Below, in pieces: positions 1 to 64,000 of a DNA stretch of 64,000 bases. The translations under genes and the position numbers were made by a program. The stretch's first letter is position 1. Every line of letters starts with the position of its first letter. The DNA comes from Cyanophora paradoxa CCMP329. Its lineage: Eukaryota; Plantae; Glaucophyta. Location of the stretch: assembly GCA_004431415.1 (NCBI GenBank), contig QPMI01000469.1, forward strand, positions 124,001-188,000. The letters run 5' to 3'. The notes under the pieces are model-generated. The model searched no databases. It worked only from the letters and a program-made list of their open reading frames with translations, and was not told the DNA's origin.

Positions 1-54
1 CTTTGATTTGAAAATGAAGCTCCTCGAAGAAAAAAAGAAAACGCACAAAAAGCT

Positions 55-2652
55 TTACGCATACTTCGTGTAGGAGAGGTACACTGAGAGGCCACGAATC
101 CATTGGAGTTTCCATTTTCTGGAATTCTTTACTTGTGTCTGAAAGCAAGAAATCATGGTGAATATAAAAAACCAGAAATGACGATGAGAAACACGGATCT
201 GCACATTTTGGCTTTCGAGCCGTAAGTTCGGCGAATTGATCAGCAAGCGGGTTACCCCATTTATATTTACTCGGCGTCGAGTCTTCGCAAGGTCCGATTT
301 GGCGTTCCCGAATCTCACTCACAGCTGAGCGCAAGGTAAATTTCTTCAAAACTGACCGCAGAGCGAAAATCCGACGACGTACAGGTTTCGAACTTCCCTC
401 TCAGGTCTTTCACAACAGATAGAAGAGTATTCTTCCGATCCTCTTCATCTGTGATAGCTCTTTGAAGCTCTTCAAGTTCAAGCCTGCAAAACGGTTAAGG
501 AACACAACCTGTACCAAAAAAACAAACGAACTCGTCAGCTCCACTAAGTTCGCGGTCGCCGCGAAGTTTCGTTTTGGAAGCTATAGAAGTGATAGCTTCT
601 TGAACACATGTCAATTGATGGGCAAGTGTCGTTGCGATTTGAAGGCATTTTGCTAATGACGTATCTCTCGCAAACGAGTCCTTGAGTCCATCGACCCTGA
701 GAAGTGATCGTCAATAACCTCAATAAAATCGCCAGTAAAACACTTGCCTTTCGATGAATTTTGAGGTTGATTGGATACTTCGGCGCACAGAAGGAGAACC
801 TTCTTCAGTCGACCATCTGAGTGTGCGGATAAATGTAAGCGATCAAATCCCAGAAACCGATTTTCCAACCGAAGTTCATAAATCCTCCATTGTCATGTCG
901 AGGCCTTCCGTGAGAGTTGGAAAAGACGCTTGGATTTCTGATACAATAAAGAATTCTTGAATAAAGAATAAAGAAAGGAAATTGATTGATTGAAATAATA
1001 CCGGATTTAATTTGTCGGATCGAAACTGCAAGTTCTCGCTCACGCTTTGTTTGAAGAAGTATTTGATTGGGTGAGAGGCTGTACAGGATAAGGTACAAAA
1101 AATGGAGAAATGAACAAAATAGATCGCACCTTGTAGTTTCGCGATTTTCGATGAAGCTTCCAATTTCTCGAATCAGAGCTTTTCCCAGACGAAGCAGCTC
1201 AGTTGCTTGAGGCTGCTCGTGCAAATTGTTTTCTGCCGCCTCGAGCCTGCTAGGTGCATGATTCCTCCAAATTAGGGGTGCACAGATTCGCAAAGAGGTG
1301 CACACCTTGAAGCCATGAAGTTGAAATTCTCACGCTTCATAGTCAAGAGGTCGGAAGCAACTAAAGGTAGCGAAACGAGTCAAATTAAAGCTTTCGATCG
1401 CAGATGGGAGAACAGACACACGCGAAGTACAATCTTGGTCTCCAGGAAAAAGGCGTTTCATTTCATGAACTTCAGCTGTACATGACGAAAGAGATGTTTG
1501 CTTTTCTGATGCGAGAGAAGACGCCGGTGATCCTGCATTGAAAGCATTATAAAGAATTAACGACGTCAAAAACAGAATTAGAGTCACGCCTTCCACTTTG
1601 ATGGAGGGAGTGTTTGCCAGCGGGAAGGGCATGCGCTGCAGCTGAGGAAACGGGAACGGCATGGCTTTCGATTCTGCTTTAGTATTAAAAACGTGTCTGA
1701 CAAGCGCTTCATGCAGGAAACCAGACCTGAATCTCTGGAAGGAGAAGAGCGGAGATCAGACAGTTTATGAGATGCACCTGCCAGGAATAGGTTAACGAAA
1801 ACCAGAAGAAGAAGCGGCGTTTGAGATCGGCTTTACTGTACGAAGGGAAATTTGAACAGAACGCAAGATGTCCAAAAGGATTGCACCGTTCTCTTGGTCA
1901 GTTATGTCGACCTCCGATTTAATTGAACGCTCGAGTGAACTCCCGACAGCCCTGCTGCTTGAGCTTGAAGTCTGCAAAACTTTTTCGATGTCGTCAGAAA
2001 AGTAAAAAAGAATCGGGGGCGCAAACCCTGATTGCCGTCCGAAGCTGAAGGATTCAAACTATCGTCAGAATGATGAAGAGCGACGTTACACTTGCCACGA
2101 ATATCTGCGATGAGAAAAAGATCATTTGAGGCATTTGAGGCATTTGGAGGCATACGAACCTTGAAACTCCTGGAAAAGCTTTACAACCCATAATTTCGTC
2201 TTTTTCGAAAGAGTCGCGAGTTGCAGAATCCTGCGATCTCGTTCTCATCATTACCCAGCGACCAATGCGCAAATACGCAAGGAGACGAGCGAACGAGTCG
2301 GGGTTTGAAGCGTCCAACTCCGCTCTTCGGATGTTATGGAGTTGCTCAACAGCGCTGAGGAGCTCGAAGGAAAAAGAACACAGGTTCTCCTCGGGACTTG
2401 CTTCCAAAGAGAGGCCTTTCTCGGTTCCGGCTGCGTGCTGTAACGCTGTCCGAGCGCTCAAACACTCCTGCACTTTAGTTCCGAGACTGCGCATGCACAG
2501 CAAATCATAAGGAGCAGCAGATAAACAACAGCAATCGAAGCGCACTCTTCACGCCACTTCTCCGCGGCGTCCCTACGAAGGTCTGCGTCCTCAGACGACA
2601 ATGGGTCGCCAGGCCTGCACGATTTCAGAACGCCGGCGTGATTCGAACCCAT
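55..2652 (-). CDS. Multi-exon hypothetical protein(s), helical/charged, divergent from the transposase
   Basis: Chain of minus-strand ORF pieces (2054-2545, 1330-1662, 805-1305, 55-318). No recognisable domain, and the exon structure is not resolved. Confidence 0.3.
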
Positions 2653-3039
2653 TCGAATGAGCGCACGATTCTAATGCAGCTTTGAACTGTATGGCAAGTT
2701 GATACGCCTCGGCGCGTTTGATGCCGTAACAATGGGCAAGTCGTCTCGTTTCCACCGTGCGCGGTGGCGTGGGAAGCAGCATGGTTCTGCAGAGCAGTGT
2801 ATAAGTGAGAAGTGAAGATTTAAGACAAGGCAGGATGGACTTGCATTGGCGAACCACCGAAGCACCTCGAATGCCGGCCCGTCTCTGGGCGGCCGTGGAG
2901 GAAAGGTTGCGACCGAACAGCACCGAGAGAGCTTCTAGCAATTGTCCGACAGCTCTTTCAGTCGGCTGCTACGCTGCAATGTCCAGTCTGTTGCTTTCGA
3001 ATGATGGATCGCGTACCCCGACCAACCACACGTACCCTC

Positions 3040-6000
3040 ATGATCACTTCCCGTCTGCCATGCTGTGTTTACCATAACATTCCAAGCTTTAAGAGTAACA
3101 AGTACAAGCCAGCGCAGATAAACAGTCATGAACGTGAAAGAAGCACAGCCTTGCTTTTGCTCAGAATGCAAAGGCGCCTGGTGTCGGTTCGCACAAGCGC
3201 GATGCATAGAATGAAAGCTTTCTATGGATTCGGTGCACGGCCGGCATTACGCACTCGGATAGCGCGATACTCGGCGTCTGGACGATTACGCGACGGCTGG
3301 GTTCCAGCCGAGAATCTCGAGGAACTGTACATGTTGCCCTACCAAAAACAACAGAGTATAGAGAGCGCCAAAACGTCAACGTAAACAGGCGATCGAGGCG
3401 CTGCAGGCAAGACAGGCAGAAGCATCTCCAGCACATGAAAATGGAATTGAACCTGATGATTCTGGGAACCTCACCGAATCTGATGAGATCTGGCAAGAGT
3501 ATGCTGAGAACTCTGATCAATCTCTATCTTCGGATCTTGAACGCTCGAAACCTGAGGATTATACAAGTGCTCTTTTCACAGACTGCCCAATAACAGTTCG
3601 TACAATGCTACTGAAACCGTAATTTATTCCAGACACTATCTTATCGTCGTTCGATACAGGAAGCTTGCTACACTGCGTTTTGTTCGAGGCTCAAGACTCG
3701 GTTTCCGCAAATTCCTATCGAGAGTTTCAGCTATATCAGCAACTTTTTGAATCAGTGCTTTCTCAAGTTACCAAATCCTGTCCGCCTGGTCGGCTGGCGT
3801 TCGATGATGAATCGCGTCTCGGTATTCGCTGAGGTAAGTTTTATGACGAATGGTTCCGCACAGCGAACTCAACATTCTGCAGCCTTTCATTAGGTTTCGC
3901 CTTTGCACAGCGAACGAGAGCTCCAGGAATCTCGGTTCATTTTGCGATACAGTCTGGATTGAAGACGATTCGAGAAGTGGTGGTGCGAGCAAGAATGCGC
4001 CATGTCTTTGTGGTGGCACTGAGTATAGAACTGCAACTCGAGGCTTCTTTTTTCCTTTGAGCCAATCCTGGCAAGTATTTCTGAACAATCCACAACTATT
4101 GAAGCGTTTCATGTATGTTTCGAGTTTTCGTGGTTCTTCTCCCTCTGACTTCGTCAGGTTCGGAGCCCAGCGGGCCTCGTCAGAACGTGATTCTCCTCCA
4201 CCTTACTACTGCACCTTCAGCAACTGGGAGACGCGTCAAACCCTGGTTCGAGACTACACGGATTCAGATCACTTTCGCTACTACGTGAAAGATGGAAGAG
4301 TACTTCTCCCAGAAAATGGAAAGAAGCGGGGAATTTGCGTGCTTCTTGCGTATTCAACTGACGCGGCAGTAAAGAACCTCTGGTCCGTTTTATATCCCTT
4401 CAAATATTTAGGATTTGCAAACATGTTTTGGGACAGGACTGGAAAAGATTACGGGAGTTTCACGCCAATATTTCTGATCCCCATGACAGCACATCCACAT
4501 TTTCGGTTGCGTTCCGCCAATCCGTGTCCTTGTACATGTCCGTTGCTCACGAAGAGCGCAGAGAAAAATTGAGCGTACTGGCTTTCCTAATCGACGGAAA
4601 AGTTCACAACTTCAACGGCCTTTTTCGGTTATTTTTAACCCCATGGCTAAAAGAAGTGGATCCATGCTCTTCAAAAGCAACTGGGTAGAGCTTTGTATTC
4701 CATTTTCGCCAATCCATGACTTAATGGTAAAAAGCGTGCCATATAGGAATTGCGACACGAACGATATTGAGCATGCATATTTCAGTTGTGTTCTTAACAT
4801 CGACGATCTCCCTGGTCAGGTCGGATCTGCCCGTCTCAGTATGTTTATTTCTTTCACAACTTTTTCTATTCCTTGTCATTATATTAAGCTTGTGTTGAAC
4901 AGAACAATTCAACGCAGTATATGGCAATCCCTTTACAGAAAAAGAGTCAGTCCTGTCTGGGCCAACAACTCGCAACCCACAGTTCAAACAGTGCTGGGAG
5001 CTTCCTGCCGGTGACTGGCGGCGCGACAAGTGCATGTTTACAAAGAAGGATGATGGGCCCGCTCCTGCACGAACAGACGCGCTTATGGTTTGTTTCGAAT
5101 TTCGACATCAGAATACTTCGAATTCATTAACATTCTTCCCGCCTCCAGCGTCAGCGAGGCATTGACGCAGAGAACGCTCGACAAGACAATATGCGTGGTT
5201 TGAAAACAAAAAAAGAGCTACAGGAGTTTCTAAAAGACGATAACAGAGGTAATCAGATCCCTGATTATCGAGGTGGTGTCCCTGATAATCGAGAAGGTGT
5301 TCTCGGTCTCGCTGAAACGGCAAATTTTCCTGGATTCCTCCTTGGACCTCCACAGGACTTCTCCGCTTTCGATAGTGAATTTTTACGTGCTGGGCAGCAC
5401 CATTACGATTTGGATGTGCTCAGATGTGGAGCTCGTCATCTGGACCAAATGCATGCTTTTCAACGAGTAGGGCTCACCTTTCTCTCTGGTATCGCTCTTC
5501 CGCATGATGAATCCGCCCAAGCAAAGCTTGACAGCATTATTCAGTACATTATCATTTCTTATTGCTCGATTAAGCGATTGATTTACACTGCAACAGGAGT
5601 TCATACAGGTTTGATCCGGCGTTGACGTTCCGAATTCGAGACGATCTCCAGCAATACGCGTATCTGGGAACTCCAAAACTGAAACATGCTTGTAGGATCG
5701 CAGCAACCCACTCTACGTGGATGCACTACTCGAGCTCTGAGGTGAGGCCTACTCGAGCTACTTTTGAAAACGACGTTCTCTGAAATGCAAGCAGTTTCGC
5801 GATCCGGACTTTTTGACAACAGCTAAAATAACGAACAAGTTTTCTGAACTGCCGCGCGTCTTATCAGTCCTTCGTGCAACTCTTGATAGCGATTTGGACA
5901 ACACCAATTCCCTCTATAGAATTCTCATGATGAACGAACTCGACTTGCTTCGGGCAACGAGTGCAAAAGTGTTTCCAAGCTTCAATCAATCTCTCAATTA

Positions 6001-7585
6001 TCGACATATTTTCAGGTTTTGTGGAAGGACTATGTGCTTGAGCTTCGCAAACTTGCTGCGATAGTTCACGGAATGCAACGACACTATCGCCCAATTAGCT
6101 TCTGGACAACAATGAATGAGTTTCTTCCGTGCATGTTAGTTTTTTTCCATTGCTTGCTTGCATTGCATAGCATGTAGGCGTTCATCTTACCATTGCTACG
6201 CTTGCAGGATTGACCATATGGCAACGCTAGGCCCTCGTATGCAGTTTGTGCTGCTCAAGTTGAGAGAGGCGCGCACGATATGAAGGCATTACCTGGCATT
6301 GGAGCGCAAACATCTTTGATTCCGAGCGCCGCAAGGCGCTATGTGGTGCGCAGCACAGTGTTCCGGGCACTTCCGAGAATCTTATTTCCGCTTGGAAGGA
6401 AAAAATGTCATGTGCTGTGCTCGAGCAGCATTTCTACGATTTCATGGGACGCATTCCAGGGCTTTTGGACGACGATCGCACTGGGTCGATAATTCGAACT
6501 GTCAAACGAAATATGCCAGGTGTTATGTCCCAAGGAGTTCATACAAAGTTCCACACACGATACGGCTACAAAGTAGAGGGGAGGTGTGTTGTTTTGTTCC
6601 GCGTTATTGTGCTGATTCTGGATTTGACCCGGAATAATCTGCTTTCCCAGTGAACAAGATCCAAATTCACAATATGGGCATCTGCTTAATGCGTACCTGC
6701 GACGCGAGGCAGCTTCAAATTCCCCCCAATTGCGCCCCCTTGCGCGTTTACTCGCACGATTCATGCACGAGAAGCACGCACTTGAGGAGGGGTTAGAGTT
6801 GTACCCGGATGACATTGAAGAAGCTCCGGAACAGGCAGCCCTACGGTGCGTGTCCGGATCAGACTATCTGAAGCTTCCCTGCACTTCTAACTGAGACATA
6901 GATGCGCCTGGGGGAACTGAATTCTGATATTTGGACTCCTCAACCGTCGTACGAGGATACAAGCGTTTTGGAAGAGTCATCGAATGTGAAATGGATAGGA
7001 TTTCCTGCAAACGTCGGAGTGTACTACACAACGTTCTATGCAAACGAGCTCGTTTATTTTGGAGTGGATATGGCTTCGAGCAAACATGACACGTCATGGT
7101 TTTCTTTTGTCGAGAGCGTTTCTGCATCCAAACTTCGAGGTCGGGGTATACTTCCAGTTGGCCGATCTTATCTCTCAATGGAAGCACTTGAATCGCTGCC
7201 ACCGGATACTCTCATCCCAGTCCGGAGGTACGGGCGCGTCAGAGGACTCTTCGAATTCAAGGAGCATGGCGACAAGGCTTCCAATCATCACATAGTGCAT
7301 GTCATCATTTTTGAGCTGCCCGAGTACAACATTCTAGCAAACCTCGATGTTGTTGATACTTCGAAACAGGAGTCCAGAGAGTGGTTGTTTCCGAACGAAT
7401 TCGAGCAGTATCGAATCGAGACAGTCCCTGACTGGAGACACCCACACCTCATTCGCATTGTTCCTCCTCCATCCATCGAGCATTTAGTAGCAGCACAGAA
7501 GTCGTTTCCTTATTTTGATGAATCTGCTCAAACTGCAGTTGTGGTCGATTTCTCAGGCAGAAGACTCGAATTTAATTTCAAATGA
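3040..7585 (+). CDS. CACTA/En-Spm (CMC superfamily) DDE transposase, intron-containing, with one apparent frameshift near 6232
   Basis: Ordered Tnp2-type motifs: ALFTDCPITV (~3570); YSTDAA (candidate D1, 4360); GSFTPIFLIPMTAHPHFR (cf. S.WPV.L...NLPP..R); LFLTPWLKEV; NIDDLPGQ (D2, ~4800); LPAGDWRRDKCMF; RHLDQMH (cf. RHNLDVMH, ~5440); LGP-(frameshift)-YAVCAAQVER (cf. GPV..RWMYPFER, catalytic E, ~6260). The C-terminal exon 6902-7585 has YYTTFYAN...YGRVRGLFEF. The start is uncertain. Confidence 0.85.
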
Positions 7586-7606
7586 ATATTCAAGGGTCAT
7601 TCTCTG

Positions 7607-9960
7607 ACTGAGCCCTGCACTCATGAGAAGAATATTTGGGTCTTTAGGCTTAACGAGTTTCATTGGCAGGTTTATGAGAACATGATTCGGTGATAACGCG
7701 AAAATCAGCAACCAGTATCGTGCAGGGTGTTAAAGAAGCCCTTGTAGCCTTGAACCAGTGAAGAGATGATCAACTGAGCCCTGCACTCATGAGAAGAATA
7801 TTCGAGCCTTTAAGGCTTTATTTGTCGGATCATGAGAACATGATTTGGCGATATCGCGAAAATCAGCAACCAGTGTCGTGCAGGCTGTTTCAGAAGCCCT
7901 TGTGGCCTTGTCCCGTGAAGAGATGATCAACTGAGCCCTGCACTCATGAGAAGAATATTTGGGTCTTTAGGTTTTAAGAGTTTCATTGGCCGGTTCATGA
8001 GAACACCAACGCGAAAATCAGCAACCAGTGTCGTGCAGGCTGTTTCAGAAACCCTTGTGGCCTTGAGACTATGAAGAGATGATCAACTGAGCCCTGCACT
8101 CATGAGAAGAATATTTGGGTCTTTGAGGCTTTATTTGTCGGATCATGAGAACATGATTCAGTCCCAACGAGAAAATCAGCATCCAGTGCCGTGCAGGCTG
8201 TTTTAGAAGCCCTAGTGGCCTTGAGCCCGTGAAGAGATGATCAACTAAGCCCTGCACTCATGAGAAGAATATTTGAGCCTTTAAGGCTTTAAGAGTTTCA
8301 TTGGCCGGTTCATGAGAACACCATTCGGTGATAACGCGAAAATCAGCAACCAGTGTCGTGCAGGCTGTTTCAGAAACCCTTGTGGCCTTGAGACAATGAA
8401 GAGATGATAAACTGAGCCCTGCACTCATGAGAAGCCTTGAAGAATATTCAGATTTGTCGGATCATGAGAACATGATTCAGTGCCAACGAGAAAATCAGCA
8501 TCCAGTGCCGTGCAGGCTGTTTAAGAAGCCTTGTGGCCATGAGCCCGTGAAGAGATGATCAAATAAAACCTGCACTCATGAAAAGATAATTTGAGGCTGA
8601 TCATGAACATGATTTGGCGATATCGCGAAAATAAGCAACCAGTGTCGTGCAGGCTGTTTCAGAAGCCCTTGTGGCCTTGTCCCCGTGAAGAGATGATCAA
8701 CTGAGCCCTGCACTCATGAGAAGAATATTTGGGTTTTTAGGCTTAACGAGTTTCATTGGCCGGTTCATGAGAACACCATTCGGTGATAACGCGAAAATCA
8801 GCATCCAGTTTCGTGCAGGGTGTTTAAGAAGCCCTTGTGGCCTTGAACCAGTGAAGAGATGATCAACTAAGCCCTGCACTCAGGAGAAGAATATCTGGGG
8901 GTTTCGTCTTTAAGGGTTTCATTGGCCGGTTCATGAGACCATGATTCGGTGATAACGCGAAAATCAGCAACCAGTGTCGTGCAAGCTGTTCTTGAAGCCC
9001 TTGTGGCCTTGAGCCCGTGAAGAGATGATCAACTTAGCCCTGCACTCATGAGAAGAATATTTGGGTCTTTAGGCTTTAAGAGTTTCATTGGCCGGTTCAT
9101 GAGAACACCATTCGGTGATAACGCGAAAATCAGCAACCAGTGTCGTGCAGGCTGTTTCAGAAACCCTTGTGGCCTTGAGACTATGAAGAGATGATCAACT
9201 GAGCCCTGCACTCATGAGAAGAATATTTGGGTCTTTGAGGCTTTATATGTCGGATCATGAGAACATGATTCGGTGATAACGCGAAAATCAGCAAACAGTA
9301 TCGTGCAGGGTGTTAAAGAAGCCCTTGTGGCCTTGAACCAGTGAAGAGATGATCAACTTAGCCCTGCACTCATGAGAAGAATATTTGGGTCTTTAGGCTT
9401 TAAGAGTTTCATTGGCCGGTTCATGAGAACCATTCGGTGATAACGCGAAAATCAGCAACCAGTGTCGTGCAGCTGTTTCAGAAACCTTGTGCCTTGAGAC
9501 TATGAGAGATGATCAACTGAGCCTGCACTCATGAGAAGAATATTTGGTCTTGAGGCTTTATATGTCGGATCATGAGAACATGATTCGGTGATAACGCGAA
9601 AATCAGCAAACAGTATCGTGCAGGGTGTTAAGAAGCCTTGTGGCCTTGAACCAGTGAAGAGATGATCAACTTAGCCCTGCACTCATGAGAAGAATATTTG
9701 AGCCTTTAAGGCTTTAAGAGTTTCATTGGCCGGTTCATGAGAACACCATTCGGTGATAACGCGAAAATCAGCAACCAGTGTCGTGCAGGCTGTTTCAGAA
9801 ACCCTTGTGGCCTTGAGACAATGAAGAGATGATCAACTGAGCCCTGCACTCATGAGAAGAATATTCAGATTTGTCGGATCATGAGAACATGATTCAGTGC
9901 CAACGAGAAAATCAGCATCCAGTGCCGTGCAGGCTGTTTTAGAAGCCCTAGTGGCCTTGT
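7607..9960. repeat. Tandem array, about 15 copies of a 137-167-bp unit (mostly 158 or 166 bp), two interleaved subtypes
   Basis: GCCCTGCACTCATGAGAAGAAT (or a close variant) recurs at about 7611, 7777, 7935, 8091, 8250, 8416, 8568, 8705, 8871, 9037, 9203, 9361, 9521, 9674 and 9841. Confidence 0.97.
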
Positions 9961-10002
9961 CGTGGCTCACACTGTCGTGCAGGCTCAAGTTTCATTTCCG
10001 AT

Positions 10003-11750
10003 TCATATTTTGCCGTTACATTTCGAGTTTACCGGCTCAAGAAACAATGTTTTTTCCCTACTTATACAGAGAGAGAGAGAGTGAGTTCTCTTTTGGTAAT
10101 GTTCAAGAGTTTGCATTCGGCTTCTTCTTGCTGCGATTCTGTTCGTCGACTTTGTCGCGTCCTCGTTTCGATGACCTGCAATGTCCACCAACACATTGGA
10201 AAGCGCCAGTAATGAACACATTGCGCGTACGTAACGCACATCGCTGAGCTGGTGAAGTAACAAACACATCCTAGGCGGTTGAACTTGTTTGTGTCGTCAC
10301 AAAGTCGAAGTGGTTGAAAGATATGCTTTGAAATTGAGTCCCAAGTCACTCTATACTGTAGCATAAACTGCGAATGCGAATGGGTCGCAAAAAAGGATTT
10401 TATAAAATGGAAACAAATTACTGACCATAACAAGAAGATTGTATGCATTGATTTCGCGTTCAAGTGCTGGCATCCAAATATTGTCTTCCACTTCGTGAAT
10501 TCTCTTCATCATCTGATGCGCTCTCAGAATGCGGCAAAACTGATTGTGCGCTGATTGTGCGCAAACCGCATAGATGTGTCCTGCAAGCTTAAGGTTATGT
10601 CCTTGATCTCGTGTATCGCATTTGAGCTTATACATGCCAGGAATAGTGAGCGGAAAGCTCTCTCGCGCCGGCAGGATGTTGATGGCAGTCGGGTAAAGGA
10701 ATTCTTTTCTGTCACGGCTCTGCTTCCGAGCGACGTAGAATTCATTTGCAGCTTGATTGTATTCGACGGCAAGATGCTGCGTATCATCAGCGTTTGAAAC
10801 TCTGCTGTGAAACATCTTCTTGTGATGCACCTTGAGTATGCACTGGCGATTTGAAGTGAGGTCTGCAAACGATTGCGGTTGACAATTTGGATTGATGACA
10901 AGAACTTTCCAGTTTTTATATGTCGGAGCCTGTAGACGAAGGAGTTCCGGCTCTTGTGCGTCTCCAAGCATGATGCGTTTTGGATGCCCTGGTTCGATCG
11001 CGGGACGAAGCCTGATCTTTTGAAATTTTCCAAAACGCGCTTCGCGTCGAACTGGAATCCAGCGCAAGTCTCCTTGCGTCCGTGTGGGATCGTTAATGTG
11101 AATCTCTTCAAATTCGGCGACGTGTGGGATTCGGATGCAGGAGTCGACGGAAGAGAGCTTTGTGCCAGCACAAAACCCGATTTGCCCGTAGATGTGAGCG
11201 TCTAAACGCGTTTCACCTTCCGGAGAAAGCGCCAAGCAGCATCCACATTTTGCTCGATTGATGGGAAAACGCAATTTGAGTTCCGGATCCACGACAAACT
11301 TGGGATAAAGAAAGCAATCCTTGCATGGCTGTTCATTGACGATTGGACAAAAGGAGCCGCCCTTGCATTTAGTATCCTTGGCAGATGACGGATCGTCAGG
11401 CCCGTCAGAAGTTTGAAGAAAATAATGGAGAAGGTCTTACGGCAGAGCGGGCGATCTCAAAATCGGATTGATCCTCTTCGTCCACGCCCTCAAGCGAGTG
11501 TTGCTTGAACCCCTCGGTTTCGGGTTCGATACACTTTCGGCAGTTAGTTTGAGCAGGCCGGCCCCCATGATGTGTTTGAACAGGTTTCATAATTACCTGC
11601 AGCATTGTAGGCGAAGACAACATCGTGTCGGCGTCTGGAGACGAACGGGAGGAGTCCTGCGTACGAGTCACGATGGTCGACCAACGAAGAATCGTCACTG
11701 AACCTGTCTTGTTCGTCTGCAATATCGATGTTGAAACTGCGCATCGTCCA
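10003..11750 (-). CDS. Hypothetical protein, Cys/His-rich, multi-exon (main exon 10351-11400)
   Basis: 313-aa ORF 10351-11292 that stays open upstream into a Cys-rich stretch (CKGGSFCPIVNEQPCKDC). No family recognised. Confidence 0.5.
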
Positions 11751-12102
11751 ATCAGGTTACTTGGTTAGAACTCGGGCGCATTCATCGGCTAGAGCGCTAT
11801 GCTTACGAGGGTGATGAACGGTCATCATCAGCGTGAGGATCTCCTTCCGACATCGGCGCCTTCGAGATTTCCTCAACAGGTGGCGCGAAATACAAAAGAT
11901 CAAGTACCCTGCTGGTTGCAAGCATTGTACCCGCAATGTACCCGAAGCGTACCCCAGAGATTTTGAACTGCACGCTGGCCAGCGGCTGTGAACGGTGTGG
12001 ACGGTGAGCTCGCTTTCAGCCGCGATCGGCGGTAAACAGTGAGCCCGTGCATCCGGCGCCTGCGTAGCTCGCCACGGCAACGTTGGGGCTGCCAGCGCGC
12101 GA

Positions 12103-15093
12103 ATGGATTCCCGTGTGGCGCACGTAGAAGGCGCACGTGTTGATGTACCGACATGCGCTGATCTTCAGTCGAAGCTTCCTGCCCTTTTTGGTGCGCGGGG
12201 CAGCACAACCGCCTCTGATTAGCCGGCGCTACCGGGGTTTGACTGCTTCCGCAGCGTCTATGGTTGCGACACCAGAGCAAGAGGAGGAAGCTATCGAGCG
12301 GCGGAAACGAATGAGCGAAGACATCCTCGCGCGGCGGCAGAAACTGAAACAAGCTGCTGTGACTACGAGTCCCGTTGTTGCATCTAAGACTTCGACTTGT
12401 GGGATTATCCCTGCAGGACAAGCCAGTCAGATAAAGCGGTACTAGAAATTTCGTTCTGACTTCTTGCATTCGTTGACTGTTTCCCTCCGGATCCTTCAGG
12501 ACTGTTGCCAACAGTAGAATCCGATCCAAGGCGATATCTTTGCCGAATCCCTGGTCTGCCGCTTCCGCTTCTGCTTGTTCGTTCCACTTCTGGTCATAAC
12601 ATTTCCTGCAGTGCAAAACGCAAATTGGGCGAGGATGACAGTTCTGAAAAGCACATCATTGAACATGTTTTTGAGCAACTTCCGACGGAAATCGTTGTCA
12701 AGATTTTGTTCTTTCTTGCCCAAGATGCTGTGGATTTTTGGGGAACTTGTCGATTTCCTCTCTGGTCGCGAAAACTCTGTCAAGACTACCGAGCGGTGTC
12801 TGGCACCGTTACCTCACCAAACTTGTACCTTCAGGATGCGTTTCCTACATTGTTCGGGATCAAACCAAAGCGAGAGCAGTGCCAAGGACTAGTCAATTCT
12901 AGAAACGACAAGACATTCGACGATTCATTTCAAAACCTTCTCACAGTCTGGATCAATCGAGCTTGCAACTATGGCTTCCAAAGCCGACGACTAGACATAA
13001 TTGCTTCGATTGGGTCCTTTTACTTAAAGAAAGTCCGCACACGTTTCAATATCTTGACATCTTCTGATCTTCTGATCATATCTATCAGATTCCATTGCTT
13101 GTGAAACGGTTGGAGCTCACCGACTTGAAGATCGTTCACGGCGATTTCCTCATGATTAATTGGAATGGAATTTTCAGTTCGCCACCTACACCAACGACCA
13201 ACGAGACAGCTGTGCAATTTCGAAACAAGTACATTGCGTCTGTCATTGAAGCTGCCTCGTTGTCCTCATCCAACACACTTGTTAATCTGGTCATCAATAT
13301 CAGTGTTCATAAGGAATACACAAGTCCCCCACCTTCTCAGTCATACGTGCTCTACAAAGATGCGTCAACAACAACACCAACAATTGTTGCTCGTGATTTC
13401 AGAGTTCCTCCATGTGTGCTTCTTTCCAGAAAGTGAGTATACTTCCAATGCTAATACGGAGACGGCAGCAATGAGCCAATGGAACCAAATACTTCAATCG
13501 CTTCAAAAACTTCGACTTCTCCAGAAGCTTGATTTTGGGCGTTCAATTTATATGGACTGTGAACGTGTGCGGTCTCTTGCGAAATGCATCCCTGCAATCA
13601 AGTCATTTTCGATGTGGATTGGGAGTGTTCACACGCACTACGGATGTGAGCGTTTTAAGTATTGCGACTTGCTTTTGTATGAATAAATGGAAATGCAGAT
13701 TTGTATAAAACGGGCGACGGAAGGTTGCAATCGAACCTTTGCGAAGAGGATGCTTTTTCATACACCTCTCAACCGCTTGTGTGCGCCGTTGCATGCGCTA
13801 TCTCAGAGTCGTTTCGGAATTTGGAGGTACATTTGTGAACATTGTGACACATCACGTTGACCGTCGGACGTTGACACTTTCTCGCAAAAGGAGCTTGGGA
13901 TATTCGTGGACGATGCCCGATTCACAAGCATTGTGGACCTCGATAACGCACTTCAAATCATTCTCAGCATTGCAACTCTTAAACGGCTTCATACGGGTTC
14001 GCTTGGCATGTACCATCATTTTTATGGCATCATTATGATTTCTACTGCGCCGTTTTCAGTTTCAGACATGCTGTATCGCGTTTCGAACGATCTCCACTTG
14101 CGAAATGCCGATATCTCGTCACTGGAGCATCTTTCTGTGAAGTGTACCCGGATGCGCAACCTTTCTGCCGAACGAATTGCAAGATCGTCGCTGGAGTCGG
14201 TTGCTAGAATCGCATCCGTAAGCCACTACAAATCGCACGTTTTCCGTCGTTCTTATATTAAAAAGCAGAAGACTCCGAAAATGCGATCAGTCGAGTTGCA
14301 GGGCTTTCCTCTCTCTCTGGCCTCTCTTTTTGACATGCTCTTCGCAAGGCCGGCATTGGTTATAACCGACATTTCGGTTATATCAACATCATGCGCGTGC
14401 ACCTTTGCGCATATCAAGAAGTCACGCGATTATACATGCACTCATTCAGCATCTGAACATTGCGGAATCGAAACTTTCACTGCATTGTCATCGTCGATTT
14501 CAATCAAGAAAATTCAACAAATCTCGGTGAATATCAGAGGATGTGGGAAACGTATTCGTGCGAGACTGGACCAACTTTCGTCTGTCGTGCGCTACACAAG
14601 TGGACTCAGACGAATTTTATTAACAATCGAACATCGAGCTCCAGTCCTGGTAAATTCGAACGGTTATGGGCAATTCGAATCCGAGTTTCTCGTACAAGCC
14701 GACCGAAACATTTCATCTCATCTTCTTAACAACTTTGTCAGCAACAGGCTCTTCGCCTGGGGAATCACGGATTTCGTTCGGATCTCGTGGCTTCCGTCTT
14801 GGGAAGAATTTTTTGCACTCAGGCAACACTGCAGCAACATCCGATTCATGAATGTTTTTGTATGCTGCGATAGAGCGTCGGACTTTAGCAAGCGAGATTT
14901 TGTGGAACGCTTTTCGGCACTCGAAGATATAGCTCGCAGACCCGGAGTAGATTGCCATATTCATTTCATTAAACATGCAGTGCTACACATTCGTGATGTC
15001 ATTCTTAAGGAAACTCTTCCAAGCTGCAATGTACATTTCCAAGATGGCCCTGATGCAGTGTCTCTACAATCTGCTCCACAGCTGTACCTGTAG
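12103..15093 (+). CDS. F-box plus LRR-like protein, multi-exon
   Basis: F-box motif VFEQLPTEIVVKILFFL (~12665). In-frame GT-AG introns at 12210-12254 and 13033-13088 join ORF pieces. LRR-like stretches (LQKLRLLQKLDF, ISSLEHLSVK, LRRILLT) are present, and the 395-aa last ORF ends at 15093. Confidence 0.65.
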
Positions 15094-15390
15094 AATGAAG
15101 TCTTTTTTGAATGAAGTGTTGCTTCAAACTGCTCCGGATCCAGATTGTAGATTTTAGGTCCAGAAGGATTGAGATGAATTGTACCGCAACAAAATCTGAT
15201 CTTGCAAATGAATCTGATGTACAATCTGAAAACCAAAAGCATGAAAAGTGTTTCTTCAGATCGAAAAGTATTCTATTTAATAAATATTTTATTTAATGAT
15301 GGGGGTACATATTACATTAGGTGAAGTCAGTCGATTCCCCGCGCGCGCGGGCAGTTGGACGACGCAGCTCGCGCAGCATGTTTGTTAGCC

Positions 15391-17556
15391 ATGCAGGCTG
15401 AAGGTTCAGATTCTGCTCGCATTGTGTCCCGCGGTTGGCTGATGCCCGTCTTTAGGTGATGTTCATTCGGACGAGAGTGGCGGTCTGATAAGTGGGCGGG
15501 CTTCCTTTCCAGCGAAAGGATCAACACAGAGAGCAAGTGAGCGGGCATCAAGCCGCCGCATGGCGGGTTTCGCGTTTTCCAGCATCCGTGCGTTTGAGCG
15601 TTCCGTAGGTACTGGTGATGCATCTGTCTCGGATCCTGGAACGCCGAGGAATGGTGAGCGTATACGTATATCGGCCACGCTGGGAATGGGGCGCGTTCCC
15701 TTGATGCTGACCGCTCCCGCTTCTACCGCCCTTCGTAGCTCGCCCCGACATCGTTGATGCTGACGTCGAAGGCGCACGTGTTGATGCTTCGACATGCACT
15801 GAACTTCAGTCGAAGCTTCCTGCTAGTTGTGGTGCGCGGTGCAGCACCATCTGTTTTGATTCGGCTTCGACCGCTTCCGCAGCGTCAATAGTTGCGACAC
15901 CAGAGCAAGAGGAGGAGGCTGTCGAGCGGCGGAAACGAATGAGCGAATCCATCCTCGCGCGGCGTCAGAAACTTAAAGAGCTTGCTGTTGCAACTCCTCA
16001 AAGGCAAAGGCCCCTCTTTCCGGCACAATCTCCGAAAAAGGCATCCAAAAGGCCGCTCGAAACGTGCGTGCGTTTTGTTTCTGTCCACGCGTTTTTTGTC
16101 TTATGTTGTCTTCAGTCCTGGCTTCCACCAGGCGTCCAGGTGCGGCAAAGGACAATGTTCAGACCCATTAAGACGGTCTTACATAATTTGTTAGCACGGC
16201 GGGTGCTCCGTATGCTGCTGGCCCAAGCTCGGCGGACAAGAAAGTCATTCGCGAGAGCCCCACCGTGAACAAGCCCCATCGCTGGAAACGTGCATGCAAT
16301 TCCCTCTCTTGATTGCTCTCATGTCTTATGTTGTCTTCAGTCCTGGCTTCCACCAGGCGTCCAGGTGCGGCAAAGGACAATGTTCAGACCCATTAAGACG
16401 GTCTTACATAATTTGTTAGCACGGCGGGTGCTCCGTATGCTGCTGGCCCAAGCTCGGCGGACAAGAAAGTCATTCGCGAGAGCCCCACCGTGAACAAGCC
16501 CCCATCGCTGGAAACGTGCATGCAATTCCCTCTCTTGATTGCTCTCATGTCTTACGTTTTCGTCAGTCCTGGCGTCGATCAGCCGTCCTCGTGCGGCTTG
16601 AAACCGTTTCTGAACCGTTCTCATAACCTCTCATGTCTTGCTGTAGATCGGAGGAAGCTGCAGTTAAGTCGTTTGATACCGTAACCGGCCCGCGAGAACA
16701 AGTTCCGTTTGGAACCACATATACAAAGAGCTTCACGGACGAGTACCCAACGGAATCAGTCCCTTCAGGTAGTGATCGCTGGTATAGGGTGCGAGCATGA
16801 TTTGTTTACTGGTATAGGGTGCACCACTGACTCCATTTTGGATTTCAGGACTGCCATTTGGACTTCGCGGCAGCGCATCGGCTGAAGAAATTGATAATAC
16901 ATGATGAAGTCGTTCTTTTCCTAGGTCTCAGTATGATCGAAGCGAAAGAAGTGTTCAACAATCTCGCAACCCGCGAACCAATGAAGAACCGCCAAATCAT
17001 GAACAACCGCGATCGACCCTGGAAGCTTTGTTTTTTGCCGATTGCTCAGGGTGACAATGTCGTGCATGGTGCCACGGGGCAACACTGGAGTCTTCTCGTC
17101 TTCGACAGGGTCAAGAAGCAGATTCGCTGGTTCGACTCGCTTCAATACACGGTGGATTCTGCATTGCGATCGTCTCTTTCAGCGGCTTTCAATGAATTTT
17201 CGATCGTGGACGAAACATCTGAGGGTTGTCTTCAACGCGATTCGTACCAGTGTGGACCCTGGATCGTGTTTTTCATTGACTGTGTCGCTCGCGAAATCGA
17301 CCCAGGGGATATCTCTCACTGGAAAGAAAGCGAGGACTTTAAAAACAACGTGAAGTTCTTGAAGGGAACGTCAGGCACGAACAAGAACTTCATGGACATG
17401 AAGCGGCAGGAATATCAGAAGGTGTTTGTTGATGAATGTCCTGGCGAGGTTCCGTCGGGTCCGTCTTTGTTTGATACGTTTTGTTTTGTCGCTATGTATA
17501 GTGATTCCGTACTCAACAGGTGCTTCCGTTGCGGATTTCTTCGAGATTACATGTGA
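15391..17556 (+). CDS. SENP8/NEDP1-like C48 cysteine protease (putative deNEDDylase), copy 1
   Basis: Exon 16849-17556: LCFLPI...GQHWSLLVFD...IRWFDSL...LQRDSYQCGPW, giving the His/Asp/Cys triad plus oxyanion Gln in C48 order and resembling SENP8 (FLPIN..GSHWSLLV). The upstream small exons and the start are approximate. Confidence 0.75.
16097..16575 (+). repeat. Tandem duplication of a ~225-bp two-exon unit inside the protease gene
   Basis: TGTCTTATGTTGTCTTCAGTCCTGGC occurs at 16097 and 16322, with a diverged third start at ~16548. Each unit keeps its splice sites. Confidence 0.9.
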
Positions 17557-17754
17557 AACACCTGTCCCGTGCAGGCGAGGCGTGGCCGCTCCATGTTCTT
17601 CTTTGCTTCACTGAATTGAATATAGCGCAGAGTGTACGACAGCGACGAAGACTCCTAGCTCGACAGCGTCCGGAAAGAGCCAGTAGGACCTGTTTTCTTG
17701 AATTTTCGAGAAAGAGAGAGAGATTTCCCTAAAGAGATATGCTTCGCCTGACCT

Positions 17755-18923
17755 TTGTTTTTTCTCCCAAGATCGAGGGTGGAAAACAAACAAAGCAGCG
17801 ATGGGGCGGGAGTTAGGTGGCGGGCTTGGTTTTTCAGAAAGCGCCGACTTTTATCGTACGTTGATTGGGAATTGTTTTGGAGCATATATCTCACCTTACT
17901 TGTAAAGTGGTGCAGCGAAGAAAAAGAGCGTGTCAAGGCTTCGATGATCGGTCCAATTAATGACATTATTGTTGAGTCCACGTTCCCCGTTTTGGGATTT
18001 TTGATAGTCTCTCGCGAGCATCTTCGGAAACTTCGCGGAACTGAATGGCTGGACGATGAGATTGTCAACTTTTACATGGGCCTGCTTGCTCGTCGGAACG
18101 CTCTTGCCCACCCACCGCTTCCTTTGAAAGTAAGATTCAAGTGATTCATTCTTTTCGTCTGGGCGATGCCGATCGATCTCTTCTTTTTTGCACCAGTGTC
18201 ATATATGGCATTCGTTCTTCTACACGCGATTAACAGTGCCTACGTATGATTTCAATAGGGTGAAGGATTGGACGGTGGATAAGGTGTTCATTCTCAAAAT
18301 CTTGAGTTTTAATCGAATTCGAAATCACGCGTGCAGGTGGACATCTTCTCAATGGACCGCGTTATCTGCCCAATAAACCTTAACAGCACACACTGGACAT
18401 TGGCCGTCATTGACTTCAACGAAAAGCAGGTGTCCTGTACTTTCTTACTTTTTTTGTTTAATTTCAATCTTTCGTGTTTTCAGATTCTATACTATGATGG
18501 ATATTACGGAAGTGGGGCAGTCCAATGTGCAGTGTGCAGTACAGTTCTTTCGCTCCAAGAAAACATTGATTTGTATTCCAGAACTTAAGGCGCTGGCTAC
18601 AAGATGAGCACAACCACAAGAAAAATGCCCCTCTGGATCTCTCGAATTGGCGTGTTGTGGCACCTTCATTGAACAGGGTCCCACTACAGGTATTTGCCTC
18701 GAAATCCGAGCTTATCAATAATATTCACTATTTTTTACAGACCGACGGGAACAGCTGCGGAGTGTTCATGTGCTTATTTGCTGATTATGTCTCAACCGGT
18801 GATGAATGCTTCATTGTCGGCGACGGACTGGACGCTTTCAGCCAGAAAGACATGAGATACTTCCGGGAGCGTATAGCGCTAGAAATTATACGGGGGCAGG
18901 CCTTCTCGGAGCGAGCCCTGTAG
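17755..18923 (+). CDS. Ulp1/SENP1-type SUMO protease (peptidase C48), six coding exons resolved, 5' end uncertain
   Basis: Phase-0 introns at 18130-18196, 18284-18336, 18430-18483, 18532-18581 and 18690-18740 give WLDDEIVNFYM...SFFYTRL...VKDWT...ICPINLNSTHWTLAVID...ILYYDG...PLQTDGNSCGVFMC...FSQKDMRYFRERIALEI, with an intact H/D/C triad and Q. Confidence 0.95.
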
Positions 18924-18975
18924 ACTTGTGTTCTGAATGTGAAACTCTGAATCTGAATGCATGTGCAGAGCTTGT

Positions 18976-20790
18976 GCGCGCAGCGCGGGCGGGGGGCGCG
19001 GGCGGGGCTGCACGGACTCGCTCGGCGTCGGCGGACGGCGTCGGCGGCGTCGCGGCGTCGTCCCCTCGCGTTCAGGGCGCCCGCCGGCGGCGCCGCGCGG
19101 CCTCCTGCGGCGGGGCGCCGGCGCGCAGCGCGGGCGGGGGCGCGGGCGGGGCTGCACGGACTCGCTCGGCGTCGGCGGACGGCGTCGGCGGCGTCGCGGC
19201 GTCGTCCCCTCGCGTTCAGGGCGCCCGCCGGCGGCGCCGCGCGGCCTCCTGCGGCGGGGCGCCGGCGCGCAGCGCGGGCGGGGGGCGCGGGCGGGGCTGC
19301 ACGGACTCGCTCGGCGTCGGCGGACGGCGTCGGCGGCGTCGCGGCGTCGTCCCCTCGCGTTCAGGGCGCCCGCCGGCGGCGCCGCGCGGCCTCCTGCGGC
19401 GGGGCGCCGGCGCGCAGCGCGGGCGGGGGGCGCGGGCGGGGCTGCACGGACTCGCTCGGCGTCGGCGGACGGCGTCGGCGGCGTCGCGGCGTCGTCCCCT
19501 CGCGTTCAGGGCGCCCGCCGGCGGCGCCGCGCGGCCTCCTGCGGCGGGGCGCCGGCGCGCAGCGCGGGCGGGGGCGCGGGCGGGGCTGCACGGACTCGCT
19601 CGGCGTCGGCGGACGGCGTCGGCGGCGTCGCGGCGTCGTCCCCTCGCGTTCAGGGCGCCCGCCGGCGGCGCCGCGCGGCCTCCTGCGGCGGGGCGCCGGC
19701 GCGCAGCGCGGGCGGGGGCGCGGGCGGGGCTGCACGGACTCGCTCGGCGTCGGCGGACGGCGTCGGCGGCGTCGCGGCGTCGTCCCCTCGCGTTCAGGGC
19801 GCCCGCCGGCGGCGCCGCGCGGCCTCCTGCGGCGGGGCGCCGGCGCGCAGCGCGGGCGGGGGGCGCGGGCGGGGCTGCACGGACTCGCTCGGCGTCGGCG
19901 GACGGCGTCGGCGGCGTCGCGGCGTCGTCCCCTCGCGTTCAGGGCGCCCGCCGGCGGCGCCGCGCGGCCTCCTGCGGCGGGGCGCCGGCGCGCAGCGCGG
20001 GCGGGGGCGCGGGCGGGGCTGCACGGACTCGCTCGGCGTCGGCGGACGGCGTCGGCGGCGTCGCGGCGTCGTCCCCTCGCGTTCAGGGCGCCCGCCGGCG
20101 GCGCCGCGCGGCCTCCTGCGGCGGGGCGCCGGCGCGCAGCGCGGGCGGGGGGCGCGGGCGGGGCTGCACGGACTCGCTCGGCGTCGGCGGACGGCGTCGG
20201 CGGCGTCGCGGCGTCGTCCCCTCGCGTTCAGGGCGCCCGCCGGCGGCGCCGCGCGGCCTCCTGCGGCGGGGCGCCGGCGCGCAGCGCGGGCGGGGGCGCG
20301 GGCGGGGCTGCACGGACTCGCTCGGCGTCGGCGGACGGCGTCGGCGGCGTCGCGGCGTCGTCCCCTCGCGTTCAGGGCGCCCGCCGGCGGCGCCGCGCGG
20401 CCTCCTGCGGCGGGGCGCCGGCGCGCAGCGCGGGCGGGGGGCGCGGGCGGGGCTGCACGGACTCGCTCGGCGTCGGCGGACGGCGTCGGCGGCGTCGCGG
20501 CGTCGTCCCCTCGCGTTCAGGGCGCCCGCCGGCGGCGCCGCGCGGCCTCCTGCGGCGGGCGCCGGCGCGCAGCGCGGGCGGGGGGCGCGGGCGGGCTGCA
20601 CGGACTCGCTCGGCGTCGGCGGACGGCGTCGGCGGCGTCGCGGCGTCGTCCCCTCGCGTTCAGGGCGCCCGCCGGCGGCGCCGCGCGGCCTCCTGCGGCG
20701 GGGCGCCGGCGCGCAGCGCGGGCGGGGGCGCGGGCGGGGCTGCACGGACTCGCTCACTCGCTCGGCGGCGGGGCGCGCGGCGCGCGGGCG
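18976..20790. repeat. Extremely GC-rich tandem array, about 12.5 near-identical copies of a 144/145-bp unit
   Basis: GCTGCACGGACTCGCTC recurs every 143-145 bp from ~19007 to ~20740. Units differ only in G-run length. Confidence 0.98.
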
Positions 20791-21441
20791 CGGGGCGCGG
20801 GCGGGGCCCCTAACGTTCAGGGCGCCCGACGGGCGTCCCCGGCGTCGTCCCCTCGGTCTCGCGTCCTGTTCTGGATGTGGATGTTGTGGATACTGCTCCA
20901 CGGATGTTGTGGATGACCGCGCGCCTCCGGCCCGCTTCCCGACGTGACCCCGGCGAAAAGGTTACTCCATGTGTACCCCAGGGCCAGTAGAAAAAAACTG
21001 CGGAAAGAAGAAGAGTACGCTTCCAGGCCGTTCGTAGAGTGTAAAGTGACGTTATTTGAAGAATCCTCAGGACAAACGTTGATTCCGGCGTGCGGAGGGC
21101 TTCCACTCTCGGGTTCGCATGCCATCGCTCGTATTCGCATCCGCTCGCACCGCGCGTCTTTCGTGAGCTCACAGCGGCCACCTTAACATAAGTAGGACTG
21201 GACGAGGTGTTACGGTGGCCGCTTGTCGAAGTAGATTCCACTTTCTGGTTCGCTTCTCGTGGAATCCACTCTCCGGTTCGCTATCCCTCTGTTCGACGAA
21301 TGTTCTCGCGTGATGTGCTCCCGACATTCGCCCGCTCGAACAGAAGTCGTTCTACGAGAGCTGTTCCGGTGGGTGCTGGCGCCGTTCCACGATCGTGAGT
21401 CTCACTTAACAGCGCCCGCCAAACAGACGCCGGAATCTTCA

Positions 21442-24400
21442 ATGGCCCCCAAGCGCGCCAGGAGGGCGGGGACCACTGGGCAAGAAGAAGGATCCGGAGC
21501 CGCTAGCGCTGCAGCCGCTCCGGTTTCAGCCGCTCCGGCTACTCCGACAGGTATTTGAGTTTTGGCTTCCAGCTTTACAGTTCTCATCCATAACCAACAC
21601 CCGCAGCCCCTGATACGCGTGCAGAGGCAGCCCCTGATGCAGCCCCAACAGCCGTTCCTCCATCAGGTATTTGGGTGAACGCCTAGGGTGCCAGATTAAC
21701 AACCGTTCTCATCCGTAATCAGCACCCGGTGCAGCGCCGGTAGTCCCTGCAGCCGTTCCTTCACCAGGTATTTGAGTTTTGGCTTAGATCTGCCAGTTTT
21801 GGCCAGATCTGCCAGAGCCCCGATGCAGCCCCGGCAGTCCCTGCAGCCGTTCCTTCACCAGCTTCTCCTGCGTTACCAGCAACCGATGCAGCCCCGGCAG
21901 TCCCTGCAGCCGTTCCTTCACCAGGTATTTGAATTTTGGCTTTCGGCTTCGACTCTTAATCACCGAGTGGCAGAACAAGAGAACCCTCTCCTGCTGAATC
22001 CTCTAAGGGCGTCGGAACCTGAAGAATTGGGTGTTGATTCTAATCGTGCTGCCGGTAAAGGAATTCCAGCTATGGAGCATTCATGAACCCTTCATGAATT
22101 CATGGAGAATTCCGAGCAGATAATGCCCTCAAGCAGGAGCATGAGTTTCTCAATGGGATTGGAACTATTCCGGAACAAGAGTGGAGTCCTGCCTTCAAGC
22201 AACTCTCCGAACTTGCGGTCTGTCTGTTTGCAGATTGCTGTCTTTTAATCAGTTAACTGATATTAATGTTTTCCAGAACCTTTATTGGTCGATGCAAGCC
22301 CTGTATAATGATCTTTGTACGGGAGTCGAGAAAGCCCCCAATCTCACCGATTTTATCTTCCTCTTCCAGCAGTTCGAGAGCCCCCGCGCGGTCCACCTGG
22401 TCATCGACGGGAAGGCCTTCGATGCCCTTGAAAAATTTCTTGATGATGTTGATATCGTGGACGAGCCTGTCAAAAAAACACGCGATCAACTTCGAAACAA
22501 GATCCCGCTCCTGAGAAGATTGTCTGATGAATGCACGGTATCTTTGCTCGATGAACTCGCTCTTCATCGTTCGCTTCTCAATTGCACCTTGCTCAGATGC
22601 TGCCCGTGTCGCAATGGTTGTGTGTTAACTTGATGGCCGAACAAACGGAATCATCTCAAAGCATGGTCTCCCTACCCTCTGGTATAGCATTCGTCAAACA
22701 TCTGTTTGTCAAGCGTGATACAATCTGGACTCTACCTATCAGTCCAGCGCTTTTGAGAATGAGTCTGACAGAGTTCCGCGAAAAGCACGGTTCCGTTTCG
22801 AAAGCCATTGAGCTCTCTTTGATGGACTACGAAGAGTTGTGGGACGCAAAAATGAAGCTCTCAAAGCTCAGCGGTATGGTTTGTGTTTTTTGCACCGAAT
22901 GTTTACGTTAATGATTATTCCGAACGCAGGTGAGCTCGACGTCCCCCTTTCACCTGAGGAATGCAAGGAAGTTGATGGCTTCAATAACGTCGCGGCGGTC
23001 AAAGAGGCAGTTGTGAGTTTTGCATCGCATTGCATTGCATCCCACTTTTGTTTAATCATGATCAGCTGGCGATGCGCCTTTTTCAAAGTGCGGCTGTCCA
23101 GAACTCCCGACCGTCCGAGTGGAAGGATGTTTACGACAAATGTAACCCGCTTTCGGAGGCTCTGAACTCAGCAATTGTCTACAACATCATGAGGGCTGTC
23201 GACCTTGCTAGACTTCCAGGGCTTGAACGAACCGCTTCAAGGTTCCCTGAGGTCTTGAAAACCGTCAAGGTGAGGTGTTGAAAACCGCTGCTCTTTTTAT
23301 CTTGGGCTTCTGTCATCCATCGCATCTCACAGTTAACTTGTTTGCAGGAAACTCCTGTGTCGCAGCGAATTCCAATGTGGTTCTTCGCGTTTCTGTCTTC
23401 GGAGGTTTCGATTAAAGATCGCCACGGCTTAATTGCATGGGACTTTGAAGCTGTCGAAGAGTTGGATTCAGCTCTTGCACGCAAGGGCCAAGGAACAGAC
23501 ATCTTTCAACTCTGCGTCGATTTGCAAGAGTCTGAGACTTCTATGTGTTTCCCAAAATTTCGGCGGAAGATTGAGTTCTTGCGGAGTATGCAGAAAGATG
23601 TAAGCCGGTCGTCGAACCTATCAATTCTCTACTCCTTCAGCTTATTTCGCTTTCCCCAGCAGGACTTCGATGTCTTTCGCGATCAAGACTTCTTGTCAGC
23701 CCCAGCGAGAGACAAATGTAAGAAGAAGTGCACTGCATTTACTCAATTCTCAATATCCGCGCAGGTATGAATTTCCTGCAGTCACTTCATGACGAATTGG
23801 GCGAAAAAACACGAAAGTCTTTTCTTCTCCCTCCAAAACGGAAGTCTCCTGTTCTTCGTCTTCTTGAAGAGCCACGAAAGTCTCACCGGGACAACCTCAT
23901 GTTGTCTCTGAACCGTTTTGACGTGCGCTTTATGAACCTTTTTACTGAAACTTCTATTATTTATGCGCCACCAGAGTCTTCTCGCTCTTGCGTACATGTG
24001 TCTTAAAGAGGGCAATCCAGCATTTTTCGACAAGTTAATCGAAGATTCACTCGAATATGCATTGTTGAACAGCAATCAGGCCGCGGTGTCGTTGCCCGAA
24101 TCTTTGGAATTTCTGGAATCATTCCAGTATGCTCTGGTTGGCGAGCAACGGGCGATGTTCCTCCAGCACTTCGGAAATCTCGTGCAAGAATTCGATTCTT
24201 TTTTGGATCCTATCTTGGAACCACTACGAAAGGCTCGAGACGATCTTTTGGATTGTTACAACACGAACGTCAAGTCTGCCTTCCAGATGGTCGGAATCTC
24301 CCTGGTTCGGGAACAATTCGACAGTGATGACTTCGAAACAGTCGACACGAAGATCTCTTCAAGAGTCTCACAATCCCCGCCCCCTGGGATCAAACCTAAG

Positions 24401-27400
24401 CTCAAGGCGGAGTTTTCGAAAGCTCGTGAGATGCTTTCGAAAAAGTATGAGGTTTTCAAGCCCTTTTATCAACAAGTATGCGTAAACGAAGAATTGTACA
24501 CGCGCGGGCTGATGCACGTGCGCAGTGGAAGAAGGAATCTGCAAAAACTTTCGAAAAAATGAAAGCTTCGGTTCATATTTTTCTGCCGGACATCTTCTTC
24601 GAATTCGCTCAGCTTCCTCTCGGACTCGGACTCTTGCAAGAGATGAAATCCCAATTACAGGGTGTATACCCGTCGTCGAGTCAGGAATTTTCGGTTTCCA
24701 AGAAGTGGTATCAGGACCACAGCCCAGTTGTAAACGACGCTCTTGAATTTTCCAGAACTATGGCTAGATTCGACGAATTAGCTGCACGAGTTCTCGAGAA
24801 CAGTACTGGTCCACAAGGTACTTTATCTTGCTTGTTTCCTTCTCTGGAGGTCTGACAGCCAATCAGATGAAAGCGAAGGAGGACCGAAAACAGAGGAGGA
24901 AGTAGACGAGGATGAGGATGAAGTTGACATTGATGAGGACTCGGATGATGGCGATCGCTGGAATGCTGCGGAAGCCGAGATGCTTCTCCACGATGCTATT
25001 CCAGGCCGAGTCATCAGGCAACCCATCGGTGCGCATTTTATCTTTTCGCATGTTTAGCACATGCCGAAATTCAGACGTTGTTTACGCAGACGTGGAAACG
25101 AACAAGAAGTTGCCAGCAGCGTTTCAATTGCGGTCGGAGTTTTTGCACGACGACGAAACCCTGACCGAGACAACCAGCAATTGCGCTTTGTGCCGACAAG
25201 AAGTTGATGGCACGAACAAAAACGGCCTCGTTCCTTGCGAGGTTCTTGGTTGCGCGCACAACGTTTGCATTAAATGCATTGACGACCTGAACGACCGCAA
25301 AAACACGTGCGGCGGATGCCACGATGAGGGCCAAGGCTTCGGAAGCAAGCAAGTCGCGTTCTACAAGAACAGACGTTCACCAGGGCCCCCTGGCTTTAAA
25401 TTCAAATGTGCGGTTTGCATCCTTTGTGCGCGCTTAACTCCGACTAAGCGTTTGTTCTTAGGCTTCTCGTGCCGTGGCCTCGGCTTCTCTGCTGGCTTTC
25501 GAGTGAGCGGAGAACTACTTCAAGGTTTTGGAAAGTGCACTCCCGGAACTTTCCAGGCTCAGCTCTCCAGTGACACACACGACGCGCGCGAGCACATCGT
25601 GGCTGTATCATACGACTCTGGCTGGTATCTCAGTTCTTGTCTCAAACCGGTGTTTATCCCATCTTTCGAGGTATATTCCCCATTCTATGTATTAGCGCCT
25701 TTTATCCAGCTGACGTTTTATCCAGTCACCTGACGTATGCAATTTCGCTTTCATGGCGACGAAATACATAATGCCAGGCGTCGCGCTCCTGTCTAGTGCG
25801 TGCACATCCTTCTTTCAAAGTTTCTCTTGAATTTCTTACTCTCTGCAGTATCGGGACAAGATTCTGCAGATTTTGCGTCTGCGAAAGATAAGATGCAGAG
25901 TTTTTACAGAACCGAGTTTGCAAGAACATCCGCGCCAGTTGCATCGGTGGACATTGACAAATTTGTGCGTCCGATTGGCCATATTCTCCGTCCCTTAACG
26001 TTGTGGCACAGCTGAAATACCACATTGTCACCTATCCGAACATCAACGTGCGCGGAGTCTCGAGTGAAGGGGCTGTTCAAGCCTTTGCAGCAATCGACAA
26101 CAAAGCAGCCTTGAAGTTGATTTATCCAGAGGGCAAGAAATCTTTGCACTGCAATCCGATTGAAGCTAAAGATTTGAAGCGTCGACTGAGACAGCTGGCG
26201 GAACTTGCTCCCCAGTTCCTTGTTGTTCACGACCGGTTGTGCGTGTTTTTTTCTAGATCTCTAGATCTCTAGATCTCTGGTTTTTACTTGAGTCACAGGA
26301 ACCCGAACACGGCCCTCTCGCCAGACGTCGCCCGGCTCAAATTCAAGTCGAATTCGGAATCCGCTCCTGTTGAGAGACTCATCACCCGCGGCCTAATCGC
26401 GTGCGTGCTTTGCGTGCGGCATTCAGGTATGTATTCAGAACAAAAAAGCAGTTCTACGCACATTATCCGTCCTGGAGAAATTCTTCGCTTCAACTGGGGT
26501 GATATCTGGGAGTTCGCTGGTCTTGCATGCGAGTTCAGAGATCGTTGTGGCCCGTGCGTCCTATTCAATTCCGTCCAATTCTGTACTGTTCAGTTTCGGA
26601 GAACCACAGATGGATGAACCGATCTATGGCTTTCGGTGAACTTGGAGTTGTGCGTGAGCCAAAGAAAGATGAAGAGGGCGGATTCGAAGACCCGCCGATG
26701 AAATCCATGTTCGAACTCTTGGAGGATCACAAAAGTGGCGGTAATCTGTCGTATTGTATGTTTTTTGCTTTTTCAATAACATTATTTTCTATCTTTTAAA
26801 CGTGACAGCTTTTTACGTCAGGGGGCTCGCGATCAACGAAGGATGTCACTATGGGGAAAGTTTGGACTCTTGCTGATGGCGTTGAGGTCATTTCACCCGT
26901 CACTAGAGAAACAGTGATTGAGTTCGCCTCGATGAATTTCGGTAAGTTCGCCTGTGCGTCGATTTCGGTTTAAATACCCTTTACATACTCTTACAGCTCA
27001 AAACTGGAATTTGGACTTTGCACCCTGCGTTGCTGTTCGAGATGAGGATACCGTCCCGCCCATTCGCGTTGCTGAACCTGTATCCAAGAAGGCCAAGCTG
27101 GACACTCGTCCGTCTATCTTTTTACCAATTTTTACCAATTTTCCGTTTGTTAACGCCTAGAATCAGAACGATCCTCAGTTGGTGCAAAGCAACGTAAGTC
27201 TTGTTGTTGTCTTGAAAGCGTTTCTCTAACACCAGACAGCTCCATCGAATAATCCCCCTGTCGCCGGACCGGGCCGTGCAGGAAAACACCGTGAGTTTTT
27301 TTGTTTTTGGAAGATGCAGCGTAATGTTGAATTCGATTCGGCAGCTACAGCTTATGACAAGTTAAAAGAGAGTGAACCACCACCGGCGGGCCGAGGCGGT

Positions 27401-27454
27401 CGGGGGCGAGGCGGTCGAGGGCGCGGCGGTCGAGGGCGAGGGAATCGGCAGTAG
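21442..27454 (+). CDS. Large multi-exon protein with an ADD-like (ATRX/DNMT3-type) PHD finger and C-terminal RGG tail
   Basis: Starts MAPKRARR (21442) and has many short introns, a helical middle and an acidic patch at ~24900. The finger reads CALC..GLVPCEVLGCAHNVCIKC...FKCFSC after removing intron 25408-25461. The last exon encodes GRGGRGRGGRGRGGRGRG with TAG at 27452-27454. Not every junction was verified. Confidence 0.65.
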
Positions 27455-27466
27455 CTGAGTCTTTGG

Positions 27467-30400
27467 TTACATGTAAAACGGATTTTTGCATCCAGGCTTG
27501 CAGTGGCAAGTACGTGGCGGAATGCGTGGGGTTGGGGCAAACTGTGAAGAACTGTGAACTGTGAAGAGGGATAGAAAACGACCAGAAAGTACCTGGTAAT
27601 GCCATGTGATCTGGTCACCTGGATAAATATCCTTGATAGCGATCATTGCATATCGTTCAAAACCGTCAACCACCCAGCACTCCACAGTCGTGTTGGGATC
27701 GCATGAGTGATTGGCCAGAGCGGGCCAGCCGCAGCTGAACATGTCGATATAAATGTAGTCTCCTGCAGATGTCCGACTCTTGGTCAACATAAGGTAGCAA
27801 CAGTTCTGGTGTTTTCGCCAGGATTCAACGTTCTTGCCAGGAACTCGTTTCCCCCAGATCTCGCCAAGAAAAGCACCAGCTCGAATGCAAAAGTCCGCCG
27901 ACTTGTATTTCGTGTAGAACCTGTCGAGACAGACGCCAACGCCGCAGCCCGGAACGTCTATGACCTCCACAGACACGGATCGAGAGAATCCCGGGTGAAT
28001 GGAGAACTGTCGGTTGGAGCATCGGCTCAAATTGGACCGGAATAGACAGCAGTTCGACGCGTTGCATTGGATGCGACATCCTGCATTCAATTGACAGCAT
28101 GTACACGAAGACTTGCACTTTCGCTTCTCTCCGCTGTCCATGGCTGCACAACAAAACCAGTTATAATATTCCGAAAACGGAGTTACAAAAGATACGCACG
28201 CAAAGAAGACGAAGCAGTTATCTTTGGGATCCCGCTTTTCCGCTTTTGTTCCATACAAAGGATAGTGGCACAGCCGTTACATTTCGCGCCGTCGCTGTAG
28301 TCGTCTCCAACCTCAAATCCTCTCGAAAGATGCTGGCCTTCCGACACCGCACAGGACATACGCGCAAAGTTTGGAATTTCGTACGCAGATGAGTTCGGAA
28401 TATTTCCAGTACTGAAAATCCGCTCGTTGGCAAGAAAGGTGTCACGATTGAAGCTGATCGAGTTTGTCAGAATCCAAGATATGAGCGACTCGAGAACGCA
28501 CAATTCCCAAAAGGTTTGTACTGTTGCTTTGATTTTGTTCTGAGTACTTGACTCCAGAAAGTCGGGTGAAGCACCAGAGTTTTGAGGCAAAACGAAAGAT
28601 CCGAGTAAATGTTGTCCTGCTGCGTTCAAAAAACGGTCGACGTCGATACGGCTTTGGAACTGGAAACGCTTTTTGGCGTTATCAACGATTTTGAAGAGAT
28701 CGCCCATCACGTCGGAATCCGGCCACAGTTGCTCAAAAAAGGACGCGTGAAAATGATGAGTGAATGAAGCAATAAGGCCAGCCTGTAAAATGCGTAAGTA
28801 CGCTCAAAATTTCTCCATTTGCAAAAAGGATCGTACAGAGTGCGCATCGTACTGAAGTGGACAAGAAACTTTCAAGTGAAACGTTCGCTGTGATTTTCGT
28901 TTCGGTGCCGGAAGTCTCTCATAAAGGAGCTCCTGCATTTGTCGCAAGTGGGACTCAAGTCGAGGGTTGGCTTTATCGAGCGAGCTCGTGTAGAAGCACC
29001 AAACATCATTGTAGGAGTCAGTATTCTTGACGAAAAAAACGTTGCAAGGCCACCTGTCACAAAATCAAATTTTGCACGGCAAACAGGCCAGGAAAGCACG
29101 ATTCGTACCATTGCATATTGAAACAAAGAGAGTAAGCGATGCCGCGAATCCCTGTCTGGCATGCCGCTGCTGTAAGTTCTAATTCCATGGATGAGCTTGC
29201 CATTGGAGAATGTTGCAATTCTAGACTTCCGCAGAATTTCATTCCTCGTTTCTCGTAGCGCTCGCAAAGACCCCATAATACGTTCGCTTTAGCGCGCGAA
29301 AAGTCAAATTTGCGAATGTGCGTATCAGAAAGGCGTAAAGGCGTAAGATAACCGCACCTTGATCAGACTCGGATGCGCTGAACATTCGCTCGTTGCGGCT
29401 TTGCCGAAAATAGAAGGTTTTCTGCTCCTTGACCTGGCTTTCTTCTATCCGGTCATCAAGATGAACAGGTCTTGCCTTGTCGCCGTCGATGGGCGCAAAC
29501 CGTAACTCATAAATGAAAACTGTTTCAAGTTGCCCGTATCGTTCGTAGGACGCGAGAGGATCTTGGGAATGTGAAGCCCGGACAGGTTGCGCGTCGACCA
29601 ATTCAAAGTCACAAAAGCCAGCCAGATCAGCTCGATGGGTTCTCTTGGATCCCGAAAACCGTTTGTGAACCGCAATCTGCATTCCGAATTTGTACGTTTG
29701 TGAGCAAAGAAGCGTGTATATCCTCTGAAAACAATAGCAGTGTGTGAACCCTCAGCCCAGGTTTCGCGGTTTGCGCAATACGGGTTGCGATATCATCTGT
29801 AATGTGTGGAAGAAACTCCTTGTTGTTCATCCAAATATGGGTTGCACTGTAAATACGAGTCAAAACACGAATGGAGTGCGAATGGGACAAAAATCACGGA
29901 CTCTTTGTAGTCGAATTTTGCACCGTCGCCGACCTCAGGACCACACAGCACGGACATCTCACGCACAGGTGTGATGAGTCGTTCAGCAGACTCCTGGTCA
30001 ATCTTATAATGATACATGAGCAGCGACGAGACCTGCCCTCCGTGATGTCAAAATACGACCTGGATCAAGGACTGATTGTGTCAAAGAACCTGCTCTGCGA
30101 AGATGCGGTTCAACGTTGAAGCGTCGTCAGAGTACGAGTTCTTCCGATTGTCGTACGTGTTGACGATTTCAAGAGAACAGAGTTTCAGAGACGCTGCCGC
30201 ATCCAGATTGGTGGCAAGAAAATCCGCATATACCTAAAGACAAATAAGATATATGAACGCACATGCGAACAAAGGTTCACAAAAAAGTGCGCACAAGCCT
30301 GCAAACGCTCGCGTTTGCCCCGCCAACATCCACGAACACGGTGGCGTTGTGTCCTTGTGCTTCCAAGTCGATAAGACGACCACAAATGACCGAGCTTACG

Positions 30401-30700
30401 AAACCTTGATAAACCTCTCCGAATTTGACAGAAGCATTGCCAGGACCCCACAGATTTTTTACCGCAGGACGAAGCTGAGCTTCTTTTGCAAAAGCGTCCA
30501 TGATTTGTTTAGCGGTTTTGACCCGTGCGCTTGCTTGTCGTTGTTCAGACTGGTAAATGTTTTGGTTTAAAGGACTCATTAACGCCTTTATAGCAATTCC
30601 GAAGTCCTGCAATTGGGGATCAGAAAATGCAATTATCAAAATGCAATGCAACGTCAATTACCTGTTTAGCTTCATCGGTAAAAGTCGGCATGTTCTCCTG
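27467..30700 (-). CDS. DOT1-like methyltransferase / PWWP-like / AWS-SET-postSET fusion; further 5' exons probably reach ~31751
   Basis: Ten GT-AG introns (30607-30661, 30234-30294, 30033-30089, 29847-29901, 29677-29749, 29287-29357, 29054-29108, 28783-28836, 28144-28199, 27542-27592) give one open frame. DOT1 motifs: VKFGE, VFVDVGG, SLEI, GDG, IWMNNKEF, KPGLRIAVHKRF. PWWP-like: MQWWPCNV. SET: GVGV, FLGEIWG, LANHSCDPN, DIYPGDQITWHY, and post-SET CHCKPGC. Confidence 0.85.
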
Positions 30701-32082
30701 CGAGTCGAATTAGACATCAACCATTCCCCTGCAACCAGTCTGCAACCAGTCATACCCTCGCTTCGGACGTCGTTGCTGCATCCTGGTTCGCAGCCAGCGA
30801 AAATTCATGCAACCAAAGTTCCTACGCCAGAGCGAGATAAGAAGAATAGACGAGATAACCTGTCGAGATGAACAAAAAACTGTACCTGTCGCCTGGTTGG
30901 TGTTGAACGGCCTTCAACTGGTGTCTGAACCCGGGATGTCGAGGCCTATTGCGAGTGGTTTGCTGCCAGTAAGCGCCCGGACCCAATGAGACGGCTGCGC
31001 ACGTTTTCCGACCATGACGACGCGGAATCGATGGAATCCCCATTTTCACAGGTTTCAGAGGCAGACACAGAGGCTTGCACACTCATCATCTTTGATTCGC
31101 ATATATCAATCTACGATACGGTCAGAAACACCGACACGAATACAAACTGTCTATCAAATTCGGTCAACTGACCGCCTGACGGATTGGTTTTTTCTGGCTA
31201 GGATTAGCTTCGTCATCGCAGTTTCGTTTTCTGCCATTCGAACTGCATGCGCCAATAAGAAACTCGCTACATAGAGAGGCATATCGCAACTGTTGGAGAG
31301 TAGCTGCACCGCGCTCGGCTTGTTCTGCGAGAATTCAGAGAGAGCAACCATTGACATACCAAATAGAGCCACCTTGAGAGCTCAGGCTGAACAGGCTGTC
31401 AGAGGATGTTCTGCTCTTTGGCATTGATCCACAAGCGGCTGACAACGTGTAAGCGCCGTAGACACAAGGCGTTCTCGGCGGCGGCGCACCAGGCTCGGAA
31501 TCGGTCGAACTTTCACACAGAGAGGCGTAAGCAGAGATTCTCTTAAGTACCACGACTTTGCACAACGACCCAGTTGATCCGAAGTCATGACCATCAACCG
31601 TTTCGGAGACAAACGCCAGCAGATCCTCGGGCGCCGCAGTCTGCCCGCCAAACTTGCGCTTAAAGCTGTCCAGAAGTCCTCTCTTGTACATTTCCAAAAG
31701 ACCGAGCGATTGTACAACATCGCGGAAGGCGCGCTCTCGATGAATCTGCATCGGACGCAGGAACTAAGAGGCAGTTTCGCAAACCGGGCGGGTGAGCGCG
31801 GTGGATACACGTGCACGTGTATACTCACCGTGGCCGTCGACATCCGCGTCCAAGCCTTGGACGCGTCCAACCCAAACAGCGCTTTCGTAGCTCGGACGCG
31901 TCCAAGCTTTGAAAACTTGCCGAACAGCGCTTTTGTAGCTCGGAGAGATCTAGAAGGTCTTCAAACTGAAAAGTGCGATACCCCTCTAGAGAGGTCTGTC
32001 CTTAGTCTGACACTCGAGCTCCCCGCGCCGATTCTATAGCATCACTGTAGCCTGTGTCAGCCTGTTTGTAGCCTCCTTCAGC

Positions 32083-35000
32083 TTGCCAGCGACTCATGCA
32101 CGGCGCCGGCGTCTCGTGGGAAGGTGTGCTGTGCATGCTCTCGGTTGCGGTTCTCTCCATGCATATGCATCTGATCATGACATCGAAGATGCGATACAGT
32201 CTTTGGTCAGCACGTTTCCGGCCGACATGGTCAGCACGTTTCCGGCCGACGAGGACATCGAGAGAGCACGCGACCTACTCCTGGAATCGCTAAAGATCGG
32301 GGCGAGACATCCAGGATTCGCCTTCGTCCAGTACGCGTTCGGGCTAGTCCGAACTGCCATCAAGTTCGCCAGTGCTCTTGCACATAGCGCTGTTCGCCAA
32401 GCCAGACGTTGCGCAGAGCTCTTAAACAATCCCACCTAGCACCAGTTCACATTTGCTTCCTTGTTGCGGCCGCTCTGAATGAACAGTTTGGAAATGAAGC
32501 TGTCGTCCACATGCGCCAGTTCGTTGTCTTCGAATTGTTTCCTTCTCTTCTTACTTCTAAACATCGATATCTCAGATGTACATCTGTCGACTGTGAAAAG
32601 GCTCTCGATTCGCAAAAAGACTATTTGCTGAAACCGACGAAGTCAGTTCCGTCGGCACGAGAACCTGTCAACAAACTCTGGGCTTCATTTTTAAGCGAAT
32701 TGAGATGCCTGCAAGAGGATTTCGGTCGTGCTTTCAATGCTGACTGGGCTTCGGGCGCGGCATCCAAGCTTATTGATTTTGGTGCATCATGGGGATCGCA
32801 GCCTCTCGCTCAAGTAGAAAAGAAGGTATTTGCCAGTGTTTTTCTTCAAAAAAGGTTCAACCTCGATGCTTCAATCGAAGGGCACATTCGATGCTGTGAT
32901 GGCATTCGCGGAATCGTGCGATATTCATTCCATTACTTCCGATGGAGTCCTGCCTCTCACGAAGAACGCCATTTTGCATTCGAGATGGTTTGCGACATGA
33001 TTGTTTTGAATTGCTGCACGAAGTGACTCTTTTATGTGCAGCTTTGTTGAAACTTGTTGCTCGCCACGTGGACTCCGAGCTGTAGCATCGGACCAAGTAT
33101 CCATTAGAGTCGAACATACTTCTGCAGGTGATTCTTCAATGAAAAATTGTTTGAGCATTCTATGATCTTGAAAACGTCCCAAAACAGGTGTTGTAAGCGA
33201 TTGCCGAACGGAGATGTGTGGCCTAATCCAGGAGTTTTCTGGCATCCGCGTTATTCCGACAATTAATGCTGGAAGCGCGTCTGATGTAGCAGAATTAGGT
33301 GGCAGCAATCTCGCAGCAATCGTAAGTCAGTTTGGCTGTCTCTTCTTTGACTCTTTATTGGAAACGCTTGCAGATAGCACAGCATGTTCACGACGTCCCA
33401 AACGGGCACATGCAATTTGCATCTCGGAGCTGGGGAACCTCACGCGGTCTGCTTGGGGTGAACGTTACCCCCATCGCACGCAATCAGAATACGTATGTTC
33501 CGACAAGCCATCCCAACAGGTAACTTCTGATTGAATTTCAATGCTAGAAAAAACTGATAAATTCAACGCAAGAGAAACGTACTGTCGGTTTCAACTGGTT
33601 TACTGTGATCAGCACCCGTCGGATCAAAAGCTTGACGAATGCGCAACTGAGGTCGCTTCAGCATTGTCCGATTTTCGCAAGGTTTGCCTGCTCAAGAATT
33701 GATTTAATCAATCTCTTGATGTTCAGAATATTGAACGGATACAGGATATTGAACGCAGGTTGTGCGAAACGAAAAAGCGAATGGCCGAAGAGCCGACGTT
33801 CTTCATAGATCACTATTCGTTCAAGGATCTACCGACGACCGTGATTGTCCTGGAGCCTGTCAAATTTGACAAAGACCATGGAATACTCTATGCAGTTTAC
33901 GATCAACTGGTTCAGCTTTCTTTGATGGCTGCGAAACACAAATTTGTTATACTTGTCGACGAATCGCTGACTGGTCTGTTTCGATAATGATAGCAACATT
34001 TCGTACAACACTGTCTCCTGATATCTCGTGCAGGAGGTTTCCGAACCGGAACATTCTTCAGCTTCCAGCACTTCATTGACGTGGCCATTCTAAGGGGTGA
34101 TTCGATTTCATTTCACGGTATTATAACAGGAAAAGCCATTATCCCGTCGCTCTTGCTGGTGCCTGACGATATTTGAATTTTGTTTCAGGTTTACTGTTTT
34201 GACTCCCTCTGCAGATAGATTCATACGACGGTTTTGATCCGTGGCGTTATACTTTTCCCGACACCGGAATGTTTCCCTTCTATGGACGATTGCACGGTGC
34301 ACACATTTCGTATGGCAAGAGAGTTGTGAAGTCTGCGTTGAATCCGGCCTTTCCAGACTCCGTAACAGCAGCACCGTACTTTCTTCATCACTCGTTCACC
34401 AACATTTTACTCAGGACACGTGCGCGATCATTCCGAGAGATTAACGTTGCAAAGTTGTATCTCACCGTCGTCTCAGTCAGAGATGATTTCGGTTCCGTTC
34501 GCGACAAAATTCAAAATTTGTCGGCAGACCTGAACAAGGTCCTCAGCTGTGCTGTCAGCCAGATGAGCATACAAAGTACAATTTTTGATCGTGTTTCAAA
34601 TGTCGGTCAGTGCATGTGCATTCCCCCGAGCTCGTGAAAGCGCTTAAATGTTTTTCACAGGTCTTCTTTTTTCAGTTCCTACCTCAGTTGCAAACTTGCT
34701 CCCGTTCTTTGGAACGAGGCTGGACACAACCGACCGGTTTCAGCGATGGCTATTCCCTCTTGATTTCGACAGTGAGAATTTCAAGGCGCTATTGATTGAG
34801 AACGTCAATGCATTCATCGGTTCGTTTTTCTGGTCACGATTGTGTGCTCGCATTTCACGATTTTGTGTGCGCGCAGACCGCAAATTCCGAAATTCTAGGC
34901 GGATTTTCGAAGCACAACGTGTTCAGGAGCATATATCGACACTCAAACTCAAACATTCGAAACACAAAAAACCAAACGCAATAGAGATATCAGAGAGAAA

Positions 35001-35085
35001 GAAAAAGCAGGCAGACCGGGATCGGGAGAAGAAAAGGCAGAACAAGATAGAAAAAAACAGACAGTTGTTGGAGAAATCAAGCTGA
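32083..35085 (+). CDS. Protein with a class-III PLP-dependent aminotransferase fold and Lys/Arg-rich C-terminus, multi-exon
   Basis: After removing intron 33974-34033: VIVLEPV...AAKHKFVILVDESLTGGFRTGTFFSFQHF...GIITGKA, matching the class-III signature DE..TG.GRTG..F...H...DI.T.GK including the PLP lysine. RVSNVG and RWLFPLD (cf. R..PPL) follow later. The N-terminal extent is uncertain. Confidence 0.7.
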
Positions 35086-35204
35086 CTGTTTTCTTGACCC
35101 TGATCTGAAAAAATGCAAATAAAGCTTTTTTTCGGAAACAATTGCGTATCCCTTTCTTCTCTCCGCAGACTTCTCTATCGATGGTAAGTTTACGACGACA
35201 TACC

Positions 35205-36220
35205 ATGTCGTGCGGCCGTGAGCCGCTTCCTTCTGAACTTTGGAGGGAAATCTTTTAGCGGTTATCTTGTCGTTTGCGATGGCGTCTTGAACACTTCTGT
35301 CGATCCTGGCGTGCTGTAAGCCTAGAAATGGACAAGGAGCACGTGTACTTGAGGTGAATAAGATTTAGCACGTGTTGTTTCCATGTGTAATTTTGTATAT
35401 CCTAGATTGGCGCATCCGACATTCGGCGACAACGCAGTTTCAGCCACCAAGGTCTTCTTTTCAATACAGCAAGAGTTTCACTTGACGTGATCTGTAATCG
35501 ACCGTTCCAGCTCACGTCTCCCAACGATTTAAACAGACCACAACATTGTGTCTCGAAATTGTATGTTTACAACACTCCTGCAACTCCGTTCAGCTTATCC
35601 AGCCTTGGGAAAGAAATAAACTTACCAAGCGAACGCTTAACGGGTCTTCGCATCTATTGTGCAAATCCGCAGCCTGTGGAGTTGAGAGAACTATTCCGGT
35701 CTTCACCCAATCTCCAGTACATCGGAGCCCTTTGGCTTGCAAACTGGACACTTCTCGATTCTGAAATGCGAGATGTGTTCAAGCAACTTTCTGGATTGAT
35801 AACTGACATTTTGAGACTCACAAATTTCAACAACACAGCGCCAGTCGAATTGCAAGAAAGCCTTCGTTTTCCCAGACTCAAAACTTGCGTAATCGACGTC
35901 CAGTTCCAACATCTCGTCTGGATATGCGATGACCTTCTCTCCGCAACACGAGTCCCAGCTTTGCGGGAGGTTCACCGCCACGATGAACTCTCTACAAATA
36001 CACTGTGTGCGTCACTTTTGCAACTCTTGAGTTTTGTGTTTATTTTCTGACGAGGAATGCAGCTGCAATAGGCCGGGCCCTGCACTCATTGTCCGTCAGA
36101 GCTCGTTTTTTCGTTTATCCAACATCCGCAAAAAACATGCTTGCTCAGCATTTTGAAGACTCCGTTTCTGTCTTTGTCGCAGAAACCACAATTCGCTACA
36201 ATGGCTGTGATGTTTATTAG
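35205..36220 (+). pseudogene. F-box/LRR-like gene with an in-frame stop inside the F-box
   Basis: MSCGREPLPSELWREIF*RLSCRLRWRLEHFCRSWR (TAG at 35256-35258), followed by LRR-like LTGLRIY, SPNLQYI and FPRLKTC. Confidence 0.6.
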
Positions 36221-36271
36221 GAACTAATAAAGAAAAACGGAAAATCTGCATACATGTGTACAGAATTCTAA

Positions 36272-37168
36272 CTAAACTAAATGCGGAATTTCCTCTGATG
36301 GTATTCCAAAACGTCGCTTTGCGTTACGCATCAAATCCATCCGTTTGTCCAGCGCAGCCCAGATCGATCCGAAATTTCCAACTAAACGATGCGTCAAATC
36401 GCGCGATTGGTCATCAGATTCCTGACCTGGCCAAAACCCAGGTCTTATCATCGATCTAGGTGATATTCGCTTGAGAAATTGCATGTCCGGTTCGACAACG
36501 ATATTCTCTTCTCCGAAAGATGATCGAACGAAACGAAGAATTCTGATGAGGCGCTCTTTCAATGTTGCACAGGAGGGCCAAAGGTAGTATCGAAGCGAAA
36601 CGGCGTTTTTCAGGAAGGAAAACACGCCATTTGTGTCATGAAAAATGGAATCTAAGACTCTGCAAGCTGTGGTGACATCGACGGCGGAAATAGGCTCGCC
36701 ACCAATAATGCGTTGCGAAATGTCGGTCTCGAAAATTACATCATGAGTGTACAAGGCGTGAAGGACCACGTCCTGCCGGCAAAAGTTAAGAAACAACAAC
36801 AATATAAGAAGAATCCACGAACGCATGCGCACTGTGATTGCTTCTCGCGAGTCGACCACTGGATACGTCATGCTTGCGATGAGACTGACGAAAGAGACTA
36901 CAGGAACAAAGCCTTCGAACTGATGCGGTGATATGAAGACTGCCTCGAATTCCTCGGGTTCCGCGTACTGATGAAGCCGCAGGAAGCACGGAAGTGACGT
37001 GGAAGGAGGGGCAAGGGCCTGTTTTTCAGAGTCGGAGATCGGCGTGAAAGGAATCAGCCTGCGCGGCTTTGATTTCAGCGATTTCAACCGTCGGACTGCT
37101 CGGATACTATTGCTCGAGCGACTGCGCATGCTCCGACTTCTCGAACGCTCGACTGCAAAAACACTCAC
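36272..37168 (-). CDS. Hypothetical protein
   Basis: 298-aa ORF that probably includes in-frame introns. No family recognised. Confidence 0.45.
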   Translation of the reverse strand: MSVFAVERSRSRSMRSRSSNSIRAVRRLKSLKSKPRRLIPFTPISDSEKQALAPPSTSLPCFLRLHQYAEPEEFEAVFISPHQFEGFVPVVSFVSLIASMTYPVVDSREAITVRMRSWILLILLLFLNFCRQDVVLHALYTHDVIFETDISQRIIGGEPISAVDVTTACRVLDSIFHDTNGVFSFLKNAVSLRYYLWPSCATLKERLIRILRFVRSSFGEENIVVEPDMQFLKRISPRSMIRPGFWPGQESDDQSRDLTHRLVGNFGSIWAALDKRMDLMRNAKRRFGIPSEEIPHLV

Positions 37169-37284
37169 TCGTGCAATACATGGCGTTCGATGTGCGCGCG
37201 CAAACGCTCGAGAGTTGCTTTGCGCTTGAAATCCATACGCGCTACAAGCGCCACACGAGTCCGCTTATATGTGCGTACCCCCCC

Positions 37285-38235
37285 TTTTAATCTTTCAGAA
37301 AAGAATATACTCCCTTTTTATGTATGTAAGCCAGATCTAGAAGGGCCAGATCATCTTTCAGAAAAGAATCTACTGCCTTTTTATGATTAAAGAGTTTATA
37401 ATCAATCTTTCAATAGAAGCCTCATGAAGGCTTAAGGCTCCTGAAGCCTTCGGCAGCGACGCTCATAACATGTAAGCGACTGACGGACGGAACATGTTAT
37501 TACTAGCGATGTCAAGATATGTATCTGAAGCCAGAGGGGCCATATCATCATTCAGAAAAGAATCTACTTCCTTTTTATGCTTAAAGATTTTAAACATCAG
37601 CAACCTTTCAATAAAAAGCTCATGAAAGCTTAAAGGCTCATGAAGCCTTCCGCGGCGACGGTCATAACATGTTAGCGACTGACGGACGGAACATCTTATT
37701 ACTCGATGTCAAGATATGTATCTAAAGCCAGAGGATGCTAAAAGAGTTTATTAGCAACCTTTCAATAATTATAAAGCCTCATGAAGGCTTAAGGCTCATG
37801 AAGCCTGTGGCAGCGACGCTCATAACATGTAAGCGACTGATGTCAACATGATGTCAACGGAACATGTTATTACTAGCGATGTCAACATATGTATATAAAG
37901 CCAGAGGGGCCATCTCATCTTTCAGAAATTAATCTACTCCCTTTTTATGCTTAAAGAGTTGATAAGCAACCTTTCAATAAAAGCCTCGTGAAGACTTAAG
38001 GCTCATGAAGCCTTCGGCAGCGACGCTCATAACATGTAAGCGACTAACGGACGGAACATGTTATTACTAGCGATGTCAGATTCGCTCAGAACATAATCTA
38101 CTCCCTTTTTAAACCTTTCAATGCAAGCCTCATGAAAGCTTCAAGGCTCATGGAGCGATTGACGGACAGAACATGTTATCATTTGCAATGTCCAGATATG
38201 TATCTACGAGCTTCTGCAAATTATCCTCATGTAAG
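37285..38235. repeat. Degenerate AT-rich tandem array, about 5 copies of ~150-205 bp
   Basis: AAGCCTCATGAAGGCTTAAGGCTCATGAAGCCTT...CATAACATGTAAGCGACT variants start at about 37418, 37616, 37774, 37981 and 38126. Confidence 0.9.
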
Positions 38236-38972
38236 AACATTCTTTCTTTGTATGAGAGTCCCTACTTCTTTTTTCTCCGTTCCCTACTTGTTCCGATCCG
38301 TTCCCTCCGCTCGTTTTTGGCGTTGCCGTAGCTTTCGCTTGCGAGTGGGCTCGTGCGAACCATTCTGATCATTACCTGAAACGGAATGGGTCTACATGGA
38401 GGGCTCAGCAATACCAAAAAGCGCGAACCTTGCTTTTTGCCTTTCAGCCCTAAACGTCGAGCCATTTCATCAGTGTCCGGAATAGGGTCTGCGCAGGCAC
38501 GTTGTGAAATTTGAGGTGCGTCCCGCCGGCGCACTTGACCACTCTATCGCGAACCTTGATCATGCAGTAAGCCTCTCTGCTGTAACATCCGAACCATCTC
38601 CAAACCAATTGGGGTAAGGCCTTCACAATCAGATTCTGCATGAAAGGATAGTTTTGTTCAGCGGAAAGATCTTGAGTTAAGACTGCAAGCGGGCTTGTGC
38701 AAACCATCCTCATCATTCGCTTTCAAACCAACATGCAAGCCCTGCAAGTTTCATGAGACATGAGGCCTAGGTCCAGGCTTCATTTTTCTAAGCTCGAAAT
38801 TTACTGCTTCCACTTCGGGGCGCATACATGTATATGTGTACGTTATGTGTTCCTACTAGTGCTTGCAGTTACTTCTATTGTCCTCGAAATCGAAGAATTG
38901 GCGTTTTGTGACGACGCACTCGTCTCTTTTTCGGTTGAGGACTGGTGCGTTCCGTAACTGCACTCGAGAGAA

Positions 38973-41545
38973 GTGCAATCAAAATCAAGTACGGAGATCA
39001 AGACTGCGATTGGGCTTGTGCGAACCATTGTCCTCCTGGTTGGACTGCTCCTTAACGGTTTCTGCTCGGACTGCAAACTTAGTTGCGCACCGGCGCCGGC
39101 GGCGCACTTGAAGCCTCTTGGCGCGAACCGTGCGGATCGTTTTTTGGCATCTCAGCAATCGCTTTCAGGTGTTGAACATAACGATTCATGTCGTTCAAGA
39201 TCTCGCGTGCAGTTGCCCAAGCGGCCGCCTGGCGTTCCAATGCCTTCGCCAGCAGGCTTTGAACTTGGTTCGCCATTTCTAACGACCGACGAGCAAGTTG
39301 GAGGATCTCCGCACGCTCTGATTCCTGATTCGTCCCTGCATCTCCGGTGCTTCCCTGGTGCTTATCGGTGCACGCATTTGCGCATACGGCCGCACGGGCC
39401 GGCGTACCTTGGAAGGATCGTCCACGCCGGTTCTGCGTCGGCCCCGAAGATCGGCACGGGCATCTCCTTGACAGCCGGTCGATTTGCGTTTATGAGTCTC
39501 TTTGCCGCCCATGCCTTCGACCTGGTTTCGAGAACTGCAGTGTACCCCTCCATTCGGCTCGCCGCTCGCAACTTGTGGAGCGAGAGGGCGGTCGAAGCGG
39601 TCTCGGATCGCAAAAGGTGCGCGCGATGTAGAACGCAACTTGCGAACTGCTGTAACTTGCATCCAACCTTTTGGATGCATACGCAGGTCGAAACCTCGAC
39701 CGAAAGTTTTAGCGCCTTGCATCGCCGAGCTCAAGCGGGCGTTCGAAGAGAAGTGTCTCCTGCAGTGATGCGCACACAATGGCTGTTGACCGACCGCGAC
39801 GCACTTGGAGATGTGTGCCGTGCCTTGCGACACACATAAAACGGTTTGCAGCTGATCATGACTGCAAATCAGGTTGGAAACAAGATCCGTGCCCTCCTTT
39901 TGGATTCGAAAAACTCTCTGCTCGGTGACCGGACGATTCTGTTCATTTGTCCGAAGTGGCCTTCAAATTGGCGAAAGGAACAGGGAATAGCGTTCCTTGG
40001 AATCGCGTCACCCAATGTCCAGATATGCATCGACAATACCTTCCTCGCGTCGGACGACCATCGAGCATTGTTGCTGCCTATATTCGATCCCAGCATCGTC
40101 TACTGCGGCGTTTGGAGCAACGGAACGGAGCACTTCGATCGGATTCGTGCATCTCTAAGCATCCAGTGGCCGTGTCTTCGGGCGATCGAGATCGACGATC
40201 TAGCAACCGCAGCGAAACTTGACGGCACCTTGGAGAAGGACATACGACGAAAGGGGATTAAGTCTGGACTGGAGGCTCTTTCTTCGGAATTTCTGTCATT
40301 ACCGTTTAAAAGACCCACGAATTACAAGTTCTTCACGACTGGGTGGGAAAACCCCAAATTGCAGGATGATAATCGGAACGCCGAATTGGCGGAAAACGCC
40401 CGACTCAAGTACGCTTTTCGGGAACTGGATACGGGAGCCGCGATTCTTCATATCATTGTGAAGAGGGTGAGTAATTCGTTATTCGTTCAAACTCCCTTCT
40501 TTCATCACAACGTTTACAGTATCCGGAGGAGAGCAGGCGGTTCATACTCGATTTCTGTGAGAAGGAGGTGAGCTGGATTCGTTTTTGCATGCATGAGCAT
40601 TCAAAAAACTGCAGGACACACGCTTTGCGCTGCACCTTAACAAACCGGAAGCAATTCAAACATCGACAACTCCCATTTCGGAAGCAATTGAAACATCGAC
40701 ACCTCCCATTTCGTTTGTCCGACCACAAAATGCATCAACTCTCCAGTCGGAATGGGCCTCGACCTATGGACGCAGTCACATGAACCCTAGTGAGCGCAAA
40801 GAGCCGTCTTAAAACGCGCAACGTGTTGATTAATAACCATCTTATGCAGGTTCTTCATCAGATCATGAGATTTCCTCGCTTCGGGCGGAGGTTCAAAACA
40901 TGCGTAATCGGAATAAATTACTTGAAGATGAGAACGAACTTCTGCGACACTCAAAAGACCAGATGGAGGGTGAATAGATTTTTCCGAGTATTATTTCGCT
41001 TTTTTTAAAAAGATTGCCAGGCGTCCAAACTGAGAATGCTTCCTTGATCGCCCGGCTGCAAGGCAAGATCACCAACCGAAGCCTTTTCTTTTGTCTGAAA
41101 CATCGTGCAGGTGTTCAGTCTGAGAATGCTTCTCTTGTCGCCACACTTCAGCAGATGCAAGCATATACCACTTCCCTGGCCACCCAACTTCAGCAGCTGC
41201 AAGGTTGAACAGCCGAGAATGGACGTTTCTTCGTTTTAAACGTTTGCAGGTGTCCAGTCTCAGAATGCTTCGTTAGTCGCCCAGCTTCAGCGGCTGCAAT
41301 GTAAATTCGCAAGCCAGAATCTTTCGTACGATATTGTTTGACCGGTACCGTCACAAACAGCTGCGAACTCAGGTCCCGATACGCAACTTCAACGCCTGAA
41401 CGGTACCTTCTTGACTCTCTTTTTGAAACAGTTCTGGTTGTGAATTGCAGCTGTGATTGCAGCTCTCCAATCTCAGAAGAGAGCTCTTCGTGGTACGATT
41501 CCAGATTCCGTCGCAAAACGTGTGTTTCTTACGTCGAGTCATAAA
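38973..41545 (+). CDS. Protein with a WRN/EXD2/Mut-7-type DEDDy 3'-5' exonuclease-like domain (catalytic acids degenerate) and coiled-coil tail; gene limits uncertain
   Basis: Exon 39853-40467: ILFICPKW...IAFLGIAS (cf. GxDxEW...VALLQLA), IFDPSIVYCGV, IDDLATAA, GLEALSSEFLSLPFKR, TGWENPKL, LKYAFRE (cf. YAAxD). Three repeated GVQxxNASLxAxLQ exons follow at 41020-41300. Confidence 0.55.
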
Positions 41546-41713
41546 TAGATGAAGTCGCAACTCTGCGCGGTAAGGCACTGTGCGGTTTTGATTTGACGCT
41601 CTGGGGCCTGGGCATTGACGTTAGACGCAAACGCTAGATGAAATTTCAACTTTGCGCGGTATGGCGGTTTTTTTAATATTCATTGTCAATCGTTCCGCGA
41701 AATTCATCGTCTT

Positions 41714-43582
41714 CTATTCAGCGAAAATCGCTGATCTGGAGGATGCTGAATTCAATCGCTTTGTGGGAGACCTCACTATATGAATCTTCTGCAGAGGATA
41801 TGAGTGTTTTGAAGACAATATCAATCTTTTGCGAACGCATGATGTGTTGAAAGGATTGCTTGATATCCGTGCGACACTTTGAAAAGGGGCTGCACGCATG
41901 TCCATTTAGAAATCCACAAAACATTGAGAACCAAATCGGGGGGAGAGTAGACCCCAACGGGTACATCGGTAGTTCTGAGGGGTACAATGCGACGGGGGGG
42001 TACTACATTGTTTTTGTCGCGGGAACGATGTCGATGCAAGCTCCAAACACGATGTCGCCGGTTGCAATCGAACGATCGGTACGCATTCGAATTCACGCTT
42101 GCTCGTGGTTGCGACGGTTAAAGCTGACAGAGCTATCGCCTGCGAAGTTTGAATTCGAGCCAGCGAAACCGACATCGATGAAACGTGTGTGTGATGAAAC
42201 CGCCGAAATGTGTCATTGTACTAAATGCGAGGCTGATGCTTGGGTGCGAACCCTGCCTTTTGGAGGCTGATGCTTGGGTGCGAATCTTACATAGAAGTTA
42301 CATCGTTGCCGCAGGACTTTTTGCAACGCATTAAGCGTGCAAAGGACGTGTTGATGCCTCTTTTTAAACCTTCGGAAGAAAAATTGCAGCTGAAAGACTC
42401 GGAAGAGTGCGCCACGTTCCGGGATCCATCATTTTCGCAAACGCACATCATATCGTAACTTATATGTACAGGAATGATGATTCAGATGACGTGTTGACGC
42501 CTGTTTTTAAACCTTCAAAACTGCAAAAGAAAGACTCAGAAGAGTGCGCCACTTTACATCATTTATGTAAACGCGCATCATTCGTAACTTGCATGTACGT
42601 ACGTATACAGGGAGGATGATTCAGATGACGTGTTGACGCCTGTTTTTAAACCTTCAAAACTGCAAATGACAGACTCGGAAGAGTGCGCCACGTTCCATCA
42701 TTTAGGCAAACGTGATTCATTTCGTAATTAATATGTACAGGGTTACCCTTAATATCGAATATTGCGACGGTGGCGTTGTCGCTCAGATAATGCCGTTTAT
42801 AATGCTTCCTAATGAGACATTCGCATCGGCTGTGAAACGTGCTTGCATCGAGTTCAAGACGAGTCCGGAGGGAATGGAGTTGTGGTGGGATGAGGAACCG
42901 CTTCGCGGTTCGGAGACACCTGCAGACGTCGGCCTTACTGATCGCGGTTTTCTGACCCTTCTGTGAGCCGAGGATTCGTTTTATATATACTGTAAATGTT
43001 AAATATTGACAAATCGCAGCAAATCTGGACCCACCAAGAAAAACGCAAAATCACCGGAAACACCTCGAGCTCCAACAACAGAAATGCGAATTCGAGACGA
43101 CGCTAAACTGGAAGACAAGCAACTCCGGATTGAACTTGAACATAATAACGAAACGGAAAAAAAGTTGAAAGGCTGTGAAGAGTGCGAAACAATTGTTTTG
43201 ACAGTAGAACCGTTTTTCATTTGACGATCCAACCGCAGCGTTTCCTTGAAAATCGACCACTGCGACAGTGGTGAAGTCACTCAACTTACGCCATTTTATA
43301 TGCTTTCTACCGAAACGTTCGGATCCGCTGTGGAACGTGCTTGCGTCCTGCTCAAGCTGTGTCCCGAAGGGATGGAGCTGTGGTGGGGTAACAACACGCT
43401 TCGCGCCTCGGAGACACCTTCAAACGTTGGGCTTACTGGATCTGGCCATCTCACGCTTCTGTTCGTTCCTTTGTCGTTTTGGATTTGAATTAACGTCCTA
43501 AACATTTTCCAGGAAAACGGGAATATCGGATACGCAGCAGTCACCGAACGCAACTCCACGGCCCTGCTGCGCTAGCACGTAG
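41714..43582 (+). CDS. Protein with two tandem SUMO-like (Rad60-SLD-type) domains, no terminal di-Gly
   Basis: SLD1 at 42742-42962 (ETFASAVKRAC...MELWWDEEPLRGSETPADVGL) and SLD2 at 43240-43460 (ETFGSAVERAC...MELWWGNNTLRASETPSNVGL) are joined in frame by phase-2 introns. They are preceded by three repeated DVLxPxFKPS...DSEE exons. Stop at 43580-43582; start uncertain. Confidence 0.7.
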
Positions 43583-43659
43583 TTTCGGTCCGGGCAATGT
43601 ACTTTTCTTGCTTGAACAATGCAATCTGTCGATTTTCTGCCTATCTTCTGCCTGCCTAT

Positions 43660-44806
43660 CTATTCATCAGTTAATTCTTCTTCGATGTCAACAGAGCCGG
43701 TTCTCTTTGACGTATCCGTGCCAACTCTAAAAGTATATTGCCCAGCTTGTCTTGTGAGCGTCCACTGAAAAACAGTGAGAAAGCACACAGAACAAAAAGA
43801 GAGGAGCGAGTACCTCCTCGCCGGTAGATATATCGCGGAAGCGCACTGCTGGGGCGTCCGCCTCGCCAGCTTGAAAAAGAGATTTGACAGCTGAAAACAT
43901 AAGCGCCGCATGGCTCGATGGGCTTCGTGGGATTGATTTAAGAAGACGTTTTGTCGAGCCTTGTCTGCGCTTCTCTTTTCCGGCAAGTGCATTTATCATT
44001 GCCTGTACATATGTCAGGTATTGAAATGATGTGAAATGAACCGCACCGTTGACGAAATGACCACAGAGTCGTCTAACGTCACATTTTCCGGAAGATTTCG
44101 AAGATCTAATGACAAAAAGTCACAAATTGAAAAGAACTGTACAAAATTCAAACCAGAACGAACTTGTTCTCACGTTGATCTCAAGTTCAAATTTCCGTTT
44201 TCCCAGTCCGATTGTTATAACTGCCCTTGTGCTTGTTTTGGGTGATTTAAACATCGTAAAACCAGGGACGGCTACATCCAGTGCGGATCCTTGAGAAAGG
44301 ATGTGTGGTTTCCAGCTGCGAGTGTGCGGGTAAGAACGAAAAACGCAATCACGAGTTTCCTTACCTTGCGTTCCCTCTCCATGTATACGGGTCAGAATCA
44401 GGATCCTTGAAATAAAAGGTTACATTTCCGTGAAGGCGGACACTTCCCTCGCCTTTGAAAACAATCTGTCATGGACAGATGTGTTATTCGCCGCAGTTCG
44501 CACTGCAGTTCGACTGCAGAAAAACCGCACAAAAATGTTCGACTCGGATGGAACTACACCTGAAGCACTTGATGTGTCGTACGAGCGGAAATAGTTTAGA
44601 TTGGAGTTTTTGCAAGCATCTGGCTGAAATTCAAATGTCAGCACAAGTAAGGTGACACAATCATGCCAAGGTTACGAACGTGCGCATCGAAGTCGGAATT
44701 CCGATACGCATGCAATGAAAACAGTTTGCACTGTACATCCACCATGTTAAAAGAGCCTTCCCATGGTCTAGTCAAGGGCATGCTGGCCTGCTCTTCAGAG
44801 CTCATG
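43660..44806 (-). CDS. Hypothetical multi-exon protein
   Basis: Minus-strand ORF pieces 44420-44644, 43727-43999 and 43660-43992, with a possible start MSSEEQ at ~44806. Confidence 0.3.
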
Positions 44807-44929
44807 CTTGTAGGAGTCTTCAAATTGTGAGGTAGCGTACCCCTGCAGGTAGCGTACCCCTGCAACCTTGCACAAAGAAATCGACCTCCTCCGAATCCGC
44901 AGCGACACGTGTGTTGACATACGTTGAGA

Positions 44930-45820
44930 ATGGAGAGCGGCGAGGAGAAACGCGCGCTCGAACCAGAGGAAAGCGGCCCGGCGCGTGCGCAGAAGCGCGC
45001 GCGCGAGGAGCGCACAGCCGAAAACGTCAGCGTGGATGAGGCGACGCGGCGGCAGCTCGAGAGGCAAGCGTCAGCGGAAGCGGTTGCGGAGATCTATCGA
45101 CGTCTGCGGAAGGCTGAGGAGCGGGCTGCAGCCGCCAAGAACGACGCAAGAGCTCTCAGCGATGACGAAGCAGCAGAAGAGCGGCCAAAGGAGCTTCCGT
45201 GTCGTACCTGTGTCGAGAACCCGTCAGCCCCACTGTGCATATGCGCCATCATCCTGGCTATCGAGAGTGCCAGCACTTTGGACGAAATCCCTATGGACGT
45301 TCGGCCCTTCGCTAATTTGGCGCTTCGGATCGCCAAGCTCCACCGGCAGTCGCGGGCCTTCGACATCCTCCCCCAATCGGGCGAGGACAGCGATCTCGAA
45401 GGAGAAGGTGAGGACACGAATTACTGCACCACCCTGATTGAATCTCTGCCGTCGGAGGGGGAGGGGCCTCTGGACCTGAACAGTGCGCATGGCCTTCTGT
45501 TTTAATTTACCCCGAGAAATTCTGCTTTCACATAGCCAGTGATCATGAGCGCAGGGGGACTCTGGGAGCACATCTGTATGGTCACCCTCGAAGGCTTTCA
45601 AGTGGCGAAGAGCCCGCTGCGCATGTTTCAGCTCTGTTCTGGTGGTTTCCGCGTTCGCGATCCTCTTCATCCGTCCGTGGATAAAGCGCTTCGCGACATC
45701 TGCGGACTCCGCCTCAGCAACTGCGACATCGAGTTCTTTAGGGACATTTCCAAGCGCCTGAAAGAGGAGCAGGCCAGTAAAGATGTGAAGCAAATGGGGA
45801 CATCTGACGTACACTTTTGA
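44930..45820 (+). pseudogene. Degenerate F-box-like gene ending just before the repeat array
   Basis: 193-aa ORF with CxxC and CxC motifs, then a frameshifted LFNLPREILL(H)IAS F-box-like motif at ~45500-45540. Confidence 0.35.
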
Positions 45821-45886
45821 ATTCAATTGAATTGAGCCATCATTTCCGAGAAGAGTGCGGGGCGAACGGCGGGGCAGGGGCTTTCT

Positions 45887-46702
45887 AGAATGTGGTGTAG
45901 AAATTGCAAAGTGCTGTTTTTCTCGACCGGAGCCAGCATCTGCGACCACCACCATTATTTGAGGGTGGAAATAGACTTCGAATTCTGCGACCGAGCCATC
46001 ATTTCCGGGGAAGAGTGCCGGGCGAACATTTATCTTTCTTTTTCTGTTAGTCAAGATGCTAATCATGTTCGAAAGCACCCTAGAGCGGAGCAGAGGCTCG
46101 TCTGGCCTTCCATTCTCGAGGACGAGGTCCGATGCCCGACCCAGTGACCGAGCCATCATTTCCGGGGAAGAGTGCCGGGCGAACATTTATCTTTCTTTTT
46201 CTGTTAGTCAAGATGCTAATCATGTTCGAAAGCACCCTAGAGCGGAGCAGAGGCTCGTCTGGCCTTCCATTCTCGAGGACGAGGTCCGATGCCCCACCCA
46301 GTGACCGAGCCATCATTTCCGGGGAGGAGTGCCGGGCGAACATTTATCTTTCTTTTTCTGTTAGTCAAGATGCTAATCATGTTCGAAAGCACCCTAGAGC
46401 GGAGCAGAGGCTCGTCTGGCCTTCCATTCTCGAGGACGAGGTCCGATGCCCCACCCAGTGACCGAGCCATCATTTCCGGGGAGGAGTGCCGGGCGAACAT
46501 TTATCTTTCTTTTTCTGTTAGTCAAGATGCTTATCATGTTTGAAAGCACCCTAGAGCGGAGCAGAGGCTCGTCTGGCCTTCCATTCTCGAGGAGGAGATC
46601 TCGCCTTGAGATGTTAAAAATGTCCGCAAACGAGAAACCTTTTGAAATACAAAGAAATGCATGAATATCCACATTGATGCCAAAACGTAAGCAAGACGGA
46701 CC
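45887..46702 (-). repeat. Inverted copy of the right-end region: about 4 x 157-bp units plus flanks
   Basis: GACCGAGCCATCATTTCCGGGG occurs at ~45989, 46146, 46303 and 46460. Both flanks are diverged reverse-complement matches to 53845-53899 and 52794-52899. Confidence 0.95.
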
Positions 46703-46872
46703 CATTCTCGAGCCTCTTTCGCGTGAGAGATATTGAATTTACAGCGTCCTAGGATAGTCGCCAACTGCATGAGCAACCCCTGCCAAGCTTTCAGTGCCCG
46801 CGACCAAGCTTTCATTTCCGGGAACTAAGGAAGTGCACGGGAAGAGCGTCTTTCTCATGAGAGATATTGAAA

Positions 46873-48872
46873 TTATGCGAGATATTGAATTAACAGCGTG
46901 CTAGGATAGTCGCCAACGCTTACGGTAAAACGCCCTTCAACCCAGGGTGACACAGCACGACGCGCTGACTCCACAAGCTCCTTGGACACGACCAAAGAGA
47001 CCTCAAACTGTCTTGCTCTTTCTTTCGAAATCCCCCGCAACGCCGAGAGTGCAGAAAGGCGTGCCAATGTCCCGTCTTGCCATGGGTATTTGACACTTAG
47101 AGATTCGAGTTTCGGAGATGAAACGGCTGCCTGCGCGTGCAACACGTTGTGAAATCGCCAGTCGAGATCAGCACCAAGTAAAACATACCTGCAGGTACCA
47201 CGGCGGAACGTTGACCGTCGTTAGCTTTGTTAAAAACTGCTGCGACGCGAGGATGACGTCTTCAAGAGTTGTTGATATTATGTGGTCGTCGCGCGTATGC
47301 ATGGATATCCTCATTACGATCTCCAGGGACTTGAGAGATGAACTCGATCTAAACCCCGTAGTAGCGGATCGGAGAACACCCGCTCCAGAATTCGAATCCA
47401 AAGCGGTCTGTGATCGCGGTGTACGTCAAGAATCTTCCAAAAAACTGCCCAGCAACAACCATTACGCACGTTAAACTCGCACGTGAGTCTCATACTCCGA
47501 AGTCTTGTAAGTGCGCCCAGCTCCGCCAAACCAAAACCGGAGTTCTCGGAAACCTGAGAGGAGTAAGCATCTCGCAAATCAAATACTTCTCGCAGCAAAC
47601 GGACCGTAATATCCAACTCTGAAAGATTCAAAAAACGAAGAATAGAAGCAATCGTACGTGGGCTTGCTGCTCCGAGAACGATTTCATCATACGTGTTGCA
47701 AGCGAATCTCAGTGACTTCAAAATACTGGGCTTAAGAGCCTCGAGCGCCTTATCAACGGATTGCGCCTCAGCAGCGTTGTGTGCTCCACAAATGGTCGCT
47801 TTTAAGTCCGTCAAGGGGAGCGGCAGTAGTGCTAGCAGGGATTCCCCTCCACGAAACCCGCTGTGAAGCCGCTGCAGCGCTGGCCACAAACGTGCCATTT
47901 TCTCCTGCGCATTCTGAAATTAGACTGCATCTGAGCATTATCATTTTTCGATTATAATAATGCTCACGGTAAGAGCGGCATCCATGAAATTCGCAATTTC
48001 TATTCCATGCAATTCCGGAGGAATCACAGCGCTGATATCCTCCAGAGTGGGAACGCAGCCTGGAACAGCTGCATCCACGATATCTTGCAAAAGACGTTCT
48101 GAGCCGACCCGTAACGTACGGACGGGAGAACTGGTGACCGACGACAGGAAATCGATTGCAACTCCAAACTCTCGGGGGAATTCAGTTTGCCCGCAATATC
48201 CTAGGAGGCCTGCACCGAAGAACAATTCCTCAGGGCCGCTTGCGGGGGGCTTCGTCAAAGCTGAAATAATTTCTGCCATTCAACGGTCAGGCAACGGAGA
48301 TGAATTGATTGCGCTCGTGACGCACTCTGTATGAGGCGAACATACGACTCTGCGGCAGACTCTGCCATTATACACGGACACCACCGAGGATTAACGTTCA
48401 TGACGGCTGAGCCCAGAACGTCATATATCTCGAGCCGCCTACATCCAGCAAACATTCGGGTCTCCACGAGTGCCACTATTCGATTGTGCTGCCGGGAAAG
48501 GGCTTTTACGATCCGCTGTTCGTCCGAAACCGCGCTCGCGTGCGGACGTGCACGCCACGGCGCTGCGTTTGTGCTATAAAAAGAAGACAATTTGCTCTCC
48601 GCGGCGGGCGCGGTACGCTCGCACAAGATGTCTACGTCAATTTGCAGCCGTTCCCACAGCACGTCTCGGACGAGACGGCCAAGGCGCCGATTCAAGCGCC
48701 AGAGCTGACACGTATCGTATGCCTCCATAGCTTCCACGTGGCTAAATATGCGCACGACAAGATCGTCGGGGAGCATTGCGAAGAAGTCTCTCCCGTCATC
48801 GGACGAAGTGCTAGCTGAAGCGCGCTCGTTCTTTCGCTTCGCTCGAGCGCAGAGCTGCATTGAGAGCTGCAC
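46873..48872 (-). CDS. F-box plus LRR-like protein (multi-exon and/or frameshifted)
   Basis: FFAMLPDDLVVRIFSHV...LWRLNRRLGRLVRDVLWERL is an F-box. Downstream LRR-like segments include WPALQRLH, LKSLRFAC, LSELDIT, LTRLRSMRL and PKLESLSV. Confidence 0.75.
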
Positions 48873-48933
48873 CGTACAAGTCCGTCAGACTCCGTCTGTG
48901 CTGTTGGGGTACCGTACTTTACAGACCGTCCGC

Positions 48934-49840
48934 ATGGACGTCGACGAGCCCGCCTACCGGCCGCAGTGGCAACCGAATCTTGTCACGCGGACATCATCGT
49001 GGGGACGTGGTGCGTGGCACTGTGCGCCTGCAGTTGCCGCGCTTTGAATTTGAATCGCCTTGCAGAGCGCACGGCGTCGCTGCTGGCGCTGCTGAAAAGC
49101 AACGACCTGAGCCTCGCCGATCTGCACAGCTCGAGTGGGAAGTGGAATGATTGGCGTGCGAACAAAGAGCTCGACAAGCTGATCGATCGCATCGCTTCCG
49201 AGCACGATCTAGAAGGACTTGACTCCATCCAGCTGCTTGGTCACAAAACCGACATTCCCGAGCATCAGGCACGCCAGCGCATGCATATGCAAGCTTGCGC
49301 GGCGCTTCTCCTTGCTGACCTCTACATACTTCTAGCTCCAGCGCCTGCTCGCGGTCATCACGAAGCAAGCCAGTAAGCTCTGCCAATTGCGCGCTCTTCG
49401 CTGCCACGGCTGGGGCTTGGACGACGCTTCGTTTGAGGCGTACATCCTGCCGATTCTCGGAATTCCGGGGCTCTGTATCCGTGGTGTAAATGTTGGCGAG
49501 AATGACAAGGTACGTTAACGTTGATCATGTGGTGATTATGTCACAGGTACGTTGATTGGGTATGTCACAGTTGACGAACGCGGCTGGCGTGGCGTTTTTT
49601 AAGGCCCTTCAAACGGCGCAAGACTGCGTTGGCTTCTACATCGGCGAGGGAAAGCTCACTCGGCAGACACACAAAGCTATTGCCCTTATCATCTCCGAGC
49701 GATGGGCCGCCCTTGACGGGGACTTGCGCAAGGAGGTCAAGCTCTGCCAGCCAGCCATCAGTTTCTTCCGAATTTCAACTCGAAAGCGTCAACTTCGTCC
49801 GCGAAAATGGAAGGCCAGCCGAGCCCCTGCCCCGGTTTAG
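48934..49840 (+). CDS. Small RNI-like leucine-rich-repeat protein, multi-exon
   Basis: The spliced reading LRALRCHGWGLDDASF...IRGVNVGENDK|LTNAAGVAFFKAL...FYIGEGKLTRQTHKAI fits LxxLxLxxNxI(T)xxG...AL periodicity. Confidence 0.5.
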
Positions 49841-51322
49841 GGTGCTTTCTACATTGATGTACGACTAATAGAAAATGGAAGAAAAACGTTCGCCCCGCAC
49901 TCTTCTCAGAAATGATGGCTCGGTCGCTGGGGGGGGCATCGGCCGTCTTCCTAGAAAATGGAAGGGCAACCAAGCCTCTGCTCCGCGAATATGATAGCCA
50001 TCACGACTTTTAGAAAAAGGACGATAAACGAGCGCCCCGCACTCTTCTCGGAAATGATGGCTCGGTCGCTGGGTGGAGCATTGAGGCAAGCCGAGCCCCT
50101 GCCCCGGTTAATGGTGCTTTCTACCTTGATGAACAGCTATATATATATTGTAAGACTGCGTTGGCTTCTACATCGGCGAGGGAAAGCTCACTCGGCAGAC
50201 ACACAAAGCTATTGCCCTTATCATCTCCGAGCGATGGGCCGCCCTTGACGGGGACTTGCGCAAGGAGGTCAAGCTCTGCCAGCCAGCCATCAGTTTCTTC
50301 CGAATTTCAACTCGAAAGTGTCAACTTCGTCCGCGAAAATGGAAGGCCAGCCGAGCCCCTGCCCCGGTTTAGGGTGCTTTCTACATTGATGTACGACTAA
50401 TCGAAAATGGAAGAAAAACGTTCGCCCCGCACTCTTCTCAGAAATGATGGCTCGGTCGCTGGGGGGGGCATTGAGGCAAGCCGAGCCCCTGCCCGGTTAA
50501 TGGTGCTTTCTACCTTGATGAACAGCTATATATATATTGTAAAACTGCGTTGGCTTCTACATCGGCGAGGGAAAGCTCACTCGGCAGACACACAAAGCTA
50601 TTGCCCTTATCATCTCCGAGCGATGGGCCGCCCTTGACGGGGACTTGCGCAAGGAGGTCAAGCTCTGCCAGCCAGCCATCAGTTTCTTCCGAATTTCAAC
50701 TCGAAAGTGTCAACTTCGTCCGCGAAAATGGAAGGCCAGCCGAGCCCCTGCCCCGGTTTAGGGTGCTTTCTACATTGATGTACGACTAATCGAAAATGGA
50801 AGAAAAACGTTCGCCCCGCACTCTTCTCAGAAATGATGGCTCGGTCGCTGGGGGGGGCATTGAGGCAAGCCGAGCCCCTGCCCCGGTTAATGGTGCTTTC
50901 TACCTTGATGAACAGCTATATATATATTGTAAGACTGCGTTGGCTTCTACATCGGCGAGGGAAAGCTCACTCGGCAGACACACAAAGCTATTGCCCTTAT
51001 CATCTCCGAGCGATGGGCCGCCCTTGACGGGGACTTGCGCAAGGAGGTCAAGCTCTGCCAGCCAGCCATCAGTTTCTTCCGAATTTCAACTCGAAAGTGT
51101 CAACTTCGTCCGCGAAAATGGAAGGCCAGCCGAGCCCCTGCCCGGTTTAGGGTGCTTTCTACATTGATGTACGACTAATCGAAAATGGAAGAAAAACGTT
51201 CGCCCCGCACTCTTCTCAGAAATGATGGCTCGGTCGCTGGGTGGGCATTGAGGCAAGCCGAGCCCCTGCCCCGGTTAATGGTGCTTTCTACCTTGATGAA
51301 CAGCTATATATATATATTGTAA
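49620..51322 (+). repeat. Composite tandem array (~389-bp units) made of an LRR exon plus fragments related to the 157-bp repeat
   Basis: ACTGCGTTGGCTTCTACATCGGCGAGG occurs at ~49623, 50155, 50544 and 50934. Each unit also carries AATGGAAGGCCAG..GAGCC, TAGGGTGCTTTC and AAATGATGGCTCGGTC motifs shared with 53030-53830. Confidence 0.95.
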
Positions 51323-51927
51323 ATGTCAAAAGCACTCTAAAGCGAGGCTGGGACTAGTCTGACCCCCCCGCCCCCACCCCACCCCCGAGTTTCCGCGCCC
51401 CCGAGCGTGCACGTGAGCGTTGTTCAGCGTTTTTGGCACAAGAGATAGAGGAACAGATCTAGAGGCAGCAGCACGCTCACTTTCGCTTCGCCCGATCGCG
51501 GAGCTGCATTGGAAGTAAGTCTTAGTTACTCTACACGATCCTACGCGCTGCCGGCTTTCTACGGTTTCTACCGTCGCTGCCGGCTTTCAAATCGGTTTCA
51601 GTGTGTACCCCCCTAATCACTGTCGACTTCAACGCGTACGGGTCGTCCTTATCAACAGATGCAGCATGCACAACAGCACACATTCCGAGATTGCGCGGTC
51701 TGCACAACTCCCTAACGCGCTTCTCCCGTGCTCTTCTCCCTAACGCGCTTCTCCCGTGCACGCGCAGCGAACTCCAGAGGTGTCTTGCTCCGTCTGCGGC
51801 GTCACGAATTCGAACGCTGCGGTGCTGAAATGCGAGAGATGTGACGAAGGGTTCGCCCGCCAGGTTGACCGCGTACGCAGCTCTTTGTGACTGCGATCCG
51901 CGCGCAGGTTGTGTATTCGTTGCCTAG

Positions 51928-52853
51928 ATGAGCAGACTGGAGCGCGGGGACCTGCCAATCGTTGTCCTTTCGGGCTCCAGTTGGTTCAATATACTCCAAA
52001 CCGCCAGCGAGATCGGGCTCCATTTGGCACCATATACTCCAAACGCTTTGTGGATGAGTTTCCGCACGACGGACTCCCGGAAGGTTCCAATTCTTGTTAT
52101 ACGGTGCGGGCAGCAAAATATTTGCGGCAATGCTTCTTTTTGGCTGCATTTAACTTTCGTCTTGGTTAGGACTGCCATTTGGACTTCGCTGCAGCCCATC
52201 TTTTGAAGGATTTGATTGCGCACGGGGACGTCGCTCTTCTATGGGCGCTCTCTATCGATGATGCGCTTTCGATAATGGAAGCGCTCGCAAATCGAGACCC
52301 TGCAATCAGCCGCAGTGTCATTGACAACATCGGTGGAAAGTGGAAGCTATGTTTCTTGCCGATTGTAGTCTGGAAAGGCTTGTACGCATCCACAGCCTGG
52401 CAACACTGGTGTCTTCTCGTCTTCGACTTCCGTTCAAGGCGGATTCGCTGGTTTGACTCGCTGCAAGACCCGATTGAAAACGCATTGGAGACGTTGCTTG
52501 TGGATGCTTTCCGTGATTTTACAATCGTCGACGAAACAGACAAGATCGAGATTCGAAACAATGTCCTTCAAGACAAGCACGGATCCGATGCCGCTAGCCA
52601 CTGTGGTCCTTGGGTCTTGTTTTTCATGGAGTCTGTCGCACGAGAGGTCGACTTCAGGCCGGAGCGTGCTGTCTCCGACTGGAAACATTGCGAAGATTTG
52701 GAAGGTGATGATGATGAGCGCAAGTTCATGGACACGATGGCGGAGGAGTATAAAAAGGTGTTCGTTGAAAACGATCCTGGTACCGCGCCGTCCGGTCCGT
52801 CTTGCTTACGTTTTGGCATCAATGTGGGTTTTCATGCATTTCTTTTTATTTGA
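51928..52853 (+). CDS. SENP8/NEDP1-like C48 protease, copy 2 (diverged paralog of copy 1)
   Basis: DCHLDFAAAH...LCFLPIV...QHWCLLVFD...IRWFDSL...LQDKHGSDAASHCGPW. It has the same upstream exon (PFGT.Y.K.F.DE.P) and the same intron position as copy 1. Confidence 0.75.
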
Positions 52854-53029
52854 AAAGGTCTCTCGTTTGCGGACATTTTCAACATCTCAGGGCGAGACCA
52901 TTCATCATTTCATTTTCATTCTTTTTGATTCACAAAACGCAGTGATGACGAAGGGTGCTGAACAATCACGCAACATCGGGAGGCTGTATCACGTAGTCAT
53001 TCAAGGTTGATTACGAACAAAATAAACAT

Positions 53030-53830
53030 CAAACATGACTTGCATCTTGACTAACAGAAAAAGAAAGATAAATGTTCGCCCGGCACTCCTCCCCGGAAAT
53101 GATGGCTCGGTCACTGGGTCGGGCATCGGACCTCGTCCTCGAGAATGGAAGGCCAGACGAGCCTCTGCTCCGCTCTAGGGTGCTTTCGAACATGATTAGC
53201 ATCTGGACTAACAGAAAAAGAAAGATAAATGTTCGCCCGGCACTCCTCCCCGGAAATGATGGCTCGGTCACTGGGTGGGGCATCGGACCTCGTCCTCGAG
53301 AATGGAAGGCCAGACGAGCCTCTGCTCCGCTCTAGGGTGCTTTCGAACATGATTAGCATCTGGACTAACAGAAAAAGAAAGATAAATGTTCGCCCGGCAC
53401 TCCTCCCCGGAAATGATGGCTCGGTCACTGGGTGGGGCATCGGACCTCGTCCTCGAGAATGGAAGGCCAGACGAGCCTCTGCTCCGCTCTAGGGTGCTTT
53501 CGAACATGATTAGCATCTTGACTAACAGAAAAAGAAAGATAAATGTTCGCCCGGCACTCCTCCCGGAAATGATGGCTCGGTCACTGGGTGGGGCATCGGA
53601 CCTCGTCCTCGAGAATGGGAGGCCAGACGAGCCTCTGCTCCGCTCTAGGGTGCTTTCGAACATGATTAGCATCTTGAATAACAGAAAAAGAAAGATAAAT
53701 GTTCGCCCGGCACTCTTCCCCGGAAATGACGGTCACTGGGTGGCCTGGCCCAGTGGGGCATCGGACCTCGCCTTCGAGAATGGAAGGCCAGACGAGCCTC
53801 TGCCCCGCTTTAGGGTGCTTTCGACAAATA
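53030..53830 (+). repeat. Tandem array of about 5 x 157-bp units, candidate subterminal repeat
   Basis: AACAGAAAAAGAAAGATAAATGTTCGCCCGGCAC occurs at ~53053, 53210, 53367, 53524 and 53680. Confidence 0.97.
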
Positions 53831-56800
53831 TAAATATCAAGCGTGGCAGAGGTCTATTGGCTCCGGTGGTGAAAAACAGCACTTTGCAATTTCTACACCC
53901 GAACTACCAGAAACACAAGCTACATTTACCTCTATCTACCATAGGGAAACTACGCCGCCGCCGTCGCCCTGCAGCCGCGCCGTCGCCGCCGCCGCTCTAA
54001 TTGGTCGCCCTGATTATGCTGACGCCGGATCCGGAACGATTGCGACATCTAGATCGCTCTCCGGAACGATCGCGACATCTAGATCGCGACATCGAGTAAA
54101 ACGGCGAAGAGCTCGAGGTCGCACAATGTCATGTGGAGGGCCGTGCAGCTCGATAAAGACCTCCTTTAGCTTTTCGGAGTCCTGCACCAGCCTCGAGGCC
54201 GCTTGGCACGAGTAGCCGTTGGCCTCCGCCGTCCTTCGTCCTCACATGCATGCCGGAATCGACCATGCCGATTTTCACGTCGATGATCGTGTCGTCGAGG
54301 AAGTGAACGCGAGCTCCCGGAAACGGCAGCAAGTCAAGGCGAGTTGCAGACCATGACCTCTTCGAATAACTGCGCCGACGTCGACGATCGTTTCTGAAGT
54401 GCGCCGACAGCGCCAGGCTCCCGTCCTGCACGAACGGGGCTGCGCAGTTAATCGACTTTTCAGCTTGATATTGATAAGTAGATACGGATGAACGCACCCG
54501 GCCGGCCAGGTTCGCCCTCTAAGGCCTCCCGAACGAGCCTCGCGCCCTCACCCCCCTCGGTGACTTGGACGTAGGGCCCTCGGCGACCTGCAGCGGGCAA
54601 GAAGGACAAGGTGCCCTCGCCTGCCGCCGCGGATATTCAAAAGGACGCACCGATTGAAGAAATCAATCCAAGAAGAGGCAATGCCGGTGCACATCGTTTT
54701 GCTGAACCGCTGCAAGGGACGCCCGCGCGACGCGTACGTCGACGGAATTTCGTCAACGAACGAATCACCAAAGCAATTGAAGAGGACGGAGCTGTAGAGC
54801 TCGTGTTTTTTGTTGAGTATGTACAACTCGAACTCCCAACGACGGCAGCGGTTGCAGTACCTGGAAGTCCCTTTCGTTAAACTCTTGTACGTATACTCAA
54901 ATTCAAGGTCGAGCTTATACTACAGAAATTTCGCACCACTGAAGCTCCAACATGATCATGAGCTTCAGCCATTGCTGACCTTGAGCTGAGCTCGAGATGC
55001 TTACGTAGAGCTGAAGCTTGCTGAGCTCTTTGCACCATTGACATTTAACAATCGCCTCTGGAAAGGGGTCTGAAAAGGGGCCTCCGTATCCAGAAGAAGT
55101 GAAAGAAGTGGAAGACCGTAGTGTGACGTAGTGAGGATCTGCTTGCTTCATCAACACGCACTCCGAGGGCCCGTCTTCAAATCTCGATCAACCCGTCCTC
55201 GAGGAAGGCCGAGGAAGGCCGAGCAGCCCATCAGCGCCTGCCCTCCCCGAACCATGAGATCTTTGGCGTCAGATCTTTCAGAAGAACCGACATTCAAGGC
55301 GTGGCAGGTGGATGAGGGGACGCACCTCGAACCGGGGGAGACGCTCGCGCGCGGCAACGGGTGCGCGCCACCCCTTCTGCGCGCCGCAACTCTTCATGAT
55401 GATCTCGTCGCCTTCAAGCTTGCGGAATATGACATGATGATATCCTCGCCTTGCTGCTGTCAACAAGAGTTTGAAAGGTGTGCATCCGCGAGCGCGGCCG
55501 CCGCGCACCTGAAGATCCCGTCGAAGCCACGCAGTGGATTCAGCGTTGAAGCCCCGACGATCCCCAGTACTAGTGGCCCGCCGGCGTATCCCAGGGTTCG
55601 AAGCCGCAAAAAAAGTTCAGTTTGCAACATCTTTGTACTCCTTCTCCTATTACTCCGACCCTTCTCACACCGACCACGAGCGACCCACGGCGCACGGCCG
55701 CTTGAGCTTGCCCAGGCCCATAGCTTCGCTAGAACCGTTCTGCACATCAGCCGTAGCAATTCCGAAGCGCGGCACTTCAAATCCGTGCACCCGAGCCGAC
55801 CGACCCGGCCAATCCGGCCGGAGGTCTGTAGCTTGTCGACAGTACTAGAAGCAAGCTACTTAGTCAGGCGAAACGATTCCTGCGGTGCTCCGCCACGTGG
55901 CTCAAGACCGTCCGCTGGCTGTGGTCTTTCACCACTCCAGCGAGTCACCGGACGCAAGGCCGACCGTCGGCCGATGCGTGAACATGCAACTGAGAGATCC
56001 TAACCCTTATCAGCGCGTCCTGGTGCAGTCGGGCGGCAGCCCGGGCGAACCCCTCGGTGTAATAGGTGCGCGGACTCGGTGTAATAGTCATACACCCAGG
56101 GTGTAATAGGAATCCGACTCCCAGTGTCTGGCAGCCTTCAAGTGCATATCGAATTGAGTATACCAATGAGAGCGACAACTCAACCACTGGCCTGCGATTC
56201 ACAAGTTCCCCACTTACCAAACATGCTGGCACGACTGTTGGTAGCCCAGGCTGGACCACCCATGGAGCACACTCCACTCAGTGAGTTTGACTGTTCGCAC
56301 CGTAGACAATGCTGGCAGTTTGAGTCTGCCGTAGTACTAAACCGTTGAACGGAATTTTCTTCCAAGGGGAACATGGGTTAATCTACTATGTAGCAAATTT
56401 AAAGCTAGGCACCCCGGCCGCGGGCCCCGATGTCCGGTTTCATAGCCTAGTAGTCACTGAGTGTGCTGTGATCATGATCATGCCATGATGCCAGCCGCCA
56501 CTGAGGCACGGCCGTGATCATGACGCCGTCACGGCGTTTGCATCAGTGCTGTGACTCGCCGAGTCGGGTGCACCTAGGCCTGCACGTGCACGATGCACGA
56601 TGTGACTTGTGTATTTGAGCTGCGACTGTTGCCAGCCTGGTTTCCCACTGAGTCGAGCCACTCGTACCATGTACCCCAGTCAGTAGTCTCGCTGTACCCT
56701 CCGGGACCGCACCACGGCTCCCAATACAGCCCCACCACCCCTCGGGGCAATCCCGCGTGTAGCGCACGGGCTGGGAGCACAGCTGGGCAGCCACAGCACA

Positions 56801-56910
56801 GCAGAGCGGGCCAACAACACCAATAATACCCTCGCCGCGACAGCCGCTGGCCCCGTCGACGGACGCTGCGGACGTCGATGCGCCGGTGGAGAGTCCGTGG
56901 ATTCTACATG

Positions 56911-57147
56911 TCAGAATAGCTTAGATAGGTCCCCCGAGGGTCCCCATGTGCTCGGGCGTGGCGCCGAGTCGGCAGGAGCGCGTGGGCGGCGTGCGTGCAG
57001 AAGATGCGACTGGTCCTTCTGGGTACACGACTGAACAACGGGGGGGGTACTGACCCAACCCGCTACTAAGTACTAGCTACGCAACGACGTCAGCCCGTCT
57101 CAGCATGAATGATTGGCCAATGGCCCAGCCTAACTACTAAGGCAACA
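56911..57147 (-). repeat. 3' LTR (237 bp)
   Basis: Identical to 63646-63882; minus-strand termini TGTTGCC...TTCTGA. Confidence 0.95.
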
Positions 57148-57162
57148 GCTCCCTCGTCCCTA
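57148..57162 (-). other. Polypurine tract
   Basis: Minus-strand TAGGGACGAGGGAGC directly precedes the 3' LTR. Confidence 0.75.
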
Positions 57163-59539
57163 AGGACGCGTCCTCGCGGCCACACCGGGCGGCCATCCCG
57201 ACAGGCTTACGGGCCCCGAGGCCCTGCTGCAGCCTTGACAGAGCAAAACCGAGCAGCAGTGTACAGCCGCTACTCAGCCGCTCGCTGCGTGAAGGAAAAG
57301 TTTATTTTAGCGCGAGCAATGGCCATGGCCCCCTGGCCCGCGAATTCTCCAAGACTCGCCTCGTCTCAGGATACCGGCAGGGAATGAGGGGCCGCGTATC
57401 CCAGGGGAGCGCGCGTGCATGGTGCACCGCCTCAGAGACAGGGAGTATAATGCGTCACACTGGGGGATCTCAAATGCAATTGCAAGTCGAGCGGCCTCGC
57501 CGCAACCATGCAGGGGTACGTCAACGTCGTGACTCCGAGCGGCCTCGCCGCAGTCAGGCAGGGGGGTACATCGATATCAAGTCGTGTAGGGATACATGTA
57601 CAGCATAGAAGAATGATATCGATCATGATCGATCAGGGTGTCACCACGGTCTCCATGATTGAAGCCAGCATGTGTGCACACCTGGGTCGAGGCCAAGTGT
57701 ACGTGTGCCTCGTGCACGGTGCATCTCCAGGGTTATCGCAATTGGCAGTCGTGATCAGGCTCCAAAGCTCGTGATCATGATGTTGGTCATGAGTGCGGTG
57801 CAAGTGTATGTCAACATTAACGTGGCCGTGTTTGATCATGAGCTGCATGCGTACGCCAAGGAGCCCGAGGCTGCTGGGCAAGTGGAGATGTGCACATGCT
57901 GCAGCTGGTTTGCAATTGACGTCCAAGGACTTTCAGTAGCGCAAGCTCCAGCTGCAGTAGTACGGGGGCCAGCGGTGGGCCAAGGCAATGTACTTGTGGG
58001 GAACTGTAGACTAAGCTCAAGGTGGCCACGTGCACAGCCGCTGGACAGATGCAGGTTGCGGTTCCAGACGGATAACCAAGCGCCGGCAGCGTGGCCGGGG
58101 CCTGTAGCTGGTAGGGTCCGTGTACAATTGCAGTCTGCAGCTGCAGAGAGATAAAGTGTGATCTTGCAGTACAATGGCCGCCACGCCGTGTGATTGTGCC
58201 AGAGAGCAGGCTGCACACCGATGCAGCTCCCTCGTCCCTAAGACTGAAATCCGTCTGACCATGGCCATGGGGACTTGATCCGAATTCGAGACCATGTTGA
58301 CTCGGGTGCCGATTGTGTGATAGTGATTGTGAGAACCCTTGTGCAGCCATGATCTTGTTCGGGCTCATGACGATATCAGCTCGGCTTGCACTAGGTCATG
58401 CAATCCTTAGGGCATGGTCCCTCCCCTCACCATGTTGAAGGTTCGGCCTCCGAGCCGAAGTGGAAAGGACAAATCCATGCAAAGAATCGAATGTGAACGT
58501 GTACGAGCTTGATATCGCACGTCGGTAGTTTGAATTTGAGATGAGATAGCTCCGATCCCAAGCACAGTCAAGCAGTCGATGTCAGGATCCCCCGATCAGA
58601 TCAAGAGCTGAAATCAAACGTTCCCGATTGTCGCAAGCAGTCACTGAGTGCAGGTGCACGTACGCGTGGCTGCAGCTGGTCATGGCGCCGGAGTTATTTA
58701 ATTTCCGGGACGTGTGAATTATGTGGCGTGGTGTTGTTTGCTCAGCTGGTCACATCGACGTCAACGACGTGGTCGAGGGGTAGGGGTGGGCTTCATGCGC
58801 AGGCCAGGTGTCGGCGTCATGGTAGATCTAGAGGTCTGCCGTACGTGTGCTGCTGCAGCTGGCTGTCAAGGGCGGTACCAGTGTCTGATCATGATCTCGT
58901 GCCCATGGCCACATGCATATGTTTGTGCCCATATCGATATCCACTCCTGTGATCACGGGCGGGCCCATAGCTTCGACCTGCTGGGTCTCTGCCCGCGGCC
59001 CTGCTCGAGCTTGTCCTGATTGGAGCCCACGATCGTTGGGCCAGTTGCTGGCGTAATGTTGTTGATGTCCGTGTCAGGGCGTGCCAGCGTCGTGTGTTGT
59101 TGGCGTCGCACCGGCCGTGGCCGGGGCGGCAATGGCAACCGTGTGGTTTGAATACGTTTATACTGGGCTGCCAAACTCAACGTTCTCAAGGCTTGTTACG
59201 CCGACCGTGGCCGGGGCATGCGCAGCAACTGTGAGTGTCAGAGAAGGAGGAGTGTCAAAGTTGGCATGTTGTGGATGGTTGTCGCGGGACTCGTTGCGCC
59301 GACTGTATACGTGGCCGGGGCGGTGCACGTGGTCGTCGATGTCAAAGGCGACGTGTTCATGTTCGGGCCGTGTGAACGCTCCGTCTCCGTTCGGGGGCAC
59401 AAGCTCAGGGCTCAGAGGGTCTGGAGAGTTCACGGCAGGAGTGACGATCAGAGTCATATGCATGCGTCTTGGTCAAGAACGTTGATGGCAAAGCTCCTGT
59501 TAATTATGTTGTGTTTGATTTATGAGTAGCAGGTGCAAT

Positions 59540-60005
59540 CATGAGCTGCGGGTGGCACTGGTGCTGGCTTCGTGGCCAGGGCCAGTGTTGCTCCGGTGGC
59601 ACTGGTTCTGGCTTCGTGGCCAGGGCCAGTGTGGCTCCTGTAACTTAGTAAATTGTAGAGTGTTCTGGATGATCAGAGCTGATCATGATCATGATCATGG
59701 GCTGCAGGTGGCACTGGTGCTGGCTTCGTGGCCAGGGCCAGTGTGGCTCCTGTAAATTGTAGAGTGTTCTGGATGATCAGAGCTGATCATGATCATGCCA
59801 TGGGCTGCAGGTGGCACTGGTGCTGGCTTCGTGGCCAGGGCCAGTGTGGCTCCTGTAAATTGTAGAGTGTTCTGGATGGTCAGAGCTGATCATGATCATG
59901 ATCATGATCATGATCACGCCATGGGCTGCAGGTGGCACTGGTGCTGGCTTCGTGGCCAGGGCCAGTGTGACTCCTGTAACTTGTAAATTGTGAAGTGTTC
60001 TGGAT
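59540..60005. repeat. Internal tandem repeat (~110-135 bp, about 4 copies) with GATCAT hexamer runs
   Basis: GGTGGCACTGGTGCTGGCTTCGTGGCCAGGGCCAGTG recurs at about 59551, 59707, 59810 and 59931. Confidence 0.9.
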
Positions 60006-60229
60006 GAAAAGTGGATGGCTGTCGTCATGACATGTATGTCAACGTGTACTAGTATATGTAATGATCGCTGCGTTAGCGTTTGCGCTGTTACTGGACTCGC
60101 CGCCGAGGTTCAGTTGTTGGATTTGTTGCATGTAAGGTAGCAGGGTGCAGGCATCGTTGTTGTGCACGTGGTCAGGGCTTGTAGTATACATACTAATGTG
60201 ACTGTACACTTGATGGAGTTCCAGGTGGG

Positions 60230-60500
60230 CACACGGACGCCAGCATCGTGGCCGGGGTCTGCAACCCGCCTGTTGTAGGTGTAAAGGTAGTTGAAGAAGT
60301 ACTAGTTCCAGGAGCATGTGGGCACGCGGGCGCCAGCATCGTGGCTGGGGTCTGTGGTGCGCCTGTTGCGGTTGTAAAGGGAGTTGAAGAAGTACTAGTT
60401 CCAGGTGCATGTGCACGTGGGCAGTGGGCACGCGGGCGCCAGCATCGTGGCTGGGGTCTGCGGTGCGCCTGTTGCGGTTGTAAAGGCAGTTGAAGAAGTA
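60230..60500. repeat. Internal tandem repeat (~95-105 bp, 3 copies)
   Basis: GCCAGCATCGTGGC.GGGGTCTG...GTTGAAGAAGTAC occurs three times. Confidence 0.85.
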
Positions 60501-60711
60501 CGACGCTTGAAGGTACCGGGGTTGAAGTTAATCAAGGTCAAGATGTAAGGTAGGTGGACTGGCCATGGGAGGTACGGTGGAGTGCGGGGTTGCGGGGAAG
60601 GTGGGAGGTTGGTGCGGGCCGGGCTGTGCTGGGGTCGATGTGGCTGTTGCTGGGATAGGCATATCGCCGCAGTTCAGGTGCCAGGCCAACTCCTTATATT
60701 CATGGTCAAGT

Positions 60712-62331
60712 CTAGCAGCGGCCGCCGCTCGCTGGGGCGGTGCCAGCGGGGGCATGTGCAACTGCTGGAGTGAGGCCGCAAAGTTGAGCAACTGCCAAAG
60801 CTGTGGGATCGACTGGCTGTTGATGTAACATATTCTCGATGACACGGCGGAAAGGATGCTGCGGGCACTCCAGGTAATCATCACCATAGTGCCAGCAGTT
60901 GTCTTCAGGTCGACCTTGTTCAACGCACTTGAAGCACAGTGATTTGAGCCCAGTTGCCCGGACAATTGGCCGGTCGGGTCGTCCACGGCCAGTACGTCTC
61001 CTGATTGATGTGACACTCTCAGTTCGGAGGTAATTGTAGTCGGGTGTGCCCTGCGGCTGCGCAAGCGGTTGACCAGCTGCAGGCGGCTGGCCATGGGCTG
61101 TGGCTGCAGCTCCTGGTGCGTGCTGTGCTGAGTTCCAGAACGAAGAATAATCTGCAGAGACTCCAAGGGGTGGGAGTATGCCGCTCTCGGACTCCTTACG
61201 ACGCTTCGCGTGCGGTTGAGGGGGCTCCAAGTCTGATTCTGAGCTGTCGGAGTCGTCGGAGTACTGTTCCTGCCTCTGAACGTGAGAGATCTTCTTGGAT
61301 GCTTTGCAATTGGCCTCCCCTGTCGTTGCCGGTTGGATTTCGATGAAGAGGCCAGGCGGTATGGCGGCGAAAGCGTCAGTCATGAATGAAGCAAGCTTCA
61401 TTTCCCGGAAGTCCGCTGAAGCGTCATCCTCGGGTTCGTGTTCGAGGGCGATCCGCTTCAGTTCAGGTATCTTGTCGCGGGCGTTCAAGAAGTTACGGTA
61501 CCGGTTATGACCCTCCTGGGTGTGCATGTTGGTGTAAGACCCTCCACTGTGCCCAGCGCGCCGGTGAATCTGGCTTTCCAGCGTCTTCACGATGTCGATG
61601 GGCTTCATCTTCTGGCCGTCAGGGATGAGGGTCGAAGACGGGAGTAGGTCATGTACTGTCTTCAGCGCGTCAGGTAAAGGGCTGCCGTCGTAAGGCGACT
61701 TGAGACGGGCGTCCAAGGCTTCGCTCTCCTCGGGGCTAATCTTGCTGATGAGGAATCGCATGTAGGAGGGGAGGCCCTTGATCGTGCCAGGTTGGTTGAG
61801 CGCGGTTTCAGCTTCTTCAAGTTCGGCGTTGGCCTTCTTGAGGCGTTCCCGTAACCGCTGCCCGTTGAAACTCTGCCTCTCCGTCTTGCTCATGTTCATG
61901 ATGCGCTTGCCGAGCTCCTGGCACTTCTCATCAGCTGCCTCCTTGGCGTTGACCTTGACAGTGGTGCCATGCACGAGGGTCGACACGATGGATCTGAGGC
62001 TCGCCGACAGGGCTTGCAGAAGGACGAGAAGGAGGGCGAGGCTCTTCTGGGAGCCGTCATTCTCGGTCGAGTACTTCTTGGGGTCCGATGCAGCGATGGC
62101 ACGGCCGTCGTTGATATGGGTAATAACACCCTCGGGTTTGAGGGGTTGGCCAGGGCTGGTAGCGATGAGCCCCTCCGCAATCTTCACACGCGTCGGAGGC
62201 TCTGCGTCGGCCCCGCCGCGGAGCTGCGAGGACTCCGCACGGGTGGTCGCCGCAATCTCGGCCGAGTCGCCGTACGCGTGCGTCGGCGCCGGGTTCCGGA
62301 TGCGGGAGCCGCCGTGTTCGTCGCGGTTCAT
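60712..62331 (-). CDS. gag: Gag-like protein, 539 aa
   Basis: The longest ORF between the LTRs, lying 5'-proximal on the element's sense strand. It has a coiled coil, a helical core and a C-terminal variant zinc knuckle CFKC-x11-H-x7-C. Confidence 0.65.
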   Translation of the reverse strand: MNRDEHGGSRIRNPAPTHAYGDSAEIAATTRAESSQLRGGADAEPPTRVKIAEGLIATSPGQPLKPEGVITHINDGRAIAASDPKKYSTENDGSQKSLALLLVLLQALSASLRSIVSTLVHGTTVKVNAKEAADEKCQELGKRIMNMSKTERQSFNGQRLRERLKKANAELEEAETALNQPGTIKGLPSYMRFLISKISPEESEALDARLKSPYDGSPLPDALKTVHDLLPSSTLIPDGQKMKPIDIVKTLESQIHRRAGHSGGSYTNMHTQEGHNRYRNFLNARDKIPELKRIALEHEPEDDASADFREMKLASFMTDAFAAIPPGLFIEIQPATTGEANCKASKKISHVQRQEQYSDDSDSSESDLEPPQPHAKRRKESESGILPPLGVSADYSSFWNSAQHAPGAAATAHGQPPAAGQPLAQPQGTPDYNYLRTESVTSIRRRTGRGRPDRPIVRATGLKSLCFKCVEQGRPEDNCWHYGDDYLECPQHPFRRVIENMLHQQPVDPTALAVAQLCGLTPAVAHAPAGTAPASGGRC

Positions 62332-62385
62332 GTTGACGTCGTTGGTCTCTGAGTGATTCCGAAGACCGTCGATGAAGAGAACGCA

Positions 62386-63010
62386 GCCGCTACGTGAGCG
62401 GGTGTGATCTGTAGTAAATGTCGGTGGTGATGGTCCTGAGAGCTGAGGTCTCCGTAGACGGCGACGAAGTCGAGGATGATCTTCTGAGCGGGGTGCTCTG
62501 AAGATCGACGCACAGATTCAGCCGCTACGTGAGCGGGTGGATCCGTAAAATGATGACGGGGTTGATGATCTTCTGAGCGGGGTGCTCTGAAGATCGACGC
62601 ACAGATTCAGCCGCTACGTGAGCGGGTGTGATCGTAAAAGTGATGACGGGGTTGATGATCTTCTGAGCGGGGTGCTCTGAAGATCGACGTACAGATTTCA
62701 GCCGCTACGTGAGCGGGTGCGATCCGTACAGTTGACGACGGGGTTGACGTGATCTTCTGAGCGGGTGCTCTGAAGATCGACGTACAGATTCAGCCGCTAC
62801 GTGAGCGGGTGCGATCTGTAAATAGATGACGGGGTTGATGGTCTTCTGAGCGGGGTGCTCTGAAGATCGACGACGCACAGATTCAGCCGCTACGTGAGCG
62901 GGTGCGATCCGTACAGGTAGACGACGGGGTTGACGATATCTTCTGAGCGAGGTGCTCTGAAGATCGACGTACAGATTTCAGCCGCTACGTGAGCGGGTGC
63001 GATCCGTACA
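62386..63010. repeat. Tandem repeat (~89-95 bp, 7 starts) in the retroelement 5' leader
   Basis: GCCGCTACGTGAGCGGGTG occurs at about 62386, 62521, 62610, 62701, 62792, 62886 and 62981. Confidence 0.95.
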
Positions 63011-63645
63011 AGTTGCTCGTTTACGTCCTGCGTGTCACGTACGCGGCGTGTGCCGGTGTGTCCGTAACGTACTGCGTCGCGATCACGGCCGCCGTGTGGC
63101 CGGCTACGAGGGCGAGGGCAGTCGAGCAGTCACTGCGTGTCGTTGGCCGAGCTGCTGACAGTGTTGTCAACAGCTGCGGAGCTCTCAGCGCGCGTGCACG
63201 AGCACGACGATCACGACGAGCGGACGACACGACAGCAACAGCAACGTGCAGTGCAAACCGCGCACGGACCCACGTTGCTCTTTAGGCGTAACGAGCCGCA
63301 AGTCACGGGTCGCTACACGTAAAGGTCGAGTGATTTCGCCTCACTCTCTCCCGCACTGGGACAGCGAGCCGCAAGTCACGGGTCACTGCTTGCAGCGAGT
63401 GTACGATTCCGCTGCTCTGTACAGGGAGGCGGCGTTCGGTGCGGGCAGCAAGAGCAGGGCAAGAAACTCCGAGGCTCCCCGGCGATTGCGCGGTTACCGT
63501 CCTCCGAGATCGTTCGAACACGTAGTCTAGCCTCAGGATAGCGGGGAAACACGCTCTCGGCCGCGCGCCCGCGGGCCCACCGCCAGGTAGCAAGACCGAT
63601 GCTGCAGCTGATCGGAGTCGCTGGTCCAACGGGTCCCGGCGAGGG

Positions 63646-63882
63646 TCAGAATAGCTTAGATAGGTCCCCCGAGGGTCCCCATGTGCTCGGGCGTGGCGCC
63701 GAGTCGGCAGGAGCGCGTGGGCGGCGTGCGTGCAGAAGATGCGACTGGTCCTTCTGGGTACACGACTGAACAACGGGGGGGGTACTGACCCAACCCGCTA
63801 CTAAGTACTAGCTACGCAACGACGTCAGCCCGTCTCAGCATGAATGATTGGCCAATGGCCCAGCCTAACTACTAAGGCAACA
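63646..63882 (-). repeat. 5' LTR (237 bp)
   Basis: Identical to 56911-57147 and followed by CATG. Confidence 0.95.
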
Positions 63883-64000
63883 CATGGTGGAGAGTGCGCG
63901 CGATCGCTGGACTACGAAAAGGAGGGACGATCGGCACGGAGGCCGAATCTTCAAAAGCGGAGGGAGGAGAAGAAGATGGCGATCCCAACCGCGACCGCAG

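What the first reader, a model, noticed from the sequence alone, without database searches (positions are those of the whole stretch)
1..53946. Candidate giant CACTA-type transposon carrying a chromatin, SUMO and ubiquitin counter-silencing toolkit
Seen: a CMC transposase followed by ~46 kb of tightly packed intron-containing genes. Most recognisable domains are chromatin writers or readers (DOT1, SET, PWWP-like, ADD/PHD) or ubiquitin-like-modifier machinery (Ulp1, two SENP8-like proteases, tandem SUMO-like domains, 3-4 F-boxes), plus a degenerate RNA-silencing-type exonuclease. The block is punctuated by tandem arrays and ends in a repeat array plus a CMC-like end. Known: Ulp1 domains occur in some CACTA, Mutator and Zisupton elements, and Arabidopsis VANDAL elements encode anti-silencing proteins that target their own tandem repeats. 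Inference: this is one mobile unit that rewrites its own chromatin and redirects host proteolysis. I know of no CACTA element described with this size and cargo set.
Basis: partly seen in the sequence, partly recalled or inferred. Interest (0 to 1): 0.92.

Follow-up and report, generated by a model that had tools for sequence, protein, structure and literature searches.

The report
Giant transposon carrying chromatin-modifying genes
A stretch of at least 54,000 bases in an unidentified microbial eukaryote looks like an unusually large cut-and-paste transposon carrying about twenty extra genes, many of them for marking histones or for removing SUMO/NEDD8 tags, possibly to keep itself from being silenced; whether it moves as one piece could not be shown.

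Summary
Largely real, not proven. Bases 1-53,946 form a compositionally distinct block holding a very divergent CACTA/CMC-like transposase (3,128-7,585; ordered DDE and HxxxxH motifs, no profile hit), about 20 intron-containing genes and six arrays. It ends in a 157-bp array and a CCCTA terminus. DOT1 is supported by ordered motifs only. PWWP, the SUMO-like pair and the exonuclease are weak. The terminal repeat family occurs only in the last 8.1 kb, so the terminus is tied to the transposase only indirectly (paralogous proteases, composition). The left end, target-site duplication and other copies could not be tested; no element-level relative was found in any collection searched. Best reading: a compound giant CMC-type element, larger than described EnSpm/Plavaka elements (15-20 kb), whose cargo may write active histone marks and strip SUMO/NEDD8 (inferred). 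Main rival: two adjacent related elements. New variant of a known kind.

The parts
1..2600 (-). One or more unidentified intron-containing genes running off the left edge; the element's left end is not in the window
   Evidence: coding-potential segments; Pfam blank; same composition as the block
3128..7585 (+). CACTA/CMC-like DDE transposase with about 10 introns. Motifs: FPL 4,051; STDA (D1) 4,357; DLPG (D2) 4,805; HLDQMH about 5,437; YGN...ER (putative E) about 6,262. No C-x2-C after D2. Apparent frameshifts near 3,175 and 3,765
   Evidence: no Pfam or database hit exon by exon
7607..9959 (.). Non-coding array, 158-166-bp unit, about 15 copies, directly after the transposase stop
10351..11764 (-). 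Unidentified gene with a Cys-rich start and a 361-codon exon
   Evidence: blank
12128..15093 (+). F-box-like gene 1 (LPxEI motif near 12,680) with a long C-terminal region
   Evidence: pattern match; Pfam blank
15711..17556 (+). SENP8/ChlaDub-like C48 protease 1 with H-D-Q-C catalytic set. Upstream part is 82% identical to the start of F-box gene 1 and is followed by 225-bp repeats
   Evidence: Pfam E 9.7e-5; PDB ChlaDub2 8.5e-6, SENP8 2e-3; duplication
17752..18923 (+). Ulp1/SENP1-type SUMO protease, catalytic motifs present in successive exons
   Evidence: Pfam Peptidase_C48 E 1.1e-6 and 3.3e-5 on two exons; translation
18976..20790 (.). 87% GC array, 144-145-bp unit, 12.3 copies, 99% uniform, upstream of the next gene
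21441..27160 (+).
   Evidence: Pfam zf-RING_4 E 2.5e-4; nearly all PDB hits are RING proteins
27467..28143 (-). Cys-rich pre-SET, SET and post-SET region; best solved relatives are H3K36 methyltransferases NSD3, SETD2 and ASH1L
   Evidence: Pfam SET E 2.6e-12; PDB E about 1e-5, vs 2e-3 for H3K4 and 9e-3 for H3K9 enzymes
29040..29140 (-). Possible PWWP-like motif split by an intron (weak)
   Evidence: by eye; Pfam blank
29358..30660 (-). DOT1-like methyltransferase over four exons (FGE, DVG, SLEI, WMNN, KPGLR in order). Lies head-to-tail with the PWWP-like and SET parts, possibly one gene starting near 31.7 kb
   Evidence: Pfam/PDB/plasmid searches blank or discordant
32165..35085 (+).
   Evidence: all annotated tblastn matches shown are class-III aminotransferases; profile of three bacterial enzymes ranks this exon first of 1,647 segments, E 1.1e-4, partly circular; motif chain
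35205..36050 (+). F-box-like gene 2, with an in-frame stop at 35,256-35,258
36272..37190 (-). Unidentified gene
   Evidence: Pfam blank
37290..38250 (.). Non-coding array, unit about 199 bp; at most weakly related to the 166-bp array
   Evidence: z 3.6; p 0.05-0.07
38265..39490 (-). Unidentified gene
39855..42270 (+). Gene with a possible degenerate DEDDy 3'-5' exonuclease-like exon (39,855-40,457), followed by coiled-coil repeats; exonuclease call unverified
   Evidence: motif resemblance only; blank; fold model pLDDT 32
42282..43488 (+). Gene with 139-bp exon-intron repeats and two tandem ubiquitin/SUMO-like domains (42,742-42,963 and 43,240-43,461; 61% identical, dN 0.27, dS 0.62)
43660..45820 (.). 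Two unidentified genes (minus strand 43.7-44.7 kb; plus strand 44,924-45,820)
   Evidence: Pfam blank
45834..46702 (-). Inverted, headless copy of the right end: repeat fragment, 42-bp subterminal motif (95%), 157-bp array of 3.9 copies (98%) and 104 bp of the protease-2 3' end (93%). The terminal about 32 bp with CCCTA is absent
46876..48872 (-). F-box gene 3
   Evidence: Pfam F-box-like E 2.3e-4
48934..51315 (+). Short unidentified gene whose 3' part merges into a 389-bp array (49,620-51,315) of the same repeat family as the terminal array
   Evidence: (z 52)
51780..52853 (+). PHD-like zinc finger plus SENP8-like C48 protease 2; 43-47% identical to protease 1 (dN 0.44, dS 0.85)
   Evidence: Pfam E 8e-6
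53029..53838 (+). Subterminal 157-bp array, 5 copies
53858..53946 (-). Putative right terminus, reading inward 5'-CCCTATGGTAG; flanked by AAA
   Evidence: composition step

Best explanation
The block is most of a giant, compound CACTA/CMC-type cut-and-paste element whose left end lies upstream of the window. Shown by sequence: a DDE transposase with CMC motifs, about 20 accessory genes that have duplicated and shuffled within the element, and a right end with a CCCTA tip and subterminal arrays. Inferred history: an 8.1-kb module made of two opposing right ends of sibling copies became the right arm; its inner tip was lost, so only the outer end and a distant left end remain for the transposase to pair. 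Inferred function: the cargo keeps the element's long DNA expressible. The SET (H3K36 class) and DOT1 (H3K79) enzymes would write gene-body marks that oppose heterochromatin. Ulp1 would remove the SUMO that silencing complexes rely on. The F-box, RING, SENP8-like and ubiquitin-like proteins would engage cullin ligases to remove or decoy host repressors. This copy may be ageing, since it shows apparent frameshifts and one in-frame stop, although long-read errors could explain them.
For: Ordered CMC motif chain absent from 150 simulated sequences and HxxxxH present, as described for CMCT transposases (PMC12730594). The tip matches the CCC/CMCWR termini quoted for CACTA elements (PMC3227409). The composition step coincides with the tip and dwarfs any internal step. 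Protease paralogues sit at 16.8 and 52.2 kb with a shared upstream exon, and F-box genes occur on both sides of the 45.8-kb junction. dN is below dS in both paralogue pairs. Cargo is far more divergent than host orthologues usually are: SET only E 1e-5 to NSD/SETD2, and no protease relative in 5.8 billion proteins. No housekeeping gene was recognised. Most recognisable domains are chromatin or ubiquitin-like machinery. Precedents: SET-bearing giant Plavaka, CACTA-ULP, SUMO-dependent transposon silencing in flies (bioRxiv 10.1101/533091, PMC10363806; listed, titles and abstract starts only).
Against: No left end, target-site duplication, second copy or empty site could be seen. The terminal repeat family never occurs left of 45,834. 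A weak composition shift sits at 44.5-45 kb (gain 36, null 95th percentile 30, null maximum 43). The transposase and DOT1 have no profile-level support, and the C-x2-C motif is missing. The arrays share no common motif. The aminotransferase-like gene and about ten unknown genes do not fit a pure counter-silencing kit. The flank used for contrast is itself transposon-like. There is no expression or activity data.
Confidence: 0.55

Rival explanations
1. Two related but separate elements lie side by side: an 8.1-kb non-autonomous, Pack-CACTA-like unit (45,834-53,946; F-box, protease, mirror-image arrays) that has lost its left tip, and a large transposase-bearing element whose own right end was deleted or overwritten. 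The 54 kb never moved as one.
For: Mirror arrangement of the 42-bp motif and 157-bp array at both ends of the module, 93-98% identical; repeat family restricted to the module; module slightly richer in GC, with a weak change point near 44.75 kb; the two proteases are only 43-47% identical, as expected for sister families.
Against: The inner copy includes the 3' end of the protease gene, so it derives from a right end and is not an ordinary left end. It lacks the tip, and no target-site duplication brackets the module. No other terminus was found for the 1-45-kb part. Even on this reading a transposase-bearing block of at least 45 kb remains.
Confidence: 0.27
2. The block is one element, but its cargo serves transposition or is passive: chromatin readers tether integration, proteases and ligases control transposase turnover, and the rest is captured sequence drifting under weak selection, as in Pack-type elements.
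For: Heterogeneous cargo including a metabolic enzyme fold; dN/dS about 0.45-0.5 is only moderate constraint; one F-box has a stop; no shared array motif; most accessory genes of other giant elements have unknown function (PMC12477816).
Against: Catalytic residues of all three proteases and the SET NHSC motif are retained despite extreme divergence; genes are multi-exon and apparently whole, not fragments; the two methyltransferase classes both point to active marks.
Confidence: 0.3
3. A lineage-specific cluster of fast-evolving host genes that happens to contain a transposase gene and to abut a small transposon.
For: Genes carry normal introns; no multi-copy evidence is available; the organism's lineage appears absent from the databases, so divergence may partly reflect poor sampling.
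Against: Internal duplications and exon shuffling, arrays at gene ends, a uniform composition that includes the transposase, no conserved housekeeping gene recognised in 54 kb, and very weak matches for families whose host orthologues are normally well conserved (own knowledge).
Confidence: 0.1
4. An intron-invaded fragment of an endogenous giant virus or another large element, into which a CMC transposase inserted. Giant viruses also encode SET, Ulp1, F-box and RING proteins (own knowledge).
For: Gene classes overlap with giant-virus accessory genes; one protease's best solved relative is a bacterial-type ChlaDub.
Against: No capsid, polymerase, packaging ATPase or RNA polymerase domain in roughly 60 exons scanned; no relative in IMG/VR; the transposase has no ends of its own and matches the cargo in composition.
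Confidence: 0.07

Closest known systems
Giant EnSpm/Plavaka elements of red algae (Bostrychia 17.4-19.1 kb, bioRxiv 10.1101/2025.02.11.637652; Chondrus 16-20 kb, PMC6431247)
   Same: CMC-clade transposase with accessory genes including a SET domain; tandem arrays beside accessory genes; proposed self-modification of chromatin
   Different: About three times longer; about 20 genes instead of 3-5; no DNA methylase or ParB/2OG gene recognised; adds DOT1-like, three C48 proteases, F-boxes, RING and ubiquitin-like domains; CCC end, not the TGT or CATCA ends given for fungal Plavaka
Giant EnSpm and KDZ elements of Ectocarpus (to 15.2 and 30.3 kb, PMC12477816) and Zisupton-3_cRei (31.7 kb, PMC9977147)
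   Same: Large DDE elements with extra genes, nested or compound structure and often pseudogenised transposases
   Different: Longer than any of these; transposase motifs are CMC-like, not KDZ; cargo dominated by histone and ubiquitin-like enzymes
Plavaka giant repeats of Amoebidium (to 50 kb, PMC11244446)
   Same: Similar size; gene cluster flanked by a CMC-clade transposase in a protist
   Different: Those are intron-poor tandem clusters rich in tyrosine recombinases; this block is intron-rich with diverse chromatin and protease genes
CACTA-ULP and KAONASHI-MULE elements of plants (PMC2528002)
   Same: Ulp1/C48 protease carried by a cut-and-paste element
   Different: One ULP domain there; here one Ulp1 plus two SENP8-like paralogues and many more genes
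VANDAL/VANC anti-silencing system of Arabidopsis (PMC5735166)
   Same: Proposed logic: element-encoded proteins counter silencing; non-coding tandem arrays
   Different: VANDALs are Mutator-like (own knowledge) and act on DNA methylation through a short motif repeated across arrays. Here there is no shared motif, no CpG depletion (CpG ratio 1.06-1.23), and the candidates are enzymes

Membership tests
CACTA/EnSpm (CMC/CMCT clade) | DDE triad with ordered CACTA-type motifs | tested here: met
   chain at 4,051/4,357/4,641/4,805/5,443, 0 of 150 nulls (patterns from own knowledge, chosen post hoc); putative E near 6,262 by eye
CACTA/EnSpm (CMC/CMCT clade) | Profile match to Transposase_21/DUF4218-type models | tested here: inconclusive
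CACTA/EnSpm (CMC/CMCT clade) | H(3-4)H motif between second D and E (PMC12730594) | tested here: met
   HLDQMH at about 5,437-5,454
CACTA/EnSpm (CMC/CMCT clade) | C(2)C motif between second D and E (PMC12730594) | tested here: not met
   no C-x2-C in any frame of the exon after DLPG; the aligned position appears to read GNPFT. Hence reported as CMC-like, not filed as canonical EnSpm
CACTA/EnSpm (CMC/CMCT clade) | Terminus 5'-CCC / CMCWR | tested here: met
   CCCTA at 53,946 reading inward; consensus quoted in PMC3227409. A five-base match alone is common; its weight comes from the adjoining array and composition step
CACTA/EnSpm (CMC/CMCT clade) | Paired terminal inverted repeats at both ends | not testable with these tools
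   left end outside the window; no partner tip inside it; no match in metagenomes
CACTA/EnSpm (CMC/CMCT clade) | 2-3-bp target-site duplication | not testable with these tools
   only the right flank (AAA) is visible
CACTA/EnSpm (CMC/CMCT clade) | Subterminal repeats | tested here: met
   157-bp array ending about 110 bp from the tip; related 389-bp array and inverted copy inside
CACTA/EnSpm (CMC/CMCT clade) | Dispersed copies with different flanks | not testable with these tools
Plavaka lineage | Termini TGT..ACA or CATCA..TGATG | tested here: not met
   tip is CCCTA vs PMC12730594
Plavaka lineage | Red-algal PAG cassette (methylase-SET, ParB-2OG) or TET/JBP gene | tested here: inconclusive
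   SET present, no methylase/ParB/2OG Pfam hit; several exons unscanned or too short
VANDAL/VANC | One short motif repeated through the element's non-coding arrays | tested here: not met
   no significant shared 6-9-mer between inner and terminal arrays
VANDAL/VANC | Mutator-type transposase and VANC homologue | tested here: not met
   motifs are CMC-type; no MULE Pfam hit on transposase exons; VANC not searched separately
Endogenous giant virus | NCLDV hallmark genes | tested here: not met
   none in the Pfam scans of the longer exons; no IMG/VR relatives; coverage incomplete

The most novel reading that the evidence does not exclude
A single mobile CMC-type transposon of more than 54 kb, longer than any I found described for this clade, carrying a self-contained anti-silencing kit. 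The kit may include a fused DOT1-PWWP-SET protein that writes both H3K79 and H3K36 methylation, together with SUMO and NEDD8 proteases and cullin-ligase adaptors.
Probability: 0.35. Interest if true: 0.87.

Novelty: new variant of a known kind. Interest (0 to 1): 0.66.

Why it matters
Described EnSpm/Plavaka elements reach 15-20 kb with 3-5 genes. An element three times that size with about 20 genes would extend DDE cut-and-paste elements towards Starship-like cargo capacity in a non-fungal lineage. Few transposon-encoded anti-silencing systems are understood (VANC; TnpA, own knowledge). A transposon that carries its own H3K36/H3K79 writers and SUMO/NEDD8 proteases would give named enzymes with assayable activities, making it testable whether transposons escape silencing by disguising themselves as active genes. 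It would also help explain why Ulp1 domains recur in transposons. If the block is two elements or passive cargo, it is still an unusually large CMC-like element from an unsampled lineage.

Tried and rejected
Searches that found nothing usable: phmmer of a three-exon in-frame transposase stretch against 1.84 billion representatives; word-indexed searches with protease 2 and the last transposase exon; the SET exon gave two generic SET proteins on short contigs; terminal 24-mer in metagenomes and a subterminal 21-mer in viral contigs; protease alignment in viral, metagenome and prokaryote collections; Rfam. A single-sequence AlphaFold model of the exonuclease-like exon had pLDDT 32 and its fold search was meaningless. 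My self-trained gene finder over-spliced and was discarded. A scan for other CMC-type end pairs with duplications gave only chance or within-array matches. An apparent shared GCCCYGCACTC motif between the 166-bp and terminal arrays is not above chance. ADD/PHD was rejected in favour of RING for 25.2 kb. Three papers (Yuan and Wessler 2011, tried under two ids; Iyer 2014) were not held. The contig is not human.

Full report
Setting. The window is from a non-human eukaryote with 40-70-nt GT-AG introns. Its lineage seems absent from the databases: every search for element-level relatives was blank. All protein searches were made exon by exon, by reference. The joined spliced models were not searched, as the operators instruct, and this is the main reason several domain calls stay at motif level.

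The block and its edge. With arrays masked, segments of 1-53 kb share one signature (GC 0.46-0.53, TpA 0.43-0.62, ApA 1.16-1.32), while 54-64 kb differs (GC 0.58, TpA 0.68-0.69, ApA 0.91-1.07). The best single change point is a flat optimum from 53.25 to 55.75 kb, with gain about 195. The best point inside the block, at 44.75 kb, gains 36 against a permutation 95th percentile of 30 and maximum of 43. At 53,946 five 157-bp units are followed by about 110 bp ending, read inward, in CCCTATGGTAG, the only exact occurrence. That fits the CCC or CMCWR termini quoted for CACTA elements (PMC3227409). The flank is itself transposon-like, so the contrast is element versus other repeats, not element versus host genes.

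Transposase. The plus-strand gene at 3,128-7,585 shows, in order, FPL, STDA, a P-x3-E motif, DLPG, HLDQMH and YGN...ER. A five-motif chain written from my knowledge of CACTA transposases occurs once here and in none of 150 Markov simulations of the block. The patterns were fixed after viewing the sequence, so this overstates significance. [quoted passage not shown] Pfam is silent on every exon. I therefore call it CMC-like and do not file it as canonical EnSpm. Two apparent one-base frameshifts lie in the 5' third. Homopolymer losses in the array at 9.4-9.6 kb suggest long-read error in this assembly, so decay and error cannot be separated.

Cargo. Coding-potential scanning and inspection give about 20 further genes on both strands. 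Supported by libraries: SET (E 2.6e-12), three C48 proteases and one F-box. The SET domain's best solved relatives are NSD3, SETD2 and ASH1L at about 1e-5, ahead of H3K4 (2e-3) and H3K9 (9e-3) enzymes; that margin is modest. Protease 1 matches ChlaDub2 (8.5e-6) and SENP8 (2e-3) with H, D, Q and C retained. The Ulp1 at 17.8-18.9 kb keeps its motifs across exons. The finger at 25.2 kb has an exact C3HC4 spacing and RING proteins as its best hits, so 'ADD/PHD' is replaced by RING. DOT1 rests on five motifs in order over four exons (0 of 150 nulls, same caveat), without library support. DOT1, a weak PWWP-like motif and SET lie head-to-tail on the minus strand. Only about 40 bp, ending in a good splice acceptor, separate the preceding stop from the SET start, and a stop-free splice path exists. 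One DOT1-PWWP-SET gene is therefore possible but unproven. The tandem domains at 42.7 and 43.2 kb return SUMO- or ubiquitin-like top hits in three searches, none significant. The exonuclease is unsupported. Both paralogue pairs have dN below dS (0.44/0.85 and 0.27/0.62).

The complication. Outside them lies an inverted 95% copy of the 42-bp subterminal motif, and inside them an inverted 93% copy of the 3' end of protease 2. The last about 32 bp with the CCCTA tip are missing. Because it carries a piece of the protease gene, this is a right end of a sibling copy in reverse, not a normal left end. Profile searches place every member of this repeat family between 45,834 and 53,841. The 166-bp, 199-bp, 139-bp and GC-rich arrays are unrelated to it, and no short motif is shared. 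So the terminus certainly belongs to the last 8.1 kb. Its link to the transposase 46 kb away is indirect: paralogous proteases with a shared upstream exon at 16.6 and 51.9 kb, F-box genes on both sides, and similar composition.

How it probably works. Shown: the anatomy above. Established knowledge: CMC transposases cut and paste whatever lies between two tips, using subterminal repeats; H3K36 and H3K79 methylation mark transcribed chromatin and oppose silencing (own knowledge); SUMO is needed for transposon silencing in flies (bioRxiv 10.1101/533091 and PMC10363806, seen only as titles and abstract starts); F-box proteins act through neddylated cullins (own knowledge). Inferred: loss of the inner tip left the outer end to pair with a far left end, so the whole compound can move. 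Also inferred: the cargo writes active marks on the element, strips SUMO from repressors and routes them to degradation. CpG is not depleted (ratio 1.06-1.23), which points to histone-based more than DNA-methylation-based conflict, or to a young element. My probabilities: transposon-derived block about 0.85; one mobile unit about 0.55; counter-silencing as the main cargo role about 0.5.

Rivals. On structure: two adjacent related elements (0.27), a host gene cluster (0.10), or an endogenous giant-virus fragment (0.07). On function, independently of structure: targeting, turnover or passive cargo (0.3).

Comparison with known systems. Giant EnSpm/Plavaka elements with SET-containing accessory genes and adjacent arrays are known in red algae at 16-20 kb. 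EnSpm reaches 15.2 kb and KDZ 30.3 kb in Ectocarpus, Zisupton 31.7 kb in Chlamydomonas, and Plavaka-flanked clusters 50 kb in Amoebidium. ULP domains are common in plant CACTA and Mutator elements. Capture of chromatin domains by transposons is widespread. I found no report of a transposon-borne DOT1 or of this combination, within an open-access library only. The element works like a giant accessory-gene EnSpm. Membership is not established: one motif is missing, and paired ends, duplication and copy number could not be tested. It does not meet the VANDAL criteria.

Verdict. A real and unusual element: new variant of a known kind, interest 0.66. The most novel reading not excluded, a single element of more than 54 kb with an enzymatic anti-silencing kit, has probability about 0.35 and interest 0.87. 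Reading the upstream sequence and finding a second copy would settle the structural question.

Noticed in passing
window 56,909-57,148 and 63,645-63,883: A 238-bp direct repeat, 100% identical, with TG...CA-like ends brackets about 7 kb containing a 600-codon gag-like frame (60,715-62,517, minus) with a Cys/His knuckle and three small arrays; no pol and no clear target duplication. Probably a recent non-autonomous LTR-like element.
   Followed up: partly
window 53,950-55,200 (minus): Frameshifted Cys-rich coding remnant resembling KDZ-type CxC domains by eye, reading towards the element's right end, which may have interrupted it; no Pfam hit.
   Followed up: partly
window 18,976-20,790: The 87% GC, 99% uniform 144-bp array is alien to the 48% GC block, ends in a degenerate unit and sits just upstream of the 21.4-kb gene; origin unexplained.
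   Followed up: partly
window 12,122-12,360 vs 15,763-15,988: The start of F-box gene 1 is duplicated (82%) in front of protease 1: exon shuffling inside the element.
   Followed up: no
window 49,620-49,939: The 389-bp array unit includes the 3' coding part of the neighbouring gene, and most non-coding arrays sit at gene 3' ends, suggesting arrays grow from gene ends.
   Followed up: no
window 33,250-34,170: Class-III aminotransferase-like domain that seems to keep the PLP lysine motif (GKA); unexpected cargo.
   Followed up: yes
window 9,400-9,600: Array units with repeated single-base losses in homopolymers, suggesting unpolished long-read sequence; relevant to all apparent frameshifts.
   Followed up: no
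window 59,880-59,920, 26,252-26,278, 54,030-54,087: GATC-based microsatellites (TGATCA and TCTAGATC units) recur in both flank and element and may help identify the host lineage.
   Followed up: no

Follow-up and report, generated by a model that had tools for sequence, protein, structure and literature searches.

We report a putative gene on the minus strand of a 64,000-nucleotide stretch of Cyanophora paradoxa DNA (referred to below as the window) whose spliced product would join a diverged DOT1-family domain to a SET domain of the Set2/NSD/ASH1 type. Our preferred reading, to which we give a probability of about 0.55, is that this is a single gene specifying a two-site nucleosome methyltransferase with weak or altered activity. 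DOT1 is commonly presented as the histone lysine methyltransferase that lacks a SET domain, and the pairing of DOT1 with SET has apparently not been described before. The initial annotation proposed a DOT1-PWWP-SET fusion in one polypeptide. The DOT1 and Set2-type SET domains, together with one plausible spliced frame, are retained here; the PWWP domain is not.

The complete gene model (positions 27467..31751, minus strand) has 16 exons and 15 GT-AG introns (48-73 nt) and encodes 1,135 aa. Its well-supported core is the 878-aa part from the ATG at 30691 to the TAA at 27469-27467, which is stop-free on removal of ten introns and requires no indel. This agrees with the frame first recognised (~30700 to 27467, with ten GT-AG introns of 51-73 nt and no indel). 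The introns of the core, all GT..AG on the minus strand, lie at 30661-30607 (55 nt), 30294-30234 (61 nt), 30089-30033 (57 nt), 29901-29847 (55 nt), 29749-29677 (73 nt), 29357-29287 (71 nt, with an AAG acceptor, linking the DOT1 part to what follows), 29108-29054 (55 nt), 28836-28783 (54 nt), 28199-28144 (56 nt) and 27592-27542 (51 nt, in-frame, before the post-SET). Five additional candidate introns upstream lengthen the frame to an ATG at 31751. The parse of this Ser-rich N-terminal extension (exons 1-5, 30698..31751, minus strand) is uncertain: the coding score of exon 1 favours the model frame, intron 31002-30946 is weak and, upstream of 30697, several parses are possible, some of which outscore the model.

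Using splice scores alone, the best open-frame parse of the real strand scored -32.8 (11 introns), compared with -122.9 for the opposite strand and -87.9 for the best parse among 40 Markov resamples, 29 of which gave no parse. The open frame therefore exceeds chance. When the 401 possible GT-AG pairs are ranked by splice score, the top 34 include ten of the 15 model introns, and intron size and signals match those of 16 introns (47-66 nt) that RNA contigs reveal in the adjacent gene. Across the DOT1 region the open frame is not unique: an alternative blind parse is also open but gives 0.2 bits with a DOT1 profile, compared with 21.1 for the model.

The DOT1-family class I methyltransferase domain would occupy residues ~296-556 (exons 7-11; 29494..30522, minus strand). 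Against our own DOT1 HMM, built from 80 sequences, the spliced N-terminal domain scored 18.0 bits (single-sequence E 8.5e-8), the best of 300 shuffles reaching 5.1. The DOT1 assignment made at the outset is thus upheld, with a match that appears only on splicing: exons 9, 10 and 11 give -1.7, 7.9 and -1.9 bits alone and 21.1 bits when joined. A comparison with DOT1 using hhalign covered 197 columns (score 37.1, probability 70%, E 4e-5); the best of 40 shuffles scored 20.9 and a profile of other class I methyltransferases 15.0 (probability 0.3%). Human DOT1L is recovered by a bacterial DOT1 seed profile (E 2e-21). In the hhalign alignment a YGE-like motif, motif I, the post-I Glu and the motif-IV Asn occur in DOT1 order, the placement of the post-I Glu differing between MAFFT and hhalign. 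The domain carries FGE, the motif-IV Asn470 and a motif I in which the first Gly is kept and the second and third are Ala, where 77/80 and 79/80 homologues have Gly; it does not contain an intact GxGxG SAM-binding loop. A Pfam scan of single exons gave no match to exons 7-11. For exon 7 the top ESM Atlas match was DOT1 (0.93), with 158 shared features, fewer than the 170 typical of true members, and this serves as a lead only. Membership of the DOT1 family, as a diverged member, is supported by these sequence comparisons.

The second catalytic domain (27470..28141, minus strand) had been described as an AWS-SET-postSET of the Set2/NSD/ASH1 type with an NHSCxPN motif, and Pfam, PDB and Foldseek all bear this out. 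The SET ORF scores 49.5 bits with PF00856, and its best PDB sequence matches are ASH1L, NSD3 and SETD2. The predicted model folds as a SET domain; the top Foldseek matches are NSD1 and SETD2 structures, with MLL1 SET structures scoring nearly as high. An AWS, a SET and a cysteine post-SET are all present. AWS cysteines 26, 31 and 41 and Asn 43 (ORF numbering) are invariant in the alignment, and GxG, NHSCxPN and the catalytic Tyr are retained, as are three post-SET cysteines. For the 51-nt intron ahead of the post-SET, the spliced form outscores the retained form. Other conserved positions are changed: the RFxNH Arg (present in 95% of 43 relatives and equivalent to SETD2 R1625) is Ala, the EYxGE Tyr (88% of the same relatives) is replaced by Phe, Ile or a gap depending on the register, and Trp is found at the SETD2 F1664 site. 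The Arg to Ala, Tyr to Phe and Trp changes are common to P0001, the closest relative (47% identity). Such sharing is more suggestive of a trait of the family than of decay, and it points to a SET subfamily, so far unrecognised, whose product specificity is altered. Judging from the nearest relatives, H3K36 is the most likely target.

The linker between the two domains (~370 residues) has no recognisable reader domain. The segment proposed as PWWP (28921..29143, minus strand) contains a WWP-like motif only, which coincides with the best alignment position of an NSD-type PWWP profile. Our own PWWP profile, a small one built from five NSD-type domains that a very remote barrel could escape, gave -1.6 bits, a score that many of the 300 shuffles equalled or surpassed; hhalign gave a probability of 1.5%, with 2/40 shuffles higher; and exons 12 and 13 have no PWWP match in Pfam or PDB. 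The QWWPC motif across a splice junction had been taken as support for the splicing. It is not independent evidence for the model because it depends on the choice of donor 29108; with the in-frame donor 29099, to which the splice model gives a slight preference, WWPC is broken. As the PWWP reader is not supported, neither is the 'read-write' part of the proposal. The 194-aa exon 14 (28200..28782, minus strand) is open in the model frame and ends in CxxC. It has no Pfam match beyond E 0.09 and no Atlas match, and a single-sequence AlphaFold model (pLDDT 36) is uninformative.

Transcription and splicing as one mRNA, giving one polypeptide, seems quite probable from the sequence, since the DOT1 match requires splicing and a blind parse of the linker outperforms all 300 resamples. 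This parse, which used no protein information, picked introns 29357-29287, 28836-28783 and 28199-28144 exactly and, for the fourth linker intron, acceptor 29054 with donor 29099 rather than 29108. The real score was reached by 0/300 resamples for either the whole linker or the critical 600 nt, although resamples do not mimic two real adjacent genes. An arrangement of two packed co-directional genes is unlikely: here the 71-nt segment 29357-29287 would be retained, a DOT1-like gene would end at the resulting stop (29241-29239) and a SET gene would start in exon 12. The AAG acceptor at 29287, singled out in the initial annotation as the weakest junction, speaks for it: it is indeed atypical (RNA-seen introns have YAG in 16/16 cases and AAG in 0/16) and scores -3.0, compared with a leave-one-out minimum of -2.0. 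Yet the blind parse selects this intron, and one-gene parses that avoid the AAG acceptor exist with slightly lower scores. The donor at 29357 is strong (its 8-mer is identical to an RNA-seen donor of the adjacent gene), and the segment includes a branch-like TTTGAC and has no internal AG, a property of just 11/1,929 exonic windows; these features also argue against two genes. In-frame ATGs at 29242, 29203, 29188 and 29116 are candidate starts for a separate SET gene, and exon 12 is the linker exon with the weakest per-base coding score (-10.2 bits; second open frame -14.4). The very compact locus, in which the stops of the DOT1-SET gene and its neighbour are 12 nt apart, would also suit packed genes, but at most ~120 nt separate the retained-intron stop from the last exon 12 ATG, leaving almost no space for a terminator and promoter. 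In five RNA-like runs no contig crosses any DOT1-SET junction. RNA cover in these runs is absent from 28,312 to ~36,900, which is not a sign of silence. Two 151-nt RNA contigs, both from a single run, fall within exon 15; they are strandless and could represent the 3' UTR of the neighbour.

Both active sites deviate from consensus, and activity may be weak or altered because of these conserved-site substitutions in the two catalytic domains. We take G401 of yeast Dot1 to be the same motif I glycine as one of those replaced here. The available text of PMC4650758 describes yeast Dot1 G401A as partially active, which counts against a dead DOT1 half, and that of PMC9116022 reports that R1625 mutation lowers SETD2 stability and H3K36me3. 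It is also unlikely that we are dealing with one gene that has lost, or is losing, catalysis in one half or both, and that would be either a scaffold of the pseudo-enzyme kind or a relic, intact but silent, within repeat-rich DNA. The two Gly to Ala changes in motif I, the missing R1625-equivalent Arg and the lack of observed spliced RNA would fit such an enzyme; decay is opposed by 878-1,135 codons free of frameshifts and premature stops and by the SET changes shared with P0001, and a dead SET by the retained NHSCxPN, catalytic Tyr and post-SET cysteines.

For the active two-site enzyme that we prefer, the DOT1 half would dock on the nucleosome face and methylate H3K79, and the SET half would act on a lysine of the tail, H3K36 being the most likely. 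Since the SAM loop and the lysine channel are altered, low methylation states would be expected from both. That both halves are active in this way is a tentative proposal, at somewhat less than even odds.

The window includes tandem arrays and a lower-GC, repeat-rich block with Ulp1 (16.8, 18.3-18.9 and 52.2 kb), F-box (48.3-48.9 kb) and zinc-finger genes. The convergent neighbour (21442..27454, plus strand) is a transcribed multi-intron gene with RNA joints and a RING-like finger; a JmjC identity, suggested by a motif resemblance, has no Pfam or PDB support. The odds are about even that the DOT1-SET gene is captured cargo of this block that tunes its own chromatin, with an effect that could be activating or silencing. 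It is more doubtful that a large mobile gene block encodes a bifunctional enzyme marking H3K79 and H3K36 in one pass, its retuned active sites setting the chromatin of the element. The fuller proposal of a DOT1-PWWP-SET read-write enzyme, by which a mobile element stays euchromatic through two active marks, is very unlikely. The position of the WWP-like motif and the typical transposon cargo genes in the repeat-rich context favour it; the PWWP scores at or below shuffles and the donor-dependent motif do not. No transposase was detected among the ~370 of 485 window ORFs scanned with Pfam, no element ends tied to the gene were found, and three DNA-like runs gave one unitig and no second copy at an identity of at least 80%. 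In brown algae H3K79me2 is associated with repression, according to the accessible parts of PMC13076208 and bioRxiv 2021.11.30.470311. Lack of a transposase and of a close copy, together with this repressive association, leaves the self-euchromatin reading weak and unproven.

The suggestion that the architecture was undescribed has held. No DOT1-SET fusion was found in print or among the fetched proteins, and none of 288 fetched loci (160 SET, 127 DOT1-like) has both SET and DOT1-like ORFs. Word-based searches for relatives among longer proteins found 0/148 candidates for the SET ORF and 0/135 for exon 7. The DOT1 profile gave two long matches among 7,989 proteins scored, neither with SET, and the same two only over 165 fetched proteins; Pfam detected no DOT1 in the 56 scanned of the 150 best SET relatives. 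Viral contigs included nothing closely related to the SET ORF or to P0001, and metagenome and genome scans returned generic SET genes only. If correct, this would be the first case in nature of the two histone lysine methyltransferase folds joined together. Such a protein would physically couple core and tail methylation and provide a direct tool for testing H3K79-H3K36 cross-talk; as mobile-element cargo, it would add DOT1 to the anti-silencing tools already known (SET, TET/JBP).

Compared with DOT1/DOT1L (KMT4, PF08123, including bacterial and giant-virus DOT1-like proteins), the N-terminal domain is similar in motif order, spacing and C-terminal strands. It differs in its low identity (~17% to the first sequence of the profile), in the two motif I Gly to Ala changes, in that Pfam misses exon 7 alone and in being followed by a SET domain. 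The SET part shares with Set2/SETD2, NSD1-3 and ASH1L (KMT3/KMT2H) the AWS cysteines, GxG, NHSCxPN, the catalytic Tyr and the post-SET cysteines; in contrast, it has neither the RFxNH Arg nor the EYxGE Tyr, carries Trp at the F1664 site, is preceded by a DOT1 domain and has no PHD, confirmed PWWP, SRI or WW. SET genes are carried as cargo by the Phytophthora transposons HarbingerS and MuDR, as described in the available portion of Kojima 2025 (PMC12730594). These resemble the present case as histone methyltransferase genes in mobile-looking DNA but apparently carry SET alone, and here neither transposase nor ends are shown. The expanded DOT1.2-1.5 subfamilies of brown algae are similar in that DOT1 occurs there in novel domain combinations, again in a non-model eukaryote; the part of PMC13076208 at hand names no SET fusion among them.

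Removal of 15 GT-AG introns of 48-73 nt from the minus strand at 31,751-27,467 gives a single frame of 1,135 amino acids, the DOT1-SET gene. The ten introns proposed in the initial annotation are the last ten of this model and give 878 amino acids in a single frame from the ATG at 30691. A splice model was trained on the neighbour, a convergent plus-strand gene (21,442-27,454) covered by RNA-like contigs that show GT-AG joints. The training set contained 16 introns (15 of the 25 RNA joints and one taken from the contig piece table), which are 47-66 nt long and, among the joints listed, all have YAG acceptors. By this model, 10 of the 15 DOT1-SET introns rank 34th or better among 401 possible pairs, and the other five come at 110-153. 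Because chosen introns can often thread an open frame, the best threading was also sought from splice scores alone, without protein information. This blind parse scored -32.8 on the real strand, -122.9 on the opposite strand and -87.9 for the best of 40 resamples. In the DOT1 region it took four introns differing from those of the gene model; its version scores 0.2 bits with the DOT1 profile compared with 21.1 for the gene model, and homology therefore settles the splicing there.

Singly, the exons of the DOT1 part (exons 7-11) have no match in Pfam or PDB; for exon 7 a DOT1 cluster ranked first in the ESM Atlas (0.93), which is a lead only. A profile of 26 bacterial DOT1-like proteins, which recovers human DOT1L at E 2e-21, is marginal on the spliced protein when used alone: it gives 6.8 bits overall and 5.4 for the domain, against 5.3 for the best shuffle. 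Adding 54 non-redundant domains, taken from viral contigs and from two long proteins, lifts the match to 18.0 bits, against 5.1 for the best of 300 shuffles. With hhalign the alignment spans 197 columns, every DOT1 motif falls in order and the probability is 70%; the score of 37.1 compares with 20.9 for the best of 40 shuffles and 15.0 for a control profile built from 20 other class I methyltransferases. These matches place the domain in the DOT1 family, as had been read from the sequence. The score climbs from 7.9 to 21.1 bits once exons 9-11 are joined, which supports both junctions between them. The domain retains Glu331, Asp360, Gly362 and Asn470, and has Ala at the second and third glycines of motif I, where 77 and 79 of 80 homologues have Gly. 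We take G401 of yeast Dot1 to be the middle glycine of this motif; the G401A mutant is partially active, according to an excerpt of PMC4650758.

The C-terminal domain matches Pfam SET (49.5 bits). ASH1L, NSD3 and SETD2 are its closest solved structures by sequence, and the top matches of its AlphaFold model (pLDDT 73.5) are structures of NSD and SETD2, followed closely by MLL1; these show the Set2/NSD/ASH1 type assigned in the initial annotation. NHSCxPN, the catalytic Tyr and three post-SET cysteines are retained. The RFxNH Arg (95% of 43 relatives) is replaced by Ala, the EYxGE Tyr (88%) is missing, and Trp occupies the site of SETD2 Phe1664. In the SETD2 chain this Arg lies 39 residues before the Phe, consistent with R1625 and F1664; R1625C lowers both stability and H3K36me3 (PMC9116022, in excerpt). 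The nearest SET relative among 1.84 billion representatives, P0001 (47% identity, single contig), carries the same altered Arg, Tyr and Phe1664-site positions, and the substitutions therefore look like a family trait. The predicted frame of P0001 breaks where the DOT1-SET gene has its last intron, which hints that the two share it.

Between these parts lies a linker (exons 12-14), joined to the DOT1 part by an intron at 29357-29287 (71 nt). Its AAG acceptor, already flagged as the weakest, scores -3.0 and is absent among RNA-seen acceptors, which counts against the intron, yet the blind parse picked it exactly, together with 29099-29054, 28836-28783 and 28199-28144. No resample (0 of 300) reached the blind-parse score, either over the whole linker or over the 600 nt surrounding the AAG acceptor (best resample -7.5, real -6.5). 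The donor 8-mer is identical to that of an RNA-seen intron. There is no internal AG, which is true of 11 of 1,929 equal-length exonic windows and of only 2 of 16 RNA-seen introns. Retention of the intron would bring a stop at 29241-29239, with in-frame ATGs downstream; one-gene parses that avoid the intron also exist and score slightly lower. A transcript check, suggested in the initial annotation, found no contig across any DOT1-SET junction in the public RNA-like runs; exon 15 contains two RNA-like contigs (151 nt each, unstranded). We put the probability that the DOT1 and SET parts form one polypeptide at about three in four.

A PWWP domain had also been proposed in the linker. This reading was dropped: the best alignment of a profile of five NSD-type PWWP domains, at residues 659-668, scores -1.6 bits, inside the shuffle range, hhalign gives 1.5%, and the motif is lost under donor 29099, which scores slightly better. 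Exon 14 (194 amino acids) received no assignment from Pfam, ESM Atlas or AlphaFold.

The DOT1 plus AWS-SET architecture is real and, as had been supposed, apparently undescribed: a single instance, with a predicted transcript, altered active sites and no reader domain. Full-text searches of the literature, judged mostly by titles and abstract openings, did not show the fusion; the architecture figure or supplement of PMC13076208 and the domain tables of bioRxiv 2021.11.30.470311 could contain it. Among the proteins and loci fetched by word-limited searches, none has both DOT1 and SET. Another protein, P0164 (995 amino acids; 14 cluster members, environmental assemblies), has two tandem DOT1 domains.

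The genomic context was drawn from the window and public runs. The window is repeat-rich, with arrays of 144-166 nt units. At 7607-9959 a unit of 158-166 nt, in which a 26-nt core is conserved, occurs about 15 times, and a tandem array of 144/289-nt units (18976-20755; 99% identity, GC 83-87%) directly follows a Ulp1 gene. Inverted 157-nt arrays at 45989-53824, with arms 98% complementary and about 6.5 kb between them containing F-box and Ulp1 genes, resemble a TIR element with tandem-repeat ends. Identical direct repeats of 238 nt (56910-63882; at 56.9 and 63.6 kb), 6.7 kb apart, enclose a minus-strand ORF of 601 amino acids (60712-62517) in which Cys and His residues cluster close to the end, possibly an LTR-type retroelement. 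Besides DOT1-SET, the window contains Ulp1, F-box and RING-like genes. Three Ulp1 (Peptidase_C48) domains lie at 16831-18923 and 52170-52853; the domain at 16.8 kb and that at 52.2 kb are paralogues (43% identity). The neighbour (21442-27454, plus strand) is transcribed and has 16 or more short introns; it encodes a RING-like finger and an RGG-rich end, and its C-terminal region looks like a JmjC/cupin domain in which no metal ligands are obvious, a likeness that finds no support in Pfam or PDB.

GC of the block is 45-52%, and touching contigs from the same runs (loose ends) appear GC-rich. The repeats, the cargo-type genes and this lower GC suggest mobile-derived DNA. Pfam, however, found no transposase in about 370 of 485 window ORFs, and three DNA-like runs (X1 and X2, from one sample, and X9, which may be the source of the window DNA) hold one identical copy and no paralogue at 80% or above. 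SET is already known as transposon cargo (PMC12730594, in excerpt).

We infer the transcript, substrates, activity and purpose of the protein. Most likely it would be a single protein with two SAM-dependent writer domains, the DOT1 half directed to H3K79 in the core and the SET half probably to H3K36 in the tail, the methylation output of both being reduced or shifted, and it would act on chromatin of the block in which its gene lies. The initial annotation had it depositing two active marks. Neither direction of its effect can be taken for granted, because, in the excerpts available, H3K79me2 accompanies reduced transcription in brown algae (PMC13076208) and is associated with transposons in Ectocarpus (bioRxiv 2021.11.30.470311), and yeast Set2 has mixed effects on silencing (PMC2724485).
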